Assembly (NCBI GenBank): GCA_963790025.1
Contig: CAWBMP010000005.1
Coordinates: forward strand, 544,001 to 608,000
Source: Nitrospirota bacterium
GTDB taxonomy: Bacteria > Nitrospirota > Thermodesulfovibrionia > Thermodesulfovibrionales > Dissulfurispiraceae
Length of the DNA stretch: 64,000 nucleotides
Direction: 5' to 3'
The notes beneath the pieces are model-generated. The model did not search any database. It worked only from the letters and a program-made list of their open reading frames with translations, and was not told where the DNA came from. The stretch's first letter is position 1. Each line of letters opens with the position of its first letter. Both the position numbers and the translations under genes were made by a program. Below, piece after piece: positions 1 through 64,000 of the stretch.

Positions 1-1009
1 AAGCATCTTCAGGGCTTATCCATTTTTTCACCAGTAGTTCCATTATTGCATCGTCAAGGGTCTGCATGCCGTATTTCCTGCCGGTCTGCATTGAGGAGGG
101 AAGCTGATGGGTCTTGGACTCCCTTATAAGGTTGGATACCGCATATGTTACAACCAGTATTTCCAGAGCAGCGCACCGGCCTTTTTTATCAATCCGCCTG
201 AACAGGTTTTGCGCTACTACTCCTTTTAGTGACTCCGAGAGCGTTGTGCGGATTTGGGCCTGCTGGTTTGCGGGAAAGACATCAACGACCCTGTCCACGG
301 TCTTCGGCGCGCTCGTCGTGTGCAAGGTGCCGAAGACAAGATGACCGGTTGATGCCGCTTCGAGGGCCAGCTGAATGGTTTCAAGGTCTCTCATTTCACC
401 GACCAGGATAATGTCAGGGTCTTCGCGCAACGCACCCCTGAGAGCGGCGGCAAAAGATTTTGTATGGGTACCGATTTCGCGGTGGTTTACAACGCACCCT
501 TGGCTCTTGTGGACAAATTCGATGGGGTCTTCAACCGTTATAATGTGGTCTTTCCTCATCTTGTTGGCGTAGTCTATGATTGCAGCCAGCGTTGTGGATT
601 TTCCGCTTCCCGTAGGGCCTGTAACCAGTACCAGGCCTTTCTGCAGCAACGCAAACTTCTTGCAAACCGGCGGAAGCCCGAGCTGTTCAATGGTCAGTAT
701 GTCACTGGGGATTTCCCTAAATACGGCTGCAACACCGTATTTTTGACGGAAAAAATTGGCACGGTAGCGCGCCAGTGCGGGTATTTCATAGCCGAAGTCG
801 ACATCACCCGTCTCTTCAAATACCTTAACCTTCTCTTCCGGGGCGATCTCATAGAGCATGCCCTTAAGTTCGTCATTTTCCAGGACGTTATACTGCACTC
901 TCTCCATTTCCCCCCTGATCCGAAGTATAGGTTGGGACCCGGAGATGAGGTGCAGGTCAGAGGCGCCCTGTTCGTGCATGAGTTTGAAAAAAGCATCAAT
1001 TTTTGCCAC
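1..1009 (-). CDS. pilT: Type IV pilus retraction ATPase PilT (3' end outside window)
   Basis: Manual minus-strand translation from GTG 1009 (GGAG RBS): MAKIDAFFKLMHEQGASDLHL..., Walker A GLVLVTGPTGSGKSTT, LREDPDIILVGEMRD, AVSNLIRE motif. Confidence 0.93.
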   Translation of the reverse strand, partial: MAKIDAFFKLMHEQGASDLHLISGSQPILRIRGEMERVQYNVLENDELKGMLYEIAPEEKVKVFEETGDVDFGYEIPALARYRANFFRQKYGVAAVFREIPSDILTIEQLGLPPVCKKFALLQKGLVLVTGPTGSGKSTTLAAIIDYANKMRKDHIITVEDPIEFVHKSQGCVVNHREIGTHTKSFAAALRGALREDPDIILVGEMRDLETIQLALEAASTGHLVFGTLHTTSAPKTVDRVVDVFPANQQAQIRTTLSESLKGVVAQNLFRRIDKKGRCAALEILVVTYAVSNLIRESKTHQLPSSMQTGRKYGMQTLDDAIMELLVKKWISPEDA

Positions 1010-1100
1010 TACGCAGCTCCTGCATCAACGAATTTCAACACTGAAAACCATTGTCACTTATAGCAAACTGAAGAGGGCTTTGTCAAGAAAACACGAATTC

Positions 1101-1271
1101 GGGTAGTGGGCCAGTTTGTTTTTGCTCCGGCTCAAATAGTCTTTCGTTTCCGGACACTGGCATGTACTGAAGATTATCTGGCAGCCATTTCTCGATATGT
1201 GGGTCGGGCGTTACCTCCCCACTGTTGAGAACCCCGGTGATCCAGAGCAATAACAAACTGGCCTACTACCC
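1101..1271. mobile_element. MITE-like non-autonomous element with ~30-bp terminal inverted repeats, copy 1
   Basis: GGGTAGTGGGCCAGTTTGTT...AACAAACTGGCCTACTACCC, flanked on both sides by GAATTC (1095-1100, 1272-1277); second copy at 47568-47694. Confidence 0.8.
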
Positions 1272-1362
1272 GAATTCTCAATCTATTTCTCCATATTGTT
1301 ATTTTCCTGTTTTGCTGGAAGTAGGTTGCACAAATCGGGTGTAGTTGTTACTATAAAAGACC

Positions 1363-4038
1363 ATGGTTAATATTCTGAAAAAGATATTTGGAACGAAGAA
1401 TGAGAGGGAGCTTAAGAGGTATTTTACGGTCGTGGATGAAATCAACGTCTTTGAGCCCTCTATGGCAGCATTGAGCGACAGTCAAATTGCTGAAAAAACA
1501 GATGAATTCAGGCGCCGGCTGGAGAGCGGACAATCACTTGACGATATTCTGAAAGAGGCCTTTGCAACTGTCAGGGAAGTATCGAAGCGCCTTTTGAATA
1601 TGAGACACTTCGATGTTCAGCTTATCGGCGGTATGGTCCTCCATGAGGGCAAGATCGCCGAAATGAAGACCGGAGAGGGAAAGACCCTTGTCGCCACGTT
1701 GCCCGTGTACTTGAATGCCCTTGAGGGCAGAGGCGTACATGTCGTAACGGTCAATGATTATCTTGCTAAAAGAGATGCCCAGTGGATGGGGACTATCTAC
1801 CATGCCCTTGGCCTCTCCGTGGGTGTCATCCAGAACGAAGGTTCTTTCCTGTTCGACACCACATACCTCTCTCATGATAAAAGACTTAACAACTTGAGGC
1901 CATCTACACGGAAAGAAGCCTATTCCGCCGATGTCACATACGGCACTAATAACGAATTCGGCTTTGATTATCTCAGGGACAATATGAAATACGACTTTGC
2001 CGACTACAGCCAGAGGGAGCTGAACTACGCAATCGTGGACGAGGTGGACAGCATTCTCATCGATGAAGCGAGGACACCCCTCATCATATCGGGACCCTCT
2101 GAGGAGTCCACCGATAAATATTATAAACTGAACCGTATTGTCCCCAGTCTCAAGACGGAAGATGATTTCAAAATTGACGAAAAGCTGAAGACCGTTATTC
2201 TTACCGAATCGGGCAACTCGAAGGTCGAAAGGATGCTTGGAGTCAGCAACCTTTATGACCCGTCGAATATTGAACTGGTCCATCACGCACTGCAGGCGCT
2301 AAGGGCCCATCACCTTTTCAAGAGAGACGTCGAGTATGTCGTGAAAGACGGCGAGGTGATTATAGTTGACGAATTTACCGGCAGGATCATGCCAGGAAGA
2401 CGGTGGAGCGACGGACTGCACCAGGCCATTGAGGCCAAGGAGGGTGTGAAGATAGCCAGCGAGAACCAGACCCTCGCGACTATTACCTTCCAGAATTTCT
2501 TCAGAATGTATAACAAACTTGCAGGCATGACCGGTACGGCTGACACGGAGGCATCGGAATTTGCCGAGATATATAATCTCGAAGTCGTGGTGATCCCTAC
2601 AAACAGGACGTTAATAAGACCCGACTTCCCTGACATGATTTACAAGACCCATAGAGCTAAATTCAATGCGGTGATACAGGAGATAGAGGAGTGCCACAAG
2701 AACGGGCAGCCGGCGCTTGTTGGTACCACATCGATAGAGAAGTCGGAGGTGCTGAGTAATCTATTAAAGAAAAAAAGTATTAAGCATTCGGTGCTCAACG
2801 CCAAACACCATGAGATGGAAGCTGAAATTGTGGCGCAGGCCGGCAGGGTTGGCGCGGTGACTATTGCCACGAACATGGCCGGCAGGGGGACCGATATCAT
2901 ACTTGGCGGCAATCCCGACGGACTTGCGCGGGAAGTCCTGAAGAACAAACCTGATTATACTGAAGAAGATTTCACCGCAGCCGTACAAAAGGCAAAGACT
3001 ATTTGCGAACAGGAGAAGCGCGACGTTATCGCCGCAGGCGGGCTGCATATAATCGGTACCGAACGTCATGAGGCGCGGCGAATCGACAACCAGCTCAGGG
3101 GCAGGTCGGGAAGGCAGGGAGATCCCGGGTCCTCTCGGTTTTACCTTTCTCTTGAGGATGATCTCATGAGAATTTTCGGTTCTGACAGGATAAGCGGGCT
3201 GATGAACCTGCTGAAAATGGAAGAAGATGTTCCCATCGAAAACAAGATGGTGACTAAGGCAATAGAGAATTCCCAGAAAAGGGTGGAGGCGCATAACTTT
3301 GATATAAGAAAGCACCTGCTTGAATATGACGATGTAATGAACAAGCAGCGCAAGGAAATCTATTCGTTCAGACTCGAGGTCTTGCAGAACAAGTCAATGA
3401 AGGACAGGATACTCGAAATGGTGGATGACGAGGTGGACTCCCTCTTGTCGGTTTTCTGCCCCGAGAACGTCAGCCCCGAAGAGTGGGACTATAAGGGACT
3501 GAAAGACTCGCTTTACGGGACTTTTTCCATAAACTTCAAGCCGGATCCGTCGCTTACGGGAAATGAACTCAGTGACAGGATCGGCACAGCGGTGAAAGAA
3601 AAGTATGAAAGCAAGGAAAAGGAGGCCGGTCCCGAACTCATGCGCTATATGGAGAAGATGATTCTCCTGCAGGTGATCGACACCCAGTGGAAAGACCACC
3701 TGCTCGGTATAGACCACATCAAAGAGGGTATAGGGCTGCGTGGGTATGCTCAAAAAGACCCTCTCGTGGAATACAAGAAAGAGGCCTTTGATCTATTCGC
3801 CGATATGTCGCAGCGCATAAGCAGCGAAGTTCTCATGCGGCTTTTCAGAATGCAGGTGAAACACGAGGGCGAAGCAGAGATAAAAGAGCAGCCCCGGCCG
3901 GAGCAGCTTGTGTATAACCGCGGAGACGGGGAGGGTGCACGTCAGCCGGTGCATAAGGATAAAAAGGTCGGAAGAAACGATCCATGCCCTTGTGGGAGCG
4001 GCAAGAAATACAAGAAATGCTGCGGCGCCCCAAAATAA
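1363..4038 (+). CDS. secA: Preprotein translocase ATPase SecA
   Basis: [38 protein letters not shown]-terminal SEC-C motif [19 protein letters not shown]. Confidence 0.99.
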
Positions 4039-4041
4039 AAT

Positions 4042-4161
4042 AGCGCACTGCGTTTAGCGTACTGCGTGAGCGGCAAAGATATTAAATAAAAAAACTTACG
4101 ACCAATATCCACATATTATTAATACGTCTTTTCTTTTACGCAGTACGCTAAACGCAGTACT
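4042..4161. repeat. Inverted pair of 7-nt tandem repeats (AGCGTAC/TGCGTTT type)
   Basis: Perfect 21-bp inverted repeat ACTGCGTTTAGCGTACTGCGT (4047-4067 / 4138-4158) around an AT-rich 70-nt loop. Confidence 0.85.
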
Positions 4162-4179
4162 CATTAATGAGAGGTCGGA

Positions 4180-5832
4180 ATGGCCGGAGAGAATACAAAG
4201 ATTGTATACGTCATAGGACACACGAATCCCGATACCGATTCTGTTTGTTCGGCCATAGGCTATTCGCATTTCAAGAACGTAACTGACAAACGTTTTCTTT
4301 TTACTCCTGCACGGGCCGGTGCCGTCAATGAAGAGACGCGCTTTGTGCTCGAACGATTCGGCGTTCCTGTTCCTAATGAAATAGCGAGTATGACGGCAAC
4401 AGTCAGCGACCTCGAACTGAAGCGGCCCATTACCATACATGAGCGTGAATCAGTGCGGGCTCTTGCTCTTATGATGCGGCAAGAAGGGGTGCGGTCGGTG
4501 CCGGTTGTCGATGACAGCGGACGCCTTTCGGGGGTCGTGGGACTGAAAGATATCGCCCGTCATTATATGGACAGCGTCGGGTTCAACGATATATCGCAGA
4601 CACCCATAAACCTGGATATCCTGGTAAAGACACTCGACGGACACGTGATCAGCAATGCCAATAAAACCGGTCACCTTGTCGGGAGAATCATCGTCGCTAC
4701 TATGCAAAAAGGGACGATTATAAACAAGGTGCGGCCCGGTGACGTTGTTATCATAGGAGATCAGCATGACATACAACTGGAGGTAGTGCGCTCCGGCTGC
4801 TCCGCGCTTATAGTGGTAGAAGGGATGCCCATAGGAAATGATGTTTTGGCCGTAGCGGGCGAGAAGGGCACGCTGGTGATCTCATCTCCTCATCCGGCAT
4901 TTGCGACTGTGCAGCTAATGTCCATGTCGGAGCCGGTAGCATCAATTATGTCAGCTAACAATCCAACAGTCGGGTTATACACGCCAATTGCTGATCTTAG
5001 ATCAAAGCTCCTCGAATCCGAGTACCGCTCTGCGGCTGTGGTGGACAGTGACAGCAGGCTGATAGGGTTTATTACAAGAACGGACTTGCTTGGCCCTGTC
5101 AGGAAAAAGGTCATTCTTGTGGACCATAATGAAATTTCTCAGGCTGTCGACGGTGTCGAGGAGGCCGAAATCCTGGAGATTATAGACCATCACCGTGTCG
5201 GTGATATATCCACTGTGGCGCCCATTTACGTATACAACGATCCTGTAGGGAGCACGTGCTCGGTAGTAGCTGGGGTAATGTTTCTCTACCAGGTCGACAT
5301 CCCCAAGGAAATTGCAGGTGTGCTTCTGTCCGGAGTGCTCTCGGATACCCTGCTTCTGACTCTTTCCACAACGACGGAGCGCGACCGTCTGGCCGCTGCG
5401 CGGCTTGCCGGACTTGCAGGCGTTTCGCTTGAAGAATACGGAAGAGAACTTCTTCATGCCGGCATAAATACACGGGGTAAATCGGCGGCGGCACTAATAT
5501 CAGCGGACTTCAAGGAGTTTATGATAAACGGCCGGAAACTTGGGGTCAGTCAGACCATGGTGCTTGACTGCGAGGAGATCGATCTGAGAGAGGAAGAACT
5601 TCTTGACGAACTGGAAAGGCTGAGGGTTGAAAACAACTATTATATGACTGCCCTTCTTGTAATGAACCCGCTTGTCGCGACATATGAGCGTGTGTTCGTC
5701 AGGGGCGAGGCCTGGGTGGTGGAAAAGGCATTTAGTGTGAAGGTAAGTGAAGGAACATGCAGATTGCCTCGTGTCCTTTCGAGAAAAAAGGACTTTATCC
5801 CCGCAATCGGACAGGCGCTCACAATGAGCTAG
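4180..5832 (+). CDS. ppaC: Family II Mn-dependent inorganic pyrophosphatase with CBS-DRTGG-CBS insert
   Basis: GHTNPDTDS, LVDHNE, IIDHH, C-terminal SRKK; CBS and DRTGG insertion. Confidence 0.92.
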   Translation: MAGENTKIVYVIGHTNPDTDSVCSAIGYSHFKNVTDKRFLFTPARAGAVNEETRFVLERFGVPVPNEIASMTATVSDLELKRPITIHERESVRALALMMRQEGVRSVPVVDDSGRLSGVVGLKDIARHYMDSVGFNDISQTPINLDILVKTLDGHVISNANKTGHLVGRIIVATMQKGTIINKVRPGDVVIIGDQHDIQLEVVRSGCSALIVVEGMPIGNDVLAVAGEKGTLVISSPHPAFATVQLMSMSEPVASIMSANNPTVGLYTPIADLRSKLLESEYRSAAVVDSDSRLIGFITRTDLLGPVRKKVILVDHNEISQAVDGVEEAEILEIIDHHRVGDISTVAPIYVYNDPVGSTCSVVAGVMFLYQVDIPKEIAGVLLSGVLSDTLLLTLSTTTERDRLAAARLAGLAGVSLEEYGRELLHAGINTRGKSAAALISADFKEFMINGRKLGVSQTMVLDCEEIDLREEELLDELERLRVENNYYMTALLVMNPLVATYERVFVRGEAWVVEKAFSVKVSEGTCRLPRVLSRKKDFIPAIGQALTMS

Positions 5833-5922
5833 TCTGCCGCCTGCTATAGTTTCTTGCAAAAGTGACGATTATATATATATAATCTAAACGCGTTGTAAAG
5901 CAATTACCAGGGGGTGTGCTCT

Positions 5923-6888
5923 ATGGCTCAGAGTGCTGGTTCTGTACCGGACGTCCTGAAGGTTGGAACGAATGAAATGGAGCTTGTTGTCTTCAGAATG
6001 TTCAGTTCACATCCTGATGGAACTCCCGAAATTCTTGACTATGGGGTCAATGTTGCAAAGGTAAGGGAGATAATTCCTATGCCGACCTTGACGAAGGTAC
6101 CCGATATGCCTGCCTACGCAGAGGCCCTTGCACAGGTGCGCGGCGAAGTGATCCCCATTGTCGACCTCGGGAAATGGATGAAAGTGAATCCGCCCGCAAG
6201 CATGGATATAAGGCTAAAAGTGATTGTGCTCGAGATGCTCGGCACCACCGTAGGGATGATCGTTCACGAGGTAGAGCGCATACGCAGAATTAAGTGGGAC
6301 CAGATAAAGCCCCCCCCGGCGCTGCTGCAGGCAAAGCACAGCGGAAGGGTCACCGGCGTGACGAAAATAGATGATGAAAGCGACTCGCTGCTGCTCATCC
6401 TGGACCTCGAGAGCGTTATTTCGGAAATGGGCGGGCTTGTCACAAAGCAGGAGATAGCACTGGAAGAGATAGAGAGAATTGACAAGAAAAAGCTGAAGGG
6501 CACCGTGCTTATAGCAGATGACTCCTCTGTTGCCAGAAAAGTGCTCAAAGACATGCTTGAAAACGCAGGTCTTCGCATTATAGAGGCGGTTGACGGCAAG
6601 CAGGCCCTCCAGATACTCAATGACTTTCTGTCGAAGATCGGGGACCAGCCTCTTACGGACTTTGTCCAGTTGATTATCTCTGATGTGGAAATGCCCGAGA
6701 TGGACGGACTTACTTTTACCAAGAATGTAAAAAATAATCCCAAACTGCAAATAGTGCCGGTTATTGTCAATACTTCCCTGAGCGGAGAAGAGAACAAAGA
6801 AAAAGCCAAGGGGGTAGGGGCGGATGGTTACCTTGTAAAATTTGATGTCGGCAAGCTTCTGCACGAGGTATCAAGATTTTTGAAGTAG
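5923..6888 (+). CDS. cheV: Chemotaxis protein CheV (CheW + receiver)
   Basis: N-terminal CheW domain (YGVNVAKVREII), C-terminal receiver (IADDS, SDVEMPEMDG). Confidence 0.93.
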   Translation: MAQSAGSVPDVLKVGTNEMELVVFRMFSSHPDGTPEILDYGVNVAKVREIIPMPTLTKVPDMPAYAEALAQVRGEVIPIVDLGKWMKVNPPASMDIRLKVIVLEMLGTTVGMIVHEVERIRRIKWDQIKPPPALLQAKHSGRVTGVTKIDDESDSLLLILDLESVISEMGGLVTKQEIALEEIERIDKKKLKGTVLIADDSSVARKVLKDMLENAGLRIIEAVDGKQALQILNDFLSKIGDQPLTDFVQLIISDVEMPEMDGLTFTKNVKNNPKLQIVPVIVNTSLSGEENKEKAKGVGADGYLVKFDVGKLLHEVSRFLK

Positions 6889-6892
6889 ACAG

Positions 6893-6923
6893 AGGACTGC
6901 GCACTAGTAAGTTGTGCAGTCCC
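6893..6923. terminator. Hairpin between convergent genes, likely bidirectional terminator
   Basis: GGACTGCGCA-loop-TGTGCAGTCC between cheV and the activator gene. Confidence 0.55.
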
Positions 6924-6928
6924 TTGAA

Positions 6929-7681
6929 CTATCCCGGGCCGTCCGCCGCATAGAGTGCCGCACCCAGCGCGCCGAGCAGATCCGGATGTTCATTCACCCG
7001 GAGGCTGCACTGCAGGCGGGCTTCCATCATTTTAACCAGACACTGATTCCTTGCGCACCCACCGGCAAATACTATGTCTTCATTGATTCCGATCCTTTTT
7101 ATCAGTGAAGTGACCTTGCTCACTATCGAGCCGTGTACTGCATTTGCTATTGTTTCCCTTTTTTCCCCCCTCGCAATGAGGCTTATGACCTCCGATTCCG
7201 CAAAGACTGTACACATGCTGTTAATCCTGATACCGTCATTCATGCCGTCGCATCCCGAGCCGAAGTTTTCCAAATTGTAACCAAGGGCAATCGCCATAAC
7301 TTCAAGAAATTTCCCGGTACCGGCCGCACAGCGGTCATTCATTTCAAAACTGCCCACAGCGCCAAGCTTATTGAGACTTATAGCCTTGGTATCCTGGCCG
7401 CCTATGTCTATAATTGTCCGGCATGCCGGGAATATCTCTTTGGCCCCCCTAGCCACCGCCTTTATTTCCGTAATAGTCCTGACGCTGCCGTGTACTTCAA
7501 GCAGATACCTCCCGTAACCCGTGGCAACAAGCTGTTGTGGTCTGGCGCTGTTGATCAAATCCTGGCATATTGCAAGGGGGGCATGACCGGTCTCCACTTT
7601 TTGAAATGACAGAAGTTCGTTATCTTCAATCAGGACAAATTTTATATAGCGTGAACCGATATCGATGCCCCCTGTTTTCAA
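6929..7681 (-). CDS. ASKHA-type [4Fe-4S] ATPase activator (HgdC / DCCP-R family)
   Basis: GIDIGS, ATGYGR, IIDIGGQDTK, MNDRCAAGTG, CTVFAESEVIS; likely TTG start 7681 (ORF track starts 7708). Confidence 0.9.
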   Translation of the reverse strand: MKTGGIDIGSRYIKFVLIEDNELLSFQKVETGHAPLAICQDLINSARPQQLVATGYGRYLLEVHGSVRTITEIKAVARGAKEIFPACRTIIDIGGQDTKAISLNKLGAVGSFEMNDRCAAGTGKFLEVMAIALGYNLENFGSGCDGMNDGIRINSMCTVFAESEVISLIARGEKRETIANAVHGSIVSKVTSLIKRIGINEDIVFAGGCARNQCLVKMMEARLQCSLRVNEHPDLLGALGAALYAADGPG

Positions 7682-7685
7682 GGCC

Positions 7686-8975
7686 TTACACTTCCGGCAA
7701 TGTTTCAAGAAATGCTTCGATTCTGGTCTTCAACTGCCCCATGTCTTCCATGCTGTAGTCGGTCTCCATTCTGAGAAAAGGGATCCCTTTGGCTTCCACC
7801 GCTTTTTTAGCCCTGTATGCCTCAACCATATAGGGGGTGCAGAACTGAAGAGCGTAATGAATGACGCCATCTGCCTTCAGTCTGTCCGCCATGTCTGTAA
7901 TATTTGTCATACGTTCGTTATTGGGAGTAAAGCAGGCGCAGTCTATTGTCATGTACCTGGCAGCCATTTTTTCAACTGCATCCTCCATAGAAGAAAAGTT
8001 ATTATCGAGAAGTGTCCTGAAGTTTCTCTCTCCCACGCAGGATTCCTCGCCGACTACAGTGGCCCCGCTTCCTTCGATAATTGCGTGTAATTTCCAGTTG
8101 GGGATTGCCATAGGGGAGCCGGAAATGAGTATTCGCGGACTGCCCTTGGATAATATACCGACCCCCGATTTGACTCTACTTGACAGTTCGTCGCACAGTT
8201 CATTGACCTTGGCCGTAAACCGGACAGGGTCATCATAAAATGAGACCTGGTTCACTAGAAGTGCATCGAGCCCTGATATGGGAGATGGATCAGCGGCCCT
8301 CAGGGACGAAAGTCTTTGAAGGGCCTTTCTCTTTTCATTGACGATGTTTGACGCGGCCTTTAATTTGTCCACGGTTATTTGTTTGCCTGTCAACTCCTCA
8401 AGTTTTTCGGCAAATCGTCTTACCTCATTCTTCCAAAGTCTTCTTCCGTCTTCACCCTTCATATTAGGTATTTCCATTACATACATCTTCCCGGTAATTT
8501 CATCAAAAATCTCGTAGGCCTTTTTTTTCCCGTCACACGTAGTTTCTCCCACTATAAGATCGGTTGTCTGGATATAAGGGCAAAGGCCGGCCAGTTTAAA
8601 GCCCATAAATCCTTTTATGAGCGCACAGGTGTTTCTCGGTATGTATTTTTCAGCCTCATCCGACCCGACGTCTGCACCTGCACAAAGGCCGATACACACC
8701 CCGTCTACGGCAAGTATCAGCTCTTCAGGCACATACAAACAAAAGGTCCCGATCACCTTGCTGCCTTTTTCCTTTGCATTGACTATCTCTTCAATCCTCA
8801 AACCGTGAACTTCCGAAATAACGAAATCAAAATAACCCATTCCCTGAGGGCGGTTTTTTTGCGAAAGGTAAATGCCCTTGTAAGCATCGGTAAGCACCGA
8901 TAGCAAGCCGTTGTGAGCTTCAAGATTGATTCCCAGGCCGCTCCACATGTCTGCGTAGTTTTTTGTCATAATCAC
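7686..8975 (-). CDS. Double-cubane cluster protein / 2-hydroxyacyl-CoA dehydratase family reductase
   Basis: GTFCLYVPEE, GLCAG, NTCALIK, CPY, ETTCDGKKK, EESC, DCACFTPN, LQFC, ETDYS; single subunit next to its activator. Confidence 0.85.
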   Translation of the reverse strand: MIMTKNYADMWSGLGINLEAHNGLLSVLTDAYKGIYLSQKNRPQGMGYFDFVISEVHGLRIEEIVNAKEKGSKVIGTFCLYVPEELILAVDGVCIGLCAGADVGSDEAEKYIPRNTCALIKGFMGFKLAGLCPYIQTTDLIVGETTCDGKKKAYEIFDEITGKMYVMEIPNMKGEDGRRLWKNEVRRFAEKLEELTGKQITVDKLKAASNIVNEKRKALQRLSSLRAADPSPISGLDALLVNQVSFYDDPVRFTAKVNELCDELSSRVKSGVGILSKGSPRILISGSPMAIPNWKLHAIIEGSGATVVGEESCVGERNFRTLLDNNFSSMEDAVEKMAARYMTIDCACFTPNNERMTNITDMADRLKADGVIHYALQFCTPYMVEAYRAKKAVEAKGIPFLRMETDYSMEDMGQLKTRIEAFLETLPEV

Positions 8976-9148
8976 ATCCTCCTTTTGTTTTTTCCCCGTT
9001 ACCCTTCAATCATATATGTTAAATGGAGTTTATCTATTTGTAAAATAGATTGTTCCTATGACCAATATAAATTGCATAGATTTTTGATAAGGGGGGAGAT
9101 TTTCGATTGTGAAGACTGATTAGGACACTTCAGGAAACCAAATTATTA

Positions 9149-9213
9149 CTCAAATCCGGCGATAAAGGAGAGCACTTGAGCAGAAGAGGGACCTCCTTAT
9201 CGCCGGATTTGAG
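9149..9213. repeat. Long inverted repeat, terminator-like stem-loop
   Basis: CTCAAATCCGGCGATAA (9149-9165) pairs perfectly with TTATCGCCGGATTTGAG (9197-9213), just downstream of the 77-aa gene. Confidence 0.7.
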
Positions 9214-9214
9214 T

Positions 9215-9448
9215 TCAGCGGAGGTTTATCTTTCCGCCGCATACCTGTCCTCCAATGGACACAAGAATAAAAAGCGGAATAAAAAGATAACTGGTATGGG
9301 TAGTGATCCTGGCGACAATGATCATTGGGATCGGCATGTGAATGTATAAAAACCATTTAAACGAATACTTTTTGGTACTCTTTCTTATATAACCGAAAGG
9401 AAGATTCAGGATAAAGGCAAATGCCGCTATGATTATGACAGTCGACAT
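9215..9448 (-). CDS. Small hydrophobic membrane protein
   Basis: 77 aa, ATG start, NLPFGY..R..KYSFKWFLYIH.PIP, about three hydrophobic segments. Confidence 0.7.
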   Translation of the reverse strand: MSTVIIIAAFAFILNLPFGYIRKSTKKYSFKWFLYIHMPIPMIIVARITTHTSYLFIPLFILVSIGGQVCGGKINLR

Positions 9449-9474
9449 GGCTTAATAGTATAAAAAAAAGCATA

Positions 9475-9610
9475 GGCAAGGGGCAATAGCGTTCAACGTC
9501 AACGGCAAAAGACATTTAATAAGAAACTTGCGAGCAATAATCCGCACATTTTTAATATGTCTTTATTTTTACGCTGTGCGCTGAACACAGTACGCCTATT
9601 GCCTATTGCC
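9475..9610. repeat. Inverted pair of 7-nt tandem repeats (GGCAATA and GCGTTCA types)
   Basis: GGCAAGGGGCAATAGCGTTC on the left; CGCTGAACACAGTACGCCTATTGCCTATTGCC on the right. Confidence 0.65.
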
Positions 9611-9628
9611 CGATGTATTTAGTATGCT

Positions 9629-10786
9629 TTGTATAGTATGCGTACGCTTAATAGTGGAAAAACACCGCCTGTAAAGCGATTTTTGTATGCGGTTTTGTTC
9701 ATGCCTCTTGCTTTGCTGGTTGCCCTTTTTACAGTGATTGCGTCGCAGACGTATGCCGCTGACAATGCCCCGGGTCAGGCCGATAATCAATCAGGTAAGG
9801 AGCGAACGGCCACGCTGCGTGTGGGCAAGCACGCACATTACTTGCGGCTTGTTTTCGAGACGCCGGAAAACTATGTGCAACAGGCTTCTGTTGTTCTGAC
9901 AGGTGCTGATACAATTAAAGTCGATTTTCGGTCTCCGATAAATATCAGGGTCCCACAGAAAGGTGCGCCGAAGACGTTCGCTAAAATTGACCCTTCAAAA
10001 AACGGCACGGCTTACGAAATTGATAATGGCCTGAAAATAACGGTTAACGCAAGCGATTGTGTTATTTATGTCGACAACCTGGTCGACATAAACGTTGCCA
10101 AATTATCGTTGCCGTCGCGTCTTGTTATAGACGCATACATAAGTCGGTCTCCAGCCGACGGCGGCAAGAAGGATGCCGTGGAAGCCCCGGTTACCGATCC
10201 TGACGCCTCGGAAATCAAATTTGAATCCTTTGCAATTGATGCCGGCCACGGAGGATACGATAGCGGGATTCGTTTTGCAAAGACCACCGAAAAAGACCTT
10301 GCATTTTCTATTTCAAAAGAACTTGCCGGGGCCCTGGTTAAGAAGGGCAAAAAAGTTACTCTTACACGCAAGGGTGACCAGGTAGTATCGCTAAGGGACA
10401 GGGCCAGAATCGTCAACAGGAAATCACCGGATATTATGGTAAGCATTCATGTCTCGTCAAAAAATGAGTTTGTGGTATACAGTGTACGCGGTCCATATGC
10501 TAAAGTTACCGACGGTACGGGAACTGTTGCTGAAAAACCTGCCGGCAAGGACAGGAGCGAGGCCCTTGCGCAGGCAATTGGCCGGAGTGCCGCGAGAGCG
10601 CTTAAAATAAATGTTAGAATTGAAAAGATGCCGCTGCTGTTGCTATCATATGTACACGCGCCTGCTGTGTTGATCGAGCTGCCCAGTCCTGAAAAGTTCA
10701 GCTATGATGGAAAGTCCAGGGAAAGAATGATCGCCATAATTTTGCAAGGCATTGCGTACTCGTCGTCAGGCCAGGTGCAGGCATAA
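9629..10786 (+). CDS. N-acetylmuramoyl-L-alanine amidase (Amidase_3)
   Basis: Signal anchor, IDAGHGG, EKDL, SIH, AVLIE; start codon uncertain. Confidence 0.85.
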   Translation: MYSMRTLNSGKTPPVKRFLYAVLFMPLALLVALFTVIASQTYAADNAPGQADNQSGKERTATLRVGKHAHYLRLVFETPENYVQQASVVLTGADTIKVDFRSPINIRVPQKGAPKTFAKIDPSKNGTAYEIDNGLKITVNASDCVIYVDNLVDINVAKLSLPSRLVIDAYISRSPADGGKKDAVEAPVTDPDASEIKFESFAIDAGHGGYDSGIRFAKTTEKDLAFSISKELAGALVKKGKKVTLTRKGDQVVSLRDRARIVNRKSPDIMVSIHVSSKNEFVVYSVRGPYAKVTDGTGTVAEKPAGKDRSEALAQAIGRSAARALKINVRIEKMPLLLLSYVHAPAVLIELPSPEKFSYDGKSRERMIAIILQGIAYSSSGQVQA

Positions 10787-10803
10787 GATATCGGAGGCCG
10801 GCA

Positions 10804-11412
10804 ATGGATAAGATAAAATATTTTTTAATTGGGTTGCTTCTCCTTGTCGTTGCTTCGGCATCAGGCTGGTTTGTAACGAAGTCCTTTATATCTACGGCCC
10901 GGCAGTTTAAACAACCATTGATTGAACTCAAGAGAGAAACTGCTGTCAACACCGGTGTGCCGGCTGCCTTGAGTAATGACGCAGTTGCCGTCAAAATATT
11001 TCTCTCTGCCGATGAAGGGGAGGGGATAACAGTTGAGGAGCTTAAAATTCGGAACAACCCTATTCCTGTTAAAATGGCCGAGGCTATAATGGCTGAATAT
11101 CTTAAGGGGCTGAAATATGGACTGAAGGACACGAAATTGCTTGGGATCTACCGTGATAAGAGGAGTATTATTTACATTGATTTATCGGAGGAGTTCAGGA
11201 AGAACTTTTCAGGCGATGTCAAACAGGAATATTCACTTTTGAAGTCTCTCTATGAAACAATTACCGTGAATATTCCAGGGACAGAGGACGTGCGGGTGCT
11301 GATTGATGGTAAAGAGGTCGAAAGCATAGGAGGCCACTTTAGTGCCTTATATCCTTTGGGGGACACAGTGAGGGACGATCTCCAGCAAACAGCAGATCAA
11401 AAACCAGGTTAA
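10804..11412 (+). CDS. GerMN domain protein
   Basis: N-terminal TM, YIDLS, VRVLIDGKEVESIGGH; amidase-GerMN-murI-rph gene order. Confidence 0.8.
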   Translation: MDKIKYFLIGLLLLVVASASGWFVTKSFISTARQFKQPLIELKRETAVNTGVPAALSNDAVAVKIFLSADEGEGITVEELKIRNNPIPVKMAEAIMAEYLKGLKYGLKDTKLLGIYRDKRSIIYIDLSEEFRKNFSGDVKQEYSLLKSLYETITVNIPGTEDVRVLIDGKEVESIGGHFSALYPLGDTVRDDLQQTADQKPG

Positions 11413-11442
11413 AGGTAAAAGGTCTTTTAACCTTTTACCCTT
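11406..11442. repeat. Inverted pair of 7-nt tandem repeats (AGGTAAA type)
   Basis: AGGTTAA AGGTAAA AGGT followed by TTAACCTTTTACCCTT; includes the GerMN stop codon. Confidence 0.65.
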
Positions 11443-11450
11443 AGTTTATT

Positions 11451-12251
11451 ATGAATAGCAACGAACATCCTATTGGCATATTCGATTCCGGAATCGGTGG
11501 GCTTACCGTCCTGAAAGAGGTGAGCAGCCTTTTGCCTGGCGAAAATATTATCTATCTCGGTGATACGGCACGCGTCCCTTACGGCACAAGGTCACCTGAA
11601 ACAGTAATGCGGTATTCGTTTGAATGCACCGAATTTCTTCTGAAGCAGAATATTAAACTTCTTGTCGTTGCCTGCAATACGGTTTCAGCAATAAGTTTGC
11701 AGGAGATTTGCAAAAGGGTTTCTATTCCGGTAATCGGGGTCATCGGGCCGGGCGCCAGGGCCGCTGTCAGTGCTACAAAAAATAAAAAGATAGGTATAAT
11801 AGGGACTGAGACAACGATTAAAAGCAGCGCATATTCAAAAGCCATAAAGGCTATGGCGCATGACATGGAGATTTATGGAGTTGCATGTCCCCTCTTTGTG
11901 CCTCTTGTGGAGGAGGGATGGACGGAAGGCGTTATAGCCCGTATGGTGGTGGAACGATACCTCACTGCAATAAAAGATAATGGTGCGGATACCCTTTTAT
12001 TAGGATGCACGCATTATCCCCTCCTGAAAAAAGTGATCCAGGAGGCGATGGGCGATATACGCCTGGTCGACTCCGCTATCGAGACGGCCCTGGCGGTAGA
12101 GCAACTGCTGGGTGAGAAGGAAATGCCGGCTTTGAACAAAGAGGCCGGAGCAAGGAGATTTTTTGTTACGGACTCCCCTGAAAAATTCATATCAGTGGGC
12201 GAACGTTTTCTTGAAACAAAGATCGATACTATAGAAAAAATACAAATATAG
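11451..12251 (+). CDS. murI: Glutamate racemase
   Basis: FDSGIGGLTV, VACNT, LGCTHYP. Confidence 0.97.
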   Translation: MNSNEHPIGIFDSGIGGLTVLKEVSSLLPGENIIYLGDTARVPYGTRSPETVMRYSFECTEFLLKQNIKLLVVACNTVSAISLQEICKRVSIPVIGVIGPGARAAVSATKNKKIGIIGTETTIKSSAYSKAIKAMAHDMEIYGVACPLFVPLVEEGWTEGVIARMVVERYLTAIKDNGADTLLLGCTHYPLLKKVIQEAMGDIRLVDSAIETALAVEQLLGEKEMPALNKEAGARRFFVTDSPEKFISVGERFLETKIDTIEKIQI

Positions 12252-12259
12252 ACGCTTAC

Positions 12260-12323
12260 AGAGTTCAGCATACTGCGTTCAGAAACACGACAGCTCAGAA
12301 CGCTGAACGCAGTACGCTGAACT
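12260..12323. repeat. Inverted pair of 7-nt tandem repeats (AGCGTAC/TGCGTTC type)
   Basis: AGTTCAGCATACTGCGTTCAG (12262-12282) pairs 20/21 with 12303-12323; followed by a T-run. Confidence 0.8.
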
Positions 12324-12340
12324 TTTTTGTTGGAGGTTGA

Positions 12341-13051
12341 ATGAGGCCTGACGGACGGACTAAGGATGAACTGAGGAAAGTAAAAATAACGAGAAATTTT
12401 ATTCCCGCTGCCGAGGGGTCGGTGCTTATCGAAGTAGGCAATACAAAAGTGATTTGTACTGCGACGATTGAGGACAAGGTCCCTCCTTTTCTCAGGGACC
12501 AGAAAAAAGGGTGGGTAACCGCTGAATATGGCATGCTCCCCAGGTCTACGCAGACACGGATGACGAGGGAATCTTCAACCGGACGTGTCGGAGGCAGGAC
12601 GCAGGAAATACAGCGTCTGATCGGAAGGTCCTTGAGGGCTGTAGTGGCCCGGGAACTGCTCGGTGAGCGAACGGTCTGGATGGACTGTGATGTCATACAG
12701 GCTGATGGCGGGACAAGGACCGCTTCGATTACCGGCGCTTATATCGCGTTCAGGGATGCTATGGAGTATGCCTTAAGAAATAGAATTATCTCAAAAAACC
12801 CTCTTGTGGATGGCCTCGCCGCGGTCAGCGTAGGCATTGTCGATAATGAGGCGCGTCTCGATCTCTGTTATAAAGAAGATGCCCTGGCAGAGGTGGATAT
12901 GAATGTTGTCATGACGGGCAGCGGTAAGATAGTCGAAATACAGGGTACCGCTGAGGCCGGCGCTTTCTCCAGGGAAATGCTCGACGATATGCTCTCGCTG
13001 GCGGAGAAAGGTATCTCCGAATTAATATGTATACAGAAAGAAACACTTTAG
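12341..13051 (+). CDS. rph: Ribonuclease PH
   Basis: [35 protein letters not shown]. Confidence 0.98.
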
Positions 13052-13074
13052 GGGAAATATGGTAGAATAGAAAA

Positions 13075-14934
13075 ATGCAGGGGAAAGATATGTATAAGAG
13101 CTTGTTTGTCTGGCTGCTCATCGGAATGGCAATGATTCTGCTTTTCAACCTCTTCAACGTGCCTCCCAAAGCCGAAAAGGAAATGATATTTTCCGATTTT
13201 ATCAGCAAGGTAGAGGCGGGGGAGGTCGATGAAGTTACGATAAAGGAGAACCATATAACGGGACGTCTGAAGGACGGTAACAAATTCAGAACGTATGCGG
13301 TGGAGTATCCTGATCTGGTGAAAGAATTAAGACTGAAAGATGTCAAGATAACGGCCAAGCCGCCTGATCAAAATCCGTGGTATGTCAACTTTTTCTTCTC
13401 CTGGGGACCGATCATATTCCTGGTACTTGTATGGATATTTTTTATGCGGCAGATGCAAATGGGCGGTAATAAGGCCATGTCTTTCGGAAAGGCGAAGGCA
13501 AAACTGGTTTCCGACAAGGCGGTCAAGGTTACCTTTGCCGATGTAGCCGGTGTGGAAGAAGCCAAAGCCGAGGTTGAGGAAATCATCGAGTTTCTCAAGG
13601 ACCCTCAAAAATTTTCCAAACTCGGCGGAAAGATCCCCAAAGGCGTTCTGTTGGTCGGTTCTCCCGGCACCGGCAAGACGCTTCTCGCCAAAGCCATTGC
13701 TGGTGAGGCAGCAGTGCCGTTTTTTTCCATTTCGGGTTCGGATTTTGTCGAAATGTTTGTCGGTGTGGGCGCCTCTCGCGTACGCGACCTCTTTGAACAA
13801 GCCAAAAAGAATGCACCTTGTATTATATTCATTGACGAAATTGACGCTGTCGGCAGGCACAGGGGGGCCGGTCTCGGCGGCGGTCACGATGAGCGGGAGC
13901 AGACCCTGAACCAATTGCTCGTTGAAATGGACGGTTTCGAAGGGAACGAGGGTGTGATTATTATCGCGGCCACAAACAGGCCTGATGTCCTTGACCCGGC
14001 GCTTCTGAGGCCAGGGAGATTTGACCGGCAAATAGTCGTGCCGACCCCGGACGTGAAAGGGCGTATTGAGATACTTAAAGTGCATACAAAGAATATTCCT
14101 GTATCCGAGAACGTCAATCTCGATAAGATTGCCAGGGGAACACCGGGATTTTCCGGCGCAGACCTTGCAAATCTTGTGAACGAGGCGGCGCTTATTGCTG
14201 CACGAAAAGTGAAGGATAAAGTCGATATGTCTGATTTTGAGTTTGCAAAAGATAAGGTATTGATGGGTGTTGAAAGGCGGAGCATGGTAATAAGCGACAC
14301 CGAAAAGAGAAATACCGCTTATCATGAAGCGGGTCATGCACTGGTTGCCAAATTAACGCCCGGCACGGATCCCATACACAAGGTGAGTATTATCCCGAGG
14401 GGAAGGGCACTTGGAGTCACCCAGCAGCTTCCTATCGACGACCGCTACACTTATTCAAAGGACTACCTTGAGAAAGCCCTGAATATACTTATGGGCGGAA
14501 GGGCTGCCGAGGAGATTGTATTGCACCAAATGACAACTGGTGCGGGCAACGACATCGAGCGGGCCACTGAACTGGCGAGAAAGATGGTTACAGAATGGGG
14601 TATGAGCAGGAAGCTTGGTCCCCTTGCCTTCGGCAAAAAGGAAGAGCAGATATTCCTCGGACGCGAGATAGCCAGACACAAGGATTATAGTGAAAAAACG
14701 GCTGAGGACATTGACGAAGAGGTACGCGGTATTGTTACCAATGCCTATGTGACGGCGAAGAAGATATTGGAAGAGAACCTCGATCTCCTTGAGGCCCTTG
14801 CACAGTCACTCCTTGAGAATGAAACGGTCGATGCCCAGGATATCGATGCCATTATCGAAAAGGTCAAACCTGGAAGCGCTGACGGGAAGAGCGAAGTGGT
14901 CCCCCCATTGGGAATTGTTGCCGGTAACGCGTGA
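13075..14934 (+). CDS. ftsH: ATP-dependent zinc metalloprotease FtsH
   Basis: Two TM segments, [21 protein letters not shown]. Confidence 0.98.
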
Positions 14935-15767
14935 TTCTCTCCTGGAACGGTTTCAACCTGAATTTTACCGATAAAACCCATATTATGGGCGTGCTTAATA
15001 TTACCCCTGATTCATTTTCCGACGGGGGTGTTTTCTTCGATAGTCAAAGCGCAGTGCGGCACGCCCATTACCTTATAGACAACGGCGCCGATATTCTTGA
15101 TATCGGAGGGGAGTCCACGAGGCCTGGCGCTGCGGCTGTGCCGCTCGAGGAAGAGCTTAAGCGGACTATTCCCGTTATACAGGCCGTTGCGAGGTCGGCG
15201 CAGATTCCTATTTCTATTGATACCTACAAGTCTGAAGTGGCCCGTCGTGCGCTTGATGCAGGTGCATCCATAGTTAATGATATAAGCGGTCTGAGGTTCG
15301 ATCCCGAAATGCCTAAGGTCGTGGCTGAATATGGAGTGCCCGCTATTGTAATGCATATTAAAGGGACCCCGAAAAATATGCAGGAGCGTCCTGTCTACGA
15401 GGCGCTGATTCCGGAGATCATGGATTATCTTCGATACAGCATCATGCTTGCCGCTGATTCAGGTGTTCCATCAGACAGGATCATTATCGACCCCGGCATC
15501 GGGTTCGGAAAGACCTTTGACCATAACCTTCAGATTATCAGTAACCTGAAAGAATTTACCTTGCTCGGCAGGCCGGTTGCAATCGGCGTGTCGCGGAAGG
15601 CGTTTATCGGGAAATTGTTGTGCGGCGCTCCTTCTGATGCCCGGATAGAAGGTACTGCGGCTGCAGTGGCAGCTTCGATTCTCAACGGCGCGGATATTGT
15701 CCGTGTCCACGATGTCCGTGAGATGGCAAAGGTTGTCAAGGTTGCCGATGCAATAAAGCGGGCATAG
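14931..15767 (+). CDS. folP: Dihydropteroate synthase
   Basis: [35 protein letters not shown] overlap with ftsH. Confidence 0.97.
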
Positions 15768-15796
15768 CACACTACATTGAAAAGGAGAAACAACCC

Positions 15797-18517
15797 ATGC
15801 CTGAAACACAAGACACGGGGTCCCCGCAAAGTCGAAGACTTTCTGGGGTGCAAGAGAGCCGGCAGTATAAATACAGACGCGGGAATTTCGGCCCTCTGCC
15901 GGTTACCCTCCATCACCTGACCATATATATCAATTTTGCCGGCGAGGCTGTTGAGGTTACCAACTGCCTCGCAATGACTGCTAAACATGATCTTGATGAG
16001 ATCGCACTCGATGCCTGCAGCCTTGAAATTATCGACATTGAATTTTGCGGTAGTCCTGAAGACAGCCGCGGAATTTCACTTGCCTATGAATACCTTCGTG
16101 AAATAAATAAGCTGATACTGAAACTGCCTCGCAAGATAAGCAGCGGCGAGAGGTTCTTTGTCAGGACCTCTACCCGCTGTTTCCCTTCTGACCATATACT
16201 CGAAGGTATTTACAAAGACGCAACACCTCCGGCTGCACCGCAGCAGTATGTTTCTCAATGCCAGCAGTGGGGGTTTCAGCGGATCATGCCCATTTTTGAT
16301 GACTGCCGTGCAAAATGCACTATGACTACCACAATAGATGCTGACAGTGCATATACCCATCTCATAAGCAATGGCAATGTCAGCCGCAGTCTCAACCCCG
16401 AAGGAAGGCCGGTGCCGAAAGAGGGTTCTCCCGGCAGGCAGGTCATCACCTTTGACAATTCGCTGCCCATGGCCCCCTATTTGTTTTTAGTGTGTGCCGG
16501 CACCTGGGACACTCTGTCAGATACGGTGACCTATCCGTCAGGCCGGACGGTCCGGCTTGAGTATCTGGTACCCCCAGGTACTGTCGATGAAGTCCGCATC
16601 CCGATGGAGATACTTAAAGCATCTGTCCTCTGGATAAAAAAAACACAGGATTATGAATATACCGGAGACACCTACCGGACGATCTGCATGACTAAATCCA
16701 ATTTCGGCGGGATGGAGAATACCGGCAATACAACAATAGTTACCGATGCCGCGCTTATTAATGAGCATACAATGGATAGCGGACTGCTGTATGCGCATGC
16801 GGTAATTGTCCACGAGTTCGAGCACAACCAGTGCGGCAGCGAGACGACCATGGATACGCCGTTCGATGTCTGGCTTAACGAAGCATATACCGTAGACGTT
16901 GAGCGCCAGTTCATGGCCGATACCTTTGAGCCGTCTTTCATCCGCCTCTTTCAGGTGGACAGCATTCGCAATCCCCTTCTGGGGCCGCTTGCCATCGAGG
17001 ATGCCGGACATGCCGGCCGTATCGTACGTGAAGGGTTCAATGACCCTGATGAGCTGATTGACGGTGTTACCTATGTAAAGGCTGCGGAGGTCATCAGGAT
17101 GCTCCGTCTCATTATCGGCCCCGACAATTTTCGTGATGGCAAAAAACTGTACTTCTCGCGCTACCATAACGGGAATGCAACGACCGATCAGTTTTTCGAG
17201 TGTTTCGAAGAGGCCTCGGGTATCCCGCTTGAACAGTTTAAGAAGGAGTGGCTCTATACAGTCGGCTATCCGGGGGTGATCGCATCAACTCATTATGAAG
17301 GTGCGTCGGGAAAATACAGGATTGCCTTCCATCAGGAAGTGAAACCCGGACAATCGCCGTTCCATATACCGATAGTCCTCGCGCTGGTGGATAAAAACGG
17401 GCATGACATCAAGGAAACTGCGAGGGTTTTTCAGCTCAGGGAGCATGATGCAGAGCTGGTTTTTGAAAACATTACGGAGGCCCCGGCCTTTGCTTCTATG
17501 AACCGCGATTATTCATTTTACGGAACTTTTCAACACCGGAACGCAACCCCGGAGTCAAGGTCTTTACAGGTGCACCTGGACCCTAACTCCTATAACCGGG
17601 TTGATGCCATGCGTCAGCTGACCGATTATGAAAGGATCAAGCTTCTGCTGAATCCTGAAGATACGATTAGCCCGCACTGGCTGTCGCTCTACGGAGCAAT
17701 CCTTTCGGACCGGAGTATGCCTGCCTCGCTGAAGGCATATTTTTTGAGAATAGACGAGCAGCCGATTGACCGTGCGTATGCTGCGTGGTATCAGGAATTG
17801 GTTGCCGCGCGTGAAAAACTGATGCTGGCTGTGAACCGCCGCTATAGGGACGCGCTGCTGAAATTGTTCATCGAGCTGGACACATACTCAATGTCGAAAC
17901 GGCAGTCCCCCAAAGACGGCATAGAAGACCGCATGCTGAAGAACATCCTGCTGGACCTTATCGTGGTTGACGATTCCCCTGAAAGCCACGCGGTAGTGCT
18001 TGATCACTTCAAAGCGGCCACGACCGCGGCGGACAGAGTAGCTGCCCTACTTGCCCTTAACCGCAGTTCGGCGCCCCAGAGGCTAACGCTGCTTGAAGAG
18101 GTGTATGCAAACTGGCATGCCCATCTAAGCGGGTATGCCAATTATCTTCGCATTGTGGGGAGCGGAACGAGAGAGGATGTCTTTGAAATGATAGAGGCTG
18201 AAAAAAAGCGTCCAGGTTTCGATATTACACAGCCTACATGGAGCAGGGCACTTTTCATGTCCATGGCGGCCAATAACAAAATGGTGTGGACCGGGCGGGG
18301 AATCAGATGGGTCGCAGATACCGTTATAGAACTTGCTCCGATCAATGCGACAACTACAGGACGCCTGCTTAATACCTTTCAGCATGTGCGGCTGTTGAAA
18401 CCGGCTTTGCAGGAAAACGTGCTGGAAGAGCTAAAGCGCATAGTCCTGAGCGTTCCTGAAAAAGTCAGTCCGCCAATTTACGGACAGGCCAGCGCCTATT
18501 TGAATAACCCCTCCTAA
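15797..18517 (+). CDS. pepN: M1 family aminopeptidase N
   Basis: GGMEN, HEFEH-x18-E zinc motif, TYVKAAEVIRM, PepN-type C-terminal domain. Confidence 0.88.
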   Translation: MPETQDTGSPQSRRLSGVQESRQYKYRRGNFGPLPVTLHHLTIYINFAGEAVEVTNCLAMTAKHDLDEIALDACSLEIIDIEFCGSPEDSRGISLAYEYLREINKLILKLPRKISSGERFFVRTSTRCFPSDHILEGIYKDATPPAAPQQYVSQCQQWGFQRIMPIFDDCRAKCTMTTTIDADSAYTHLISNGNVSRSLNPEGRPVPKEGSPGRQVITFDNSLPMAPYLFLVCAGTWDTLSDTVTYPSGRTVRLEYLVPPGTVDEVRIPMEILKASVLWIKKTQDYEYTGDTYRTICMTKSNFGGMENTGNTTIVTDAALINEHTMDSGLLYAHAVIVHEFEHNQCGSETTMDTPFDVWLNEAYTVDVERQFMADTFEPSFIRLFQVDSIRNPLLGPLAIEDAGHAGRIVREGFNDPDELIDGVTYVKAAEVIRMLRLIIGPDNFRDGKKLYFSRYHNGNATTDQFFECFEEASGIPLEQFKKEWLYTVGYPGVIASTHYEGASGKYRIAFHQEVKPGQSPFHIPIVLALVDKNGHDIKETARVFQLREHDAELVFENITEAPAFASMNRDYSFYGTFQHRNATPESRSLQVHLDPNSYNRVDAMRQLTDYERIKLLLNPEDTISPHWLSLYGAILSDRSMPASLKAYFLRIDEQPIDRAYAAWYQELVAAREKLMLAVNRRYRDALLKLFIELDTYSMSKRQSPKDGIEDRMLKNILLDLIVVDDSPESHAVVLDHFKAATTAADRVAALLALNRSSAPQRLTLLEEVYANWHAHLSGYANYLRIVGSGTREDVFEMIEAEKKRPGFDITQPTWSRALFMSMAANNKMVWTGRGIRWVADTVIELAPINATTTGRLLNTFQHVRLLKPALQENVLEELKRIVLSVPEKVSPPIYGQASAYLNNPS
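15818..15850 (+). repeat. 33-bp GAA-loop hairpin mini-element, copy 1, in frame in pepN
   Basis: GGGTCCCCGCAAAGTCGAAGACTTTCTGGGGTG, encoding GSPQSRRLSGV. Confidence 0.8.
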
Positions 18518-18638
18518 CCTCCCCAACCTTACCCCTAAAAGTCTTCGACTTTCCGGGGACCCGTTCGATACTTCAAGGGGAGGAATAAAAAAAGAGGTTC
18601 CCCCTCTTAAGTGTAGGGTGCAGGGTGAGGGGGAGTTA
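18505..18638. repeat. REP-like palindromic repeat, copy 1 (hosts the 33-bp element)
   Basis: AACCCCTCC...CAAGGGGAGGAATAAAAAAAGAGGTTCCCCCTCTT...GGGGGAGTTA; homologous to 22315-22442. Confidence 0.7.
18530..18562 (-). repeat. 33-bp GAA-loop hairpin mini-element, copy 2
   Basis: TACCCCTAAAAGTCTTCGACTTTCCGGGGACCC, approximate reverse complement of copy 1. Confidence 0.8.
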
Positions 18639-18938
18639 TGAATACAACATAAAATGCTCCATTGCTGAAGTAGCGGAGAGGATCTTTTTCCAGTACTCAG
18701 AAGCGCTGGTGAGTCAGCCCAAGGAGTAAGATCGGAAATGGTTGTCCGTAGATTACGAAGTTCTTCTAAAAATCGATATTGTCAATAATTTTAAACTAAT
18801 CAACAGTGACGCAGGAAATTCACATAACTCAATCAGTGTCATGCACTGACAGATTATTACGATAATTTATGTTGCCGGGTGAAGATATCGTTTTTTTATG
18901 ACATCGTCCAGCTTTTGGCGGCTCATCCGTTATAAAAC

Positions 18939-19335
18939 TCATCCCTGCTTTTGGGAACAGCGACCTTCTTTTTTCAATGCCACTCCCTTGTTTACAACCT
19001 CCAGGAGCAATTCAGGCGAAAACGGTTTTGGCAGGTAATTTATTATCCTCAAATTCAGGGACTCTTTTATGCTTTCCTGGGAAAGATGCCCTGTTATAAG
19101 CACAATATTGATATCCTGGTCCTTGGTCCGCACCTGTTTAATAAATTCCAGGCCGTTCATTCCCGGCAGCTTCAGATACCGTAATTATAAGATCATAGGT
19201 GCTTTTATAGAGCAAGTCAATGGCTTCTTCCGCCGAAGTTGCCGTTTTTACTTCGTAACCATCCGAACTGAGTACCCTCTTACAGCTCTTGAGTATAATT
19301 TGTTCATCATCCACCACGAGGATGTTGCCCTTCAT
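18939..19335 (-). pseudogene. Single-domain response regulator, frameshifted
   Basis: ILVVDDE...YDLIIT in one frame, LKLPGMNG...LPKPF in another; one extra base at ~19178 in the Asp codon. Confidence 0.85.
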
Positions 19336-19419
19336 CCTGAATCCTCCTTATGCCGGAACCAAATGATTTTGCAAAGCACAGGGTTAATTTCCATCATCCT
19401 AAGGTTTTTTTTAGCCTAT

Positions 19420-20386
19420 CTCACTTCCTTTCCTCCGAGGCGGCGGCTGGCTGGTGGGTCTGTGATCTCTGTTTGTGTGCACACTATATCATGTTATTGG
19501 CGTTGTCTTTCGCCACATCCTGGGTGGTTACCACTTTCTCTGTGGATGTCAGCATGCCTTCGACCATTTCTCCATACGAATCGAGTACAGAGTTGATATC
19601 GATGGCAAGCTGACCTATTTCATCCTGCCCTTTTATATTGAGCCTTCCTTTAATATTTCCCTTTCTGACTGACAATGCCAAGTGCTGAATCATTTTGCAG
19701 TAATCTTTGACAGGTCCGGTTATGAATTTGTCGCCCAAAATAATGGTGATAGCCAGCATGATGACGGAAACGACTATCATCGTAATTCCGATCCCATAGA
19801 AGGTTTCTGTTACTGTCCGCGTGACATCGTCAATATAGATTCCTGACCCGATTACCCAACCCCAAGGCTTATAGATGTTGACAAACGATAATTTGGGTTT
19901 AGGTTCCGACTCCCCCGGCTTGGGCCACAAATATTCGACAAAACCATGCCCTTTGTCTTTGGCGACCCTGGCAAACTCCACAAAGATGGCTTTGCCTCTG
20001 GGGTCTCTGTAGTCGGAAAGGTTCTTGCCGTCGAGTTCGGGCTTCATCGGATGCATTATCATTCTTGGCTCGATGTCGTTAATCCATACGTACCCCTTGC
20101 CGTCATTCTCGTATCTGAAATTCCTGATCCTTTCTATGGCCCTCCGTTTTCCCTCTTCAGGCGTAAACTCCCCTTTTGCAATGCGTTTGTCGTACTCAGC
20201 CACGATGCTGCACGCGATCCTTACAACATTTGCCGCATTCTCTTTCTTAACTTCCATGAGCTTCTTGTACGTCATCGGCAACACATACGAAAATACCCCG
20301 ATCATCACGAAACTAACAGCAAGCATCGGAAAAATAGAAATCTTCCAAAACATCGGCAGATTTATGAACCTTAGTTGAACTTTCAT
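19420..20386 (-). pseudogene. Truncated methyl-accepting chemotaxis protein (Cache + HAMP, signalling domain lost)
   Basis: TM-Cache (YVWIND, MIMHP, YLWPKPG, WGWVIGSGIY)-TM-HAMP; TAG at 19484-19486 followed in frame by MCP-like KQRSQTHQPAAASEE, then ends. Confidence 0.75.
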
Positions 20387-20902
20387 AATATGCTCCCTGT
20401 GCTTTTGATTTATCTTTGACTGCAGTTTATCCGGCCGCCATGACTTCTTCTTGAAACAAATGAAAACTCTAATATTACAATAACCAAACTGACTATAACT
20501 TTAAGAAAAGTGTGCTGTCAATAACACGTAACGAGAATGTCAAATTAAATTTTCTTATGGATAAATATAGAGCACACTTCATACCAGGGGACGGGGTAGG
20601 TGGGGACTTTCAAAAGTGCTGAACTAGTGCTGATTTTCGCAGTAATCTGATGGTATCCGATCAGTCTGCACCACAAGGATAATTTCTTGTAACCAGGAAG
20701 ACAAACCTTTTAATAATTTACTCATGTTTTACCCTGATGGCCTTTGCTCCGTAATATCAGGATATGACTATAGACTGGAAAAAATCATCCCGGAATGTGC
20801 AGGCTTGGATACAAAAAAGCGAGGATTGTACTATCCTAACTTACCATACCGCCAACTATCAGTTCAGTGAACTCGTTCGCTTGCGGTGGTTTGCCAGCTG
20901 TT

Positions 20903-22000
20903 TCATTTTGGAATAGTAAGAATAAAATTAGGGTGGCCGTCCCAGGTATTCTCATGCCACATGTTTCCACCGTGCTTTATAATAATATCCCTGCTAATCG
21001 CAAGACCAAGGCCTGTACTATCCTTACTCTCGAACCTTTCAAAGATTTTAGCTCTCTTTTCTTCCTGGATAGGCGGGCCGCTGTTATAAACGTTTAGTCT
21101 ATAGTGGTCTCCCTTGTCTTCGAAGCCAAATGCGATGTACCCTGAAGCAGCGTACTTTATTGCGTTTCGGATAAGATTTCTGTATACGATTCTTATCCAT
21201 CGGGCATTTGCTTTTATAATGATTCTGTTACTTGGAATTGCCCCCAGACGATTGTCTATTCTTATCTTATTTTCTTCTATTTCCGATAAATATTCATCAA
21301 GGATAGGATCAATAATATCCTGCCGCAGATCACAAAATTCCTTCTCCGGCATCTTTATGTTCATCACGGCGGATTTACAAAGGTATTCGCTTAACAGTCT
21401 TTGGAGGCTGACTATTCTGGCAGAAACATCTAAAAGAGTCACTTTGACGCTTTCGTCAATCGAACCGAAAGCCCCCCTAATAACGAGTTTTATCATGCTC
21501 CCGATGGAAATCAAAGGGCTCCTGATATCATGAGTAGCTATGCTCAGCATATTAAGAATATGTTTTTCGTTTTCGACTCTCTCAGTGACATCCCTGCACA
21601 CGCCTATGATACCGACTATTTCCCCTTTACTATTCTCCCAAGGGGACTTGCTGACCGAAATCCAGATTTCCTTTCCGTTATGAGATGGCCTTTTTTCTAT
21701 TTTATCTTTAATAGGTGCCCTTGTTTCCATTACCTGTCTGTCCTCAAGGGAGACCTCTTCTGCCAGGTTTTGTGGTAAAAAGTCATATTCTGTTTTGCCT
21801 ATAATGTCACTAATTGCGGCATTTAGATATACAGAGCAAGTGTTACTTACTGAAACAAATCTCCCATGGACATCTTTGAAATAGACAAAATCAGGGAAGC
21901 CTTGCATAAGCGCTTTTATCATTTGAGCCCACGCATTATCTTTTTCATTCAGTGAATAGACGGTTTCATCATGGAAGGGATTATTACAGTCTAAAGACAT
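20903..22000 (-). CDS. Cytoplasmic PAS-domain sensor histidine kinase
   Basis: PAS-PAC (VYFKD...GIIGVCRDVT), H-box ATHDIRSPL, NLIRNAIKY, STGLGL. Confidence 0.9.
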   Translation of the reverse strand: MSLDCNNPFHDETVYSLNEKDNAWAQMIKALMQGFPDFVYFKDVHGRFVSVSNTCSVYLNAAISDIIGKTEYDFLPQNLAEEVSLEDRQVMETRAPIKDKIEKRPSHNGKEIWISVSKSPWENSKGEIVGIIGVCRDVTERVENEKHILNMLSIATHDIRSPLISIGSMIKLVIRGAFGSIDESVKVTLLDVSARIVSLQRLLSEYLCKSAVMNIKMPEKEFCDLRQDIIDPILDEYLSEIEENKIRIDNRLGAIPSNRIIIKANARWIRIVYRNLIRNAIKYAASGYIAFGFEDKGDHYRLNVYNSGPPIQEEKRAKIFERFESKDSTGLGLAISRDIIIKHGGNMWHENTWDGHPNFILTIPK

Positions 22001-22314
22001 GAAACATTATATCATAATATAAAATTGTTTCCAGAAATTATTATCATTATCTTAGCAAATGATACCACATTGATATTTCATCGTCAGTTTCCACATAATT
22101 TGCGAGATTCATAAATTATACGGAAGCAGCATAATTCATAACTTTGTTATACTTGCCCCGCCTATAAGTACTTCCTTCCGGACGTGAATCAGGAAGTACC
22201 CGAGAATATAATCTCGGCAAATTCTTTTGATAATTTGTATTTTTTGTTGTGCTCCGGTTATGAATATTTGCAGGTGTTATTCGCAGGCTGAATATCTTGC
22301 ATTGAGGAACAGGG

Positions 22315-22442
22315 AACCCCTCCCATCCTCGCCTCACCTCAAGGGAAGGGACAATAAAAAACAGAGGTCCCCCCTCTTGAAGGCGTGGCCCCCGATAAGT
22401 CGAAGACTTTTTGGGGTGCTGGTTGAGGGGGTGGGGGAGTTA
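22315..22442. repeat. REP-like palindromic repeat, copy 2 (hosts the 33-bp element)
   Basis: AACCCCTCC...CAAGGGAAGGGACAATAAAAAACAGAGGTCCCCCCTCTT...GGGGGAGTTA; same orientation as copy 1. Confidence 0.7.
22385..22417 (+). repeat. 33-bp GAA-loop hairpin mini-element, copy 3
   Basis: GTGGCCCCGATAAGTCGAAGACTTTTTGGGGTG. Confidence 0.75.
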
Positions 22443-24203
22443 CTCTTTGACCTTTTTCATGAAGTCGACCCATATGGGGAGCGCGGCCTCGGAACCTGAT
22501 TCTACATAGCCTATTGAGGTATGATCGTCTCTTCCGATCCATACGCCCACTGCCAGACGGTCATCGAAGCCGATGAACCATGCATCCGAATAATCATTGG
22601 TGGATCCTGTCTTGCCATAGACAGCACGGTTTATTGAAAGCGCATCTCGCGCTGTGCCGGTTTCAATCACCGCCCGCAAAAGCTCTCTCATGTTTTTAAC
22701 GAGGGGGGGGTCAAAGACATCCGTTTTAGACGGAACAGTTTTTTCGACGACATTGGCGTCTTTGTCTGCAATTGTAGTATATGGGAGGGGCCCCATTCTT
22801 TTGCCGGTCGCAAGGGTGACATAGGACGCAGTAAGGTCTAACAGCGTCACCTCACATGAACCGAGGGCAATAGACGGGTGCGGACGCAGCGGGGTACGTA
22901 TGCCGCAGCGCGCAGCGGTTTCACAGATATTTTTTAAACCTACATTCTGTGCGAGGCGAGCGGTTGCAGCATTAAGGGAAAGGGAGATAGCTGTTTTGAG
23001 CGAAACATCGCCATAATACATCCCACGATCGTTCTTCGGTGACCATACGGTCCCGGTTTCCGGGTCCTGGATGCTGATCGGCTCGTCAAGAATTCGGTCG
23101 CTGCCGGACATGCCCTGTTGCAGCGCTACTGCGTAAACAAACGGTTTGAACGCAGAGCCCGGCTGTCTCAATGCCATTGTGGCACGATTGAATTGAGATA
23201 GCCGGAAGTCCGTACCTCCCACCATCGCCTTGATATGTCCTGTTACCGTATCAATGGCGACGAGTGCTCCCTGAATTCCCGGTTTGGTCCGCAGTTCCAC
23301 CTGGCGAACTCCCTTCTTTAATACCTGTTCTGAAAGTTGCTGCATTGTTGCATCAATTGTAGAGTATATACGGAGCCCTCCGGTATAGAGCCTGTCGCCG
23401 TATTTTTTGCCGAGCTGCTGCTTGATAAATTCCATGAAATAAGGGGCCTCGTACTGGCGGTTGAAGTAAGTCTGTGCGGGGAGCGGCCAGGCAAGCGCCT
23501 TACTGTATTCTTCGTATGTTATGAATCGGCCGGACAGCATTTCATCAAGTACGATCTTTCTGCGAGCAGCGGCTTTTTCGGGGTTCTTGATCGGAGAGTA
23601 AGTATTGGGCGCTTTTTGCAATGCGGCAAGCAATGCAGATTCGGCAATCGAGAGTTCTTCGGTGGATTTGTTAAAGTAGGTCCTGGCAGCGGCCTCAATG
23701 CCGTAATTTCTCTCCCCGAAGTAAGCCAGATTAAGATACATGCCCATTATCTCATTCTTTGTGTATTTCGATTCAAGATAAACCGTTATAAACATCTCTT
23801 TCAGCTTTCTGGAGAAGTTCCTTTCAGGATCTTTTAACAGCATCTTGGCGAGCTGTTGGGTAATGGTGCTGCCACCCTCTACGACGGCATGCGCTGCGAT
23901 ATCTCTGTTCAAGGCACGCATTATTCCCCTGATATCAAATCCCCTGTGAGAATAAAACTTGCGGTCCTCTATGGCAATGAAAGCGTTTTTCACGCGGTCG
24001 GGAATTCTGCCAGGCGGTATATAATACCGCCGTTCCCTGTAGAATTCGGCAAGTGGACGGCCGTCGTCTGAAAACACGAGGACCGCATAATTATTGCTTG
24101 ATGAAATATCGGGAAGGCAGCTAAATCCGTAAACCAGGAGACCGGTAAAAAGAACGGCACATATAGCCAGCGCAATGAAAAGGCGCGATTTGAAATTTAT
24201 CAT
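22440..24203 (-). CDS. Class A penicillin-binding protein (PBP1A family)
   Basis: Transglycosylase EDRKFYSH and GGSTITQQL; transpeptidase SAFK, SLN, KTG; likely ATG 24203. Confidence 0.93.
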   Translation of the reverse strand: MINFKSRLFIALAICAVLFTGLLVYGFSCLPDISSSNNYAVLVFSDDGRPLAEFYRERRYYIPPGRIPDRVKNAFIAIEDRKFYSHRGFDIRGIMRALNRDIAAHAVVEGGSTITQQLAKMLLKDPERNFSRKLKEMFITVYLESKYTKNEIMGMYLNLAYFGERNYGIEAAARTYFNKSTEELSIAESALLAALQKAPNTYSPIKNPEKAAARRKIVLDEMLSGRFITYEEYSKALAWPLPAQTYFNRQYEAPYFMEFIKQQLGKKYGDRLYTGGLRIYSTIDATMQQLSEQVLKKGVRQVELRTKPGIQGALVAIDTVTGHIKAMVGGTDFRLSQFNRATMALRQPGSAFKPFVYAVALQQGMSGSDRILDEPISIQDPETGTVWSPKNDRGMYYGDVSLKTAISLSLNAATARLAQNVGLKNICETAARCGIRTPLRPHPSIALGSCEVTLLDLTASYVTLATGKRMGPLPYTTIADKDANVVEKTVPSKTDVFDPPLVKNMRELLRAVIETGTARDALSINRAVYGKTGSTNDYSDAWFIGFDDRLAVGVWIGRDDHTSIGYVESGSEAALPIWVDFMKKVKE

Positions 24204-24250
24204 AATCCTAATTTTAACCCAATCATAGCAAAATGGAATAAAAAAACAAC

Positions 24251-24294
24251 CGAGCACTCAAATCGCGTATGGGTTGCGTGTTGAGTGCTTGGCG
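24251..24294. repeat. Hairpin repeat shared with the interior of the 48277-48382 element
   Basis: CGAGCACTCAA...TTGAGTGCTTG; reverse complement matches CAAGCACTCAACACG...ATTTGAGCGCTCG near 48311-48351. Confidence 0.6.
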
Positions 24295-24356
24295 TTGACA
24301 ATATAGTCGTGTTCAATTTAAATTACCTGTTATATTGTAGCTGAGCAGGAGGAAAC

Positions 24357-25565
24357 GTGTCAGACAAAATCAGAGTAAAAAATCCCCTGGTTGAAATGGA
24401 TGGCGACGAGATGACCAGGATTATCTGGCGTCTTATAAAAGAAAAACTTATACAGCCTTTTTTAGATATTGACTTGCGCTATTATGACCTCGGCATTCGG
24501 CACAGGGATGAGACTGAAGACAGGGTCACGGTTGAAGCGGCCAATGCTATCAAGGAGTTCGGCGTAGGCGTCAAGTGTGCTACAATTACTCCCAATGCAG
24601 CACGTGTGAAGGAGTACGGTCTCAAAAAGCAGTGGAAAAGTCCGAACGGAACGATCCGTTCCATCCTCGACGGAACTGTATTCAGAAAGCCGATTATTCT
24701 GAAAAACATCCCGCCTGCCGTGCGCAATTGGAGGAAGCCGATCGTAATCGGGCGTCACGCCTACGGAGATATTTATAAAAACACCGAATTCATCGTTGAG
24801 GAGCCGGGAACTGCCGAACTCGTTTTTAACCCTGCTGGAGGCGGTGAGAAGATAGTGCTCAAGATCCACGATTTCGAAGGGCGGGGCGTAGTGATGGGGA
24901 TCCACAATACTGAATTATCAATCAGGAGTTTTGCACGGTCGTGCATAAACTACGCGCTCGGCGAAAAGCTGGACATATGGTTCGGATCAAAGGACACTAT
25001 ATCAAAACGGTATCATGGTTTTTTCAGGGACCTTTTTGCCGATGAAGTGGAAAAAGCCGGTGACAGACTAAAGCAGGCAGGTATACAATACCGCTATCTC
25101 CTCATTGATGATGCAGTCGCCCAGGTGATAAAGTCCGACGGCGGCATGCTGTGGGCTTGCATGAATTATGACGGCGATGTAATGTCGGATATGGTGGCGA
25201 CAGGCTTTGGAAGCCTCGGGCTCATGACATCGGTGCTCGTTTCTCCCGACGGAAAATTCGAGTTTGAAGCGGCCCATGGCACAGTTGTGAGGCATTACTA
25301 CGCGCACCTCACAGGCAAGCCCACTTCAACAAATTCTATTGCGTCTATTTTTGCGTGGACAGGAGCGCTCGCAAAACGGGGTGAGCTTGACGGTACTCCT
25401 GATGTGGCCGGCTTTGCTCATAAGCTGGAGCGTACCGTTATTGAAACAGCCGAAAGCGGGATTATGACGAAGGACCTGATGCTTATAGCAGATCCGCCTG
25501 TTGCCGAATACGCCCTTACAGGGGAGTTCATAGATGCCGTAGCGGAAAGACTAAAAATAAGGTAA
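24357..25565 (+). CDS. icd: NADP-dependent isocitrate dehydrogenase (type II)
   Basis: [40 protein letters not shown]. Confidence 0.97.
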
Positions 25566-25723
25566 AGGTAGAGGCAAAGGCAAAGGTAAGAAATAATTGA
25601 AATATTGAGGGTCTTGCAAAAGTCTATGTATTATTATAGAGGTCTTTATCGGGAATCCATTTATTCAAAAAATAATCCCTTCCGTTGTCTTTTTTACTTA
25701 ACCTTTATCTCTGCCTTTGCCTG
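25560..25723. repeat. Inverted pair of 6-nt tandem repeats (AGGTAA/AGGCAA type)
   Basis: AGGTAA AGGTAG AGGCAA AGGCAA AGGTAA; inverse arm 25693-25723; both flanking stop codons lie inside the arms. Confidence 0.75.
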
Positions 25724-25971
25724 TCTTCTTTGTTTTCTTCCAGTTTCCGGAGCAGGTCTTTCTTTTTGATTCTTCCCCACAGGTAGGTGCCGTCTTTGAA
25801 TTCGAATACAGGAATATCGAACCGGTATAACTCATAAAGTTCGTCGCTTGAGGTGATGTCGATGCTGCGCACCTCTATATCATATTGCTCCCTGAGTCCG
25901 TTGAGTGTTTCCTGCGCTGCATCGCACAGACAGCAGCCTTCTTTATAATAAAATGTCAACCTGACCATCAC
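25705..25971 (-). CDS. Glutaredoxin-like protein (DUF836)
   Basis: YYKEGCCLCD (CxxC), Y.FDIPV. Confidence 0.85.
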   Translation of the reverse strand: MMVRLTFYYKEGCCLCDAAQETLNGLREQYDIEVRSIDITSSDELYELYRFDIPVFEFKDGTYLWGRIKKKDLLRKLEENKEDRQRQR

Positions 25972-26194
25972 TGGGCCTCTCGTGGATGCGCGCCGAATCT
26001 AAGACAGCCATTTCGCTTTATGGATACCCCCGACAAAAGTCTCGACACTATTTTACACCAATTGAAGTAATAGGCCGCCCGTTCTGTTGCAAAATCGCCC
26101 CCGTGTTATAAGGAATGCGGCCATGGCTGTTGAAAAACGGCTGACGCTGAGATATACTATATGATTACGGATTTAATAGTGGAGGCTTGAAAAG

Positions 26195-28231
26195 ATGGCA
26201 AAATTGGAAGGTTTTACATTACTTGGTAACGTATCTCTGGGCAAACGAATTGCCCTTGTATGTGCTATTTCCGTACTCATTGTTTTTTTGGCAGGTGGCA
26301 TCATTACGTCGCTTGTCCTCGGTAAAAAGCTTTACCGGGAGTCGCTTGCCAGTATCACGAATCAGGCAAATATAATTTATGATATGGTGGCTTTTTTTGA
26401 CGAGACTGCACGCCGCAGTGCTGAAGAGACGTCCAACATCTTTATTTCAGAGGTTTCGGGTCCGGTGACTGTTAATCCGGCCAATATCATCAAAATTGGT
26501 TCGGCGGATACTCCGGAGATGAGGATCAATGGAAAGATCTTTAACCAGTCGTTTGGCGAAGTCGACAGGTTCACAAAGCTTACCAGCGGGGCCGTAGCTA
26601 CAATCTTTGCCAGGAAGGGTGATGACTTCTACCGTATTACGACATCTCTCAAAAAAGAGGATGGCTCCAGGGCAGTTGGAACGACCCTCGATAAAAAACA
26701 TCCCGCATATCCATTATTGCTCAAGGGTGAAATATATTTGGGTAAAGCAAAGCTCTTCGGGAAATATTATATGACAAAATATACTCCGATAAAGGATGCG
26801 TCCGGCAACGTAATAGGCTGCTATTTTGTAGGGCTGGACATCACCGACCAAATGCAGGGAATTGGTACCGTAATAAAGTCTATCAAGATCGGTGACAGCG
26901 GGTATTTTTTTGCGCTTAACGGGAAAGGGGACATGGAAATCCATCCGACCCTCGAAGGCAAGAACGTTATTGATATGAAAGACGCCGATGGCAAAGAGCT
27001 GTTCAAAGACATTATCGCAGCTAAGAAAGGAACTATCGATTACGATTGGAAAGACAAAGACGGTGTAGTGCGGGCGAAAACGGTTGCTTTTGTGTATTTC
27101 AAGAATTGGGACCTGTACATCTGCGCCAGTGCTTACGATAGCGAAGTCCGGGGAGGGGCGACGAAGACGAGAAATACATTGGTTGTTCTTATCCTCTTCG
27201 GCTCGGTGATCGTAAGTTTTGTCATTCTGGCCGCCACAAACAGGAGCCTTGCGGGGCTCAGGATTCTGGCTGAAAAGGTCCGCCTGATATCCAAAGGAGA
27301 CCTGACTGTCACGATAGAGTCGCATAAGAATGACGAGGTCGGCAAGATATCCAAAGATATGGCCGAAATGACCGGGAACCTTAAACGCATGGTCAGCGAT
27401 ATTAAAACGGCCTCCGAAAGCGTTGCCTCAGGCAGTGAACAGCTCAGTGCCAGCTCGGAAGAAATCTCGAGGACCCTGACAGACCAGTCGGGCAGGGCAA
27501 CGCAGATCGCTACCGCGGCAGATGAGATGTCTCAAACAATTATGGATGTGGCAAAGAACACCTCGAATATCGCTTCCGCGGTGACCGAAACAGCTAACAG
27601 GGCAAAGGAGGGCGCGGAAGTTGTCGAAAAGTCGGTAGCTGAAGCCAGAAATGTCACGGAAACTGTTGGCGCATCAGCGTCTGTCATACAAACCCTTGGT
27701 GAAAAATCCAAGGAGATAGGAGATATTATCGTCGTGATCAAAGACATTGCCGATCAGACCAATCTCCTTGCACTCAATGCTGCCATTGAAGCTGCGAGGG
27801 CTGGGGAACAAGGCCGGGGATTCGCTGTCGTTGCGGATGAAGTTCGCAAACTTGCGGAAAGGACTGGAACGGCAACTGCAAAAATCAACGAAATGATAAT
27901 GTCCATCCAGTCGGAAGTCGACTCTGCCGTATCGGCAATGAATAAAACCAGTGACCAGGTCGAGGTTGGGCTCCGATATTCGATTAAAGCCGGAGAGCAG
28001 CTGAACAGCATTGTGCAGAGTGTCAGTCAGCTTGAAGGCATGGCGCAGCAAATCGCTTCTGCCACTGAGGAGATGTCCACCACATCGGAAACCATCAGCG
28101 GAGATGTGCAGGGAGTTGCGAGCGCTTCCAAGGAAATCTCAGATGGTTCGGAACAGATAGCCCGATCGTCTTCGGAACTGGCGAACCTTGCCGGAAAACT
28201 CAAGATAATAGTAGAACAGTTCAAGATATAA
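26195..28231 (+). CDS. Methyl-accepting chemotaxis protein with tandem Cache domains
   Basis: TM-Cache-Cache-[43 protein letters not shown]. Confidence 0.96.
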
Positions 28232-28238
28232 AAAAATC

Positions 28239-28278
28239 AGGTAGAGGTAAAGGTTGAGGTAAAGAACCTTTACCTCTG
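28239..28278. repeat. Inverted pair of 6-nt tandem repeats
   Basis: AGGTAG AGGTAA AGGTTG AGGTAA followed by ACCTTTACCTCTG; contains the hydrolase stop codon. Confidence 0.7.
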
Positions 28279-29088
28279 TTTTGTCTCCTGAAATATGCCG
28301 CTCAGAAACATGTTCAGTTCTTCCCAGGACTTCCTGTCTGCATCGGCATTGTAACCGAGGGGCAGGTTGTATTTCTTTGAATATGTATCGGCCTCAGGAT
28401 TCGTGAAGCCATGCATGGCGCCTGGATACGAGATGAAGCGGTAGTCAGCTCCGGCAGCTTTCATTTCCAGCTTGAATGCCTCAATCTGTTCAGTGGTAAT
28501 GAACTTGTCATCCGCCCCGTGCAGCACAAGTATTTTTGCCTTGACCGTGCCTGGTTGCGCTGGCTTGACCGGCGTAAGGCTTCCGTGGAAGCTTGCAACG
28601 CCTTTAAGGTCCACGCCCTGCCGCGCCATATTGAGGACGATACCGCCGCCGAAACAATAGCCGATGGCGGCAATACGGGCCGGATCGACGGTGGGCTGCT
28701 TTTTCAAATACTCCAGCGCGGCCATGAACCGTGTTTTTGCCACATCAAAATTCTTCATGAGCCCGGAAGAGAATTTTCCTGCATCTTCGGGATGCAAGGC
28801 CTGTCTGCCTTCGCCATACATATCTAAAGCGAGCGCCGTATAACCCAGTTCAGCCAGCATACGGGCGCGCATACGGGTATAGTCGTTAAGCCCCCACCAT
28901 TCGTGGACGACCAATACGCCCGGACGTCTTCCTCTTATGCTGTCGTCATAGGCCAGATAGCCCTTCATTCCTACACCGGAAGCGCTATACTCGACAACCA
29001 TCCCCTTGATTTGAGGACCGGCATATGCTATTTCTGACAGTATCATTGTCACGGCAATAACGAGCACACCTAAAGCGAATCGTTTCAT
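28270..29088 (-). CDS. Dienelactone hydrolase family protein, secreted
   Basis: Signal peptide, HEWWG, GYCFGG, HGADD, HGFTNP. Confidence 0.93.
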   Translation of the reverse strand: MKRFALGVLVIAVTMILSEIAYAGPQIKGMVVEYSASGVGMKGYLAYDDSIRGRRPGVLVVHEWWGLNDYTRMRARMLAELGYTALALDMYGEGRQALHPEDAGKFSSGLMKNFDVAKTRFMAALEYLKKQPTVDPARIAAIGYCFGGGIVLNMARQGVDLKGVASFHGSLTPVKPAQPGTVKAKILVLHGADDKFITTEQIEAFKLEMKAAGADYRFISYPGAMHGFTNPEADTYSKKYNLPLGYNADADRKSWEELNMFLSGIFQETKQR

Positions 29089-29386
29089 GGGAGCCTCCCT
29101 TAATTGATAATTTTAAATTTTGAATCCTAAATATGAAATCAATGAAAAAATGCTTGATTTAACATTAATACTGGGTATCGCATTCTTCATTTTTTAATTA
29201 TATATCACATTTTTGAATCTGCTTCACATTATTTCCAAACCCGTACCCCTATAATAAGGCAGGGGGATATTATAGCCTTTCAAAATGTAAGGACGATCAT
29301 TACTTTTTTTAATGCTCTTCTGCCACTGCCTTGCTAAGCTCCTATAAAATACCATTATTCTAATGTCTTTTGAATATTATAGTTAA

Positions 29387-29402
29387 TGGCATCGTATTTG
29401 CT
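29387..29402 (+). promoter_or_regulatory. Sigma-54 (-24/-12) promoter of the kdp operon
   Basis: TGGCATCGTATTTGCT, GG-N10-GC spacing; GAFTGA activator encoded in the same operon. Confidence 0.75.
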
Positions 29403-29454
29403 TTCTTCCAACAGTGTGTTATCATAACAAGCGTCCCATTCAGAGTCAAATAAA

Positions 29455-29557
29455 GCATAGGCACAGGTAAAGGTAGAGTTAGAGGAAAAGCTATAAAGGA
29501 ATCTGTTTTATTTTCTTTATTTTCACTTAGCTTTAACCTCAACCTTTGCATTTACCT
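29455..29557. repeat. Inverted pair of 6-nt tandem repeats in the kdp leader
   Basis: AGGTAA AGGTAG AGTTAG AGGAAA; inverse TTTAAC CTCAAC CTTTGC ATTTAC CT. Confidence 0.7.
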
Positions 29558-29580
29558 ATGTTTTTAAGGAGGGTTGAGTT

Positions 29581-29667
29581 ATGTACGATGCAGCAATGGC
29601 AGGGCTTATTATTGTGCTCTTTGCAGCGGCATTGTCCTTTGTCAATGGCTGCTTAAAACTGAAGTAA
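29581..29667 (+). CDS. 28-aa hydrophobic peptide upstream of kdpF
   Basis: MYDAAMAGLIIVLFAAALSFVNGCLKLK; AAGGAG RBS upstream; single TM segment. Confidence 0.65.
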   Translation: MYDAAMAGLIIVLFAAALSFVNGCLKLK

Positions 29668-29679
29668 AAGAGGTGAAAG

Positions 29680-29760
29680 ATGGATATAGTTTTTCTTGTA
29701 ATTTCGATTGGGATATTTGTGTATTTGCTTTACACACTCATTAAAGCGGAGGAGTTCTAA
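29680..29760 (+). CDS. kdpF: K+-transporting ATPase subunit F
   Basis: MDIVFLVISIGIFVYLLYTLIKAEEF, GAGGTG RBS, TAATG coupling to kdpA. Confidence 0.88.
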   Translation: MDIVFLVISIGIFVYLLYTLIKAEEF

Positions 29761-31463
29761 TGACTATTCGTGACTATCTGGAGCTCGGCCTTTACATAGG
29801 GCTGATTTTTTTGGTAACCAAGCCTATGGGAATCTATCTGGAGCGGGTTTTTGACGGCGCTCCCCATCCCCTCGGTAGGGTCATGGGCTGGCTCGAACGG
29901 CTCATCTACCGGCTCGGAGGAATAGATCCCGATGAAGGGCAGCCCTGGACACGGTACACCCGTGATCTTTTGGCACTCAGTATTGTATCGTTATTCTTTA
30001 CCTATGCCATTCTGCGGCTTCAGCATCTTTTGCCGCTTAATCCTCAGAAATTCGCTCCGCTTTCGCCGGACTCGGCCTTTCAAATAGCGATTAGCTTCAC
30101 TACGAACACAAACTGGCAATTCTACACCGGGGAAAGCACAATGAGTTATCTTTCCCAAATGGTGGCGCTGGTAATACATAATTTCTTTTCCGCGGCGGTG
30201 GGTATCGCCGCTGCTGTCGCGGTTATCCGCGGGATTGCGTCTAAAGGGAAGGCGAGCCTCGGTAATTTCTGGGCCGATTTTGTCCGGTGCAATCTTTACA
30301 TATTATTGCCTATTTCCTTTATCTATGCCCTCTTTCTGGTTTCCCAGGGAGTTATACAGAACTTCAAACCGTACGTTGCCGCGACCACACTGGAAGGTGT
30401 CAAGCAGCTTATAGCCATGGGGCCTGCCGCCTCTCAGTTGTCGATAAAAATGTTGGGTACTAACGGGGGAGGGTTCTTTAATGCAAATGCCGCACACCCC
30501 TTTGAAAACCCCACCGCTCTCTCCAATTTTGTACAGATGTTCTCTATGTTTCTTATCCCCAGTGGGCTTGTCTACCTGTTGGGCAGGAAGGTGAACAGTA
30601 CAAAACATGCCTGGTCCGTATGGGCGGCGATGGCTATTCTGTTTATTGTCGGCATACTTGTCTGTGCCAACGCTGAATACCGCGGCAATCCGCTGCTCAC
30701 CCAACTCGGAAGCTCGTCGCATGTGAATATGGAAGGCAAGGAAGTGCGGTTCGGCATATTCGATTCAGCACTGTTCGCCACCATCACCACCGATGCTTCT
30801 TGTGGGGCCGTTAATGCGATGCATGACAGCTTCACTCCTCTTGGGGGGCTGGTCCCGCTTTTCAATATAAAGTTGGGTGAAATTATTTTCGGCGGGGTCG
30901 GAGCCGGGCTCTATGGCATGGTGCTCTTTATAGTGCTAACCATATTCATCTCAGGCCTGATGGTAGGCCGCACACCGGAGTACCAGGGTAAGAAGATCGA
31001 GGGACGCGAGGTCAAATATGCCATGCTGTCCTTAATTATGGGTGCTCTATCCATACTCGGATTCTCGGCGTGGGCCAGTCTCGACTACAGGGGACTCGCA
31101 GGGCTTTCCAATGCGGGCCCGCACGGTTTGTCCGAGATCTTGTACGCGTATGCTTCGGCTACCGGGAACAACGGGAGCGCTTTTGCAGGGTTGAACGGAA
31201 ACACCTTCTTCAACATAACCATGGGAATTGCCATGATGATGGGTCGCTTTTTCATGATGATACCGGTCCTGGCAATAGCAGGCTCCCTTGCTGAAAAAAA
31301 GATCCATCCTGAAGGGGAGGGGACGTTCCCTGCACATGGAGTTCTGTTTACCCTGCTTTTGATAGGCGTAATTATTATTGTGGGAGCGCTCACTTTTTTT
31401 CCGACACTGTCTTTGGGACCCATTGCAGAGCACTTTGAAATGCTCCGCGGAAAATTGTTTTAG
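29760..31463 (+). CDS. kdpA: K+-transporting ATPase subunit A
   Basis: SFTTNTNWQ, LGTNGGG, SCGAVN, NNGSAFAG. Confidence 0.98.
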   Translation: MTIRDYLELGLYIGLIFLVTKPMGIYLERVFDGAPHPLGRVMGWLERLIYRLGGIDPDEGQPWTRYTRDLLALSIVSLFFTYAILRLQHLLPLNPQKFAPLSPDSAFQIAISFTTNTNWQFYTGESTMSYLSQMVALVIHNFFSAAVGIAAAVAVIRGIASKGKASLGNFWADFVRCNLYILLPISFIYALFLVSQGVIQNFKPYVAATTLEGVKQLIAMGPAASQLSIKMLGTNGGGFFNANAAHPFENPTALSNFVQMFSMFLIPSGLVYLLGRKVNSTKHAWSVWAAMAILFIVGILVCANAEYRGNPLLTQLGSSSHVNMEGKEVRFGIFDSALFATITTDASCGAVNAMHDSFTPLGGLVPLFNIKLGEIIFGGVGAGLYGMVLFIVLTIFISGLMVGRTPEYQGKKIEGREVKYAMLSLIMGALSILGFSAWASLDYRGLAGLSNAGPHGLSEILYAYASATGNNGSAFAGLNGNTFFNITMGIAMMMGRFFMMIPVLAIAGSLAEKKIHPEGEGTFPAHGVLFTLLLIGVIIIVGALTFFPTLSLGPIAEHFEMLRGKLF

Positions 31464-31479
31464 GGGGGGTTGTATATAA

Positions 31480-33510
31480 ATGGCTAAGCCGTCGGCAGTA
31501 GCAGCATTTGAATCAAACATAATGCGCAAAGCGGTCCTGGATGCTTTAAAAAAGCTCAGTCCCGGGGTGCTTTATAAGAATCCAGTGATGTTTGTAGTTG
31601 AAATCGTGAGCGTTATGACCACGGTCTCTTTTTTCAGTGATCTGTTTTCAAACTCCGGCAATGCCCTATTTACCGGACAAATCAGCGCCTGGCTCTGGTT
31701 TACAGTCCTATTTGCAAATTTTGCAGAGGCCCTTGCAGAAGGCCGTGGAAAGGCCCAGGCTGAGACCTTGAGAAAGGCCCGGCGGGACACCCAGGCCGTT
31801 GTCCGGAAACCGGACGGAAGTACGGAGACAATCGCCTCCTCAATGCTTAAAAAAGGCGATATTGTGATAGTCAGCACCGGACAAGCTATTCCGGGCGACG
31901 GTACAGTGATAGACGGAGTGGCGCTGGTGGACGAATCAGCCATTACAGGTGAGTCTGCACCTGTGATCCGGGAAGCCGGGGGAGACCGCAGCGCAGTGAC
32001 CGGCGGAACTACGGTGCTGTCCGATCAGATTATCATTCAGATTACGCAGGAGCCCGGCAAATCTTTTCTCGATCGCATGATCGCGCTGGTGGAAGGTGCG
32101 GTGCGGCAGAAGACGCCCAATGAGATAGCCCTGAGCATCATGCTTTCCGGGCTTACCATAGTATTTCTTCTCGCTGTAGTCACCCTTAAGCCGTTTGCCA
32201 TGTATAGCAAAGCTGAGGCCTCCATGGTCATTCTTGTTGCCCTGCTTGTTTGCCTGATCCCTACAACTATCGGAGGGCTCCTTTCAGCTATCGGTATTGC
32301 CGGCATGGACAGGCTGGTCAGAAGAAATATCCTTGCCACATCGGGCCGGGCGGTGGAGGCAGCCGGCAACATCGATGTGCTGATTCTGGACAAGACCGGG
32401 ACAATTACGGTTGGCAACCGGATGGCAACGGAGTTCATGCCGGCCACGGGTGTGAGCGAAAGGGAGCTTTCAGAGGCGGCTTGCCTTGCGTCGGCATGCG
32501 ACCTCACTCCGGAGGGCAGGTCCATTGTCACACTTGGTGAACAAAAAGGCGTGAAGGCAATTTGCCCTGCGGATGCCCAACTTATTCCTTTTACAGCAGA
32601 AACGAGGATGAGCGGAGTGGAATTTGGAAGCACGTCGATCAGGAAAGGCGCTATGGACGCTATAGCAACCTGGCTCAAAGGAAACAGTGGAGTGTTGCCT
32701 CCTGAAGTCCAAAAGTCGGTTGAGAAAATTGCTGAATCAGGCGGCACGCCCCTTGTTGTTGCCAATAAGGAAAAAGCGTTAGGCGTCATATTCCTCAAGG
32801 ACGTAGTCAAACCGGGCATTGCAGACCGTTTTGCACGTATACGGGCCATGGGGATCCGTACCATAATGATTACTGGAGACAACCGTCTTACCGCGGCAGC
32901 TATTGCCAAGGAAGCGGGCGTTGACGATTTTCTGGCTGAAGCTACTCCGGAAGACAAGCTTAAGCTTATCCGTTCGATCCAGCAGGAAGGGAGGCTGGTA
33001 GCTATGAGTGGTGACGGCACCAACGATGCGCCTGCCCTCGCTCAGTCTGACGTGGGGCTTGTCATGAATACAGGCACCCAGGCGGCGCGCGAGGCGGGAA
33101 ATATGATCGACCTCGATTCCGATCCCACAAAAATCATCGACGTGGTCGAAATCGGCAAGCAGTTGCTCATCACGCGGGGGTCCCTTACCACCTTCAGCAT
33201 TGCGAACGATGTTGCAAAGTACTTTGCAATCATTCCTGCAATGTTTATGATTGCCTATCCGGGTCTCAAGGCGCTTAATATAATGGGACTCGCGAGTTCA
33301 GAAAGCGCTATATTATCGGCGGTAATATTCAATGCCCTGATCATCATCGGTTTAATACCGCTTGCATTGAAGGGCGTAGCCTACCGCCCGCAATCCGCTG
33401 TAAAAATACTGCGCTACAATGTGTTGGTTTACGGGTTAGGAGGCATCATAGCCCCCTTTATAGGCATAAAAATCATCGATATGCTTATCAGCATGCTTCA
33501 TATGGCGTAA
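31480..33510 (+). CDS. kdpB: K+-transporting ATPase subunit B
   Basis: TGES, LIPTTIG, DKTGT, GDGTND. Confidence 0.98.
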
Positions 33511-33629
33511 AGAAGTAAAAAGTAAATAGTAAGGTCAAAAAAATACAAAGTAAGAACTGAAAAGATGAGAATTTAAAAGTAAGAAGTCCAGGGCGTTAAT
33601 TTTTACTTTTCGCTTTTTACTTCTTACTT
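33511..33629. repeat. Inverted set of 7-nt tandem repeats (AAAGTAA type) between kdpB and kdpC
   Basis: GAAGTAAAAAGTAAATAGTAA...AAAGTAAGAAGT; inverse TTTTACTTTTCGCTTTTTACTTCTTACTT. Confidence 0.75.
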
Positions 33630-33650
33630 GCAGTTTAACGGAGGAATGAA

Positions 33651-34238
33651 ATGATAAAGCCTATTATTAGATCTGCTGTTGTCACGCTGGTTTTGTGTGC
33701 TGTCCTTTGTGGAGTGTACCCCCTTGCTGTTACGCTGGTTGCACGGGTCATATTCCCTGAAAAGGCAAATGGAAGTCTTATTGAGAGGACAGGCAAAATT
33801 GTTGGTTCAAGGCTGATTGGCCAGGCATTCGGCCGTCCTGAATACTTCCATGGCCGTCCCTCGGCGGCAGGGGACAAAGGGTATGATGCAACCAGTTCAG
33901 GTGGTTCAAATCTCGGCCCTACCAGCAAGAAGCTTGCGGACCGTCTGCAAACGGATATTGATGCTGTCATAAAGGAGAACCCAACGATGTCTAAAGGTAC
34001 GATACCGGTTGATCTTGTTACTGCGTCGGGGAGCGGCCTGGACCCTCATATTTCTCCGGAGGCGGCACTGGCTCAAGTTGACAGGGTCGCAAAGGTGCGG
34101 CATGCTGATCCTAAACAAATAGAGCAAGTCGTTCTTGCACAGGTGGAGGACCGTGACCTGGGCTTCCTGGGAGAAAAGCATGTCAATGTCCTGCTGCTTA
34201 ATCTCAAGCTTGACGAGAAGATGCCGCTTAACAAATAG
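33651..34238 (+). CDS. kdpC: K+-transporting ATPase subunit C
   Basis: GSRLIGQ, YFHGRPSA, SGGSNLGP, SGSGLDPHIS, VNVLLLN. Confidence 0.98.
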   Translation: MIKPIIRSAVVTLVLCAVLCGVYPLAVTLVARVIFPEKANGSLIERTGKIVGSRLIGQAFGRPEYFHGRPSAAGDKGYDATSSGGSNLGPTSKKLADRLQTDIDAVIKENPTMSKGTIPVDLVTASGSGLDPHISPEAALAQVDRVAKVRHADPKQIEQVVLAQVEDRDLGFLGEKHVNVLLLNLKLDEKMPLNK

Positions 34239-34247
34239 TATAAAAGA

Positions 34248-34343
34248 AAGTTAGAGGTTCGAGGTTAGAGGCAAAGGCCTGTTGTTCGGTTTTTTTTTGC
34301 CTTTCGTCTTCGACTTTTGCCTCCAACCTCTGATCTCTAACCT
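34248..34343. repeat. Inverted pair of 7-nt tandem repeats (AGGTTAG type)
   Basis: AAGTTAG AGGTTCG AGGTTAG AGGCAAA; inverse CTCCAAC CTCTGAT CTCTAAC CT. Confidence 0.75.
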
Positions 34344-34371
34344 TATAAACTATCTTTCGGAGGCATTAGAA

Positions 34372-35517
34372 TTGACTTTGGAGAGCACCGGCTTTGAAGC
34401 GCTTTTGGAGAGAAAGACAAAAGGCTCTCTGAAAATCTACCTTGGATATGCCGCGGGTGTCGGAAAAACCTATGAAATGCTTCAGGAGGGTCATCGTCTC
34501 AAGGAGCAGGGTTACGATGTTGTGGCGGGGTATATCGAGCCTCACGACCGCCCGGATACTATAAAGCTGATGGAAGGGATTGAAATAGTCGAGCCGCTTC
34601 GTCTCAGTATTGCCAATATTAAGGTGCTTGAGATGGACATCGAGGGTATAATTAAGCGCAACCCTCAAATAGTGCTTGTAGACGAAATGGCCCACACAAA
34701 TGCAGCGGGTTCAAAGAATGAGAAGCGATTTCAGGACGTGCTCGAAATTCTTGACCACGGCATCAATGTCATTACCACGCTAAACATCCAGCATTTTGAA
34801 ACCATCGCCGATAAGGTGGACACAGCGCTCAGAGTGCCGGTGGGGGAGCGGGTGCCTGATTATATTCTTCAGCGGGCCGACCAGATCGTCAATGTGGATG
34901 TAACTATCGAAGAACTGCGGGAGAGGCTTCGGTCCGGTAAGATATACGAAATGTCAAAAGCGGAAAGGGCGCTTGTTCAATTTTTTACACATGAGAATCT
35001 TTCTCTTCTGCGGAAATTGGCGCTCCAGGAGGCTGCTGATGACCAGCTAAGGAAGATTGAAGAGGACCGTCTTTTGTCAGAGCTGGCCGCCAAGGAAGCA
35101 GATGAGGCGGTCATGGCGGCAATGAGTTCTGGCGCTCCCAATGCAGAGGCCCTTATCAGGAAAGCGGCAAAGCTGTCAGCCAGGCTTTCAGCCCGGTGTT
35201 ATATCGTCTATGTACAGAGAAAACAGGAAGCCCCGGAACGTATTAATGCAGCCTTACAAAGAAAGCTCCTGTCCAATTTAAAGCTTGCCAAAATGCTTGG
35301 CGCCGAAGTAGTGACACTGCATGGCGAGGATGTTGCGGAAACATTGGTGAATTTTGCGCAAACCCATAAAGTGCGCCATGCGATCTTCGGCAAGACAGCC
35401 AGGTCTCCTATAAAAGAGCGGCTTTTCGGATCGGTGATTCAGGACTTCATTAATGATTCGGTGGGGATAGATGTTCACATTGTAGCCCCCACACCTTATC
35501 GGGAGGACGAAGAATGA
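34372..35517 (+). CDS. kdpD: Stand-alone KdpD N-terminal + Usp domain protein (split KdpD)
   Basis: LKIYLGYAAGVGKTY, LVDEMAHTN, TTLNIQH, C-terminal Usp domain; no TM or kinase domain; TTG start 34372 with GGAGG RBS. Confidence 0.85.
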   Translation: MTLESTGFEALLERKTKGSLKIYLGYAAGVGKTYEMLQEGHRLKEQGYDVVAGYIEPHDRPDTIKLMEGIEIVEPLRLSIANIKVLEMDIEGIIKRNPQIVLVDEMAHTNAAGSKNEKRFQDVLEILDHGINVITTLNIQHFETIADKVDTALRVPVGERVPDYILQRADQIVNVDVTIEELRERLRSGKIYEMSKAERALVQFFTHENLSLLRKLALQEAADDQLRKIEEDRLLSELAAKEADEAVMAAMSSGAPNAEALIRKAAKLSARLSARCYIVYVQRKQEAPERINAALQRKLLSNLKLAKMLGAEVVTLHGEDVAETLVNFAQTHKVRHAIFGKTARSPIKERLFGSVIQDFINDSVGIDVHIVAPTPYREDEE

Positions 35518-37307
35518 CGGTGCTTCCTCCGCTGCGAAGAAAGATACTCCACGGCTATCTCACCTTCGTTGGCGTGTTCGGGGTCATGTGTATTTTGCTC
35601 ATCCTTTCCTCTGTTTACATGGCTACGGGCCTTAGCCCAAGAATCATTCACTCCAATTACGATTCTATCGAGGCCACAAGGAAAATGCAGAAGTCGTGGA
35701 ACGCGCTTCATTTTCCCTACGCTTACCCCGGCTCACCGAAAGAAGCCTGGATCAAGCAATTTAATGATGCGTTGCATTTTGAGTTGTCTAATATTACCGA
35801 GCCTGGTGAAGATAAAATCGCCGACAGGATAGAAGAACTGTGGGACATATGGAAACGCGGCGGCGGGTCTGATGATCTGACGAGGGAAATGAACGACGAG
35901 TTCGAAAAATTGACGTTGCTTAATGAAAAAGGGATGTTTGAACTTGTCGCCAAATCAGCTAAGGTCCGGCGTGCAGTTGTCATCGGAGTTGCATTATTTT
36001 TTGCCGTTACTTTTATTATTACTCTTTTAGTGGTTGATTCACTTTCAAGCCGATTGGCAAAGCCGCTCAAAGATATCGCCGAGGTGCTCCGCTCAAAGAT
36101 AAGGCCGGGAGAGAGACTCAAACTGCCTGAACCCACGAGTCTGGAAATACGCATACTTAACGAGGAACTCACGTCATTATGGGAGAGAGTGGGCCGTTCG
36201 GAGCAGCTTAATGTTGAAAAAATTCTGAGACAAAGAAACCAGTTGGAAACACTCCTGTCTGCGGTCGAGGATGCGGTCATTGCCCTGGATGACAAGGGGC
36301 GTGTCACTCATGTGAACCAAAGAATGGCGCAACTCATCGGCCTTGGCACGGATAGTATAGTCGGCATGCTCTGGGCCGATCTTTCATCTGTTTCGGGTAA
36401 TTATATCAAGCTTCGGGAGGTGTTGAGGGAGCGGGAAAAAGAGGGCGCCCAGGTTTTCGAACTCAGGACCGAAAAAGAGGGCAATAGAAGCTTTGAGGCG
36501 CGGGTCAGGGAGGTCTCGTCTCCTTCTGGAGAACTGATTTCGACAATTTTTCTTCTCCATGATGTTACCGAGATACGCCAAAGAGAACGGCTGAAGACGG
36601 AATTCATAGGAGTGCTCTCTCATGAGCTCAAGACCCCGCTTCAGTCCCTCGGCACGGCCGTAGAACTTCTCGCACAGAAAAAAGACTCCTTTGATGAGCG
36701 GTCGCGATTTCTTATTGAGACCCTTGTGAGCGATGCCGGGCGCATACGCGCGGTTGCCAATCAGTTCATACAGGTTGATCATATGCCGGGGACTGCCATT
36801 CACATACACCCGGAGTTGACCAAAATAAGTGAACTTCTTCCCGAATGGCTCAAACCATTTGAATTGCTTGCGGCTGAGCGTTCGGTCGTTTTGCGCTATG
36901 AGAAGGCAAGCGAGGGAGATATTTGGGCCGAAATTGATCCGGCCAAATTTCCATGGGTGATCTCAAACCTGCTCACTAACTCCCTGAGGGTTTCCCCGCA
37001 TGACTCGGTTGTCGAAGTGTTCCTTTCGGTCAGCGGCGGTCATGTCGAGATCGAGGTGAGGAACCAGGGACCAAAAATACCCGAAGAGATCCGCAGGCGT
37101 ATGTTCGATCCCTATTTTAAAGGAACAGGTGAGAAAGCCGGCAGTCCCGCCCATGCTCCGGGCTATCTCGGATTGGGATTAACGATCGTTAAAGAGGTGA
37201 CCGAGGCGCACGGCGGAAGTGTAGAATACTCGGATGTTGAACCGACCGGGTCATGTTTCAGGATACTTCTGCCGATTCCCCAAATAATCGGTGACATGGG
37301 AATATGA
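35514..37307 (+). CDS. Membrane sensor histidine kinase (periplasmic sensor-HAMP-PAS-HisKA-HATPase), KinB-like
   Basis: Two TM segments, SHELKTPL, WVISNLLTN, GLGL; ATGA overlap. Confidence 0.92.
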   Translation: MTVLPPLRRKILHGYLTFVGVFGVMCILLILSSVYMATGLSPRIIHSNYDSIEATRKMQKSWNALHFPYAYPGSPKEAWIKQFNDALHFELSNITEPGEDKIADRIEELWDIWKRGGGSDDLTREMNDEFEKLTLLNEKGMFELVAKSAKVRRAVVIGVALFFAVTFIITLLVVDSLSSRLAKPLKDIAEVLRSKIRPGERLKLPEPTSLEIRILNEELTSLWERVGRSEQLNVEKILRQRNQLETLLSAVEDAVIALDDKGRVTHVNQRMAQLIGLGTDSIVGMLWADLSSVSGNYIKLREVLREREKEGAQVFELRTEKEGNRSFEARVREVSSPSGELISTIFLLHDVTEIRQRERLKTEFIGVLSHELKTPLQSLGTAVELLAQKKDSFDERSRFLIETLVSDAGRIRAVANQFIQVDHMPGTAIHIHPELTKISELLPEWLKPFELLAAERSVVLRYEKASEGDIWAEIDPAKFPWVISNLLTNSLRVSPHDSVVEVFLSVSGGHVEIEVRNQGPKIPEEIRRRMFDPYFKGTGEKAGSPAHAPGYLGLGLTIVKEVTEAHGGSVEYSDVEPTGSCFRILLPIPQIIGDMGI

Positions 37308-38647
37308 GTCAACTTCGCGTTCTTTTGGTAGATGATGATAACAATATCCGCGTGACACTTAATGTTTCATTGTCGGATATGGGGCATCATGTTGTTGCCG
37401 TGGCGTCGCTGAAAGAGGCCATAGAGGCCTTGAAAGCCGGGATTTTTGATCTTGTCCTTACGGATTTCCGTTTGGGCGGACCCACCGGAATTGACGTGAT
37501 ACGGGAGGCGAGACGTATTCAGCCCGAAGTGATTATGGTAGTGATGACCGCTTATTCTTCGATCGAAAATGCGATCCAGGTCACAAAAGAAGGGGCGTTC
37601 GATTATCTTCCGAAGCCTTTTACCAATTCCCAACTTGTTCACATGCTGGAAAAGGTCCAGACACTTATCTCTCTCAAGAGAGAGAATGAGGCATTAAGAA
37701 GCGAACGTTACCGGCCTGATTATTTCTTCGGTTTTGTTTCGACGGCAATGCAGCGGCTCGAAAAATTCGTGAATCAGGTAGCTCCGACAGACGAAACGAT
37801 ACTGATTACCGGAGAAAGCGGGACCGGTAAGACAGAACTGGCCAAACTCATTCACAGCCGCTCACGCAGGGCAGCAGGCCTATTTGTAACGGTTTCCTGT
37901 ACTACTCTCGCAGAGTCGGTCCTGGAATCCGAGCTTTTCGGGCATGTGAAGGGTGCTTTCACCGGCGCTGTAAGTGAGAAGGTGGGAAAGCTCGAACTGG
38001 CCGATAACGGCACTCTTTTCCTGGATGAGATTGGCGACCTTTCACTTTCAGCCCAGACAAGGCTTTTAAGGTTTCTTCAGGAGAAAATTATCGAGAGAGT
38101 CGGCGGAACGGATGAAATCAGGGTGAATAGCCGTATTATTGCTGCAACCAATCATGATTTAAAAGAGGCCGTAGCAAACCGGGGATTCCGGGAGGACCTG
38201 TATTACCGTCTCAATATCCTGGAAAGTTACGTGGTCCCTCTCAGGCACCGGAAAGAAGATATACCTGTATTGATTCAACGCTTCATAAAGGAGGCTGCAA
38301 CCCGGCAGGGGAAATCATATGTCCCGGTGATCCCTAAAAAAATAATGCAGAAGCTCCTTGAATATTACTGGCCCGGCAACGTCCGTGAATTGAAAAACAC
38401 ATTGGAAAGGATAGTGATTCTTACTAATGGAGAAGAGGTTGAAGATGCTTACCTTCCCCCTGCAATCCTGGCATCGAACAATACCTATGCTGACAAAGGC
38501 AAAAAGCTGAAGACCCTTGAGCAAATGGAAAAAGAGCAAATACTTGCTGTTTTGGAAGCGGAACAGAACCTGGAGAAAGCAGCCGAAATCCTCGGAATAA
38601 CTTCGGTCACTCTCTGGCGAAAACGCAAACAATACGGAATACCCTGA
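37304..38647 (+). CDS. Sigma-54-dependent response regulator (NtrC/AlgB-like)
   Basis: Receiver domain, [22 protein letters not shown], Fis-type HTH. Confidence 0.95.
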
Positions 38648-38653
38648 AAAAAC

Positions 38654-38727
38654 AGGTAAAGGCAAAGGTGAAGGTTAAGATAAAAACAAAATAACAACAA
38701 ACGCTATGCCTGCATCTATACCTGCCT
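38654..38727. repeat. Inverted pair of 6-nt tandem repeats between convergent genes
   Basis: AGGTAA AGGCAA AGGTGA AGGTTA AGATAA; inverse arm CTATGC CTGCAT CTATAC CTGCCT. Confidence 0.65.
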
Positions 38728-40406
38728 CACATGCGGTCCGGCGCTTTGACACCGAGTATCTTCAGACCGTGGCGCAGCACTATCTGTATTGCCCGGCAGA
38801 GGGCAAGCCGGGCCCTCGTGAGTTCAATGTCTTCCGTAACGACTTTGTACTTGTGGTAATAATGGTGAAACATTCCTGCAAGTTCCTGAAGGTAGAAAGT
38901 TATCCGGTGAGGCTCATGCGCCAGCGCCGCGTTTCTGAACATCATTGGATAGAGCAGCAGCTTTTTGAGTATGCGCATTTCTTCATCATTAAAATATTCG
39001 CAGTTAAATGCGGCCAGGTACTGCTCCGGATTTTTAAGTGTCAAGTCCCCGGTCACCGCTTCCGATTCCTGTTTGGCCTTTTCAAAAATGCTGTTGATCC
39101 GTGCATGGGCATACTGGACGTAATACACCGGGTTTTCCGAGGATTGTGCTTTGGCCACTTCGATGTCCACTTCAAGATGACTGTCCGAACGGCGCGTCAA
39201 GAACAGGAACTTGGTTGTGTCTGCACCGATATCATCCATGACCTCGCGCAAGGTAATGAATTCACCGGCGCGCTTTGACATCTGTACAGGCTGCCCTCCT
39301 CTTAAAAGAGAGACCAACTGGACGAGAAGAACGCGCAAGCTGTCTTTGGTGCATCCGAGGGCCTGTATAACGGCCTGCATACGCGGGATATAGCCATGGT
39401 GGTCGGCGCCCCATATATCGATCAGCTCGTCGAACCCCCTCGCCACTTTTTTCCTGTGATAGGCTATGTCAGGTGCAAAGTAGGTGTATTCACCGTCTTT
39501 TTTGATAATGACACGGTCCTTATCATCTCCGAATGCCGTTGACTGGAACCATGTTGCGCCATCCGCCTCGTAGATATGACCGTGTTCCCTGAGATCATCG
39601 ATCGCCTGTGCCACTTCTCCTTTTTCGTATAACTCCCGTTCACTCTGCCACGTATCAAAAAAAACGCCGAAATCCTCAAGGTCTTTTTTAATGTCCCCCA
39701 GCATTTTCTGATAGGAAAAGTCGATGAAGGTCTGCGCGGCATCATCAAAGTTTTTTTCAGCAAATGTGTCGCCATATTTTTCTCTGAGGTCCTCTGCAAT
39801 GTCTTCTATATAATCACCGTGGTACCCATCCTCAGGAAAGTGACATTCAATGCCGCACAGAAGTTTGTATTTTGCAAACACGGAAATGCCGAGCAGTTTT
39901 ACCTGTCGCCCTGCATCGTTAATATAGAATTCTTTTTCGACTGCGTAGCCGGCTTCGCTCAGAAGATTGGATAGCGCCGCTCCAAGGGCGGCCCCTCTGC
40001 CGTGGCCCAAATGCATGGGGCCTGTAGGGTTGGCGCTTACAAATTCTATTTGTATTTTTTTACCGTTGCCGATATTCTCAATAAGGACTGTCTCTCCCAA
40101 TGTAAGGAGTGAAATCAGCTGTTTGCAGAGGAACAAACGCGAGAAGGTGAAGTTTATAAAGCCTGGACCTGCGATCTCTATTTTCTCGAAGATGTCGCTA
40201 TGGCCGATTGCGTTGACTATATCTTCCGCAACCTTCCTTGGCGGTTTTTTTAAAAGCTTTGTGAGGCCCATCGCGAGTGGAGCGGACAGGTCGCCGAAGC
40301 TTTCATCTTTGGGAGGCGCTATTTCTATGGCATCAAGCTGAATATTATAAACATCGTCAACTGTTTTTTGCAGAAGCCCTCTCAAGACCTTTTCCATAAC
40401 TTTCAA
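38727..40406 (-). CDS. argS: Arginine--tRNA ligase
   Basis: EFVSANPTGPMHLGHGR, WGADHHGY, MSKRAG, YVQYAHAR; start may be ATG 40397. Confidence 0.98.
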   Translation of the reverse strand: MKVMEKVLRGLLQKTVDDVYNIQLDAIEIAPPKDESFGDLSAPLAMGLTKLLKKPPRKVAEDIVNAIGHSDIFEKIEIAGPGFINFTFSRLFLCKQLISLLTLGETVLIENIGNGKKIQIEFVSANPTGPMHLGHGRGAALGAALSNLLSEAGYAVEKEFYINDAGRQVKLLGISVFAKYKLLCGIECHFPEDGYHGDYIEDIAEDLREKYGDTFAEKNFDDAAQTFIDFSYQKMLGDIKKDLEDFGVFFDTWQSERELYEKGEVAQAIDDLREHGHIYEADGATWFQSTAFGDDKDRVIIKKDGEYTYFAPDIAYHRKKVARGFDELIDIWGADHHGYIPRMQAVIQALGCTKDSLRVLLVQLVSLLRGGQPVQMSKRAGEFITLREVMDDIGADTTKFLFLTRRSDSHLEVDIEVAKAQSSENPVYYVQYAHARINSIFEKAKQESEAVTGDLTLKNPEQYLAAFNCEYFNDEEMRILKKLLLYPMMFRNAALAHEPHRITFYLQELAGMFHHYYHKYKVVTEDIELTRARLALCRAIQIVLRHGLKILGVKAPDRM

Positions 40407-40614
40407 GTCTACCTTACTTCATTTATAAAATTCTACCCGGAGAACGTATTGCTGCGTGTACAGTCACGTGTGACGAAGGATGTGCTCTTCCGCTCAGACG
40501 CTCCGCTTTTACGATTCTAAAGGCTCATCCGCTACAGCCGCAAAACTCGTAATTAGCTATTGTCAACAAGAGGGTGTCTTAAGGTAAAATAAAGAAAAAC
40601 TTGAAGGAGCATAT

Positions 40615-40836
40615 ATGTGTCTTGCAGTGCCCTCGAAGATTGTGACTATAGACGATATGATGGCAACGGTCGACGTATACGGAGCTCGCCGTGAAGTCAG
40701 CCTGCTTCTGATGCCTGAGGAGGCGTTCATAGGCGATTACGTGCTCGTACACGCGGGTTTCGCTATCAAGAAGGTTGACAGCGATGCTGCAGCAGAGGCG
40801 CTGAAGCTTATTAAAGATATCACAAACGCCTTATAG
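40615..40836 (+). CDS. hypC: Hydrogenase maturation chaperone HypC
   Basis: MCLAVP, GDYVLVHAGFAI. Confidence 0.95.
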   Translation: MCLAVPSKIVTIDDMMATVDVYGARREVSLLLMPEEAFIGDYVLVHAGFAIKKVDSDAAAEALKLIKDITNAL

Positions 40837-40918
40837 CGCAGTACGGTTCTTGCTTTGACAACTTTCTAAAAAATGGTAACATTACGTTAATACCAACTTT
40901 GAATGAGGGGTGAAAGGA

Positions 40919-41398
40919 ATGAACAAACTGTTGTTGGCAATAGACGGTTCTGAGAACTCTATGAAAGCGGTTGCTTATACGGGTCGCCAATTTTCAGGCA
41001 TAAGTGACTTGAGGATAACACTTTTTCATGTAGTGCCTTTTGTGCCTGCTTTTTTCTGGGATGACGGGCATATCCTCACCAAAGAAGAAAGGGAAGACCG
41101 CAAGATAGTTGTCGATAAATGGTTGACCAACCGGCAAACAATGGCCTGGCCCATATTCGACAAGGCCAAAGGTATCCTTCTCGGCAATGGTATAAAAGCC
41201 GAGCAGATCGAGACGAAAGTGGTATCTGATTCGACTGATATTATAGACAGTGTTCTTGAAGAGGCACACGATGGAGGTTATCAGACCCTTGTGCTGGGAC
41301 GCCGCGGCATTTCCAAGGTCGAACACCTGCTTATGGGCAGCGTCACAGCCGGAATTGTCAACCGCGGAGCAGGGATAGCGATTTGCATAGTTGAGTAA
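40919..41398 (+). CDS. Universal stress protein
   Basis: LLAIDGSENS, VLGRRG, LMGSV. Confidence 0.9.
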   Translation: MNKLLLAIDGSENSMKAVAYTGRQFSGISDLRITLFHVVPFVPAFFWDDGHILTKEEREDRKIVVDKWLTNRQTMAWPIFDKAKGILLGNGIKAEQIETKVVSDSTDIIDSVLEEAHDGGYQTLVLGRRGISKVEHLLMGSVTAGIVNRGAGIAICIVE

Positions 41399-41436
41399 AG
41401 GAATATGCGCAGTTCCTGAATTCCGGATTATCCAGC

Positions 41437-41793
41437 TTATATAGGTATGGTGGCCTTATTACCGGCGTCGTCCAGGCAGACGAAGGTCACGTTTGTGGAG
41501 AACACCCCTGTTTCGTCGCCGGTCTTAATATCTTCAACGAATACATTCACACTATACCGGACCGAAGTGTTTCCAATTTTCACTCTTTCTACGAGAAATC
41601 TCAGAATGGAACCCTCCTTTATCCCTTTCCGGAATTCAATCTTATCCATTCCTATCGTAACAAATTTGCACCCTGGAAAGTCCAAACTCGCAGCTATCCA
41701 GGCTATTTCATCAACCCATTTTAAAAGGTGGCCGCCGAATATGTAACCAAACTGATTAAGATGTTCAGGAAGGACCAATTTATAATTTTCCAT
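41437..41793 (-). CDS. Hot-dog fold acyl-CoA thioesterase
   Basis: VLPEHLNQFGYIFGG.LLKWVDE, IGNTSV, TFVCLD. Confidence 0.9.
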   Translation of the reverse strand: MENYKLVLPEHLNQFGYIFGGHLLKWVDEIAWIAASLDFPGCKFVTIGMDKIEFRKGIKEGSILRFLVERVKIGNTSVRYSVNVFVEDIKTGDETGVFSTNVTFVCLDDAGNKATIPI

Positions 41794-41841
41794 ATCTCTA
41801 TTTTATCACATTCTATTGCAAACAAAATAAACGATAGTTTA

Positions 41842-41855
41842 TTGACTTAAGTCAA
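41842..41855. promoter_or_regulatory. Crp/Fnr-family-like operator upstream of the hao-nap operon
   Basis: Perfect palindrome TTGACTTAAGTCAA, resembling TTGAT-N4-ATCAA. Confidence 0.65.
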
Positions 41856-41996
41856 AAACAATTAGGGGAAAACAATATATAATTAGCTCAAATCAGGAAT
41901 AAAAATGTCACTTATTGTAAATTTGGCCTGTTTCGACTATGATTTTAGAAAAGTAACAATAATGTAACCTTTAATTTATTTGGAAGAGGAGGTTTT

Positions 41997-43331
41997 ATGA
42001 GGCGGAAGACGGTTTTTGCGAGAGCGGCTATTTTGCTTTTTTGCATGGTTATGGTTTCCTGGGTCGGCAGGGGAGAAGCGGCGAAAGTCACGGTTTCCAA
42101 GGAGGCTCAGGCGTGTATCGGGTGTCACAAGACACAATCACCCTCTTTCGTGAGAGACTGGGAAACAAGCAGGCATGCCCAGAAGGGTGTGGACTGTTAT
42201 ACATGCCACAAGGCCGAAAAAACAAATCCCGGTGCAATGGAACATAACGGCTTTACAATAGCGGTGCTTGTGACCCCCAATGATTGCTCAAAGTGCCATC
42301 CGAAGGAAGTGCAGGAAATGACGACGAGCCACCATGCGAAGGCCGGGGATATTCTCGGTTCGCTGGACAACTATCTCGGTGAAGTTGTCGGAGGGCCGGA
42401 GGCGGCGGCAATAGGATGCGTGCAGTGCCACGGGGCAAAAGTAAAGGTGCTTGCCAACGGTAAACTCGATACTAACAGTTGGCCCAATACCGGCATTGGA
42501 CGGATCAACCCTGACGGCTCAAAGGGTGCGTGCTCTGCATGCCACACAAGGCATAGTTTTTCTAAGATGCAGGCCAGGGAGCCGGAGGCTTGCGGGAAAT
42601 GCCATCTTGGCCCGGACCATCCCCAGAAAGAAGTGTACGAAGAGTCCAAGCATGGGATTCTTTACGCTTATAGCAAGGACAAGCTTAATATGTATAGAGA
42701 GAAGTGGGTTGTGGGCAGGGACTACACTGCGGCCCCGACATGTGCAACCTGTCATATGAGTGCAACCCCTAACCAGCCGGTCACTCATGATGTAGGCGCT
42801 AGGATAAGCTGGACCCTGAGGCCGCCGGTTTCAAAGAAGCTCGAAAATGCTGATAAGAAACGGGAGAGTATGAAGGATGTCTGCAACAGTTGCCATTCTG
42901 CTCCGTTTATTGAAGGCCACTATAAACAGTTCGATAATCTTGTCAATATGTACAACGACAAGTTTGCAAAGCCCGCCACAGCAATAAGGCAGGAACTTAT
43001 AGATAAGGGTAAACTCAAGCCGAATGATTTTTCTGCCAAGCTTGAATGGATCTATTTTGAACTCTGGCATCATGAAGGCAGGAGGGCACGTCATGGCGCG
43101 GCAATGTCCGGACCTGATTACGCATGGTGGCACGGGATATATGATGTTTCAAAGAACTTCTACAGCGAGTTTATGCCCGAGGTCAAGCGGGTCGCCGGTC
43201 CGGAACTTTACGACGAGCTCGTGAAGAAGTATATAGAGCCGAATGTAAGTCATGAGTGGTTTATAAAGGGTATGAGCAAGGAGCAGCTTAAGAAAATACA
43301 GGACTACTACAAAGAGAGATACGGAAAGTAA
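41997..43331 (+). CDS. Octaheme cytochrome c, hydroxylamine oxidoreductase (HAO)-like
   Basis: Sec signal; 8 CxxCH motifs; CGKCHLGPDHPQ.EVYEESKHG, APTCATCHM, GPDYAWWHG. Confidence 0.9.
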   Translation: MRRKTVFARAAILLFCMVMVSWVGRGEAAKVTVSKEAQACIGCHKTQSPSFVRDWETSRHAQKGVDCYTCHKAEKTNPGAMEHNGFTIAVLVTPNDCSKCHPKEVQEMTTSHHAKAGDILGSLDNYLGEVVGGPEAAAIGCVQCHGAKVKVLANGKLDTNSWPNTGIGRINPDGSKGACSACHTRHSFSKMQAREPEACGKCHLGPDHPQKEVYEESKHGILYAYSKDKLNMYREKWVVGRDYTAAPTCATCHMSATPNQPVTHDVGARISWTLRPPVSKKLENADKKRESMKDVCNSCHSAPFIEGHYKQFDNLVNMYNDKFAKPATAIRQELIDKGKLKPNDFSAKLEWIYFELWHHEGRRARHGAAMSGPDYAWWHGIYDVSKNFYSEFMPEVKRVAGPELYDELVKKYIEPNVSHEWFIKGMSKEQLKKIQDYYKERYGK

Positions 43332-43365
43332 GAGCGGTTCCGATGTTGGTTACAAGGAGGCGTCT

Positions 43366-43722
43366 GTGACAAAATTGATATTTTTTATTCTTCTTATATT
43401 TGCAATGCCAGTTGCAGTTATCGCAAAGGAGATAAGGCATATCAAGATTCCTGCGGACAGTGAGTGTGCCGAGTGCCATAGCGCTCAGACACAGGTATGG
43501 GAGAACGGAAAGCACGGACTTATGGGTGTCAAATGCGTAGTATGCCATGGAGATCCCGGCACAGATTTTGTGGTTAAGGCCGGTATTTACCGCTGCAGGG
43601 CATGTCATGCTGAGCAGACGAGCGATGTCGAGAAGAAGCTTCCTCCTAAAGTACGGGACTGTTTTTTGTGTCACGATGCGCATTCTGTAACGGCCCGGTT
43701 TCATATTAAAGGAGGAAAATAA
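43366..43722 (+). CDS. Small tetraheme cytochrome c (NapM-like)
   Basis: Signal peptide; CAECH, CVVCH, CRACH, CFLCH; directly before napA. Confidence 0.85.
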   Translation: MTKLIFFILLIFAMPVAVIAKEIRHIKIPADSECAECHSAQTQVWENGKHGLMGVKCVVCHGDPGTDFVVKAGIYRCRACHAEQTSDVEKKLPPKVRDCFLCHDAHSVTARFHIKGGK

Positions 43723-43723
43723 T

Positions 43724-46033
43724 ATGAATATGACCAGAAGGGAAATGCTCAAATACTCTGCAGCACTTGCCGCGGCGTCTGCTATTGGCCTGGAATTACC
43801 GCTCCCTGTCGAAGTAGGCGCTTCGGTCAATGACGCTAACACATGGGTGAAAGGGGTATGCAGGTATTGCGGTGCGGGATGCGGGGTATATGCAGGTGTT
43901 TCAAAAGGCAAGGTAGTTGCGGTAAAGGGAGATAAGGACAACTGGAACAAGGGATTTCTCTGCCTGAAGGGGAACTTCCTGCCGCCTATTCTGTATGCAA
44001 ATGACAGGGCGAAGTATCCGCTGGTGAAAAAGGGGAATCAGTTCATACGGGTGTCATGGAAAGAGGCAATGGATTTAATGGTGGAAAAATTTGCCGATGC
44101 CATCAAAAAGAACGGTGTCAATTCTATTGGATTCTATGGTTCCGGGCAGGCATATACCGAGGAATCATACTTTATGAATAAATTTTTCAAGGGGGGGCTC
44201 GGCACAAACTCTATAGACGGCAACCCAAGGCTCTGCATGGCTTCCGCTGCTGTCGGGTATGTTTCTACGTTCGGGAAGGACGAGCCGATGGGTTCCTATG
44301 ATGATATCTACCATGCCGACTGCTTTTTTATTGTCGGCTCGAATATGGCAGAGGCACATCCCGTTCTTTTCAGACTGGTGAATGAGCGGAAACAGAAGGA
44401 CAGAAATGTAAAAATCATTATGGTCGATCCGAGAAAGACGCTCTCTGCGCGGATTGCCGATATGCATATGAATTTTCTTCCCGGCACCGACCTTGCGATC
44501 ATGCATTCGATGGCGCATGTCATAGTCAGGGAAAACCTCTACAATAAAGAATTTGTGAACAATCATGTAGTATTCAAGGCGGTAAAGGATGACAAGCCGG
44601 TAAAAGTGACATTTGATGAATACGTAAAGTTTCTTGATGAGTACACGCCCGAGATTGCTGAGAAATTGTCCCTTTGCCCGAAAGAAGATGTCATCAGGGC
44701 GGCACGGTGGTTTGCGCAATCGAAGGCTACCATGAGTCTCTGGTGCATGGGTCTCAACCAGAGGACGAGAGGGGTATGGGTGAATAATCTGGTGCATAAC
44801 CTCCATCTCCTGACAGGCCAGATATGCAGGCCTGGTGCGACATCATTTTCACTGACAGGGCAGCCGAATGCATGCGGCGGAGTCAGGGACGGCGGGCTCC
44901 TTAGCCATTTGCTTCCCTACGGGCGTCTTGTCATCAACGACAAAGACCGGGAGGAGATCGAGAAGTTCTGGGGAGTGCCCAGGGGCAGGATTCAGCCGAA
45001 GCCGGGACCCACTGCTGTCGATATGTTCAGAGCGTTCAACAAAAAAGAGATCAAGGCGCTCTGGATTGCCTGCACCAATCCCGGACAGAGCCTTCCCAAT
45101 CTTGCCGATTATAGAAAAGGCATGGAAAGTGAAGACACATTCCTTGTCGTATCGGAGGCATACCACCCGACACGGACATCCGAACTTGCCGATCTCGTGC
45201 TTCCGGCAGCACTTTGGGTGGAAAAGGACGGGACCTATGGCCAATCGGAAAGGCGTTACCAGTATCTTGAGAAGGCAGTGGAGCCACCTGCGGAGGCAAG
45301 GCCTGATTTGATGGTCATGATAGAATTTGCGAACAAGCTTTTCAAGGCACTCGGCAGAGAAGATGAGGCAAGACAGTTATTTCGCTTCAAAAACTCGGAA
45401 GATGTATGGAATGAAATCAGGCGGTGCTCGAAAGGCACTGCGTACGATTTCATGGGCATGACCAGGGCGAGGATGAAGCGGGAACATGGGATGCAGTGGC
45501 CGTGCCCGACGGAAGACCATCCCGGCACTGTTCGGCGGTACACTGCAAAATTCGGAGATCCCCTGCTGCACAAATTCGATCCCCAAGCCTCAGATGTCTC
45601 ATTCTACGGAGCGAAGGCTGACGGCAACAGGGCCACGATATGGCTCAGGCCGTACAAAGGTCCTGCCGAACCGCCCGATGCCGCGTATCCCTTTGTGCTG
45701 ACAACAGGAAGGCAGATAGAGCATTGGCATACCGGGACTATGACGCTTAAAGTGCCTGAACTGAAGCGTTCAGCGCCTGATGCCTATGTCGAAATCAATC
45801 CTCGTGATGCTCAGAAGATCGGTGTTAAAGCAAGGGACAAGGTAAAAATCACCTCGCGAAGAGGGTCCATAGTGCTTGAAGCTCGGGTTGTGGATGTGCC
45901 GAGGGAGGGACTTGTTTTTGTTCCCATGCATTATCCGGACAAACTTATCAATATTCTTACTACCGATGCATATGATGCCCTTTCAAAACAGCCGGAGTTC
46001 AAGATATGTGCGGTCAGGATAGAAAAGGCATAG
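43724..46033 (+). CDS. napA: Periplasmic nitrate reductase catalytic subunit
   Basis: Tat signal TRREMLK, CRYCGAGC...C, NPRLCMASA, GSNMAEAHP, SLTGQPNACG, EHWHTGTMT. Confidence 0.93.
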   Translation: MNMTRREMLKYSAALAAASAIGLELPLPVEVGASVNDANTWVKGVCRYCGAGCGVYAGVSKGKVVAVKGDKDNWNKGFLCLKGNFLPPILYANDRAKYPLVKKGNQFIRVSWKEAMDLMVEKFADAIKKNGVNSIGFYGSGQAYTEESYFMNKFFKGGLGTNSIDGNPRLCMASAAVGYVSTFGKDEPMGSYDDIYHADCFFIVGSNMAEAHPVLFRLVNERKQKDRNVKIIMVDPRKTLSARIADMHMNFLPGTDLAIMHSMAHVIVRENLYNKEFVNNHVVFKAVKDDKPVKVTFDEYVKFLDEYTPEIAEKLSLCPKEDVIRAARWFAQSKATMSLWCMGLNQRTRGVWVNNLVHNLHLLTGQICRPGATSFSLTGQPNACGGVRDGGLLSHLLPYGRLVINDKDREEIEKFWGVPRGRIQPKPGPTAVDMFRAFNKKEIKALWIACTNPGQSLPNLADYRKGMESEDTFLVVSEAYHPTRTSELADLVLPAALWVEKDGTYGQSERRYQYLEKAVEPPAEARPDLMVMIEFANKLFKALGREDEARQLFRFKNSEDVWNEIRRCSKGTAYDFMGMTRARMKREHGMQWPCPTEDHPGTVRRYTAKFGDPLLHKFDPQASDVSFYGAKADGNRATIWLRPYKGPAEPPDAAYPFVLTTGRQIEHWHTGTMTLKVPELKRSAPDAYVEINPRDAQKIGVKARDKVKITSRRGSIVLEARVVDVPREGLVFVPMHYPDKLINILTTDAYDALSKQPEFKICAVRIEKA

Positions 46034-46042
46034 GAGATTGGC

Positions 46043-46273
46043 ATGGCGGTAGTCAGTGTGGTAGTGGAAGTAGAAGACGGCACCGCCGAAACCGTCTTGA
46101 ACAGCCTTGCCTTTATCAGCCAGATAAGCGTTTACGGCGTAAAGGACAATCAGATCGTTGCCGTAGTAGAAGATGATGATGATTTACTTTCGGTTAATAG
46201 GCGCATAGAGTGCATATTCGGGATTGATAAGGTAACAGGTGTCTATCCCGTCTACGCTGAAGACGATGTATAG
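46043..46273 (+). CDS. napD: NapD chaperone
   Basis: 76 aa after napA; MAVVSVVV...QIVAVVE...GVYPVY. Confidence 0.8.
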   Translation: MAVVSVVVEVEDGTAETVLNSLAFISQISVYGVKDNQIVAVVEDDDDLLSVNRRIECIFGIDKVTGVYPVYAEDDV

Positions 46274-46739
46274 AAAACCGCTGAGGCCTCCCGGAGCTCT
46301 GAAAGAAATAAGTTTCATTGCGCAATGCCTCAGGTGCGGGAAATGTGCGCAAGTGTGCCCCTTTCGGTCAATTAAGATTGCCGGAGTCATGGATGGCTTG
46401 ATACTGATGGGCACTCCCTCGATAAAGGCCAGGGAGGTCCCGTGCTATCTTTGCATGAAGTGTCCGCCAGCCTGCCCTTCCGGCGCTCTGAACCCGAACC
46501 TGAAGAACAAGCTGGATGTCAGAATGGGCATCGCCGTTATACAGAAGAATGCGTGCCTTGCATGGCAGTGGACCCTTTGCCGGAGTTGCTACCAGAATTG
46601 CCCGATCTTTGACGAAGCAATAAAAATGGACACGGAGTTGAGACCTGTAGTGGACGCTGCGAAGTGCGTCGGGTGCGGCATTTGCGAGAACGTGTGCCCT
46701 GTCGACCCGGCAGCTATAAAGGTAAGAACCGGTATATAA
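46266..46739 (+). CDS. napG: NapG/MauM family polyferredoxin
   Basis: LRPPGA, four Cys-cluster motifs; likely ATG 46266. Confidence 0.8.
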   Translation: MYRKPLRPPGALKEISFIAQCLRCGKCAQVCPFRSIKIAGVMDGLILMGTPSIKAREVPCYLCMKCPPACPSGALNPNLKNKLDVRMGIAVIQKNACLAWQWTLCRSCYQNCPIFDEAIKMDTELRPVVDAAKCVGCGICENVCPVDPAAIKVRTGI

Positions 46740-46742
46740 CAC

Positions 46743-47540
46743 ATGAAGCTGCGTATATGGCGTAGAATAACTCAGACTGCAGCGGCGCTCATGCTGTTTG
46801 CAGTACCGGCTCTTACGATTAGAGGAATATATGTGATTTCGGGCAGCTTTTATTCCTTAGCAATAGGACCTCTTTCTATCAGCGACCCCCTGTGCGTGCT
46901 TCAGGTAATTCTATCCACTCTTTCTGTCACTGCGACGCTAATACTGTCGATAATGGTTCCTCTGATTATTGCATGCATTTTCGGAAGGGTTTTCTGCAGT
47001 TGGGTCTGTCCGCAAAATGCGATTTCCGAGCTTTTTGATTTTATCGCCCGCAAAGGAGGAATAAAAAGGGCCTTAGAGGTAAAGCCGACTCCGGTGCCGC
47101 GATATATATTGTTGGTTGTTTTGCTGGCAGCAACCCTATTGGCAGGATTTCCAGTTGCAAGCCTTATTTCTTTGCCGGGAATAATCTCCCTGCAGGCTAC
47201 CAGGTATATTTATGAGGGTGTCATAGGGGCGGAATCGGCGCTGGTCTGTATAGCAATTTTATCGGAATGTTTTCTTGTTAGGCGTGCGTGGTGCAACTTC
47301 ATATGTCCGGTGGGTGGCCTTCTGGGAGCGTTCAGATTAAAACGGACCATGAAGGTTGCCTATACCGGAGATGAAAAACACACATGCAGCAGGTGTTTTG
47401 AATGCAAAAACGCATGTCAGTTGGGATTGGACCCTATGGGGGGCGTCATTTATCCGTTATGCCACAACTGCGGCGACTGTATTGCCGCCTGCGAGCGCGC
47501 GAACGCACACGGCAGGCCTTTATCATTTAAGTTCAGATGA
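46743..47540 (+). CDS. napH: NapH/MauN family membrane ferredoxin
   Basis: WRRITQ, GRVFCSWVCP, WCNFICPVG, C-terminal 2x[4Fe-4S] motifs. Confidence 0.88.
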   Translation: MKLRIWRRITQTAAALMLFAVPALTIRGIYVISGSFYSLAIGPLSISDPLCVLQVILSTLSVTATLILSIMVPLIIACIFGRVFCSWVCPQNAISELFDFIARKGGIKRALEVKPTPVPRYILLVVLLAATLLAGFPVASLISLPGIISLQATRYIYEGVIGAESALVCIAILSECFLVRRAWCNFICPVGGLLGAFRLKRTMKVAYTGDEKHTCSRCFECKNACQLGLDPMGGVIYPLCHNCGDCIAACERANAHGRPLSFKFR

Positions 47541-47567
47541 AAGGGACTCAACGCGCCCTAATCTGGG

Positions 47568-47694
47568 GGGTAGTGGGGCGGTAACGTCCGGCTTACATAT
47601 CGAGAAATGGCTGCCAGATAATCTTCAGTACATGCCGGTAATTGGAAATGGAAGACTATTTGATCCAGAGAAAAAAGAAACTGACCCGCTACCC
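47568..47694. mobile_element. MITE-like element, copy 2 (inverted, internally deleted)
   Basis: Reverse complement aligns with 1101-1223 and shares a 42-bp identical core. Confidence 0.75.
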
Positions 47695-47778
47695 CTGTAA
47701 TGATGCATCACGGTTGTAGTATTATATTATGATATAATGCAAAAGGTATGCTGTGTGATGTCATAATACAGGGAGGTA

Positions 47779-48279
47779 ATGATGGCGGATGAACATTCGT
47801 TCGATGTTGTATGCGAAGTTGATATGCAGGAAGTAACCAATGCTGTAAGCCAGGCCGCAAAGGAGATCGGGCAGCGGTTTGATTTTAAAGGGAGCAAGAG
47901 TAACATAGATTTTGACAAGGGGAAGGGCATCATTACACTTGCATCCGATGATGAACAGAAGATGAAGAGTGTTATCGATATTCTCCAGACTAAGCTCGTG
48001 AAGCGTGCCGTTGCACTAAAGGCGCTCGCTTACGGCAAGCTGGAACCAGCGGCCGGGAATACCGTCAGGCAGGTAATAACGCTCCAACAGGGCATACCCC
48101 AGGAGAAAGCCAAGGAAATAGTTAAAATCATAAAAGACATGAAGCTCAAGGTGAACTCTGAAATTCAGAAAGACCAGGTCCGGGTGAAAGCCAAAAAAAT
48201 AGATGATTTGCAGGTTATTATGGCCCACCTCAAGGAAAAGGACCTTGGTATACATATCCAATTTTCCAATTACCGGTGA
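47779..48279 (+). CDS. yajQ: YajQ family nucleotide-binding protein
   Basis: SFDVV, RFDFKGSKS, DQVRV..KKIDDLQ, QFSNYR. Confidence 0.95.
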   Translation: MMADEHSFDVVCEVDMQEVTNAVSQAAKEIGQRFDFKGSKSNIDFDKGKGIITLASDDEQKMKSVIDILQTKLVKRAVALKALAYGKLEPAAGNTVRQVITLQQGIPQEKAKEIVKIIKDMKLKVNSEIQKDQVRVKAKKIDDLQVIMAHLKEKDLGIHIQFSNYR

Positions 48280-48382
48280 CGGACTAGTAAAAAGTTCATA
48301 GGCAAGGCGTCAAGCACTCAACACGTTGCTTATGGACAATTTGAGCGCTCGAAAGTACATGAGCTTTTTACGGGGCCGCTCA
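48277..48382. mobile_element. Short TIR-bounded element (second MITE-like family)
   Basis: TGACGGACTAGTAAAAAGTTCAT ... ATGAGCTTTTTACGGGGCCGCTCA imperfect TIRs; its first TGA is the yajQ stop. Confidence 0.6.
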
Positions 48383-48452
48383 AAAAAGAACTGGAAAATA
48401 GAGACTTACCTCTGTTACAATGATAGCCGACTTTTAACGGGGAGATAAATAC

Positions 48453-49187
48453 ATGAAGGGACATACAGCTATAATCACCGGGGCAGGGCGCGGCATTGGC
48501 AAAGCGGTTGGCGAAGCGCTGGCCCGGCATGGCGTGAATATCGTTGTTGTTGACGTTAATCTTGAAATGGCGGAAGAGGCGGCATCCGATCTCGAAAAGT
48601 TCGGCATCCGGAGTATAGGATTAAAGGGGGACGTTTCGAACTCGGCTGAGGTGGGTGGAATTTTCGAACAGGCAGTTAAAGATTTCAGTAAAGTCGAGAT
48701 ACTGGTCAACAATGCGGGCATTACAAGAGACGGTCTTTTAATGCGCATGAAGGAAGATGATTGGGACGCTGTAATTGACATTAACCTGAAAGGCACGTTC
48801 CTCTGTTCAAAAGAGGCCGTAAAGGTGATGGCGAAACAGCGATATGGCCGCATCATCAACATTTCGTCCGTAGTGGCATTTATGGGCAATCCCGGGCAGG
48901 CCAATTACAGTGCTTCCAAGGCAGGTATTGTAGGCCTGACAAAAACTATAGCAAGAGAGTATGCGAGCAGAGGAATGACGGTCAATGCTGTTGCCCCCGG
49001 CTTTATTGAAACGGCCATGACCGGTGCGCTGCCGGACAATGTCAGGCAGGAAATGATGAAGGCCATTCCGATAGGGAGGTTTGGTACTGTCACGGATGTG
49101 GCCAATGCAGTACTGTTTTTCGCATCGCCGGAATCGGGTTACATTACAGGGCAGGTAATCCATGTGAACGGCGGCATGTATATGTAA
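48453..49187 (+). CDS. fabG: 3-oxoacyl-ACP reductase
   Basis: TGAGRGIG, NNAGITRD, YSASK. Confidence 0.97.
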   Translation: MKGHTAIITGAGRGIGKAVGEALARHGVNIVVVDVNLEMAEEAASDLEKFGIRSIGLKGDVSNSAEVGGIFEQAVKDFSKVEILVNNAGITRDGLLMRMKEDDWDAVIDINLKGTFLCSKEAVKVMAKQRYGRIINISSVVAFMGNPGQANYSASKAGIVGLTKTIAREYASRGMTVNAVAPGFIETAMTGALPDNVRQEMMKAIPIGRFGTVTDVANAVLFFASPESGYITGQVIHVNGGMYM

Positions 49188-49189
49188 AA

Positions 49190-49270
49190 AGCATACAGCG
49201 TGCTGAGTTGTGCTTTCAGTGTTAACAAAAACATTCTTTTTGCAGAACGCAATACGTTGTACGCAGAATC
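49190..49270. repeat. Degenerate inverted pair of 7-nt tandem repeats (AGCGTAC type)
   Basis: AGCATAC AGCGTGC TGAGTTG TGCTTTC; inverse GCAGAACGCAATACGTTGTACGCAGAA. Confidence 0.55.
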
Positions 49271-49289
49271 TAAATTTTGGAGGTCAATA

Positions 49290-49520
49290 ATGGTAGACGA
49301 AAAAGTAAGAGAAATTATATCAAAGCAGCTTGGAGTGGACCAGTCGGAAGTGACGTCCGAGGCGTCTTTTGTAGAGGACCTTGGCGCCGATTCGCTTGAT
49401 ACTGTTGAGTTGGTTATGGCGTTCGAGGAGGCATTCAATATCGAGATACCCGATGAGGATGCCGAGAAAATAGCAAAAGTTAACGATGCAATAGATTATA
49501 TAAAGAAAAAAGTAGGATGA
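49290..49520 (+). CDS. acpP: Acyl carrier protein
   Basis: [17 protein letters not shown] 49290 with GGAGG RBS. Confidence 0.98.
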
Positions 49521-50767
49521 CAGAGAAAAGAAGAGTTGTTGTCACCGGCCTAGGTCTGGTTACCCCTATCGGTATCGGCGTTCAGGAAACATGGGACGCA
49601 GCGGTAAACGGAAAGTCGGGCATAGGGCCGATAACGCAATTTGATGCGTCCTCAATGCCGGTGCGCATTGCCGGGGAGATAAAAGGTTTCGATCCGGCAA
49701 ACTACATCGAAGCCAAGGAAATAAAAAAGATGGACCGTTTTATCCATCTTGCCATGGCTGCTGCAACAATGGCTGTTGAGGATTCCGGTTTCAAGATTAC
49801 CGGTGAAAATGCGGAAAGAGTAGGAGTAGTGATAGGTTCCGGCATGGGAGGACTTCCTGCCATCGAGCATTATCATAAGGCATTTTTGGAAAAGGGGTAT
49901 AGACGGATCTCTCCGTTTTTTATTCCCATGCTCATCATCAACCTTGCCTCCGGTTCTGTCTCCATTAAATTTGGTGCAAAGGGGCCTAACTCTGCTGTGG
50001 TAACGGCTTGTGCCACCGGCAGCCATTCCATAGGTGACGCCTTCAAAATAATCCAGCGGGGTGACGCGGATGCGATGATTGCAGGGGGGACTGAATCGGT
50101 AATCACAGCGCTTGGTATAGGAGGGTTTGCGGTTATGAAGACGCTTTCAACCCGGAATGATGAACCTGAAAAGGCCAGCAGGCCTTTTGATAGCGATAGA
50201 GATGGCTTTGTCATGGGAGAGGGCGCCGGGATAGTATTTATCGAGAGTCTTGAAAGTGCCCTTGCAAGGAATGCGAAAATTCACGCCGAAATTATAGGTT
50301 ACGGCATGTCCAGTGATGCCTATCACATCACCACACCAGCTCCCGATGGCGAAGGTGCTGCGCGATGCATGAACGCCGCATTAAAAGATGGCGGCCTTGC
50401 GCCTGAAAAGATCGATTATATCAATGCTCATGGCACTTCGACAAAATACGGAGATGAACTCGAAACTACGGCAATAAAGACTGTATTTGGAGAACATGCG
50501 TACAAATTGTGCGTTAGTTCTACGAAGTCTATGGTGGGACATCTTTTGGGAGCCGCAGGCGGGGTGGAGGCTATACTTTCTATTCTCAGTATCTGTCACG
50601 GCAAAGTACTTCCGACGATTAACCTGGATACCCCTGACCCTGAATGTGATCTCGATTTTGTCCCCAAAACGGCAAAACAGGTTGATGTAACGTTTGCACT
50701 ATCTAATTCTTTCGGTTTTGGGGGAACAAATGCCTGTCTTATCTTCGGGAAATATCCACGGAATTGA
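49517..50767 (+). CDS. fabF: Beta-ketoacyl-ACP synthase II
   Basis: [29 protein letters not shown]. Confidence 0.98.
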
Positions 50768-51437
50768 AGCTTCTCTTGGGTATACGTTTAAAAACAAGTC
50801 TATTCTTGCCACAGCCCTTACCCATAAATCATATCAGCATGAAAATGTCAGCGCCGTCAAGAACCACAATGAGCGGATGGAATTTCTTGGCGATTCGGTG
50901 CTCGGTCTTATCATAGCCGAGGCCCTGTTTATCCTGAAAGAGCCTCTTTCCGAAGCCGGGATGTCAAAAATAAAATCCCATCTTGTGAAAGAGCTGGTAC
51001 TTTTTGAAATGGCCTCAAAGCTATCGCTCGGAGATTATCTGAGCCTTGGAAAAGGGGAGGAATCTACCGGGGGGCGTCAAAAGAGGTCAGTTCTGTCCAA
51101 TGCATTTGAAGCCCTTGTCGGCGCTGTTTTTCTGGATAGCGATTATGCAACTGCCAGAGAGGTGGTGCTAAGGCTTTTTAACGAAAGGATAGAACGCGCT
51201 ATTCTTAAAAAAGAGGCCTACGATTTCAAAAGTGATCTTCAGGAGAAGGTCCAGAGCGCTTTAGGTACACTTCCCGAGTACCGGATAGTGAAGCAAGAGG
51301 GTGAGGAACACAAAAAAATATTCACTACCGAGGTATATATGCACGGGAAGCTGTTCGGAAGCGGCACCGGCAAGAGCAAGAAGGAATCCCAGATGGCAGC
51401 AGCAAAAGAAGCTCTGGCAAAATTAGAGCGTGAATAA
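50730..51437 (+). CDS. rnc: Ribonuclease III
   Basis: [20 protein letters not shown]-terminal dsRBD; likely ATG 50730 overlapping fabF. Confidence 0.96.
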
Positions 51438-52641
51438 AAAAATAGTCTCCTGGTGCCTGTTTGATTTTGCCGGTGCCAGTTATTCCGCTATTATTCTCGC
51501 GGTCATATTTCCTGTTTACTACACGAACTTTATTGTCGGCAATGCGTCCGGCCAGGGGGATGTCTGGTGGGGAAGGGCCATATCGATAAGTATGGCTATT
51601 GTTGCACTCAGTTCCCCTTTTCTGGGTGGCATTGCTGATCACGCAAAAATACGAAAAAAGCTCCTTATGGCTTACACTTTTCTGTGCGTCACCTCTGTTG
51701 CGTCACTTTATTTCTTGCGGAAAGGAATGGCGGTGGAGGGATTCATGCTCATCATGCTTGGGAATGTGGGCCAGGAGGGGGGCCTTGTTTTTTATAATTC
51801 ATTTCTTCCTGAAATTGCTGAACCCGGTCACCAGGGCAGGCTTTCGTCCTGGGGTTATGCAACAGGATATGCCGGTTCGATATCCTCGCTTCTGCTTGCG
51901 CTGTTGCTGATAGACAAAGGGTTTCTTACTGCTGCATGGCCCATGTCGGCACTTTTTTTTGCGCTGTTTTCTCTGCCTGCTTTTCTGTTCCTTCCTCATG
52001 ATAAAAAATCAGCGCTGGGAGTGCCTGCGGCCGCTAGGGAAGGCCTGCGGCATTCGCTAGCCGCATTAAAGAAGATATGGGCGAACGGTGAGCAAAGGAA
52101 ACTTCTGATTGCTTATCTCATTTACGCGGACGGTGTGAATACGGTTATTGTGTTCGCAAGCATTTTTGCTGCGACAACGCTTCACTTTGCTTCCCGGGAA
52201 TTGGTCCTGATGTTCCTTACAGTACAGTTTATGGCACTGGCAGGGGCGTTTCTATTGGCCAAACCTACGGATGTATGGGGCCCCAAAAAAGTGGTAGTGC
52301 TCTCTTTATATTTGTGGACAATGGTATCGGTGGCAGTATTTTTTGTTACGACAAAGACATATTTCTTCATTATTGCCTCGGCTGCGGGCTTAGGGCTTGG
52401 CACGGTCCAGGCAGCGACAAGGGCATTCTATGCCCAGTTCATTCCCGATGGCCGGGAAGCCGAATATTTCGGCGTCTACGCCCTGATGGGCCGGGCATCT
52501 GCCATTGCCGGCCCTCTCCTTTTCGGTTATATGTCGTTCAAATTCGGCAGCCAGAGACCGGCGGTGCTTTCCGTAGGGGCCTTTTTTATTGTCGGGCTTT
52601 TAATAGTCAGGACAGTAAAAGGCGGCGGGCCTAACGTATAA
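51430..52641 (+). CDS. MFS transporter (UMF1/Atg22-like)
   Basis: SWCLFDFA, FYNSFLPEI, about 12 TM segments. Confidence 0.88.
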   Translation: MNKKIVSWCLFDFAGASYSAIILAVIFPVYYTNFIVGNASGQGDVWWGRAISISMAIVALSSPFLGGIADHAKIRKKLLMAYTFLCVTSVASLYFLRKGMAVEGFMLIMLGNVGQEGGLVFYNSFLPEIAEPGHQGRLSSWGYATGYAGSISSLLLALLLIDKGFLTAAWPMSALFFALFSLPAFLFLPHDKKSALGVPAAAREGLRHSLAALKKIWANGEQRKLLIAYLIYADGVNTVIVFASIFAATTLHFASRELVLMFLTVQFMALAGAFLLAKPTDVWGPKKVVVLSLYLWTMVSVAVFFVTTKTYFFIIASAAGLGLGTVQAATRAFYAQFIPDGREAEYFGVYALMGRASAIAGPLLFGYMSFKFGSQRPAVLSVGAFFIVGLLIVRTVKGGGPNV

Positions 52642-52822
52642 GCCCGACGCATAAGAACAAAGAGAAAAATAATTGCTTCCAAAATGTGGATAAACCTTGT
52701 ATAGTTATTTATAAGAAGCATGAATATATCTAAGGCGGCATTGCCGTCGCTATTAAATCGGGAGTCGGCGCCGCCCTTCCGCAGCAGATTTGGCAGGGCG
52801 ATTTTGCCGAAAGGAGAGAAAG

Positions 52823-53038
52823 ATGCCAGAGAGTGTCTACAAAGTTGTTGAGCTGGTCGGAACAAGCTCTGAATCGTGGGAAAAGGCGGCAGCAGCCGCT
52901 GTCGAGACCGCCGCAAAGTCTCTGAAGGACCTGCGGATCGCCGAAGTTGTAGAGCTTGATATGCAGATCCAGGATGGAAAGGTCCACGCATACAGAGCTA
53001 AAGTCAAGGTGTCGTTCAAATACCTCAGCAAAGCATAG
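52823..53038 (+). CDS. Dodecin family protein
   Basis: VYKVVELVGTS.ESWE.A, YRAKVKVSFKY; ATG 52823 with AGGAG RBS. Confidence 0.92.
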   Translation: MPESVYKVVELVGTSSESWEKAAAAAVETAAKSLKDLRIAEVVELDMQIQDGKVHAYRAKVKVSFKYLSKA

Positions 53039-53066
53039 TAAGGCGTACTTTATTATTGATATTTGA

Positions 53067-53099
53067 ACAGGGACGGTCAGGAAAAGAGCCGTCCCTGTC
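53067..53099. terminator. Bidirectional terminator hairpin
   Basis: ACAGGGACGG-loop-CCGTCCCTGT between convergent genes, followed by a T-rich tract. Confidence 0.65.
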
Positions 53100-53104
53100 T
53101 TATT

Positions 53105-53584
53105 TTATGCGATCTTTTCGAAAACGTCCTTTGTCGCTTTACAAACCGGACACTTCCAGTCGGATGGAAGGTCCTCGAACTTCACGCGTTCTTTGTCCTC
53201 CTTGTAGAGCCACTTGCAGGCAGCACACCGCCAGATAGTGCCGTCTTCGCGATCACCGTTTCTAGCGATAATTTCCCATCCGCGATAAGTCCATTCTTCA
53301 AGCTTCGGAGGATAGAACCCGGAAAAAATTGTCTTGTCGCGGGCATCATCAAACATTACTTCAACAATATAATCGCCCTTTTTTACCGTATAGCCCCAGA
53401 CGAAATTATCTTTAGTTTCCGGGGTGTCGGTTTTAGCAACGAACGAAAATGTGTTGCCGTGTCTCTTTACTTTAGACCAGCTGAAGCAGCAGGGGAGCAC
53501 AGAGGTGCAACCGCACTTGCCGCCTTTGAGTTCAAGCCCGTCGACCAGAAAGCCGCCAGGTGCCTTTTCAATTGCAATTTCCAT
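53105..53584 (-). CDS. Rubredoxin-domain protein with uncharacterised Cys-rich N-terminal domain
   Basis: C-terminal WRCAAC...[14 protein letters not shown]-terminal [19 protein letters not shown]. Confidence 0.85.
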
Positions 53585-53606
53585 AATACCTCCGATTTTA
53601 AAACGG

Positions 53607-54323
53607 TTATGCGTTTTTTTGAGGCAATGCCATATATGATTTTACCTTGACCTTTACTTGGTAATTTCTGTAACGGATCGATAAATGGGATTGGTACCAT
53701 GACATTTCAGGGTCCAGTATGCTTTCTGTTGTTCCATATTCGCTCCGGACCGGAGTATCGTAAGATATGAATAATTTCTCTCCATTATCGAGTTCTATTG
53801 TCTGTTCAAGCGGAAGAAGGTCTTTTTTCCCGATTATCAGCTTCCTGTTGAAATTTCTTAATATGTAAACATCCTTTTCTTCCTGGACCGTATAGTCTTT
53901 GATGGTCCACCACAGAAAGCTGTTTTTCAGGCCGTTTACCAGAACTATGATCTTGTTCTTGTCCATCTTCGGTTTGCTGTGTATGACGCCGTTGTCCTCG
54001 GTCAACTCCCCATACAGAAAACCCAGATAATAAATTCTGAGGTCCAGTGCAGAAGGTGAAAGGTCCATGTGGGCATCGCCGCTCATCGTCGCGTCATTTT
54101 TTTCGTAGTCTATAGCCAAAATCGCCTCCACGGACTTGACGGTATTCATCTTTTCCATAATATCGGCAAGAGCAAGCCCCTCGCGGGACGGTTTTTCAGC
54201 AATTTTGGGCGCACAGGAAACAAAAAGAAACAGGCAAAGGGCAAAAACAAGCAGTGTTTTACCTTTAACCTTTAACCTTTCGCCTTTACCCTTCTTTAAT
54301 GTGTTCCATCGTTTCTTCAACAT
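53607..54323 (-). CDS. Hypothetical lipoprotein (possibly LolA/LolB-like fold)
   Basis: Basic N-terminus, hydrophobic stretch, lipobox FVSC; GGAG RBS upstream of ATG 54323. Confidence 0.7.
54231..54290. repeat. Inverted pair of 7-nt tandem repeats inside the lipoprotein signal peptide
   Basis: Minus strand GGGTAAA GGCGAAA GGTTAAA GGTTAAA GGTAAAA followed by TTTTTGCCCTTTGCCTG. Confidence 0.75.
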
Positions 54324-55644
54324 TTTTCACTCCTATTATCGTTAATCCCAAATCGGTCTTAAGGCGCTCCATGTTGCCTTTTGGTATGATCGCTTTTTTA
54401 AAGCCTATCTTTGCCGCCTCTTTGAGCCTTGATTCCCCCTGCGCAACTGCCCGAACTTCACCTGATAGCCCGACCTCTCCGAAAAGAAAGGTCTTGGAAT
54501 CTATCGGTATCTCTCTGAACGATGAGGCGATTGCCGCAATAATGCCGAGGTCGGAGGCCGGCTCGATTACTTTCAGGCCCCCGACAATATTAATAAAGAT
54601 ATCCATTCCCCCCAAGTGCATGCCCGCTTTTTTTTCGAGCACGGCAACGAGGAGATTTACCCTGTTATAATCAACGCCCATGCTTGTTCTCCTGGGCATC
54701 CCGAACGTAGTGGGCGCTACCAGGGCCTGTATTTCAACGAGTAAGGGACGCGTGCCTTCCATGCTGGCTATTACTGTCGAGCCCGAGACATTGAGAGGTC
54801 TCTCTGACAGAAAAAGCTCCGAGGGGTTGCTGATCTCTGCCAGACCGCTGTCGGTCATTTCGAATACGCCTATTTCATTAGTTGAGCCGAACCTGTTTTT
54901 TACTGTGCGGAGAATGCGGTAAGGATGTCCCCTGTCACCCTCGAAATACAGCACCGTATCAACAAGGTGTTCCAGTACACGGGGCCCCGCAATTGCCCCT
55001 TCTTTGGTTACATGTCCTATAAGGAAAACAGGGACGCGTGTTTTCTTTGCAAAGAGCATCAGTTTGGCTGCCGATTCCCTTACTTGGCCCACTGAACCAG
55101 GCGCCGAAGTAAGGTCCTCGGTAAATATTGTCTGTATGGAATCGACCACAAGGGCGGCAGGCTTGAGTTCCCTGGCAGTTATTATAATATTTTCAACCAG
55201 TGTCTCGGGCAGCAGGATAATTGTTCCGGCATTGATCGAAAGCCGTTCAGCCCTCAATTTGATCTGTTCCGGAGATTCTTCACCAGACACATAAAGAACC
55301 GTCTTCTGATGTGCTATTTTTGCCAACGCCTGGAGGATAAGCGTGGATTTCCCGATGCCCGGATCACCGCCAATAAGCACAATGGAGCCGTCGACCAAGC
55401 CTCCGCCGAGCACTCGGTCCAACTCCTGTATGCCGATACAGTTTCTCCGCTCCTTTCCCCCGGTAATTGCATTCAGGGGTTGGGCTTCGGCAACGCCGTA
55501 GGAGTTTGAGGATTTCAATGCCTTGGGGCTTTGCCGCTCCTCTGAGAAACTGTTCCATGCGCCGCAATCAGGGCACTTGCCGAGCCATTTAGGGCTCGCA
55601 TAGCCGCAGGTCTGACACTGAAAAACAGTTTTAATTTTAGTCAT
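54286..55644 (-). CDS. radA: DNA repair protein RadA/Sms
   Basis: C4 zinc finger, GDPGIGKST, KNRFG, Lon-like C-terminus. Confidence 0.98.
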   Translation of the reverse strand: MTKIKTVFQCQTCGYASPKWLGKCPDCGAWNSFSEERQSPKALKSSNSYGVAEAQPLNAITGGKERRNCIGIQELDRVLGGGLVDGSIVLIGGDPGIGKSTLILQALAKIAHQKTVLYVSGEESPEQIKLRAERLSINAGTIILLPETLVENIIITARELKPAALVVDSIQTIFTEDLTSAPGSVGQVRESAAKLMLFAKKTRVPVFLIGHVTKEGAIAGPRVLEHLVDTVLYFEGDRGHPYRILRTVKNRFGSTNEIGVFEMTDSGLAEISNPSELFLSERPLNVSGSTVIASMEGTRPLLVEIQALVAPTTFGMPRRTSMGVDYNRVNLLVAVLEKKAGMHLGGMDIFINIVGGLKVIEPASDLGIIAAIASSFREIPIDSKTFLFGEVGLSGEVRAVAQGESRLKEAAKIGFKKAIIPKGNMERLKTDLGLTIIGVKNVEETMEHIKEG

Positions 55645-55648
55645 AGCA

Positions 55649-55729
55649 AGTTAGATGCAGGTATAGGCAGAGGCATAGGTAAAGGAAAGGCCCTGCTGTC
55701 ATTTGTCTTTACCTCTATCTTTACCTTTG
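55649..55729. repeat. Inverted pair of 6-nt tandem repeats
   Basis: AGTTAG ATGCAG GTATAG GCAGAG GCATAG GTAAAG; inverse CTTTAC CTCTAT CTTTAC CTTTG. Confidence 0.7.
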
Positions 55730-55730
55730 T

Positions 55731-56495
55731 TTATAAATTAAGCAGCCGCATTCCTTTTCCGAGCGTGAAAGCGCTTTCGATAGCCTCTATGACGAATGCC
55801 CTGGCTGCACTCGTGGCATCGATGACAGAGGCCCCGTTAGCAAGTGACGCAGTGACGGCGGCAGAGAATGCGCATCCGGTTCCGTGGAATTCGCCGGGTA
55901 TCTTCCTGCCCCTGAACCGGTGAAATGCCTTGCCGTCATAGAGCAGTTCAAGCGTCTCACCCTCCAGATGTCCGCCGGTGATGATTACCACTTCGGGGCC
56001 AATCCTTTTTAATGCAATTGCGGCCTGCTCCATTGTCTCCTCGTCCGATACGGCAATACCGGTGAGAGTTGAAGCCTCCATGAAATTCGGCGTAATGACT
56101 TTTGCCAGAGGAAACAGCTCCTCCCTCATCACATCGACGGCCTTTTTTTCCAGAAGGCTTGTGCCGGAAGAAGATAAGATAACCGGGTCTACCACGAGAT
56201 TTTGCAGGTCAAATTCTGTTACTACTTTAGCTACCGACTTCACGGCATCAGCGGAGAGAAGCATCCCCGTTTTGAGCGCACCGGGCCGAATATCAGCAAG
56301 AATAGTGTTTAATTGTTCATATAAAAAAGGACCTTCTATCCTTTCAATTGCGCTGACCTTCAAAGTATTTTGCGCCGTAACAGCGGACAGCGCCGAGAGG
56401 CCGTAGACGGCAAAGCGGCTAAAAACCTTTAGATCGGCCTGTATCCCGGCCCCTCCCGAAGGGTCCGAACCTGCTATGGTCAGGGCAATTTTCAT
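55731..56495 (-). CDS. thiD: Hydroxymethylpyrimidine/phosphomethylpyrimidine kinase
   Basis: TIAGSDPSGGAGIQADLK, TAQNT, ITPN, HGTGC. Confidence 0.96.
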   Translation of the reverse strand: MKIALTIAGSDPSGGAGIQADLKVFSRFAVYGLSALSAVTAQNTLKVSAIERIEGPFLYEQLNTILADIRPGALKTGMLLSADAVKSVAKVVTEFDLQNLVVDPVILSSSGTSLLEKKAVDVMREELFPLAKVITPNFMEASTLTGIAVSDEETMEQAAIALKRIGPEVVIITGGHLEGETLELLYDGKAFHRFRGRKIPGEFHGTGCAFSAAVTASLANGASVIDATSAARAFVIEAIESAFTLGKGMRLLNL

Positions 56496-56515
56496 GACAC
56501 AATTAGTATATCAGA

Positions 56516-56554
56516 AAGTTATAGGTTAGAGGATAGAGGTTGGAGACCTCTAAC
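56516..56554. repeat. 7-nt tandem repeats (AGGTTAG type) with short inverse arm
   Basis: AAGTTAT AGGTTAG AGGATAG AGGTTGG followed by CCTCTAAC. Confidence 0.6.
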
Positions 56555-56636
56555 GTTGATGGTTGACAAATGTGTATAATTTTTAGTAACTTAATAATCT
56601 TATTAAATTCGCTGTATTTATATGGAAGGTGTAACG

Positions 56637-57071
56637 ATGAGAACCAGGTTTGCCAAGAGAAATGAAATTGAGCACAAATGGTATATTGTTGATGCCAAGG
56701 ACAAGGTGTTGGGCAGGTTGGCAAGCAGGATTGCAACCTACATAAGGGGAAAACATAAGCCTATATTTACCCCCAATGTCGATACCGGAGATTTTATGAT
56801 TGTTATCAATGCAGATAAAGTTAAGGTCACCGGCAACAAACTTTTGGACAAGATGTATCAACACCATACCGGGTATATAGGGAACCTGAAAGAGAAATCA
56901 CTCAGGGACAGGATGAATACTGAGCCCGAGAAAGTGATTGAGGATGCGGTCTGGGGAATGCTTCCCAAAAACAGGCTCGGCAGGGCGATGATCAAAAAGC
57001 TTAAAGTATACCGGGGTCCGGAGCACGGTCATGCCGCCCAGAAACCCGAGTTAATAGAAATCACTAAGTAA
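56637..57071 (+). CDS. rplM: 50S ribosomal protein L13
   Basis: [32 protein letters not shown]. Confidence 0.99.
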
Positions 57072-57085
57072 GGAGTAAATCGATA

Positions 57086-57478
57086 ATGGTGTCTATAAAT
57101 TATAATTCAACAGGCAGAAGGAAGCGGTCCATAGCGCGGGTGAGCCTCGTTCCGGGGAAAGGCAACATCATAGTTAATGAAAGGGACATAGATAGCTACT
57201 TTCCGAGAGAGACGTTGAGAATGATCATCAGGCAGCCGCTCCAGCTTACAGGCACGACGGCGAAATATGACGTGGTTGCCAGGGTTAACGGAGGCGGGCT
57301 CAGCGGCCAGGCAGGCGCCTTGCGGCATGGAATTGCAAGAGCGCTGGTTGCTTCCGATGCCGATATGAAGCCTAAGCTCAAAAAAGAGGGACTCCTTACC
57401 AGAGACCCCAGAGAAGTGGAGCGGAAGAAGTACGGCCAGAAAGGTGCACGCGCAAGGTTCCAGTTCTCCAAGCGGTAA
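57086..57478 (+). CDS. rpsI: 30S ribosomal protein S9
   Basis: [20 protein letters not shown]...QFSKR. Confidence 0.99.
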
Positions 57479-57502
57479 ATTCGCATTTTTTTAAAAATGC
57501 AG

Positions 57503-57533
57503 ATAGGGCTCGTTCAATGAACGGGCCTTATGT
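57503..57533 (+). terminator. Putative terminator after rpsI
   Basis: AGGGCTCGTTCA-A-TGAACGGGCCTT hairpin followed by ATGTTT. Confidence 0.5.
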
Positions 57534-57551
57534 TTATGAGGAGTACTCACT

Positions 57552-58595
57552 ATGATTAAAGTGGCAATTTGCGGCGGCAGCGGGTATGCCGGGGCCGAAC
57601 TCCTTAGAATACTGTTGCTTCATCCCGAGGTGGAAGTGATTGCGGTGACGTCGGAGAAGTCTGCCGGCAGGCGGGTGACCGACCTCTTCCCTCACCTCCA
57701 TCGTTATGCGCATTTGGTGTTTCAGCATCTCGGCAGCAAAGAGGGCCTGGTTGAAAAGGCGGAGCTTTTTTTCATGGCTTTGCCCCACGCTGCATCTCAG
57801 GAGGCGGTGGACTTTTTCTTCAAAAAAGGGAAAAAGGTCATCGACCTTTCGGCTGACTACCGTCTGGCCGATTCAACGGTGTACGAAGAATGGTATAAAA
57901 CCCAGCATCACTATCAGGAGACCCTGAAAAAATCTGTATACGGCCTGCCTGAGTTGCACCGCGAGCGGATAAGAACAGCAGGGCTCATTGCAAATCCAGG
58001 CTGCTATCCGACAGGCGCCATACTCGGTCTGTATCCAGCAATCAAAGAGGGAATTATTGACACAGAGACCATTATTATAGACTCCAAATCAGGTACCTCC
58101 GGAGCCGGTCGCAAGGCGGAAACGGCGTTTTCCTATTGTGAGGTCAATGAAGGTTTCAAGGCATACGGGATTGCAGTGCACCGCCACACTCCCGAGATAG
58201 AGCAGGAATTGTCGGCGCTGGCCGGAAAAAAAGTTGTGGTTAATTTTACTCCCCACCTTGTGGCTATTGACAGGGGGATCGTTTCTACGATTTACGGAAA
58301 ATTGGCCGGAAGCATCGATACCTGTGATGTGCTTGCGCTTTACAATAAAGCTTATGGCAAGGAGCCGTTTCTGAATGTCCTCGAAGAGGGCGTATTCCCA
58401 AACGCTAAGAATGTCCGCGGCAGCAATTATTGCGAGATCGGGCTCAAGGTAAACAAAAGGACCGGTACATTGATTATTGTTACCGCAATTGACAATCTTG
58501 TGAAAGGGGCATCAGGTCAGGCAGTGCAGAATATGAACATCATGATGGGCTTCCCGGAGAATACCGCGCTCGAATCCTTGGCGCTCTTCCCATAG
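57552..58595 (+). CDS. argC: N-acetyl-gamma-glutamyl-phosphate reductase
   Basis: GGSGYAG, ANPGCYPT, SGTSGAG, DNLVKGASGQA. Confidence 0.98.
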   Translation: MIKVAICGGSGYAGAELLRILLLHPEVEVIAVTSEKSAGRRVTDLFPHLHRYAHLVFQHLGSKEGLVEKAELFFMALPHAASQEAVDFFFKKGKKVIDLSADYRLADSTVYEEWYKTQHHYQETLKKSVYGLPELHRERIRTAGLIANPGCYPTGAILGLYPAIKEGIIDTETIIIDSKSGTSGAGRKAETAFSYCEVNEGFKAYGIAVHRHTPEIEQELSALAGKKVVVNFTPHLVAIDRGIVSTIYGKLAGSIDTCDVLALYNKAYGKEPFLNVLEEGVFPNAKNVRGSNYCEIGLKVNKRTGTLIIVTAIDNLVKGASGQAVQNMNIMMGFPENTALESLALFP

Positions 58596-58677
58596 TTGTA
58601 TTTGACATGTTTGGCTGAAAGCTGTTAGTATTGTAATGTAAAACTGCTTTACCCGGATGAAAATTACGTTATCATAA

Positions 58678-58705
58678 GCCCCGGATTACGCCGGGGCTTT
58701 TTTTC
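58678..58705 (+). terminator. Intrinsic terminator upstream of the helicase gene
   Basis: GCCCCGG-ATTACG-CCGGGGC followed by TTTTTTT. Confidence 0.75.
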
Positions 58706-58730
58706 GACGAGCGCAGAAATAAGGAGTATT

Positions 58731-59993
58731 ATGGAATTTCAAGCATTTGAGCTTCACCCCCATGTCGCAGCCGGGGTTACGGCTGCGGGCTTTACCACAC
58801 CAACGCCGATCCAGGAGCAGGCGATTCCGCCAGTTATATTGGGACGGGATGTAATGGGTCTTGCACAGACCGGCACTGGTAAAACTGCAGCCTTCGTGCT
58901 GCCTATCCTGAATCGCCTCATGCAAGGGGAGCGCAGGCGGGTTCGGGCCCTTGTTATCGCCCCGACCCGCGAACTGGCCGAGCAGATCCACGAGGCGGTC
59001 GTCAGTCTGGGACGGCAGACGCGTCTTAAAAGTGTAACGGTCTATGGCGGCGTAGGGTTCAATCCGCAGGCAGAAAAGCTGAAACGCGGCGCAGAGATCG
59101 TGGTAGCGTGCCCGGGACGGCTCCTGGACCACATCGGGCAGGGAACAATCGACCTTTCCAAGTTGGAGGTTTTGGTCCTTGACGAAGCCGACCGTATGTT
59201 TGACATGGGCTTTTTACCCGATATCAAGAAAATTCTGAAGTGTCTCCCTCAGCAGCGGCAGACCCTGCTTTTCTCTGCCACTATGCCCGAAGAGATCCGG
59301 CATCTGGCCAACGACATCCTGGATAAACCTGTCACACTCCAGGTGGGTGATACCATCCCGCCGATCACGGTCAGCCACGCCCTGTACCCTGTCTCTCAGG
59401 ACCTGAAGACCCCTCTGCTTATCGAGCTGTTGCAGCGTTCCGACACCGACTCCGTGCTGATATTTACACGTACCAAGCACCGGGCAAAACGTCTGGGAGA
59501 ACAACTGGTCAAAAGCGGCTACCGTGCGGCGTCTTTGCAAGGGAACCTTTCGCAGTCGCGGCGGCAGGCGGCGATGAACGGGTTCCGCGACGGCACGTTC
59601 CAAATCCTGGTGGCTACGGATATTGCGGCGCGCGGGATTGATGTGACACAGATATCCCACGTTATCAACTACGACATCCCCGATACGACCGATGCATATA
59701 TCCACCGTATCGGCCGCACTGGTCGTGCGGCCCGAAGCGGCGATGCATATACACTGGTGACCGGTGAGGATGCGGACATGGTGCGGGCCATCGAGCAGGT
59801 CCTCAGAGGCCCGGTCGAGCGCCGCACTGTGGCTGATTTCGACTATAGTGTCACAGCTCCACGAAAGGACAACAGGGCCTCCCGCCCTATGCAGAGACCG
59901 GCAGCAGCCCGCAAGCTGGTTAGGGCCAAGGCATCCGTAAGACAGTGGGGAGGATATAACTTTCAGCCGAAAAGCGCCGGAATGATAAAATGA
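58731..59993 (+). CDS. DEAD-box RNA helicase (RhlE-like)
   Basis: AQTGTGKT, PTRELA, DEAD, SAT, ARGID, HRIGRTGR. Confidence 0.96.
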   Translation: MEFQAFELHPHVAAGVTAAGFTTPTPIQEQAIPPVILGRDVMGLAQTGTGKTAAFVLPILNRLMQGERRRVRALVIAPTRELAEQIHEAVVSLGRQTRLKSVTVYGGVGFNPQAEKLKRGAEIVVACPGRLLDHIGQGTIDLSKLEVLVLDEADRMFDMGFLPDIKKILKCLPQQRQTLLFSATMPEEIRHLANDILDKPVTLQVGDTIPPITVSHALYPVSQDLKTPLLIELLQRSDTDSVLIFTRTKHRAKRLGEQLVKSGYRAASLQGNLSQSRRQAAMNGFRDGTFQILVATDIAARGIDVTQISHVINYDIPDTTDAYIHRIGRTGRAARSGDAYTLVTGEDADMVRAIEQVLRGPVERRTVADFDYSVTAPRKDNRASRPMQRPAAARKLVRAKASVRQWGGYNFQPKSAGMIK

Positions 59994-60190
59994 CCATAGC
60001 ACTGCCCGATGCCTGGAAGCAGTTTGAAAAGTATGTTAATGAGAAGGGTTATACCAGGAAACTGTTAGGGGCTTACGTCCTTTGCAATAAAGAAGGTAAA
60101 CAGATCAAGTTAATCTCGATAAGGCTGCGCGATTATATAATGATCGTCTGGGAAGATGGAGTGGGTTATTATGAGAGAGATCTAGAATAG
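59990..60190 (+). CDS. Small hypothetical protein
   Basis: 66 aa, ATGA translational coupling to the helicase. Confidence 0.5.
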   Translation: MTIALPDAWKQFEKYVNEKGYTRKLLGAYVLCNKEGKQIKLISIRLRDYIMIVWEDGVGYYERDLE

Positions 60191-60255
60191 AGATTGCAGC
60201 AGCAGTCGATGCCGGGCTTGCGCCTCAGGCTCCGAAGATAAGTTACAATAGTGCC

Positions 60256-61425
60256 ATGGGGCATTATGACATCATCGTTATCGGAGCCGGCGCTGCAGGG
60301 CTCATGGCTGCTATTGAATGCGGCAAAAGAGGCCGTTCGGTGCTGGTTATTGATCATGCCGGCAGTATGGGGAAAAAAATACGTGTCTCCGGAGGGGGCC
60401 TCTGTAACTTCAGCAATACTGCGGTAGACTATCATAATTATATATCGCGCAACCCCCGTTTCTGTAAATCCTCACTTGCCCGTTTTACTGCAAATGATTT
60501 TATCGCGATAATGGAAAGACACGGCAATGCTTATGAAGAGCGTGAACAAGGGCAGTTGTTCTGCGTGCGGGGTTCCCTGGAGATACTAAAAATGCTCGGA
60601 GACGAATGCTCCCAAGCCGGAGTACAACTGCTTTTAAACCGCCGTATATCTTCTATTGGCAAGGAAGAGGCGTTTACCGTTGTCACTGATAAAGAGACAT
60701 TTGCCTGCGGGTCCGTGGTGGTCGCCACTGGCGGACTATCGTATCCCAAGCTGGGCGCAACGGGCCTGGGCTACAGTATAGCCCGGCAGTTCGGCATTAA
60801 TGTTATTGAAACGAAGCCTGCCCTGGTCCCGTTTGTTCTGGGCCCTAGTGATTCTGCGGTTTTCGGTGAATTAAGCGGTATTTCGCTTGAAGCCATGGTC
60901 AGGTGCAACGGCAAGTATTTTCAAGGCGGCATACTGTTTACGCATAGAGGGCTGAGCGGTCCACCCATACTCCAGATTTCATCTTACTGGGGTCCTGGTG
61001 ATACCCTTGCAATCGATATAGCACCCGAAATTGATATGCAGGAAATATTCGCGGCAAAAGTGCACAGTACCATGGAAATGCCGACACTGCTTTCGCAGTT
61101 CCTGCCCAGACGTTTTGCGCGTAAATGGTGTGAACGATTTGGTTATTTAAAGCCGGTATGCAGTTACAATAAAAGGGAACTGATGAAGGTTTCACATCAC
61201 ATCCACAAGTGGGAAATTATTCCGGCAGGTACAGAAGACTACAGTACGGCGGAAGTTACTGCAGGGGGGATCGATACGGACGAGCTCTCGTCAAAAACAA
61301 TGGAATCCAAAAAAGTGCAGGGCCTCTATTTTGCCGGTGAGGTCATTGACGTGACGGGGCAGCTGGGAGGCTATAACCTTCAGTGGGCATGGTCATCAGG
61401 TTTTGCGGCGGGACAGTATGCATAG
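60256..61425 (+). CDS. HI0933/YhiN family flavoprotein
   Basis: GAGAAG, KIRVSGGG.CN, FTHRGLSGP, GGYNLQWAWSSG. Confidence 0.95.
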   Translation: MGHYDIIVIGAGAAGLMAAIECGKRGRSVLVIDHAGSMGKKIRVSGGGLCNFSNTAVDYHNYISRNPRFCKSSLARFTANDFIAIMERHGNAYEEREQGQLFCVRGSLEILKMLGDECSQAGVQLLLNRRISSIGKEEAFTVVTDKETFACGSVVVATGGLSYPKLGATGLGYSIARQFGINVIETKPALVPFVLGPSDSAVFGELSGISLEAMVRCNGKYFQGGILFTHRGLSGPPILQISSYWGPGDTLAIDIAPEIDMQEIFAAKVHSTMEMPTLLSQFLPRRFARKWCERFGYLKPVCSYNKRELMKVSHHIHKWEIIPAGTEDYSTAEVTAGGIDTDELSSKTMESKKVQGLYFAGEVIDVTGQLGGYNLQWAWSSGFAAGQYA

Positions 61426-62095
61426 ATTAAAACAGATCGTACTTGCATCGGCATCTCCGCGAAGAAGAGATATATTGCAGTTGACCGGCTTGCCCTTTAA
61501 GGTTGATCCCGTCAATTGCACAGAGAACATGGACATCCGTGTATCTCCCCGCAGACTGTCGAGGGTTTTGTCCGCGAAAAAGGCCCGTATAGCTGCCGGA
61601 AAATATCCTGATGGACTTATTATTGCTGCCGACACATTCGTTGTCTTCAGGGGCAAGATTATGGGAAAGCCCCATACGCCCGCTGAAGCCAGGGAGATGC
61701 TTGCGGCTCTGAGCGGCAAAGTGCATACTGTCATTACCGGTTTTACAATTATTGACACCCGCACCGGAAAGTGCATTTCCCGGTCAGTGGAAACAAAGGT
61801 ATATTTTGACAAGCTGAGTATTAAGGAAATAAACGCATACGTGAGGACCGGCGAGCCCCTCGACAAAGCCGGAGCTTATGCCATACAGGGTCTGGGATCG
61901 ATCTTTGTACGCAGGATCGAAGGGGACTATTTCAATGTAATCGGATTGCCCCTGAATGCAATGAAATCATGTCTCATCGAATTCGGCATCAACATTCAGC
62001 TTTGCGCCTCTATCAACGCCTTCAACTCCAGGACTCCCGGTGTCGGTCCCAGGTGTTTTTCTGCCAGCTCCAGTTCCATCAGGGCCTTTGCGTAG
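61418..62095 (+). CDS. maf: Maf family nucleotide pyrophosphatase
   Basis: LASASPRR, IAADT, GKP, DKAGAYAIQG, NVIGLP. Confidence 0.95.
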   Translation: MHRLKQIVLASASPRRRDILQLTGLPFKVDPVNCTENMDIRVSPRRLSRVLSAKKARIAAGKYPDGLIIAADTFVVFRGKIMGKPHTPAEAREMLAALSGKVHTVITGFTIIDTRTGKCISRSVETKVYFDKLSIKEINAYVRTGEPLDKAGAYAIQGLGSIFVRRIEGDYFNVIGLPLNAMKSCLIEFGINIQLCASINAFNSRTPGVGPRCFSASSSSIRAFA

Positions 62096-62223
62096 AAGCC
62101 GTCTTTGTAAGTGCTTTCGTTTGCAAGGGCGAGCTTTTTGCTCTCGAGCCACAAATCCTCATTTGAATGGATAAGGGCCTGCAGTTTGATGAATATTGCG
62201 TGTTTTGCGTTTCGTTTTCTCAT
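61996..62223 (-). CDS. Small hypothetical protein
   Basis: 75 aa ATG ORF with helical composition; overlaps the maf 3' end convergently. Confidence 0.4.
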   Translation of the reverse strand: MRKRNAKHAIFIKLQALIHSNEDLWLESKKLALANESTYKDGFYAKALMELELAEKHLGPTPGVLELKALIEAQS

Positions 62224-62310
62224 CTATATAGTTTAACACACCGTTGCAAGAATGCGTAAAGCGGGATAATATTAGATTACCATTATAAAGGGTTAGATGA
62301 GGAGCAGCTT

Positions 62311-62766
62311 ATGAAGAATTTAACATTGATTGTTTTTGCTTTAACATCAAGCATAATTCTAAACGCTGCAATATGTGCTGCTGATATGAATGATGAATTA
62401 AGGTCATCGATACGCGATAACGATATTGAAAAAGTTAAAGAGTTCATGGACAAGGGTGTAGATGTGGAGGCCAAAGACAGGTTTTTTGGTGCGACGCCGT
62501 TGATGCAAGCGGCGTTTGAAGGCAGGATTGAAATTGCACTGCTGTTGATACAGAAGGGTGCAGATGTCAATGCCAAAAACAAATTGGGTGCTACGCCACT
62601 GATGTATGCAGTGTCTGCCGGCCAAATAGAAACTGCTAGGATGCTGATAGAAAAAGGTGCAGATGTGAATGCCAGAGACAACGGGGACGAAACGGCCTTA
62701 TCCAAGGCAGAAAAACAGGGCAGAAGTGCCGCCGTTGAATTGCTCAGGCAATATGGGGCCAGGTAA
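62311..62766 (+). CDS. Secreted ankyrin-repeat protein
   Basis: Signal peptide; repeated GATPLM.A...G..E.A.LLI.KGADVNA. Confidence 0.92.
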   Translation: MKNLTLIVFALTSSIILNAAICAADMNDELRSSIRDNDIEKVKEFMDKGVDVEAKDRFFGATPLMQAAFEGRIEIALLLIQKGADVNAKNKLGATPLMYAVSAGQIETARMLIEKGADVNARDNGDETALSKAEKQGRSAAVELLRQYGAR

Positions 62767-62791
62767 AAAAAAGAAATAAAGGAGGCGACCC

Positions 62792-63373
62792 ATGCCGGAA
62801 GGCCCGGAGATTGAGACTGAAAAGCTTGAAGAGACGATTAAAGAGGAACTCGATCGTGAAGGTGGAGCATTCCTGAAGCAGATTGCCATTACTACTGCAA
62901 TCCTTGCTGTCCTGGCAGCCATTGCCTCACTCCAGGCCGGTACCACCGTCAATACAGCTCTCGCCCTAAAAACGGAAGCCGTGCGTCTCCAGTCGGAGGC
63001 ATCGGACCAGTGGGCCTTTTACCAGGCAAAAGGGATAAAGGCGGCCATTCAGGAGGCCTCTCTCACCCCGTGGCTTGCCGGCAGAAAGGAACCACCTGCC
63101 CGGTACAAGGAAACGATCAAGCGTTACAGTGAAGAACAGGCAGCAATTCAAAACAAGGCGCTGCTAAAGGAGCATGAGAGGGACGAGCTGTTGAAGGATT
63201 CGGACCACCTTCTCCACAAACACCATGGCTTTGCGAGTTCAGTTGCTCTTTTGCAGGTTTCGATCGCCTTAGGCGCTGTGTCGGCCCTGACACGCTTCAG
63301 GCTGATCTGGTTTGGCTCGATGTTAGTTGGCGGCATCGGCATAACAATTTTTGTATTGACCATGTTCCGCTGA
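62792..63373 (+). CDS. DUF4337-like membrane protein
   Basis: IAITTAILAVLAAI, ASDQWAFYQAK.IK, LLQVSIAL. Confidence 0.8.
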   Translation: MPEGPEIETEKLEETIKEELDREGGAFLKQIAITTAILAVLAAIASLQAGTTVNTALALKTEAVRLQSEASDQWAFYQAKGIKAAIQEASLTPWLAGRKEPPARYKETIKRYSEEQAAIQNKALLKEHERDELLKDSDHLLHKHHGFASSVALLQVSIALGAVSALTRFRLIWFGSMLVGGIGITIFVLTMFR

Positions 63374-63561
63374 ACAATATTACAGGTTGTAATCTGCTCA
63401 AATCATATAGATATCTCATGACCGATTTTTAAAAAGCGGGAATGTTTATGCTATAATTCATGTATGAAAAGGAGATACCACAGAGATACCTTGAGATGGT
63501 CGAAGAGGCCGTGAAGATCGCTAAAGACTTCGTGCGCAAGCTGGGTTAGTAGTCTGACAGA

Positions 63562-64000
63562 ATGGCTAAATACATACTTCCGCTGGTAATCATCGCTCTT
63601 CTCATGTCCTTTTTCAGGCTCGGATTTGTTTCACTCTTTGACGTCGACGAGGCTGTGTTCTCAGCCGCTACCAAGGAGATGGTGCAGAGCGGCAATTGGA
63701 TAACTCCAACCTATAACGGAGAAAACCGCTACGATAAGCCGGTCCTTTTTTACTGGCTCATGGCGGCCTCTTACAAGGCGTTAGGCGTTAATAACTTCTC
63801 TTCACGGTTCCCTTCCGCCCTTGCCGCTTCATGTCTGGTATTGGCGCTGTTCCTATTTGTAAGGCCATTCCATGGTGAGAAAAGGGCGTTCTATGCGGCA
63901 CTTTCATTTGTCCTATCGCTCTACTACCTTATTTATTCTCATGCTGCTGTTACAGATATGGTATTGACTCTGTTTATCAGCTTATCGCTGTTTTCCTTCT
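63562..64000 (+). CDS. ArnT/PMT family (GT39/83) glycosyltransferase, partial
   Basis: Manual translation MAKYILPL...LFDVDEAVFSAATKEMVQSGNWITPTYNGENRYDKPVLFYW. Confidence 0.88.
   Translation, partial: MAKYILPLVIIALLMSFFRLGFVSLFDVDEAVFSAATKEMVQSGNWITPTYNGENRYDKPVLFYWLMAASYKALGVNNFSSRFPSALAASCLVLALFLFVRPFHGEKRAFYAALSFVLSLYYLIYSHAAVTDMVLTLFISLSLFSF

Follow-up and report, generated by a model that had tools for sequence, protein, structure and literature searches.

The 64,000-nt window of this Nitrospirota genome carries foldbacks at 14 gene junctions, in which three to six degenerate 6- or 7-nt units are followed by a spacer and then by reverse-complement units (Table 1). The first-pass annotation had described this architecture at about 14 junctions, and on reading it is present at all 14. 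Each site was folded against 200 dinucleotide shuffles and described by its z-score and by how many shuffles reached an equal or better fold. Ten of the 14 sites folded better than at least 190 of the 200 shuffles and about six or seven outfolded all of them; the stems at four sites (33511, 38654, 54231 and 55649) were weak and no better than chance, with a strongly degenerate second arm at 38654 and 54231. Judged from ORF ends against array coordinates, elements were also found to provide the upstream stop codon, as had been claimed, for icd, ORF 10804-11412, kdpB, the hydrolase gene and radA. No cargo gene was seen at any of the 14 junctions.

Table 1. Foldback elements of the window, with z-scores against 200 shuffles, the number of shuffles at least as good (n), and the state of the orthologous junction in congeners G001-G009.
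Element and setting	Coordinates	Arms, units and spacer	z (n)	Orthologous junction
secA stop-ppaC foldback	4041..4158	Arms 4047-4067 and 4138-4158, 14-nt double unit AGCGYAC/TGCGTTY; 70-nt spacer with a small hairpin of its own	-7.9 (0)	Overlapping stop/start, no element, in G005 and G007
Nested foldback	9470..9611	Outer arms GGCAATA-type, about 9470-9488 and 9591-9611; inner GCGTTCA-type element 9487-9596	-3.9 (0)	
Short foldback overlapping the stop of ORF 10804-11412, murI downstream	11405..11444	AGGTTAA/AGGTAAA units; terminator-like pattern on both strands	-2.0 (10)	Hexamer-family or 9-mer-family foldbacks, or nothing
murI-rph foldback	12262..12323	Arms 12262-12282 and 12303-12323, GCGTTCA/GCGTACT units	-6.1 (0)	19-40 nt spacer, no element, in 7/9; AGGTAA-type foldback instead in G004
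Foldback after icd	25559..25722	AGGYAR hexamer array 25559-25589 (icd stop codon in its first unit), 115-nt spacer, complementary array 25705-25722	-4.5 (0)	AAGGCWA-type foldback in G007; none in G006, G009
Hexamer foldback between convergent chemoreceptor and hydrolase stops	28239..28277	Arms 28243-28255 and 28265-28277; terminator-like pattern on + strand	-5.4 (0)	7 nt, without element, in G007
Foldback ahead of small ORFs preceding kdpA	29452..29564	AGGYAR and GTTAGAG units	-3.2 (2)	Just a three-unit purine array retained in G007
kdpB-kdpC foldback	33507..33629	Arms 33510-33532 and 33603-33625, AAGTAAA units	-1.6 (14), weak	GGCAAAG-type foldback in G007
kdpC / kdpD-like gene foldback	34247..34344	Arms 34247-34275 and 34316-34344, GAGGTTA units	-5.3 (0)	Periodic foldback not found in G007
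Element after sigma-54 response-regulator gene, convergent with argS	38654..38724	Hexamer array 38654-38684, merely a degenerate complementary arm	-0.6 (53)	Complete AGGTTA foldback in G002
fabG-acpP foldback	49191..49263	GCGTRCA-type units	-2.6 (4)	See text
Inverted arrays at radA stop, providing the stop codon	54231..54293	GGCAAAG units left, AGGTTAA complement array 54257-54293	-0.2 (77), weak stem	Eight congeners: five clear foldbacks of at least three unit families; none in G006, G008; one unclear single array in G009
Hexamer foldback, thiD stop-radA start, minus-strand operon	55649..55729		-1.6 (16)	Junction of -3 nt in G007 and 12 nt in G002; unrelated MITE of about 220-260 nt in G001, G004, G006, G008
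Short foldback, divergent thiD/rplM, adjoining upstream a TTGACA/TATAAT promoter-like site	56516..56560	GAGGTTA-type units	-2.8 (2)	AAGGCTA-type foldback at matching point in G007; none in G001, G009

Such elements are found throughout the genome, and their frequency exceeds that of shuffled DNA: raw inverted repeats numbered 547 against 33 in a 200-nt block-shuffled genome. Among the 382 merged inverted repeats, the arms showed a period of 7 nt in 106, 6 nt in 34, 8 nt in 19 and 9 nt in 8, with periods of 4, 5 or 10 in another 4 and no periodicity in 211. A reverse-complement partner within 250 nt was present for 286 of the 1434 arrays of period 6, 7, 12 or 14, compared with 32 when a complement-only control was used. 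Two detectors combined gave at least 260 periodic foldbacks in the 3.45-Mb genome, a number that is a lower bound because the detectors recover only seven of the 14 window sites. The window itself is unexceptional, with seven elements detected against 4.8 expected per 64 kb.

Arms consist of two to six degenerate units of 6-9 nt, most often three to five (median arm 24 nt, median loop 39 nt), and enclose a spacer of about 10-110 nt whose sequence is mostly site-specific; small GC-rich hairpins lie inside some loops. The claim that this is not one copied REP stands, for units differ from site to site, yet about ten unit families recur genome-wide. On either strand the purine-rich arm is the 5' one: of 192 5' arms, 164 exceed 60% purine and five fall below 40%. 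Elements lie in the short stretch that separates a stop codon from the ribosome-binding site of the next gene: at co-directional junctions they start at a median of 3 nt past the stop codon (interquartile range -7 to 10) and end at a median of 19 nt ahead of the next start. In a gene context taken from a crude ORF map, where 61 elements land "inside" crude ORFs, 129 junctions were co-directional, 49 convergent and 21 divergent, the background counts being 1083, 314 and 382. Units of one family share some nearly fixed positions and leave one or two free, and the arms match each other at 80-100% of conserved and 48-77% of free positions. The in-register match at free positions is above both a shifted control and the independence expectation, and the arms are therefore related in register.

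Orthologous junctions turn over fast between species. In nine congeners they were found with no element, with a matching unit family or with a different one, between conserved flanks, and the ancestral-looking junctions are at most 40 nt long or overlapping. At fabG-acpP, where the stop codon and ribosome-binding site are conserved among the nine congeners compared, G005 carries the GCGTRCA-type family and, nested in it, an inner foldback; a TAGCTCA family is present in G002, G003 and G008, single arrays occur in G001 and G009, and G004 and G007 show either no element or another hairpin. A reading as empty sites had anticipated cargo at such positions, but no filled orthologue of the 14 window junctions turned up among the congeners retrieved. 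The junctions are best read as sites of gene-less, rapidly turned-over relatives of IVS-type cassettes rather than of conserved terminators.

The statement in the first-pass annotation that similar repeats flank four-helix-bundle and GxxExxY genes is borne out by loci here and in relatives. The two TIGR02436 four-helix-bundle genes found here sit between inverted hexamer arrays, and all 23 four-helix-bundle loci examined in relatives are flanked, with a score of at least 24 in 21 and at least 30 in 18; among 940 small ORFs of this genome used as control, these scores were reached by 12 and 3, respectively. Inverted arrays likewise flank 4/4 GxxExxY loci in relatives, three of them with CACAGAG-type units that also occur in empty foldbacks of this genome, while the GGCAATA, AAGGCTA and AGTGTCAG unit families, which are solely "empty" here, flank four-helix-bundle genes in congeners. 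The foldbacks thus share both architecture and unit families with cargo cassettes. Four-helix-bundle genes have the same orientation as 47 of 48 assessable flanking frames. When about 8.5 kb of housekeeping loci was compared in each genome, 14 of the 21 genomes that have a four-helix-bundle gene showed foldbacks, versus two of the nine that have none (one-sided Fisher p = 0.03, kinship uncorrected); an exception is G005 (81% complete), which has foldbacks and no four-helix-bundle match.

A direct connection between filled and empty forms is provided outside the window by the foldback C2:471158-471332, whose 97-nt loop is a four-helix-bundle N-terminal remnant of 30 codons (E 3.9e-9). At this locus (C2:470852-471400) three congeners (G002, G007 and G009) have orthologous cassettes with an intact gene, and the foldback is a cassette minus most of its gene. 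Elsewhere, a G002 cassette together with its arms is precisely missing between two adjacent genes of this genome; cassettes are gained and lost together with their arms as a single unit. One gene-less copy has also been duplicated along with its spacer, the 4041..4158 element being homologous to the inner 9487-9596 element over arms and spacer (82 invariant of 127 alignment columns). The proposal that the sites are footprints therefore holds for C2:471158-471332, but a recognisable gene remnant occurs in just one of 260 elements (with one match across all intergenic six-frame translations), and most elements are therefore not recent footprints; descent from a filled cassette is directly visible for that one element and would be presumed for the rest. 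No GxxExxY remnant was found in the elements or in the intergenic six-frame translations. Similar spacers are rare, forming clusters of 6, 4, 2, 2 and 2 among periodic foldbacks with a loop of at least 30 nt, and the mostly unique spacers do not look like recent copy-and-paste. As for the suggested repeat-guided insertion/excision, neither an enzyme nor a target-site duplication was found: searches for a transposase, target-site duplication or reverse transcriptase belonging to the elements gave none, RVT_1 had 0 matches, and Y1/RAYT-like transposases showed no association, one of 11 being close to a foldback where the background is 22%. The earlier interpretation as a whole is hence supported in part. 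We consider it reasonably probable, as the best explanation overall, that the 14 sites are part of a population of small foldback insertions spread over the genome, and we favour to a similar degree their being the gene-less form of hairpin-armed cassettes that bear a TIGR02436 (S23p/IVS family) or GxxExxY gene.

The foldbacks might instead be RNA elements under host selection that act, much as REP/BIME sequences do, as bidirectional terminators, 3'-end stabilisers or RNase III sites, with mobility irrelevant and cargo genes just happening to occupy such hairpins. The closeness of elements to stop codons and their depletion at divergent junctions fit this reading, as do the hairpins within loops, AAAA ahead of 65 and TTTT behind 57 of 192 elements (about 9% in random intergenic 12-mers), the match of two of the 14 sites to an intrinsic-terminator pattern, and the heptamer repeats of Xanthomonas, which lie near stop codons and are transcribed (PMC4692102). 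However, that pattern does not fit the other 12 sites, many elements lie within operons (kdpB-C, kdpC-D, fabG-acpP, murI-rph and secA-ppaC), and most congeners have no element or a different unit family at the matching junction. Sense-strand stem mismatches comprised 74 G.U and 84 A.C, which gives no indication that RNA pairing is under selection, and the suggestion of RNA-processing stems gains no support from this comparison. A plain stem also does not explain arms of tandem units with conserved motif positions, and we regard this alternative as unlikely.

Origin in place, in which slippage builds an array, quasi-palindrome template switching copies it across and cargo genes are captured afterwards without any insertion, seems quite improbable. 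It would account for the single unpaired arrays at orthologous junctions (fabG-acpP in G001 and G009, upstream of kdpA in G007), for period-6 and period-7 arrays being three to four times commoner than in the shuffled genome with only part of them paired, and for one orthologous locus at which, between species pairs, one base differs in every unit of both arms (GGCNATR versus GGCNAAR); heptamer slippage has been proposed earlier (Mrazek 2007, cited in PMC4692102 and PMC4679880). By contrast, units in one array are no more alike than units of different loci (mean distances 1.4-2.1 within an arm versus 1.1-1.9 between loci), the opposite of what slippage and homogenisation predict. The reappearance of discrete unit families at dozens of loci and in different families of the order, linked to cargo type, also speaks against it, as do the presence or absence of whole cassettes with arms as a block and the spacer common to the 4042 and 9475 elements. 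Alternatively, the arrays and not the stem could be functional, as opposite-strand rows of putative binding sites for a ring-shaped protein, with complementarity a by-product; the candidate binder would be the pentameric four-helix-bundle protein, whose S23p homologue in Xanthomonas forms a homopentameric toroid (Lin 2006, cited in PMC4990558). The nearly invariant unit positions alongside free ones, the lower arm match at the latter and the three to five units in most arms agree with this idea. However, only two four-helix-bundle genes exist here, both hexamer-armed, against about ten unit families, and the in-register relation of the arms at free positions counts against it as well, which leaves it very doubtful.

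Among known systems, the gene-less cassette reading has a close counterpart in the ORF-bearing 23S rRNA IVS of Coxiella, Leptospira, Xanthomonas and Brucella, where terminal inverted repeats form a long stem, cut by RNase III, around a small four-helix-bundle gene of the S23p family; the Coxiella element has variable-number tandem heptamer repeats in its 5' part, the ORF is decaying and the insert is tolerated by the host transcript (PMC4990558). By contrast, the sites here lie between protein-coding genes and not in 23S rRNA helices, the 14 contain no ORF, and hundreds of copies in about ten unit families share one genome. Intergenic tandem 7-nt units near or overlapping the upstream stop codon, differing in length and sequence among close species, have been described in Xanthomonas and Nostoc, with between 70 and 75 inverted pairs, in convergent orientation, in each Xanthomonas genome (Rehm et al. 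2015, PMC4692102; see also Mrazek 2007, cited therein, on long simple-sequence repeats). There, however, a single G-rich unit is read as a G-quadruplex former and the repeat loci are more stable than controls, whereas here many families, mostly without G-tracts, occupy hypervariable junctions; the main text of PMC4692102 does not contain the words S23, intervening, terminator or RNase, so no link to a cargo gene is drawn in it. REP/REPIN sequences and RAYTs are comparable in their abundant short intergenic hairpin repeats, which flank one or few protein genes (PMC3116915), but the elements here have no single conserved palindrome, their arms are tandem units, the RAYT-like genes are unassociated as noted above, and the flanked genes are not known transposases. 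Eukaryotic Foldback/Galileo elements also have long terminal inverted repeats built of tandem short repeats, which in Galileo contain multiple transposase-binding sites, and many copies without a coding middle (PMC3573991, PMC3688188); those are kilobase-sized with a known transposase, and the likeness is in build alone, with homology not expected.

By analogy with the 23S rRNA IVS stems, the arms of a foldback would pair in polycistronic RNA and keep the host flanks together, which may make insertion tolerable within operons, and the paired arms would probably be a substrate of RNase III. Because motif positions are conserved and pairing enjoys no special protection, the units may be recognised also as sequence; the recognising factor would be either the pentameric cargo protein or the agent that moves the element. 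What this analysis contributes is the high number of empty copies and their connection with gene-carrying cassettes.

All 14 junctions at which the first-pass annotation had described inverted arrays of short repeats were read and folded, and every one of them shows a run of three to six degenerate units of 6 or 7 nt and, beyond a spacer, their reverse complements, in the unit types that had been named. Each of these foldbacks lies between protein-coding genes, none contains an ORF, and neither rRNA nor any other Rfam family was matched in the window at gathering thresholds. Tandem Repeats Finder (TRF) with default-like settings reported arrays at 10 of the 14 sites. The annotation had also proposed that the elements supply the stop codon of the upstream gene, and this holds, since the reading frames of icd, the ORF at 10804-11412, kdpB, the hydrolase and radA terminate within or at the first unit.

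Coordinates of the features discussed. Positions without a contig are window positions (start positions for the foldbacks); G000 is the genome under study, G003, G004 and G007 are congeners and C denotes a contig. Folding results refer to 200 dinucleotide shuffles per site.
Feature	Location	Observation
Foldback	4042	0/200 shuffles fold as well
Foldback	9475	0/200 shuffles fold as well
Foldback	11406	Borderline, 10/200 shuffles fold equally well; whole element matches intrinsic-terminator consensus
Foldback	12260	0/200 shuffles fold as well
Foldback	25560	0/200 shuffles fold as well
Foldback	28239	0/200 shuffles fold as well; whole element matches intrinsic-terminator consensus
Foldback	29455	At least 190/200 shuffles beaten
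Foldback	33511	Stem no better than chance
Foldback	34248	0/200 shuffles fold as well
Foldback	38654	Stem no better than chance; second arm poor
Foldback	49190	At least 190/200 shuffles beaten
Foldback	54231	Stem no better than chance; second arm poor
Foldback	55649	Stem no better than chance
Foldback	56516	At least 190/200 shuffles beaten
Foldback with gene remnant	G000 C2:471158	97-nt loop aligns with first ~30 codons of four-helix-bundle gene, E 3.9e-9
GxxExxY and four-helix-bundle gene, ~2-3 kb apart	G004:C2:1592977-1595191	
GxxExxY and four-helix-bundle gene, ~2-3 kb apart	G003:C104:29504-32422	
Non-periodic inverted repeat	1095-1277	40-nt arms, 103-nt core; 24-member family with conserved core, apparently a MITE
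32-nt stretch just past yajQ-like gene	48278-48310	~91% identity to dozens of sites in each of the congeners searched; apparently belongs to the MITE superfamily of 1095-1277
Perfect 18-bp inverted repeat, non-periodic	9148-9214	Arms 9148-9165 and 9197-9214, 31-nt loop
Regulatory genes after kdp operon	34282-38647	KdpD-like non-kinase sensor, separate histidine kinase, sigma-54-dependent response regulator; no classical kdpDE pair
28-nt palindrome, about five tandem copies	G000 C4:712309-712504	42-nt spacing; spacers too short for a CRISPR array
radA match	G007:C9:190171-191193 (L205)	8 in-frame stops; possible pseudogene or assembly error

The suggested genome-wide scan for inverted tandem arrays of period 6 or 7 was run over 3.45 Mb, and their frequency was well above that in shuffled (200-nt blocks) and complement-only controls. 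Permissive TRF settings (at least 3 copies) gave 411 period-6 and 460 period-7 arrays, compared with 124 and 116 in the shuffled genome, and 286 of 1434 merged arrays were paired, at a score of at least 24, with a reverse-complement array no more than 250 nt away, against 32 in the complement-only control. An independent search for ungapped inverted repeats returned 547 raw matches versus 33 in the shuffled genome; by best arm periodicity, the 382 merged repeats fell at 7 nt (106), 6 nt (34), 8 nt (19), 9 nt (8) and other periods (4), with 211 showing none. The two detectors united yielded 260 elements, a catalogue that recovers only 7 of the 14 window sites (a sensitivity of about one half), and the true number must therefore exceed 260. 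The density of the window is near the genome average (7 detected versus 4.8 per 64 kb).

The listed arms sort into about ten unit families (AGGYAR, AAGTAAA, AGGCNAT, GCAGYAR, a GCGTACA/GCGTTCA double unit, GAGGTTN, AAGGCWA, TAGCTCA, ATGRGTAA, and CACAGAGA with a 9-nt relative). Of 192 foldbacks, 164 have a purine-rich 5' arm and 5 a pyrimidine-rich one, a polarity that is true on both strands because the element is an inverted repeat. Each arm holds two to six units, with medians of 24 nt for the arm and 39 nt for the loop, and the foldbacks are preceded by AAAA in 65 of 192 cases and followed by TTTT in 57, compared with about 9% in random intergenic 12-mers. On a crude ORF map, 129 elements occupy co-directional, 49 convergent and 21 divergent junctions (background 1083, 314 and 382 junctions), and a further 61 lie inside crude ORFs; at co-directional junctions, the element starts a median of 3 nt past the stop and ends a median of 19 nt before the next start.

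The first-pass annotation had stated that similar repeats flank four-helix-bundle and GxxExxY genes elsewhere, and this proved correct for both kinds of gene. The two TIGR02436 genes of this genome (the S23p/IVS four-helix-bundle family) both sit between inverted hexamer arrays, and TIGR02436 is present in 21 of 30 relatives, where inverted periodic arrays, built from various units, border all 23 loci examined (scores 19-73, 18 of them at 30 or more); among 940 small ORFs of this genome taken as a control, only 3 reach a score of 30. A GxxExxY gene was not matched in this genome, and the four such loci found in relatives are all flanked by arrays too (scores 25-51), three of them by CACAGAG-type units that form empty foldbacks here. 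The four-helix-bundle genes are co-stranded with 47 of 48 assessable neighbouring frames. In a sample of housekeeping loci amounting to about 8.5 kb from each genome, foldbacks were detected in 14 of the 21 genomes with TIGR02436 versus 2 of the 9 without it, a co-occurrence with a one-sided Fisher p of 0.03 that ignores kinship among non-independent relatives and comes from insensitive detectors. A search for other cargo, in which arrays were paired over distances of 250-3000 nt, yielded 11 matches, among which the only purine-first arrangements around a single small ORF were the two four-helix-bundle cassettes, the remainder being adjacent foldbacks on either side of ordinary genes.

Orthologous junctions were compared by reading the sequences for 13 of the 14 sites (all except 9475), in one to nine of nine congeners per site. 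The flanks keep their stop codons, ribosome-binding sites and promoter boxes while the segment between them is variable, and turnover between species is rapid. Contigs from DNA sequencing runs were either identical pieces of low coverage, probably derived from the source sample, or sequences of distant relatives, and so were uninformative about the elements at strain level. The proposed variation among relatives was found in both presence and unit family, but the cargo ORF looked for between the arms appeared at none of the 13 sites. The murI-rph junction is 19-40 nt long without an element in seven of nine congeners, and G004 carries a hexamer foldback there versus the GCGTTCA one of this genome; secA-ppaC is a stop/start overlap in G005 and G007; and thiD-radA measures −3 nt in G007 and 12 nt in G002 and is occupied in four other congeners by an unrelated MITE, copies of the 1095-1277 family. 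Clear foldbacks of at least three unit families follow the radA stop in five of eight congeners (the G009 array is unclear), at fabG-acpP the congeners carry foldbacks of two unit families, single arrays in two genomes and no periodic element in two more, and the kdpB-kdpC foldback of G007 comes from another family.

One junction of this genome (C2:471158) is the orthologue of cassettes in G002, G007 and G009 and carries a foldback of the same unit family, with the start of the gene still recognizable in its loop, and is thus a gene-loss intermediate. It was the only four-helix-bundle remnant (1 of 260 elements, and the single match in all intergenic six-frame translations), and an HMM built from the four relatives' proteins detected no GxxExxY remnant in elements or intergenic regions. 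Another G002 cassette, including both arms, is missing here between two adjacent genes, a case of a cassette gained or lost along with its arms. Spacers are mostly unique, internal sequence being common only to the 4042/9475 pair and a few small clusters. Across arms and spacer, the 4042 element can be aligned with the inner element at 9475, one empty copy having been duplicated; a BLAST search of this genome with the 4042 spacer returned only the query itself, and the 9475 copy was visible only by direct alignment.

The best reading of these results is that the 14 sites are gene-less members of the element family that includes the four-helix-bundle and GxxExxY cassettes, architecture and unit families being common to both. 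A REP/REPIN-RAYT system has one conserved palindrome and a RAYT gene flanked by it, whereas about ten unit families and unique spacers were found here, and a link to Y1 transposases or RAYT was rejected because a periodic foldback lies no more than 1.5 kb from only one of the eleven Y1_Tnp genes (IS200-like/RAYT-like, most in open frames of ~260-330 aa), against a background of 22% of random windows. A MITE has a conserved core, terminal repeats common to an autonomous transposon and a target-site duplication; here, the arms are shared between gene-less foldbacks and cargo cassettes, and no target-site duplication was visible at the element boundaries read (the junction of the missing G002 cassette and orthologous junctions). 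Besides the 1095-1277 family, the genome holds a second family, of 13 copies. Intrinsic (Rho-independent) terminators, with a short GC-rich stem, a loop of 3-8 nt and a U-tract, are matched at only 2 of the 14 sites. An S23p-type intervening sequence (IVS) shares the terminal inverted repeats forming a long stem (at 10 of the 14 sites the fold surpasses 190 or more of 200 shuffles), but it sits in helix 25 or 45 of the 23S rRNA gene and encloses an S23p/TIGR02436 ORF, as the two cassettes do, the C2:471158 foldback does in remnant form and the 14 sites do not. The Coxiella IVS combines a 28-bp stem of terminal inverted repeats, cut by RNase III, with variable-number tandem heptamers upstream of a decaying S23p ORF (PMC4990558, which also cites the Xanthomonas S23p homologue as a pentameric toroid). 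The heptamer class of Rehm 2015 consists, as here, of ~7-nt intergenic tandem units close to the upstream stop and frequently arranged as convergent inverted pairs, but its unit is G-rich and of the G-quadruplex type, whereas the present families (AGGTAA, AAGTAAA, AGGCAAT, GCAGTAA, GAGGTTA and others) contain no tract of three G or longer. In Xanthomonas, heptamer repeats lying near stop codons form 70-75 inverted pairs, and the main text of that paper draws no link to S23p (PMC4692102). TAACTGA direct repeats have been described (PMC4679880), and intrastrand-triplex repeats are a different motif class (PMC4666352). Searches of the open-access literature turned up no paper connecting TIGR02436 or GxxExxY genes with intergenic foldbacks of tandem units.

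As to how the arms are made and kept, each family has unit positions that hardly vary beside one or two free ones, and units resemble one another no more within an arm than between loci, which argues against slippage with homogenisation. The free positions match in register more than a one-unit-shifted control or the expectation under independence, an excess that may come partly from the detector picking the best register. A templated origin of the DGR or Avd kind was dropped because no reverse transcriptase (RVT_1) was matched in this genome. Insertion of new elements into the apex of old foldbacks was likewise set aside, with about 2 periodic-in-periodic cases among 13 raw nested pairs under stringent settings; looser examples of nesting (window 9475, and fabG-acpP in G005) are too few to support it. 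Sense-strand mismatches in co-directional elements comprise 74 G.U and 84 A.C among 2421 paired positions, with no sign of protection of RNA pairing.

To our knowledge, heptamer tandem repeats between bacterial genes, 23S rRNA IVSs and their four-helix-bundle genes have been catalogued for decades without explanation. By analogy with IVS stems in 23S rRNA, the arms would base-pair within the operon transcript and so keep the host flanks joined, the paired arms would probably be an RNase III substrate, and the units may additionally be read as sequence. We tentatively propose, at a strength that we put somewhat below even for the whole taken jointly, an unnamed bacterial class of foldback mobile elements whose inverted 6-9 nt arrays carry nothing or one small gene (four-helix-bundle S23p or GxxExxY nuclease-fold type), which could live in operons since the arms re-join the transcript flanks, and whose motif the pentameric cargo protein would recognize. 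If this is true, intergenic heptamer repeats, 23S rRNA IVSs and the four-helix-bundle and GxxExxY genes present in high copy would all be aspects of a single element family. In this one genome the same architecture occurs in at least 260 gene-less copies and two filled ones, a filled-to-empty transition is documented, and a second, unrelated cargo (GxxExxY) occurs in relatives; a cargo-optional foldback element tolerated by operons thus becomes a testable hypothesis. The elements also matter for annotation, as they supply stop codons, change C-termini and separate translationally coupled genes.
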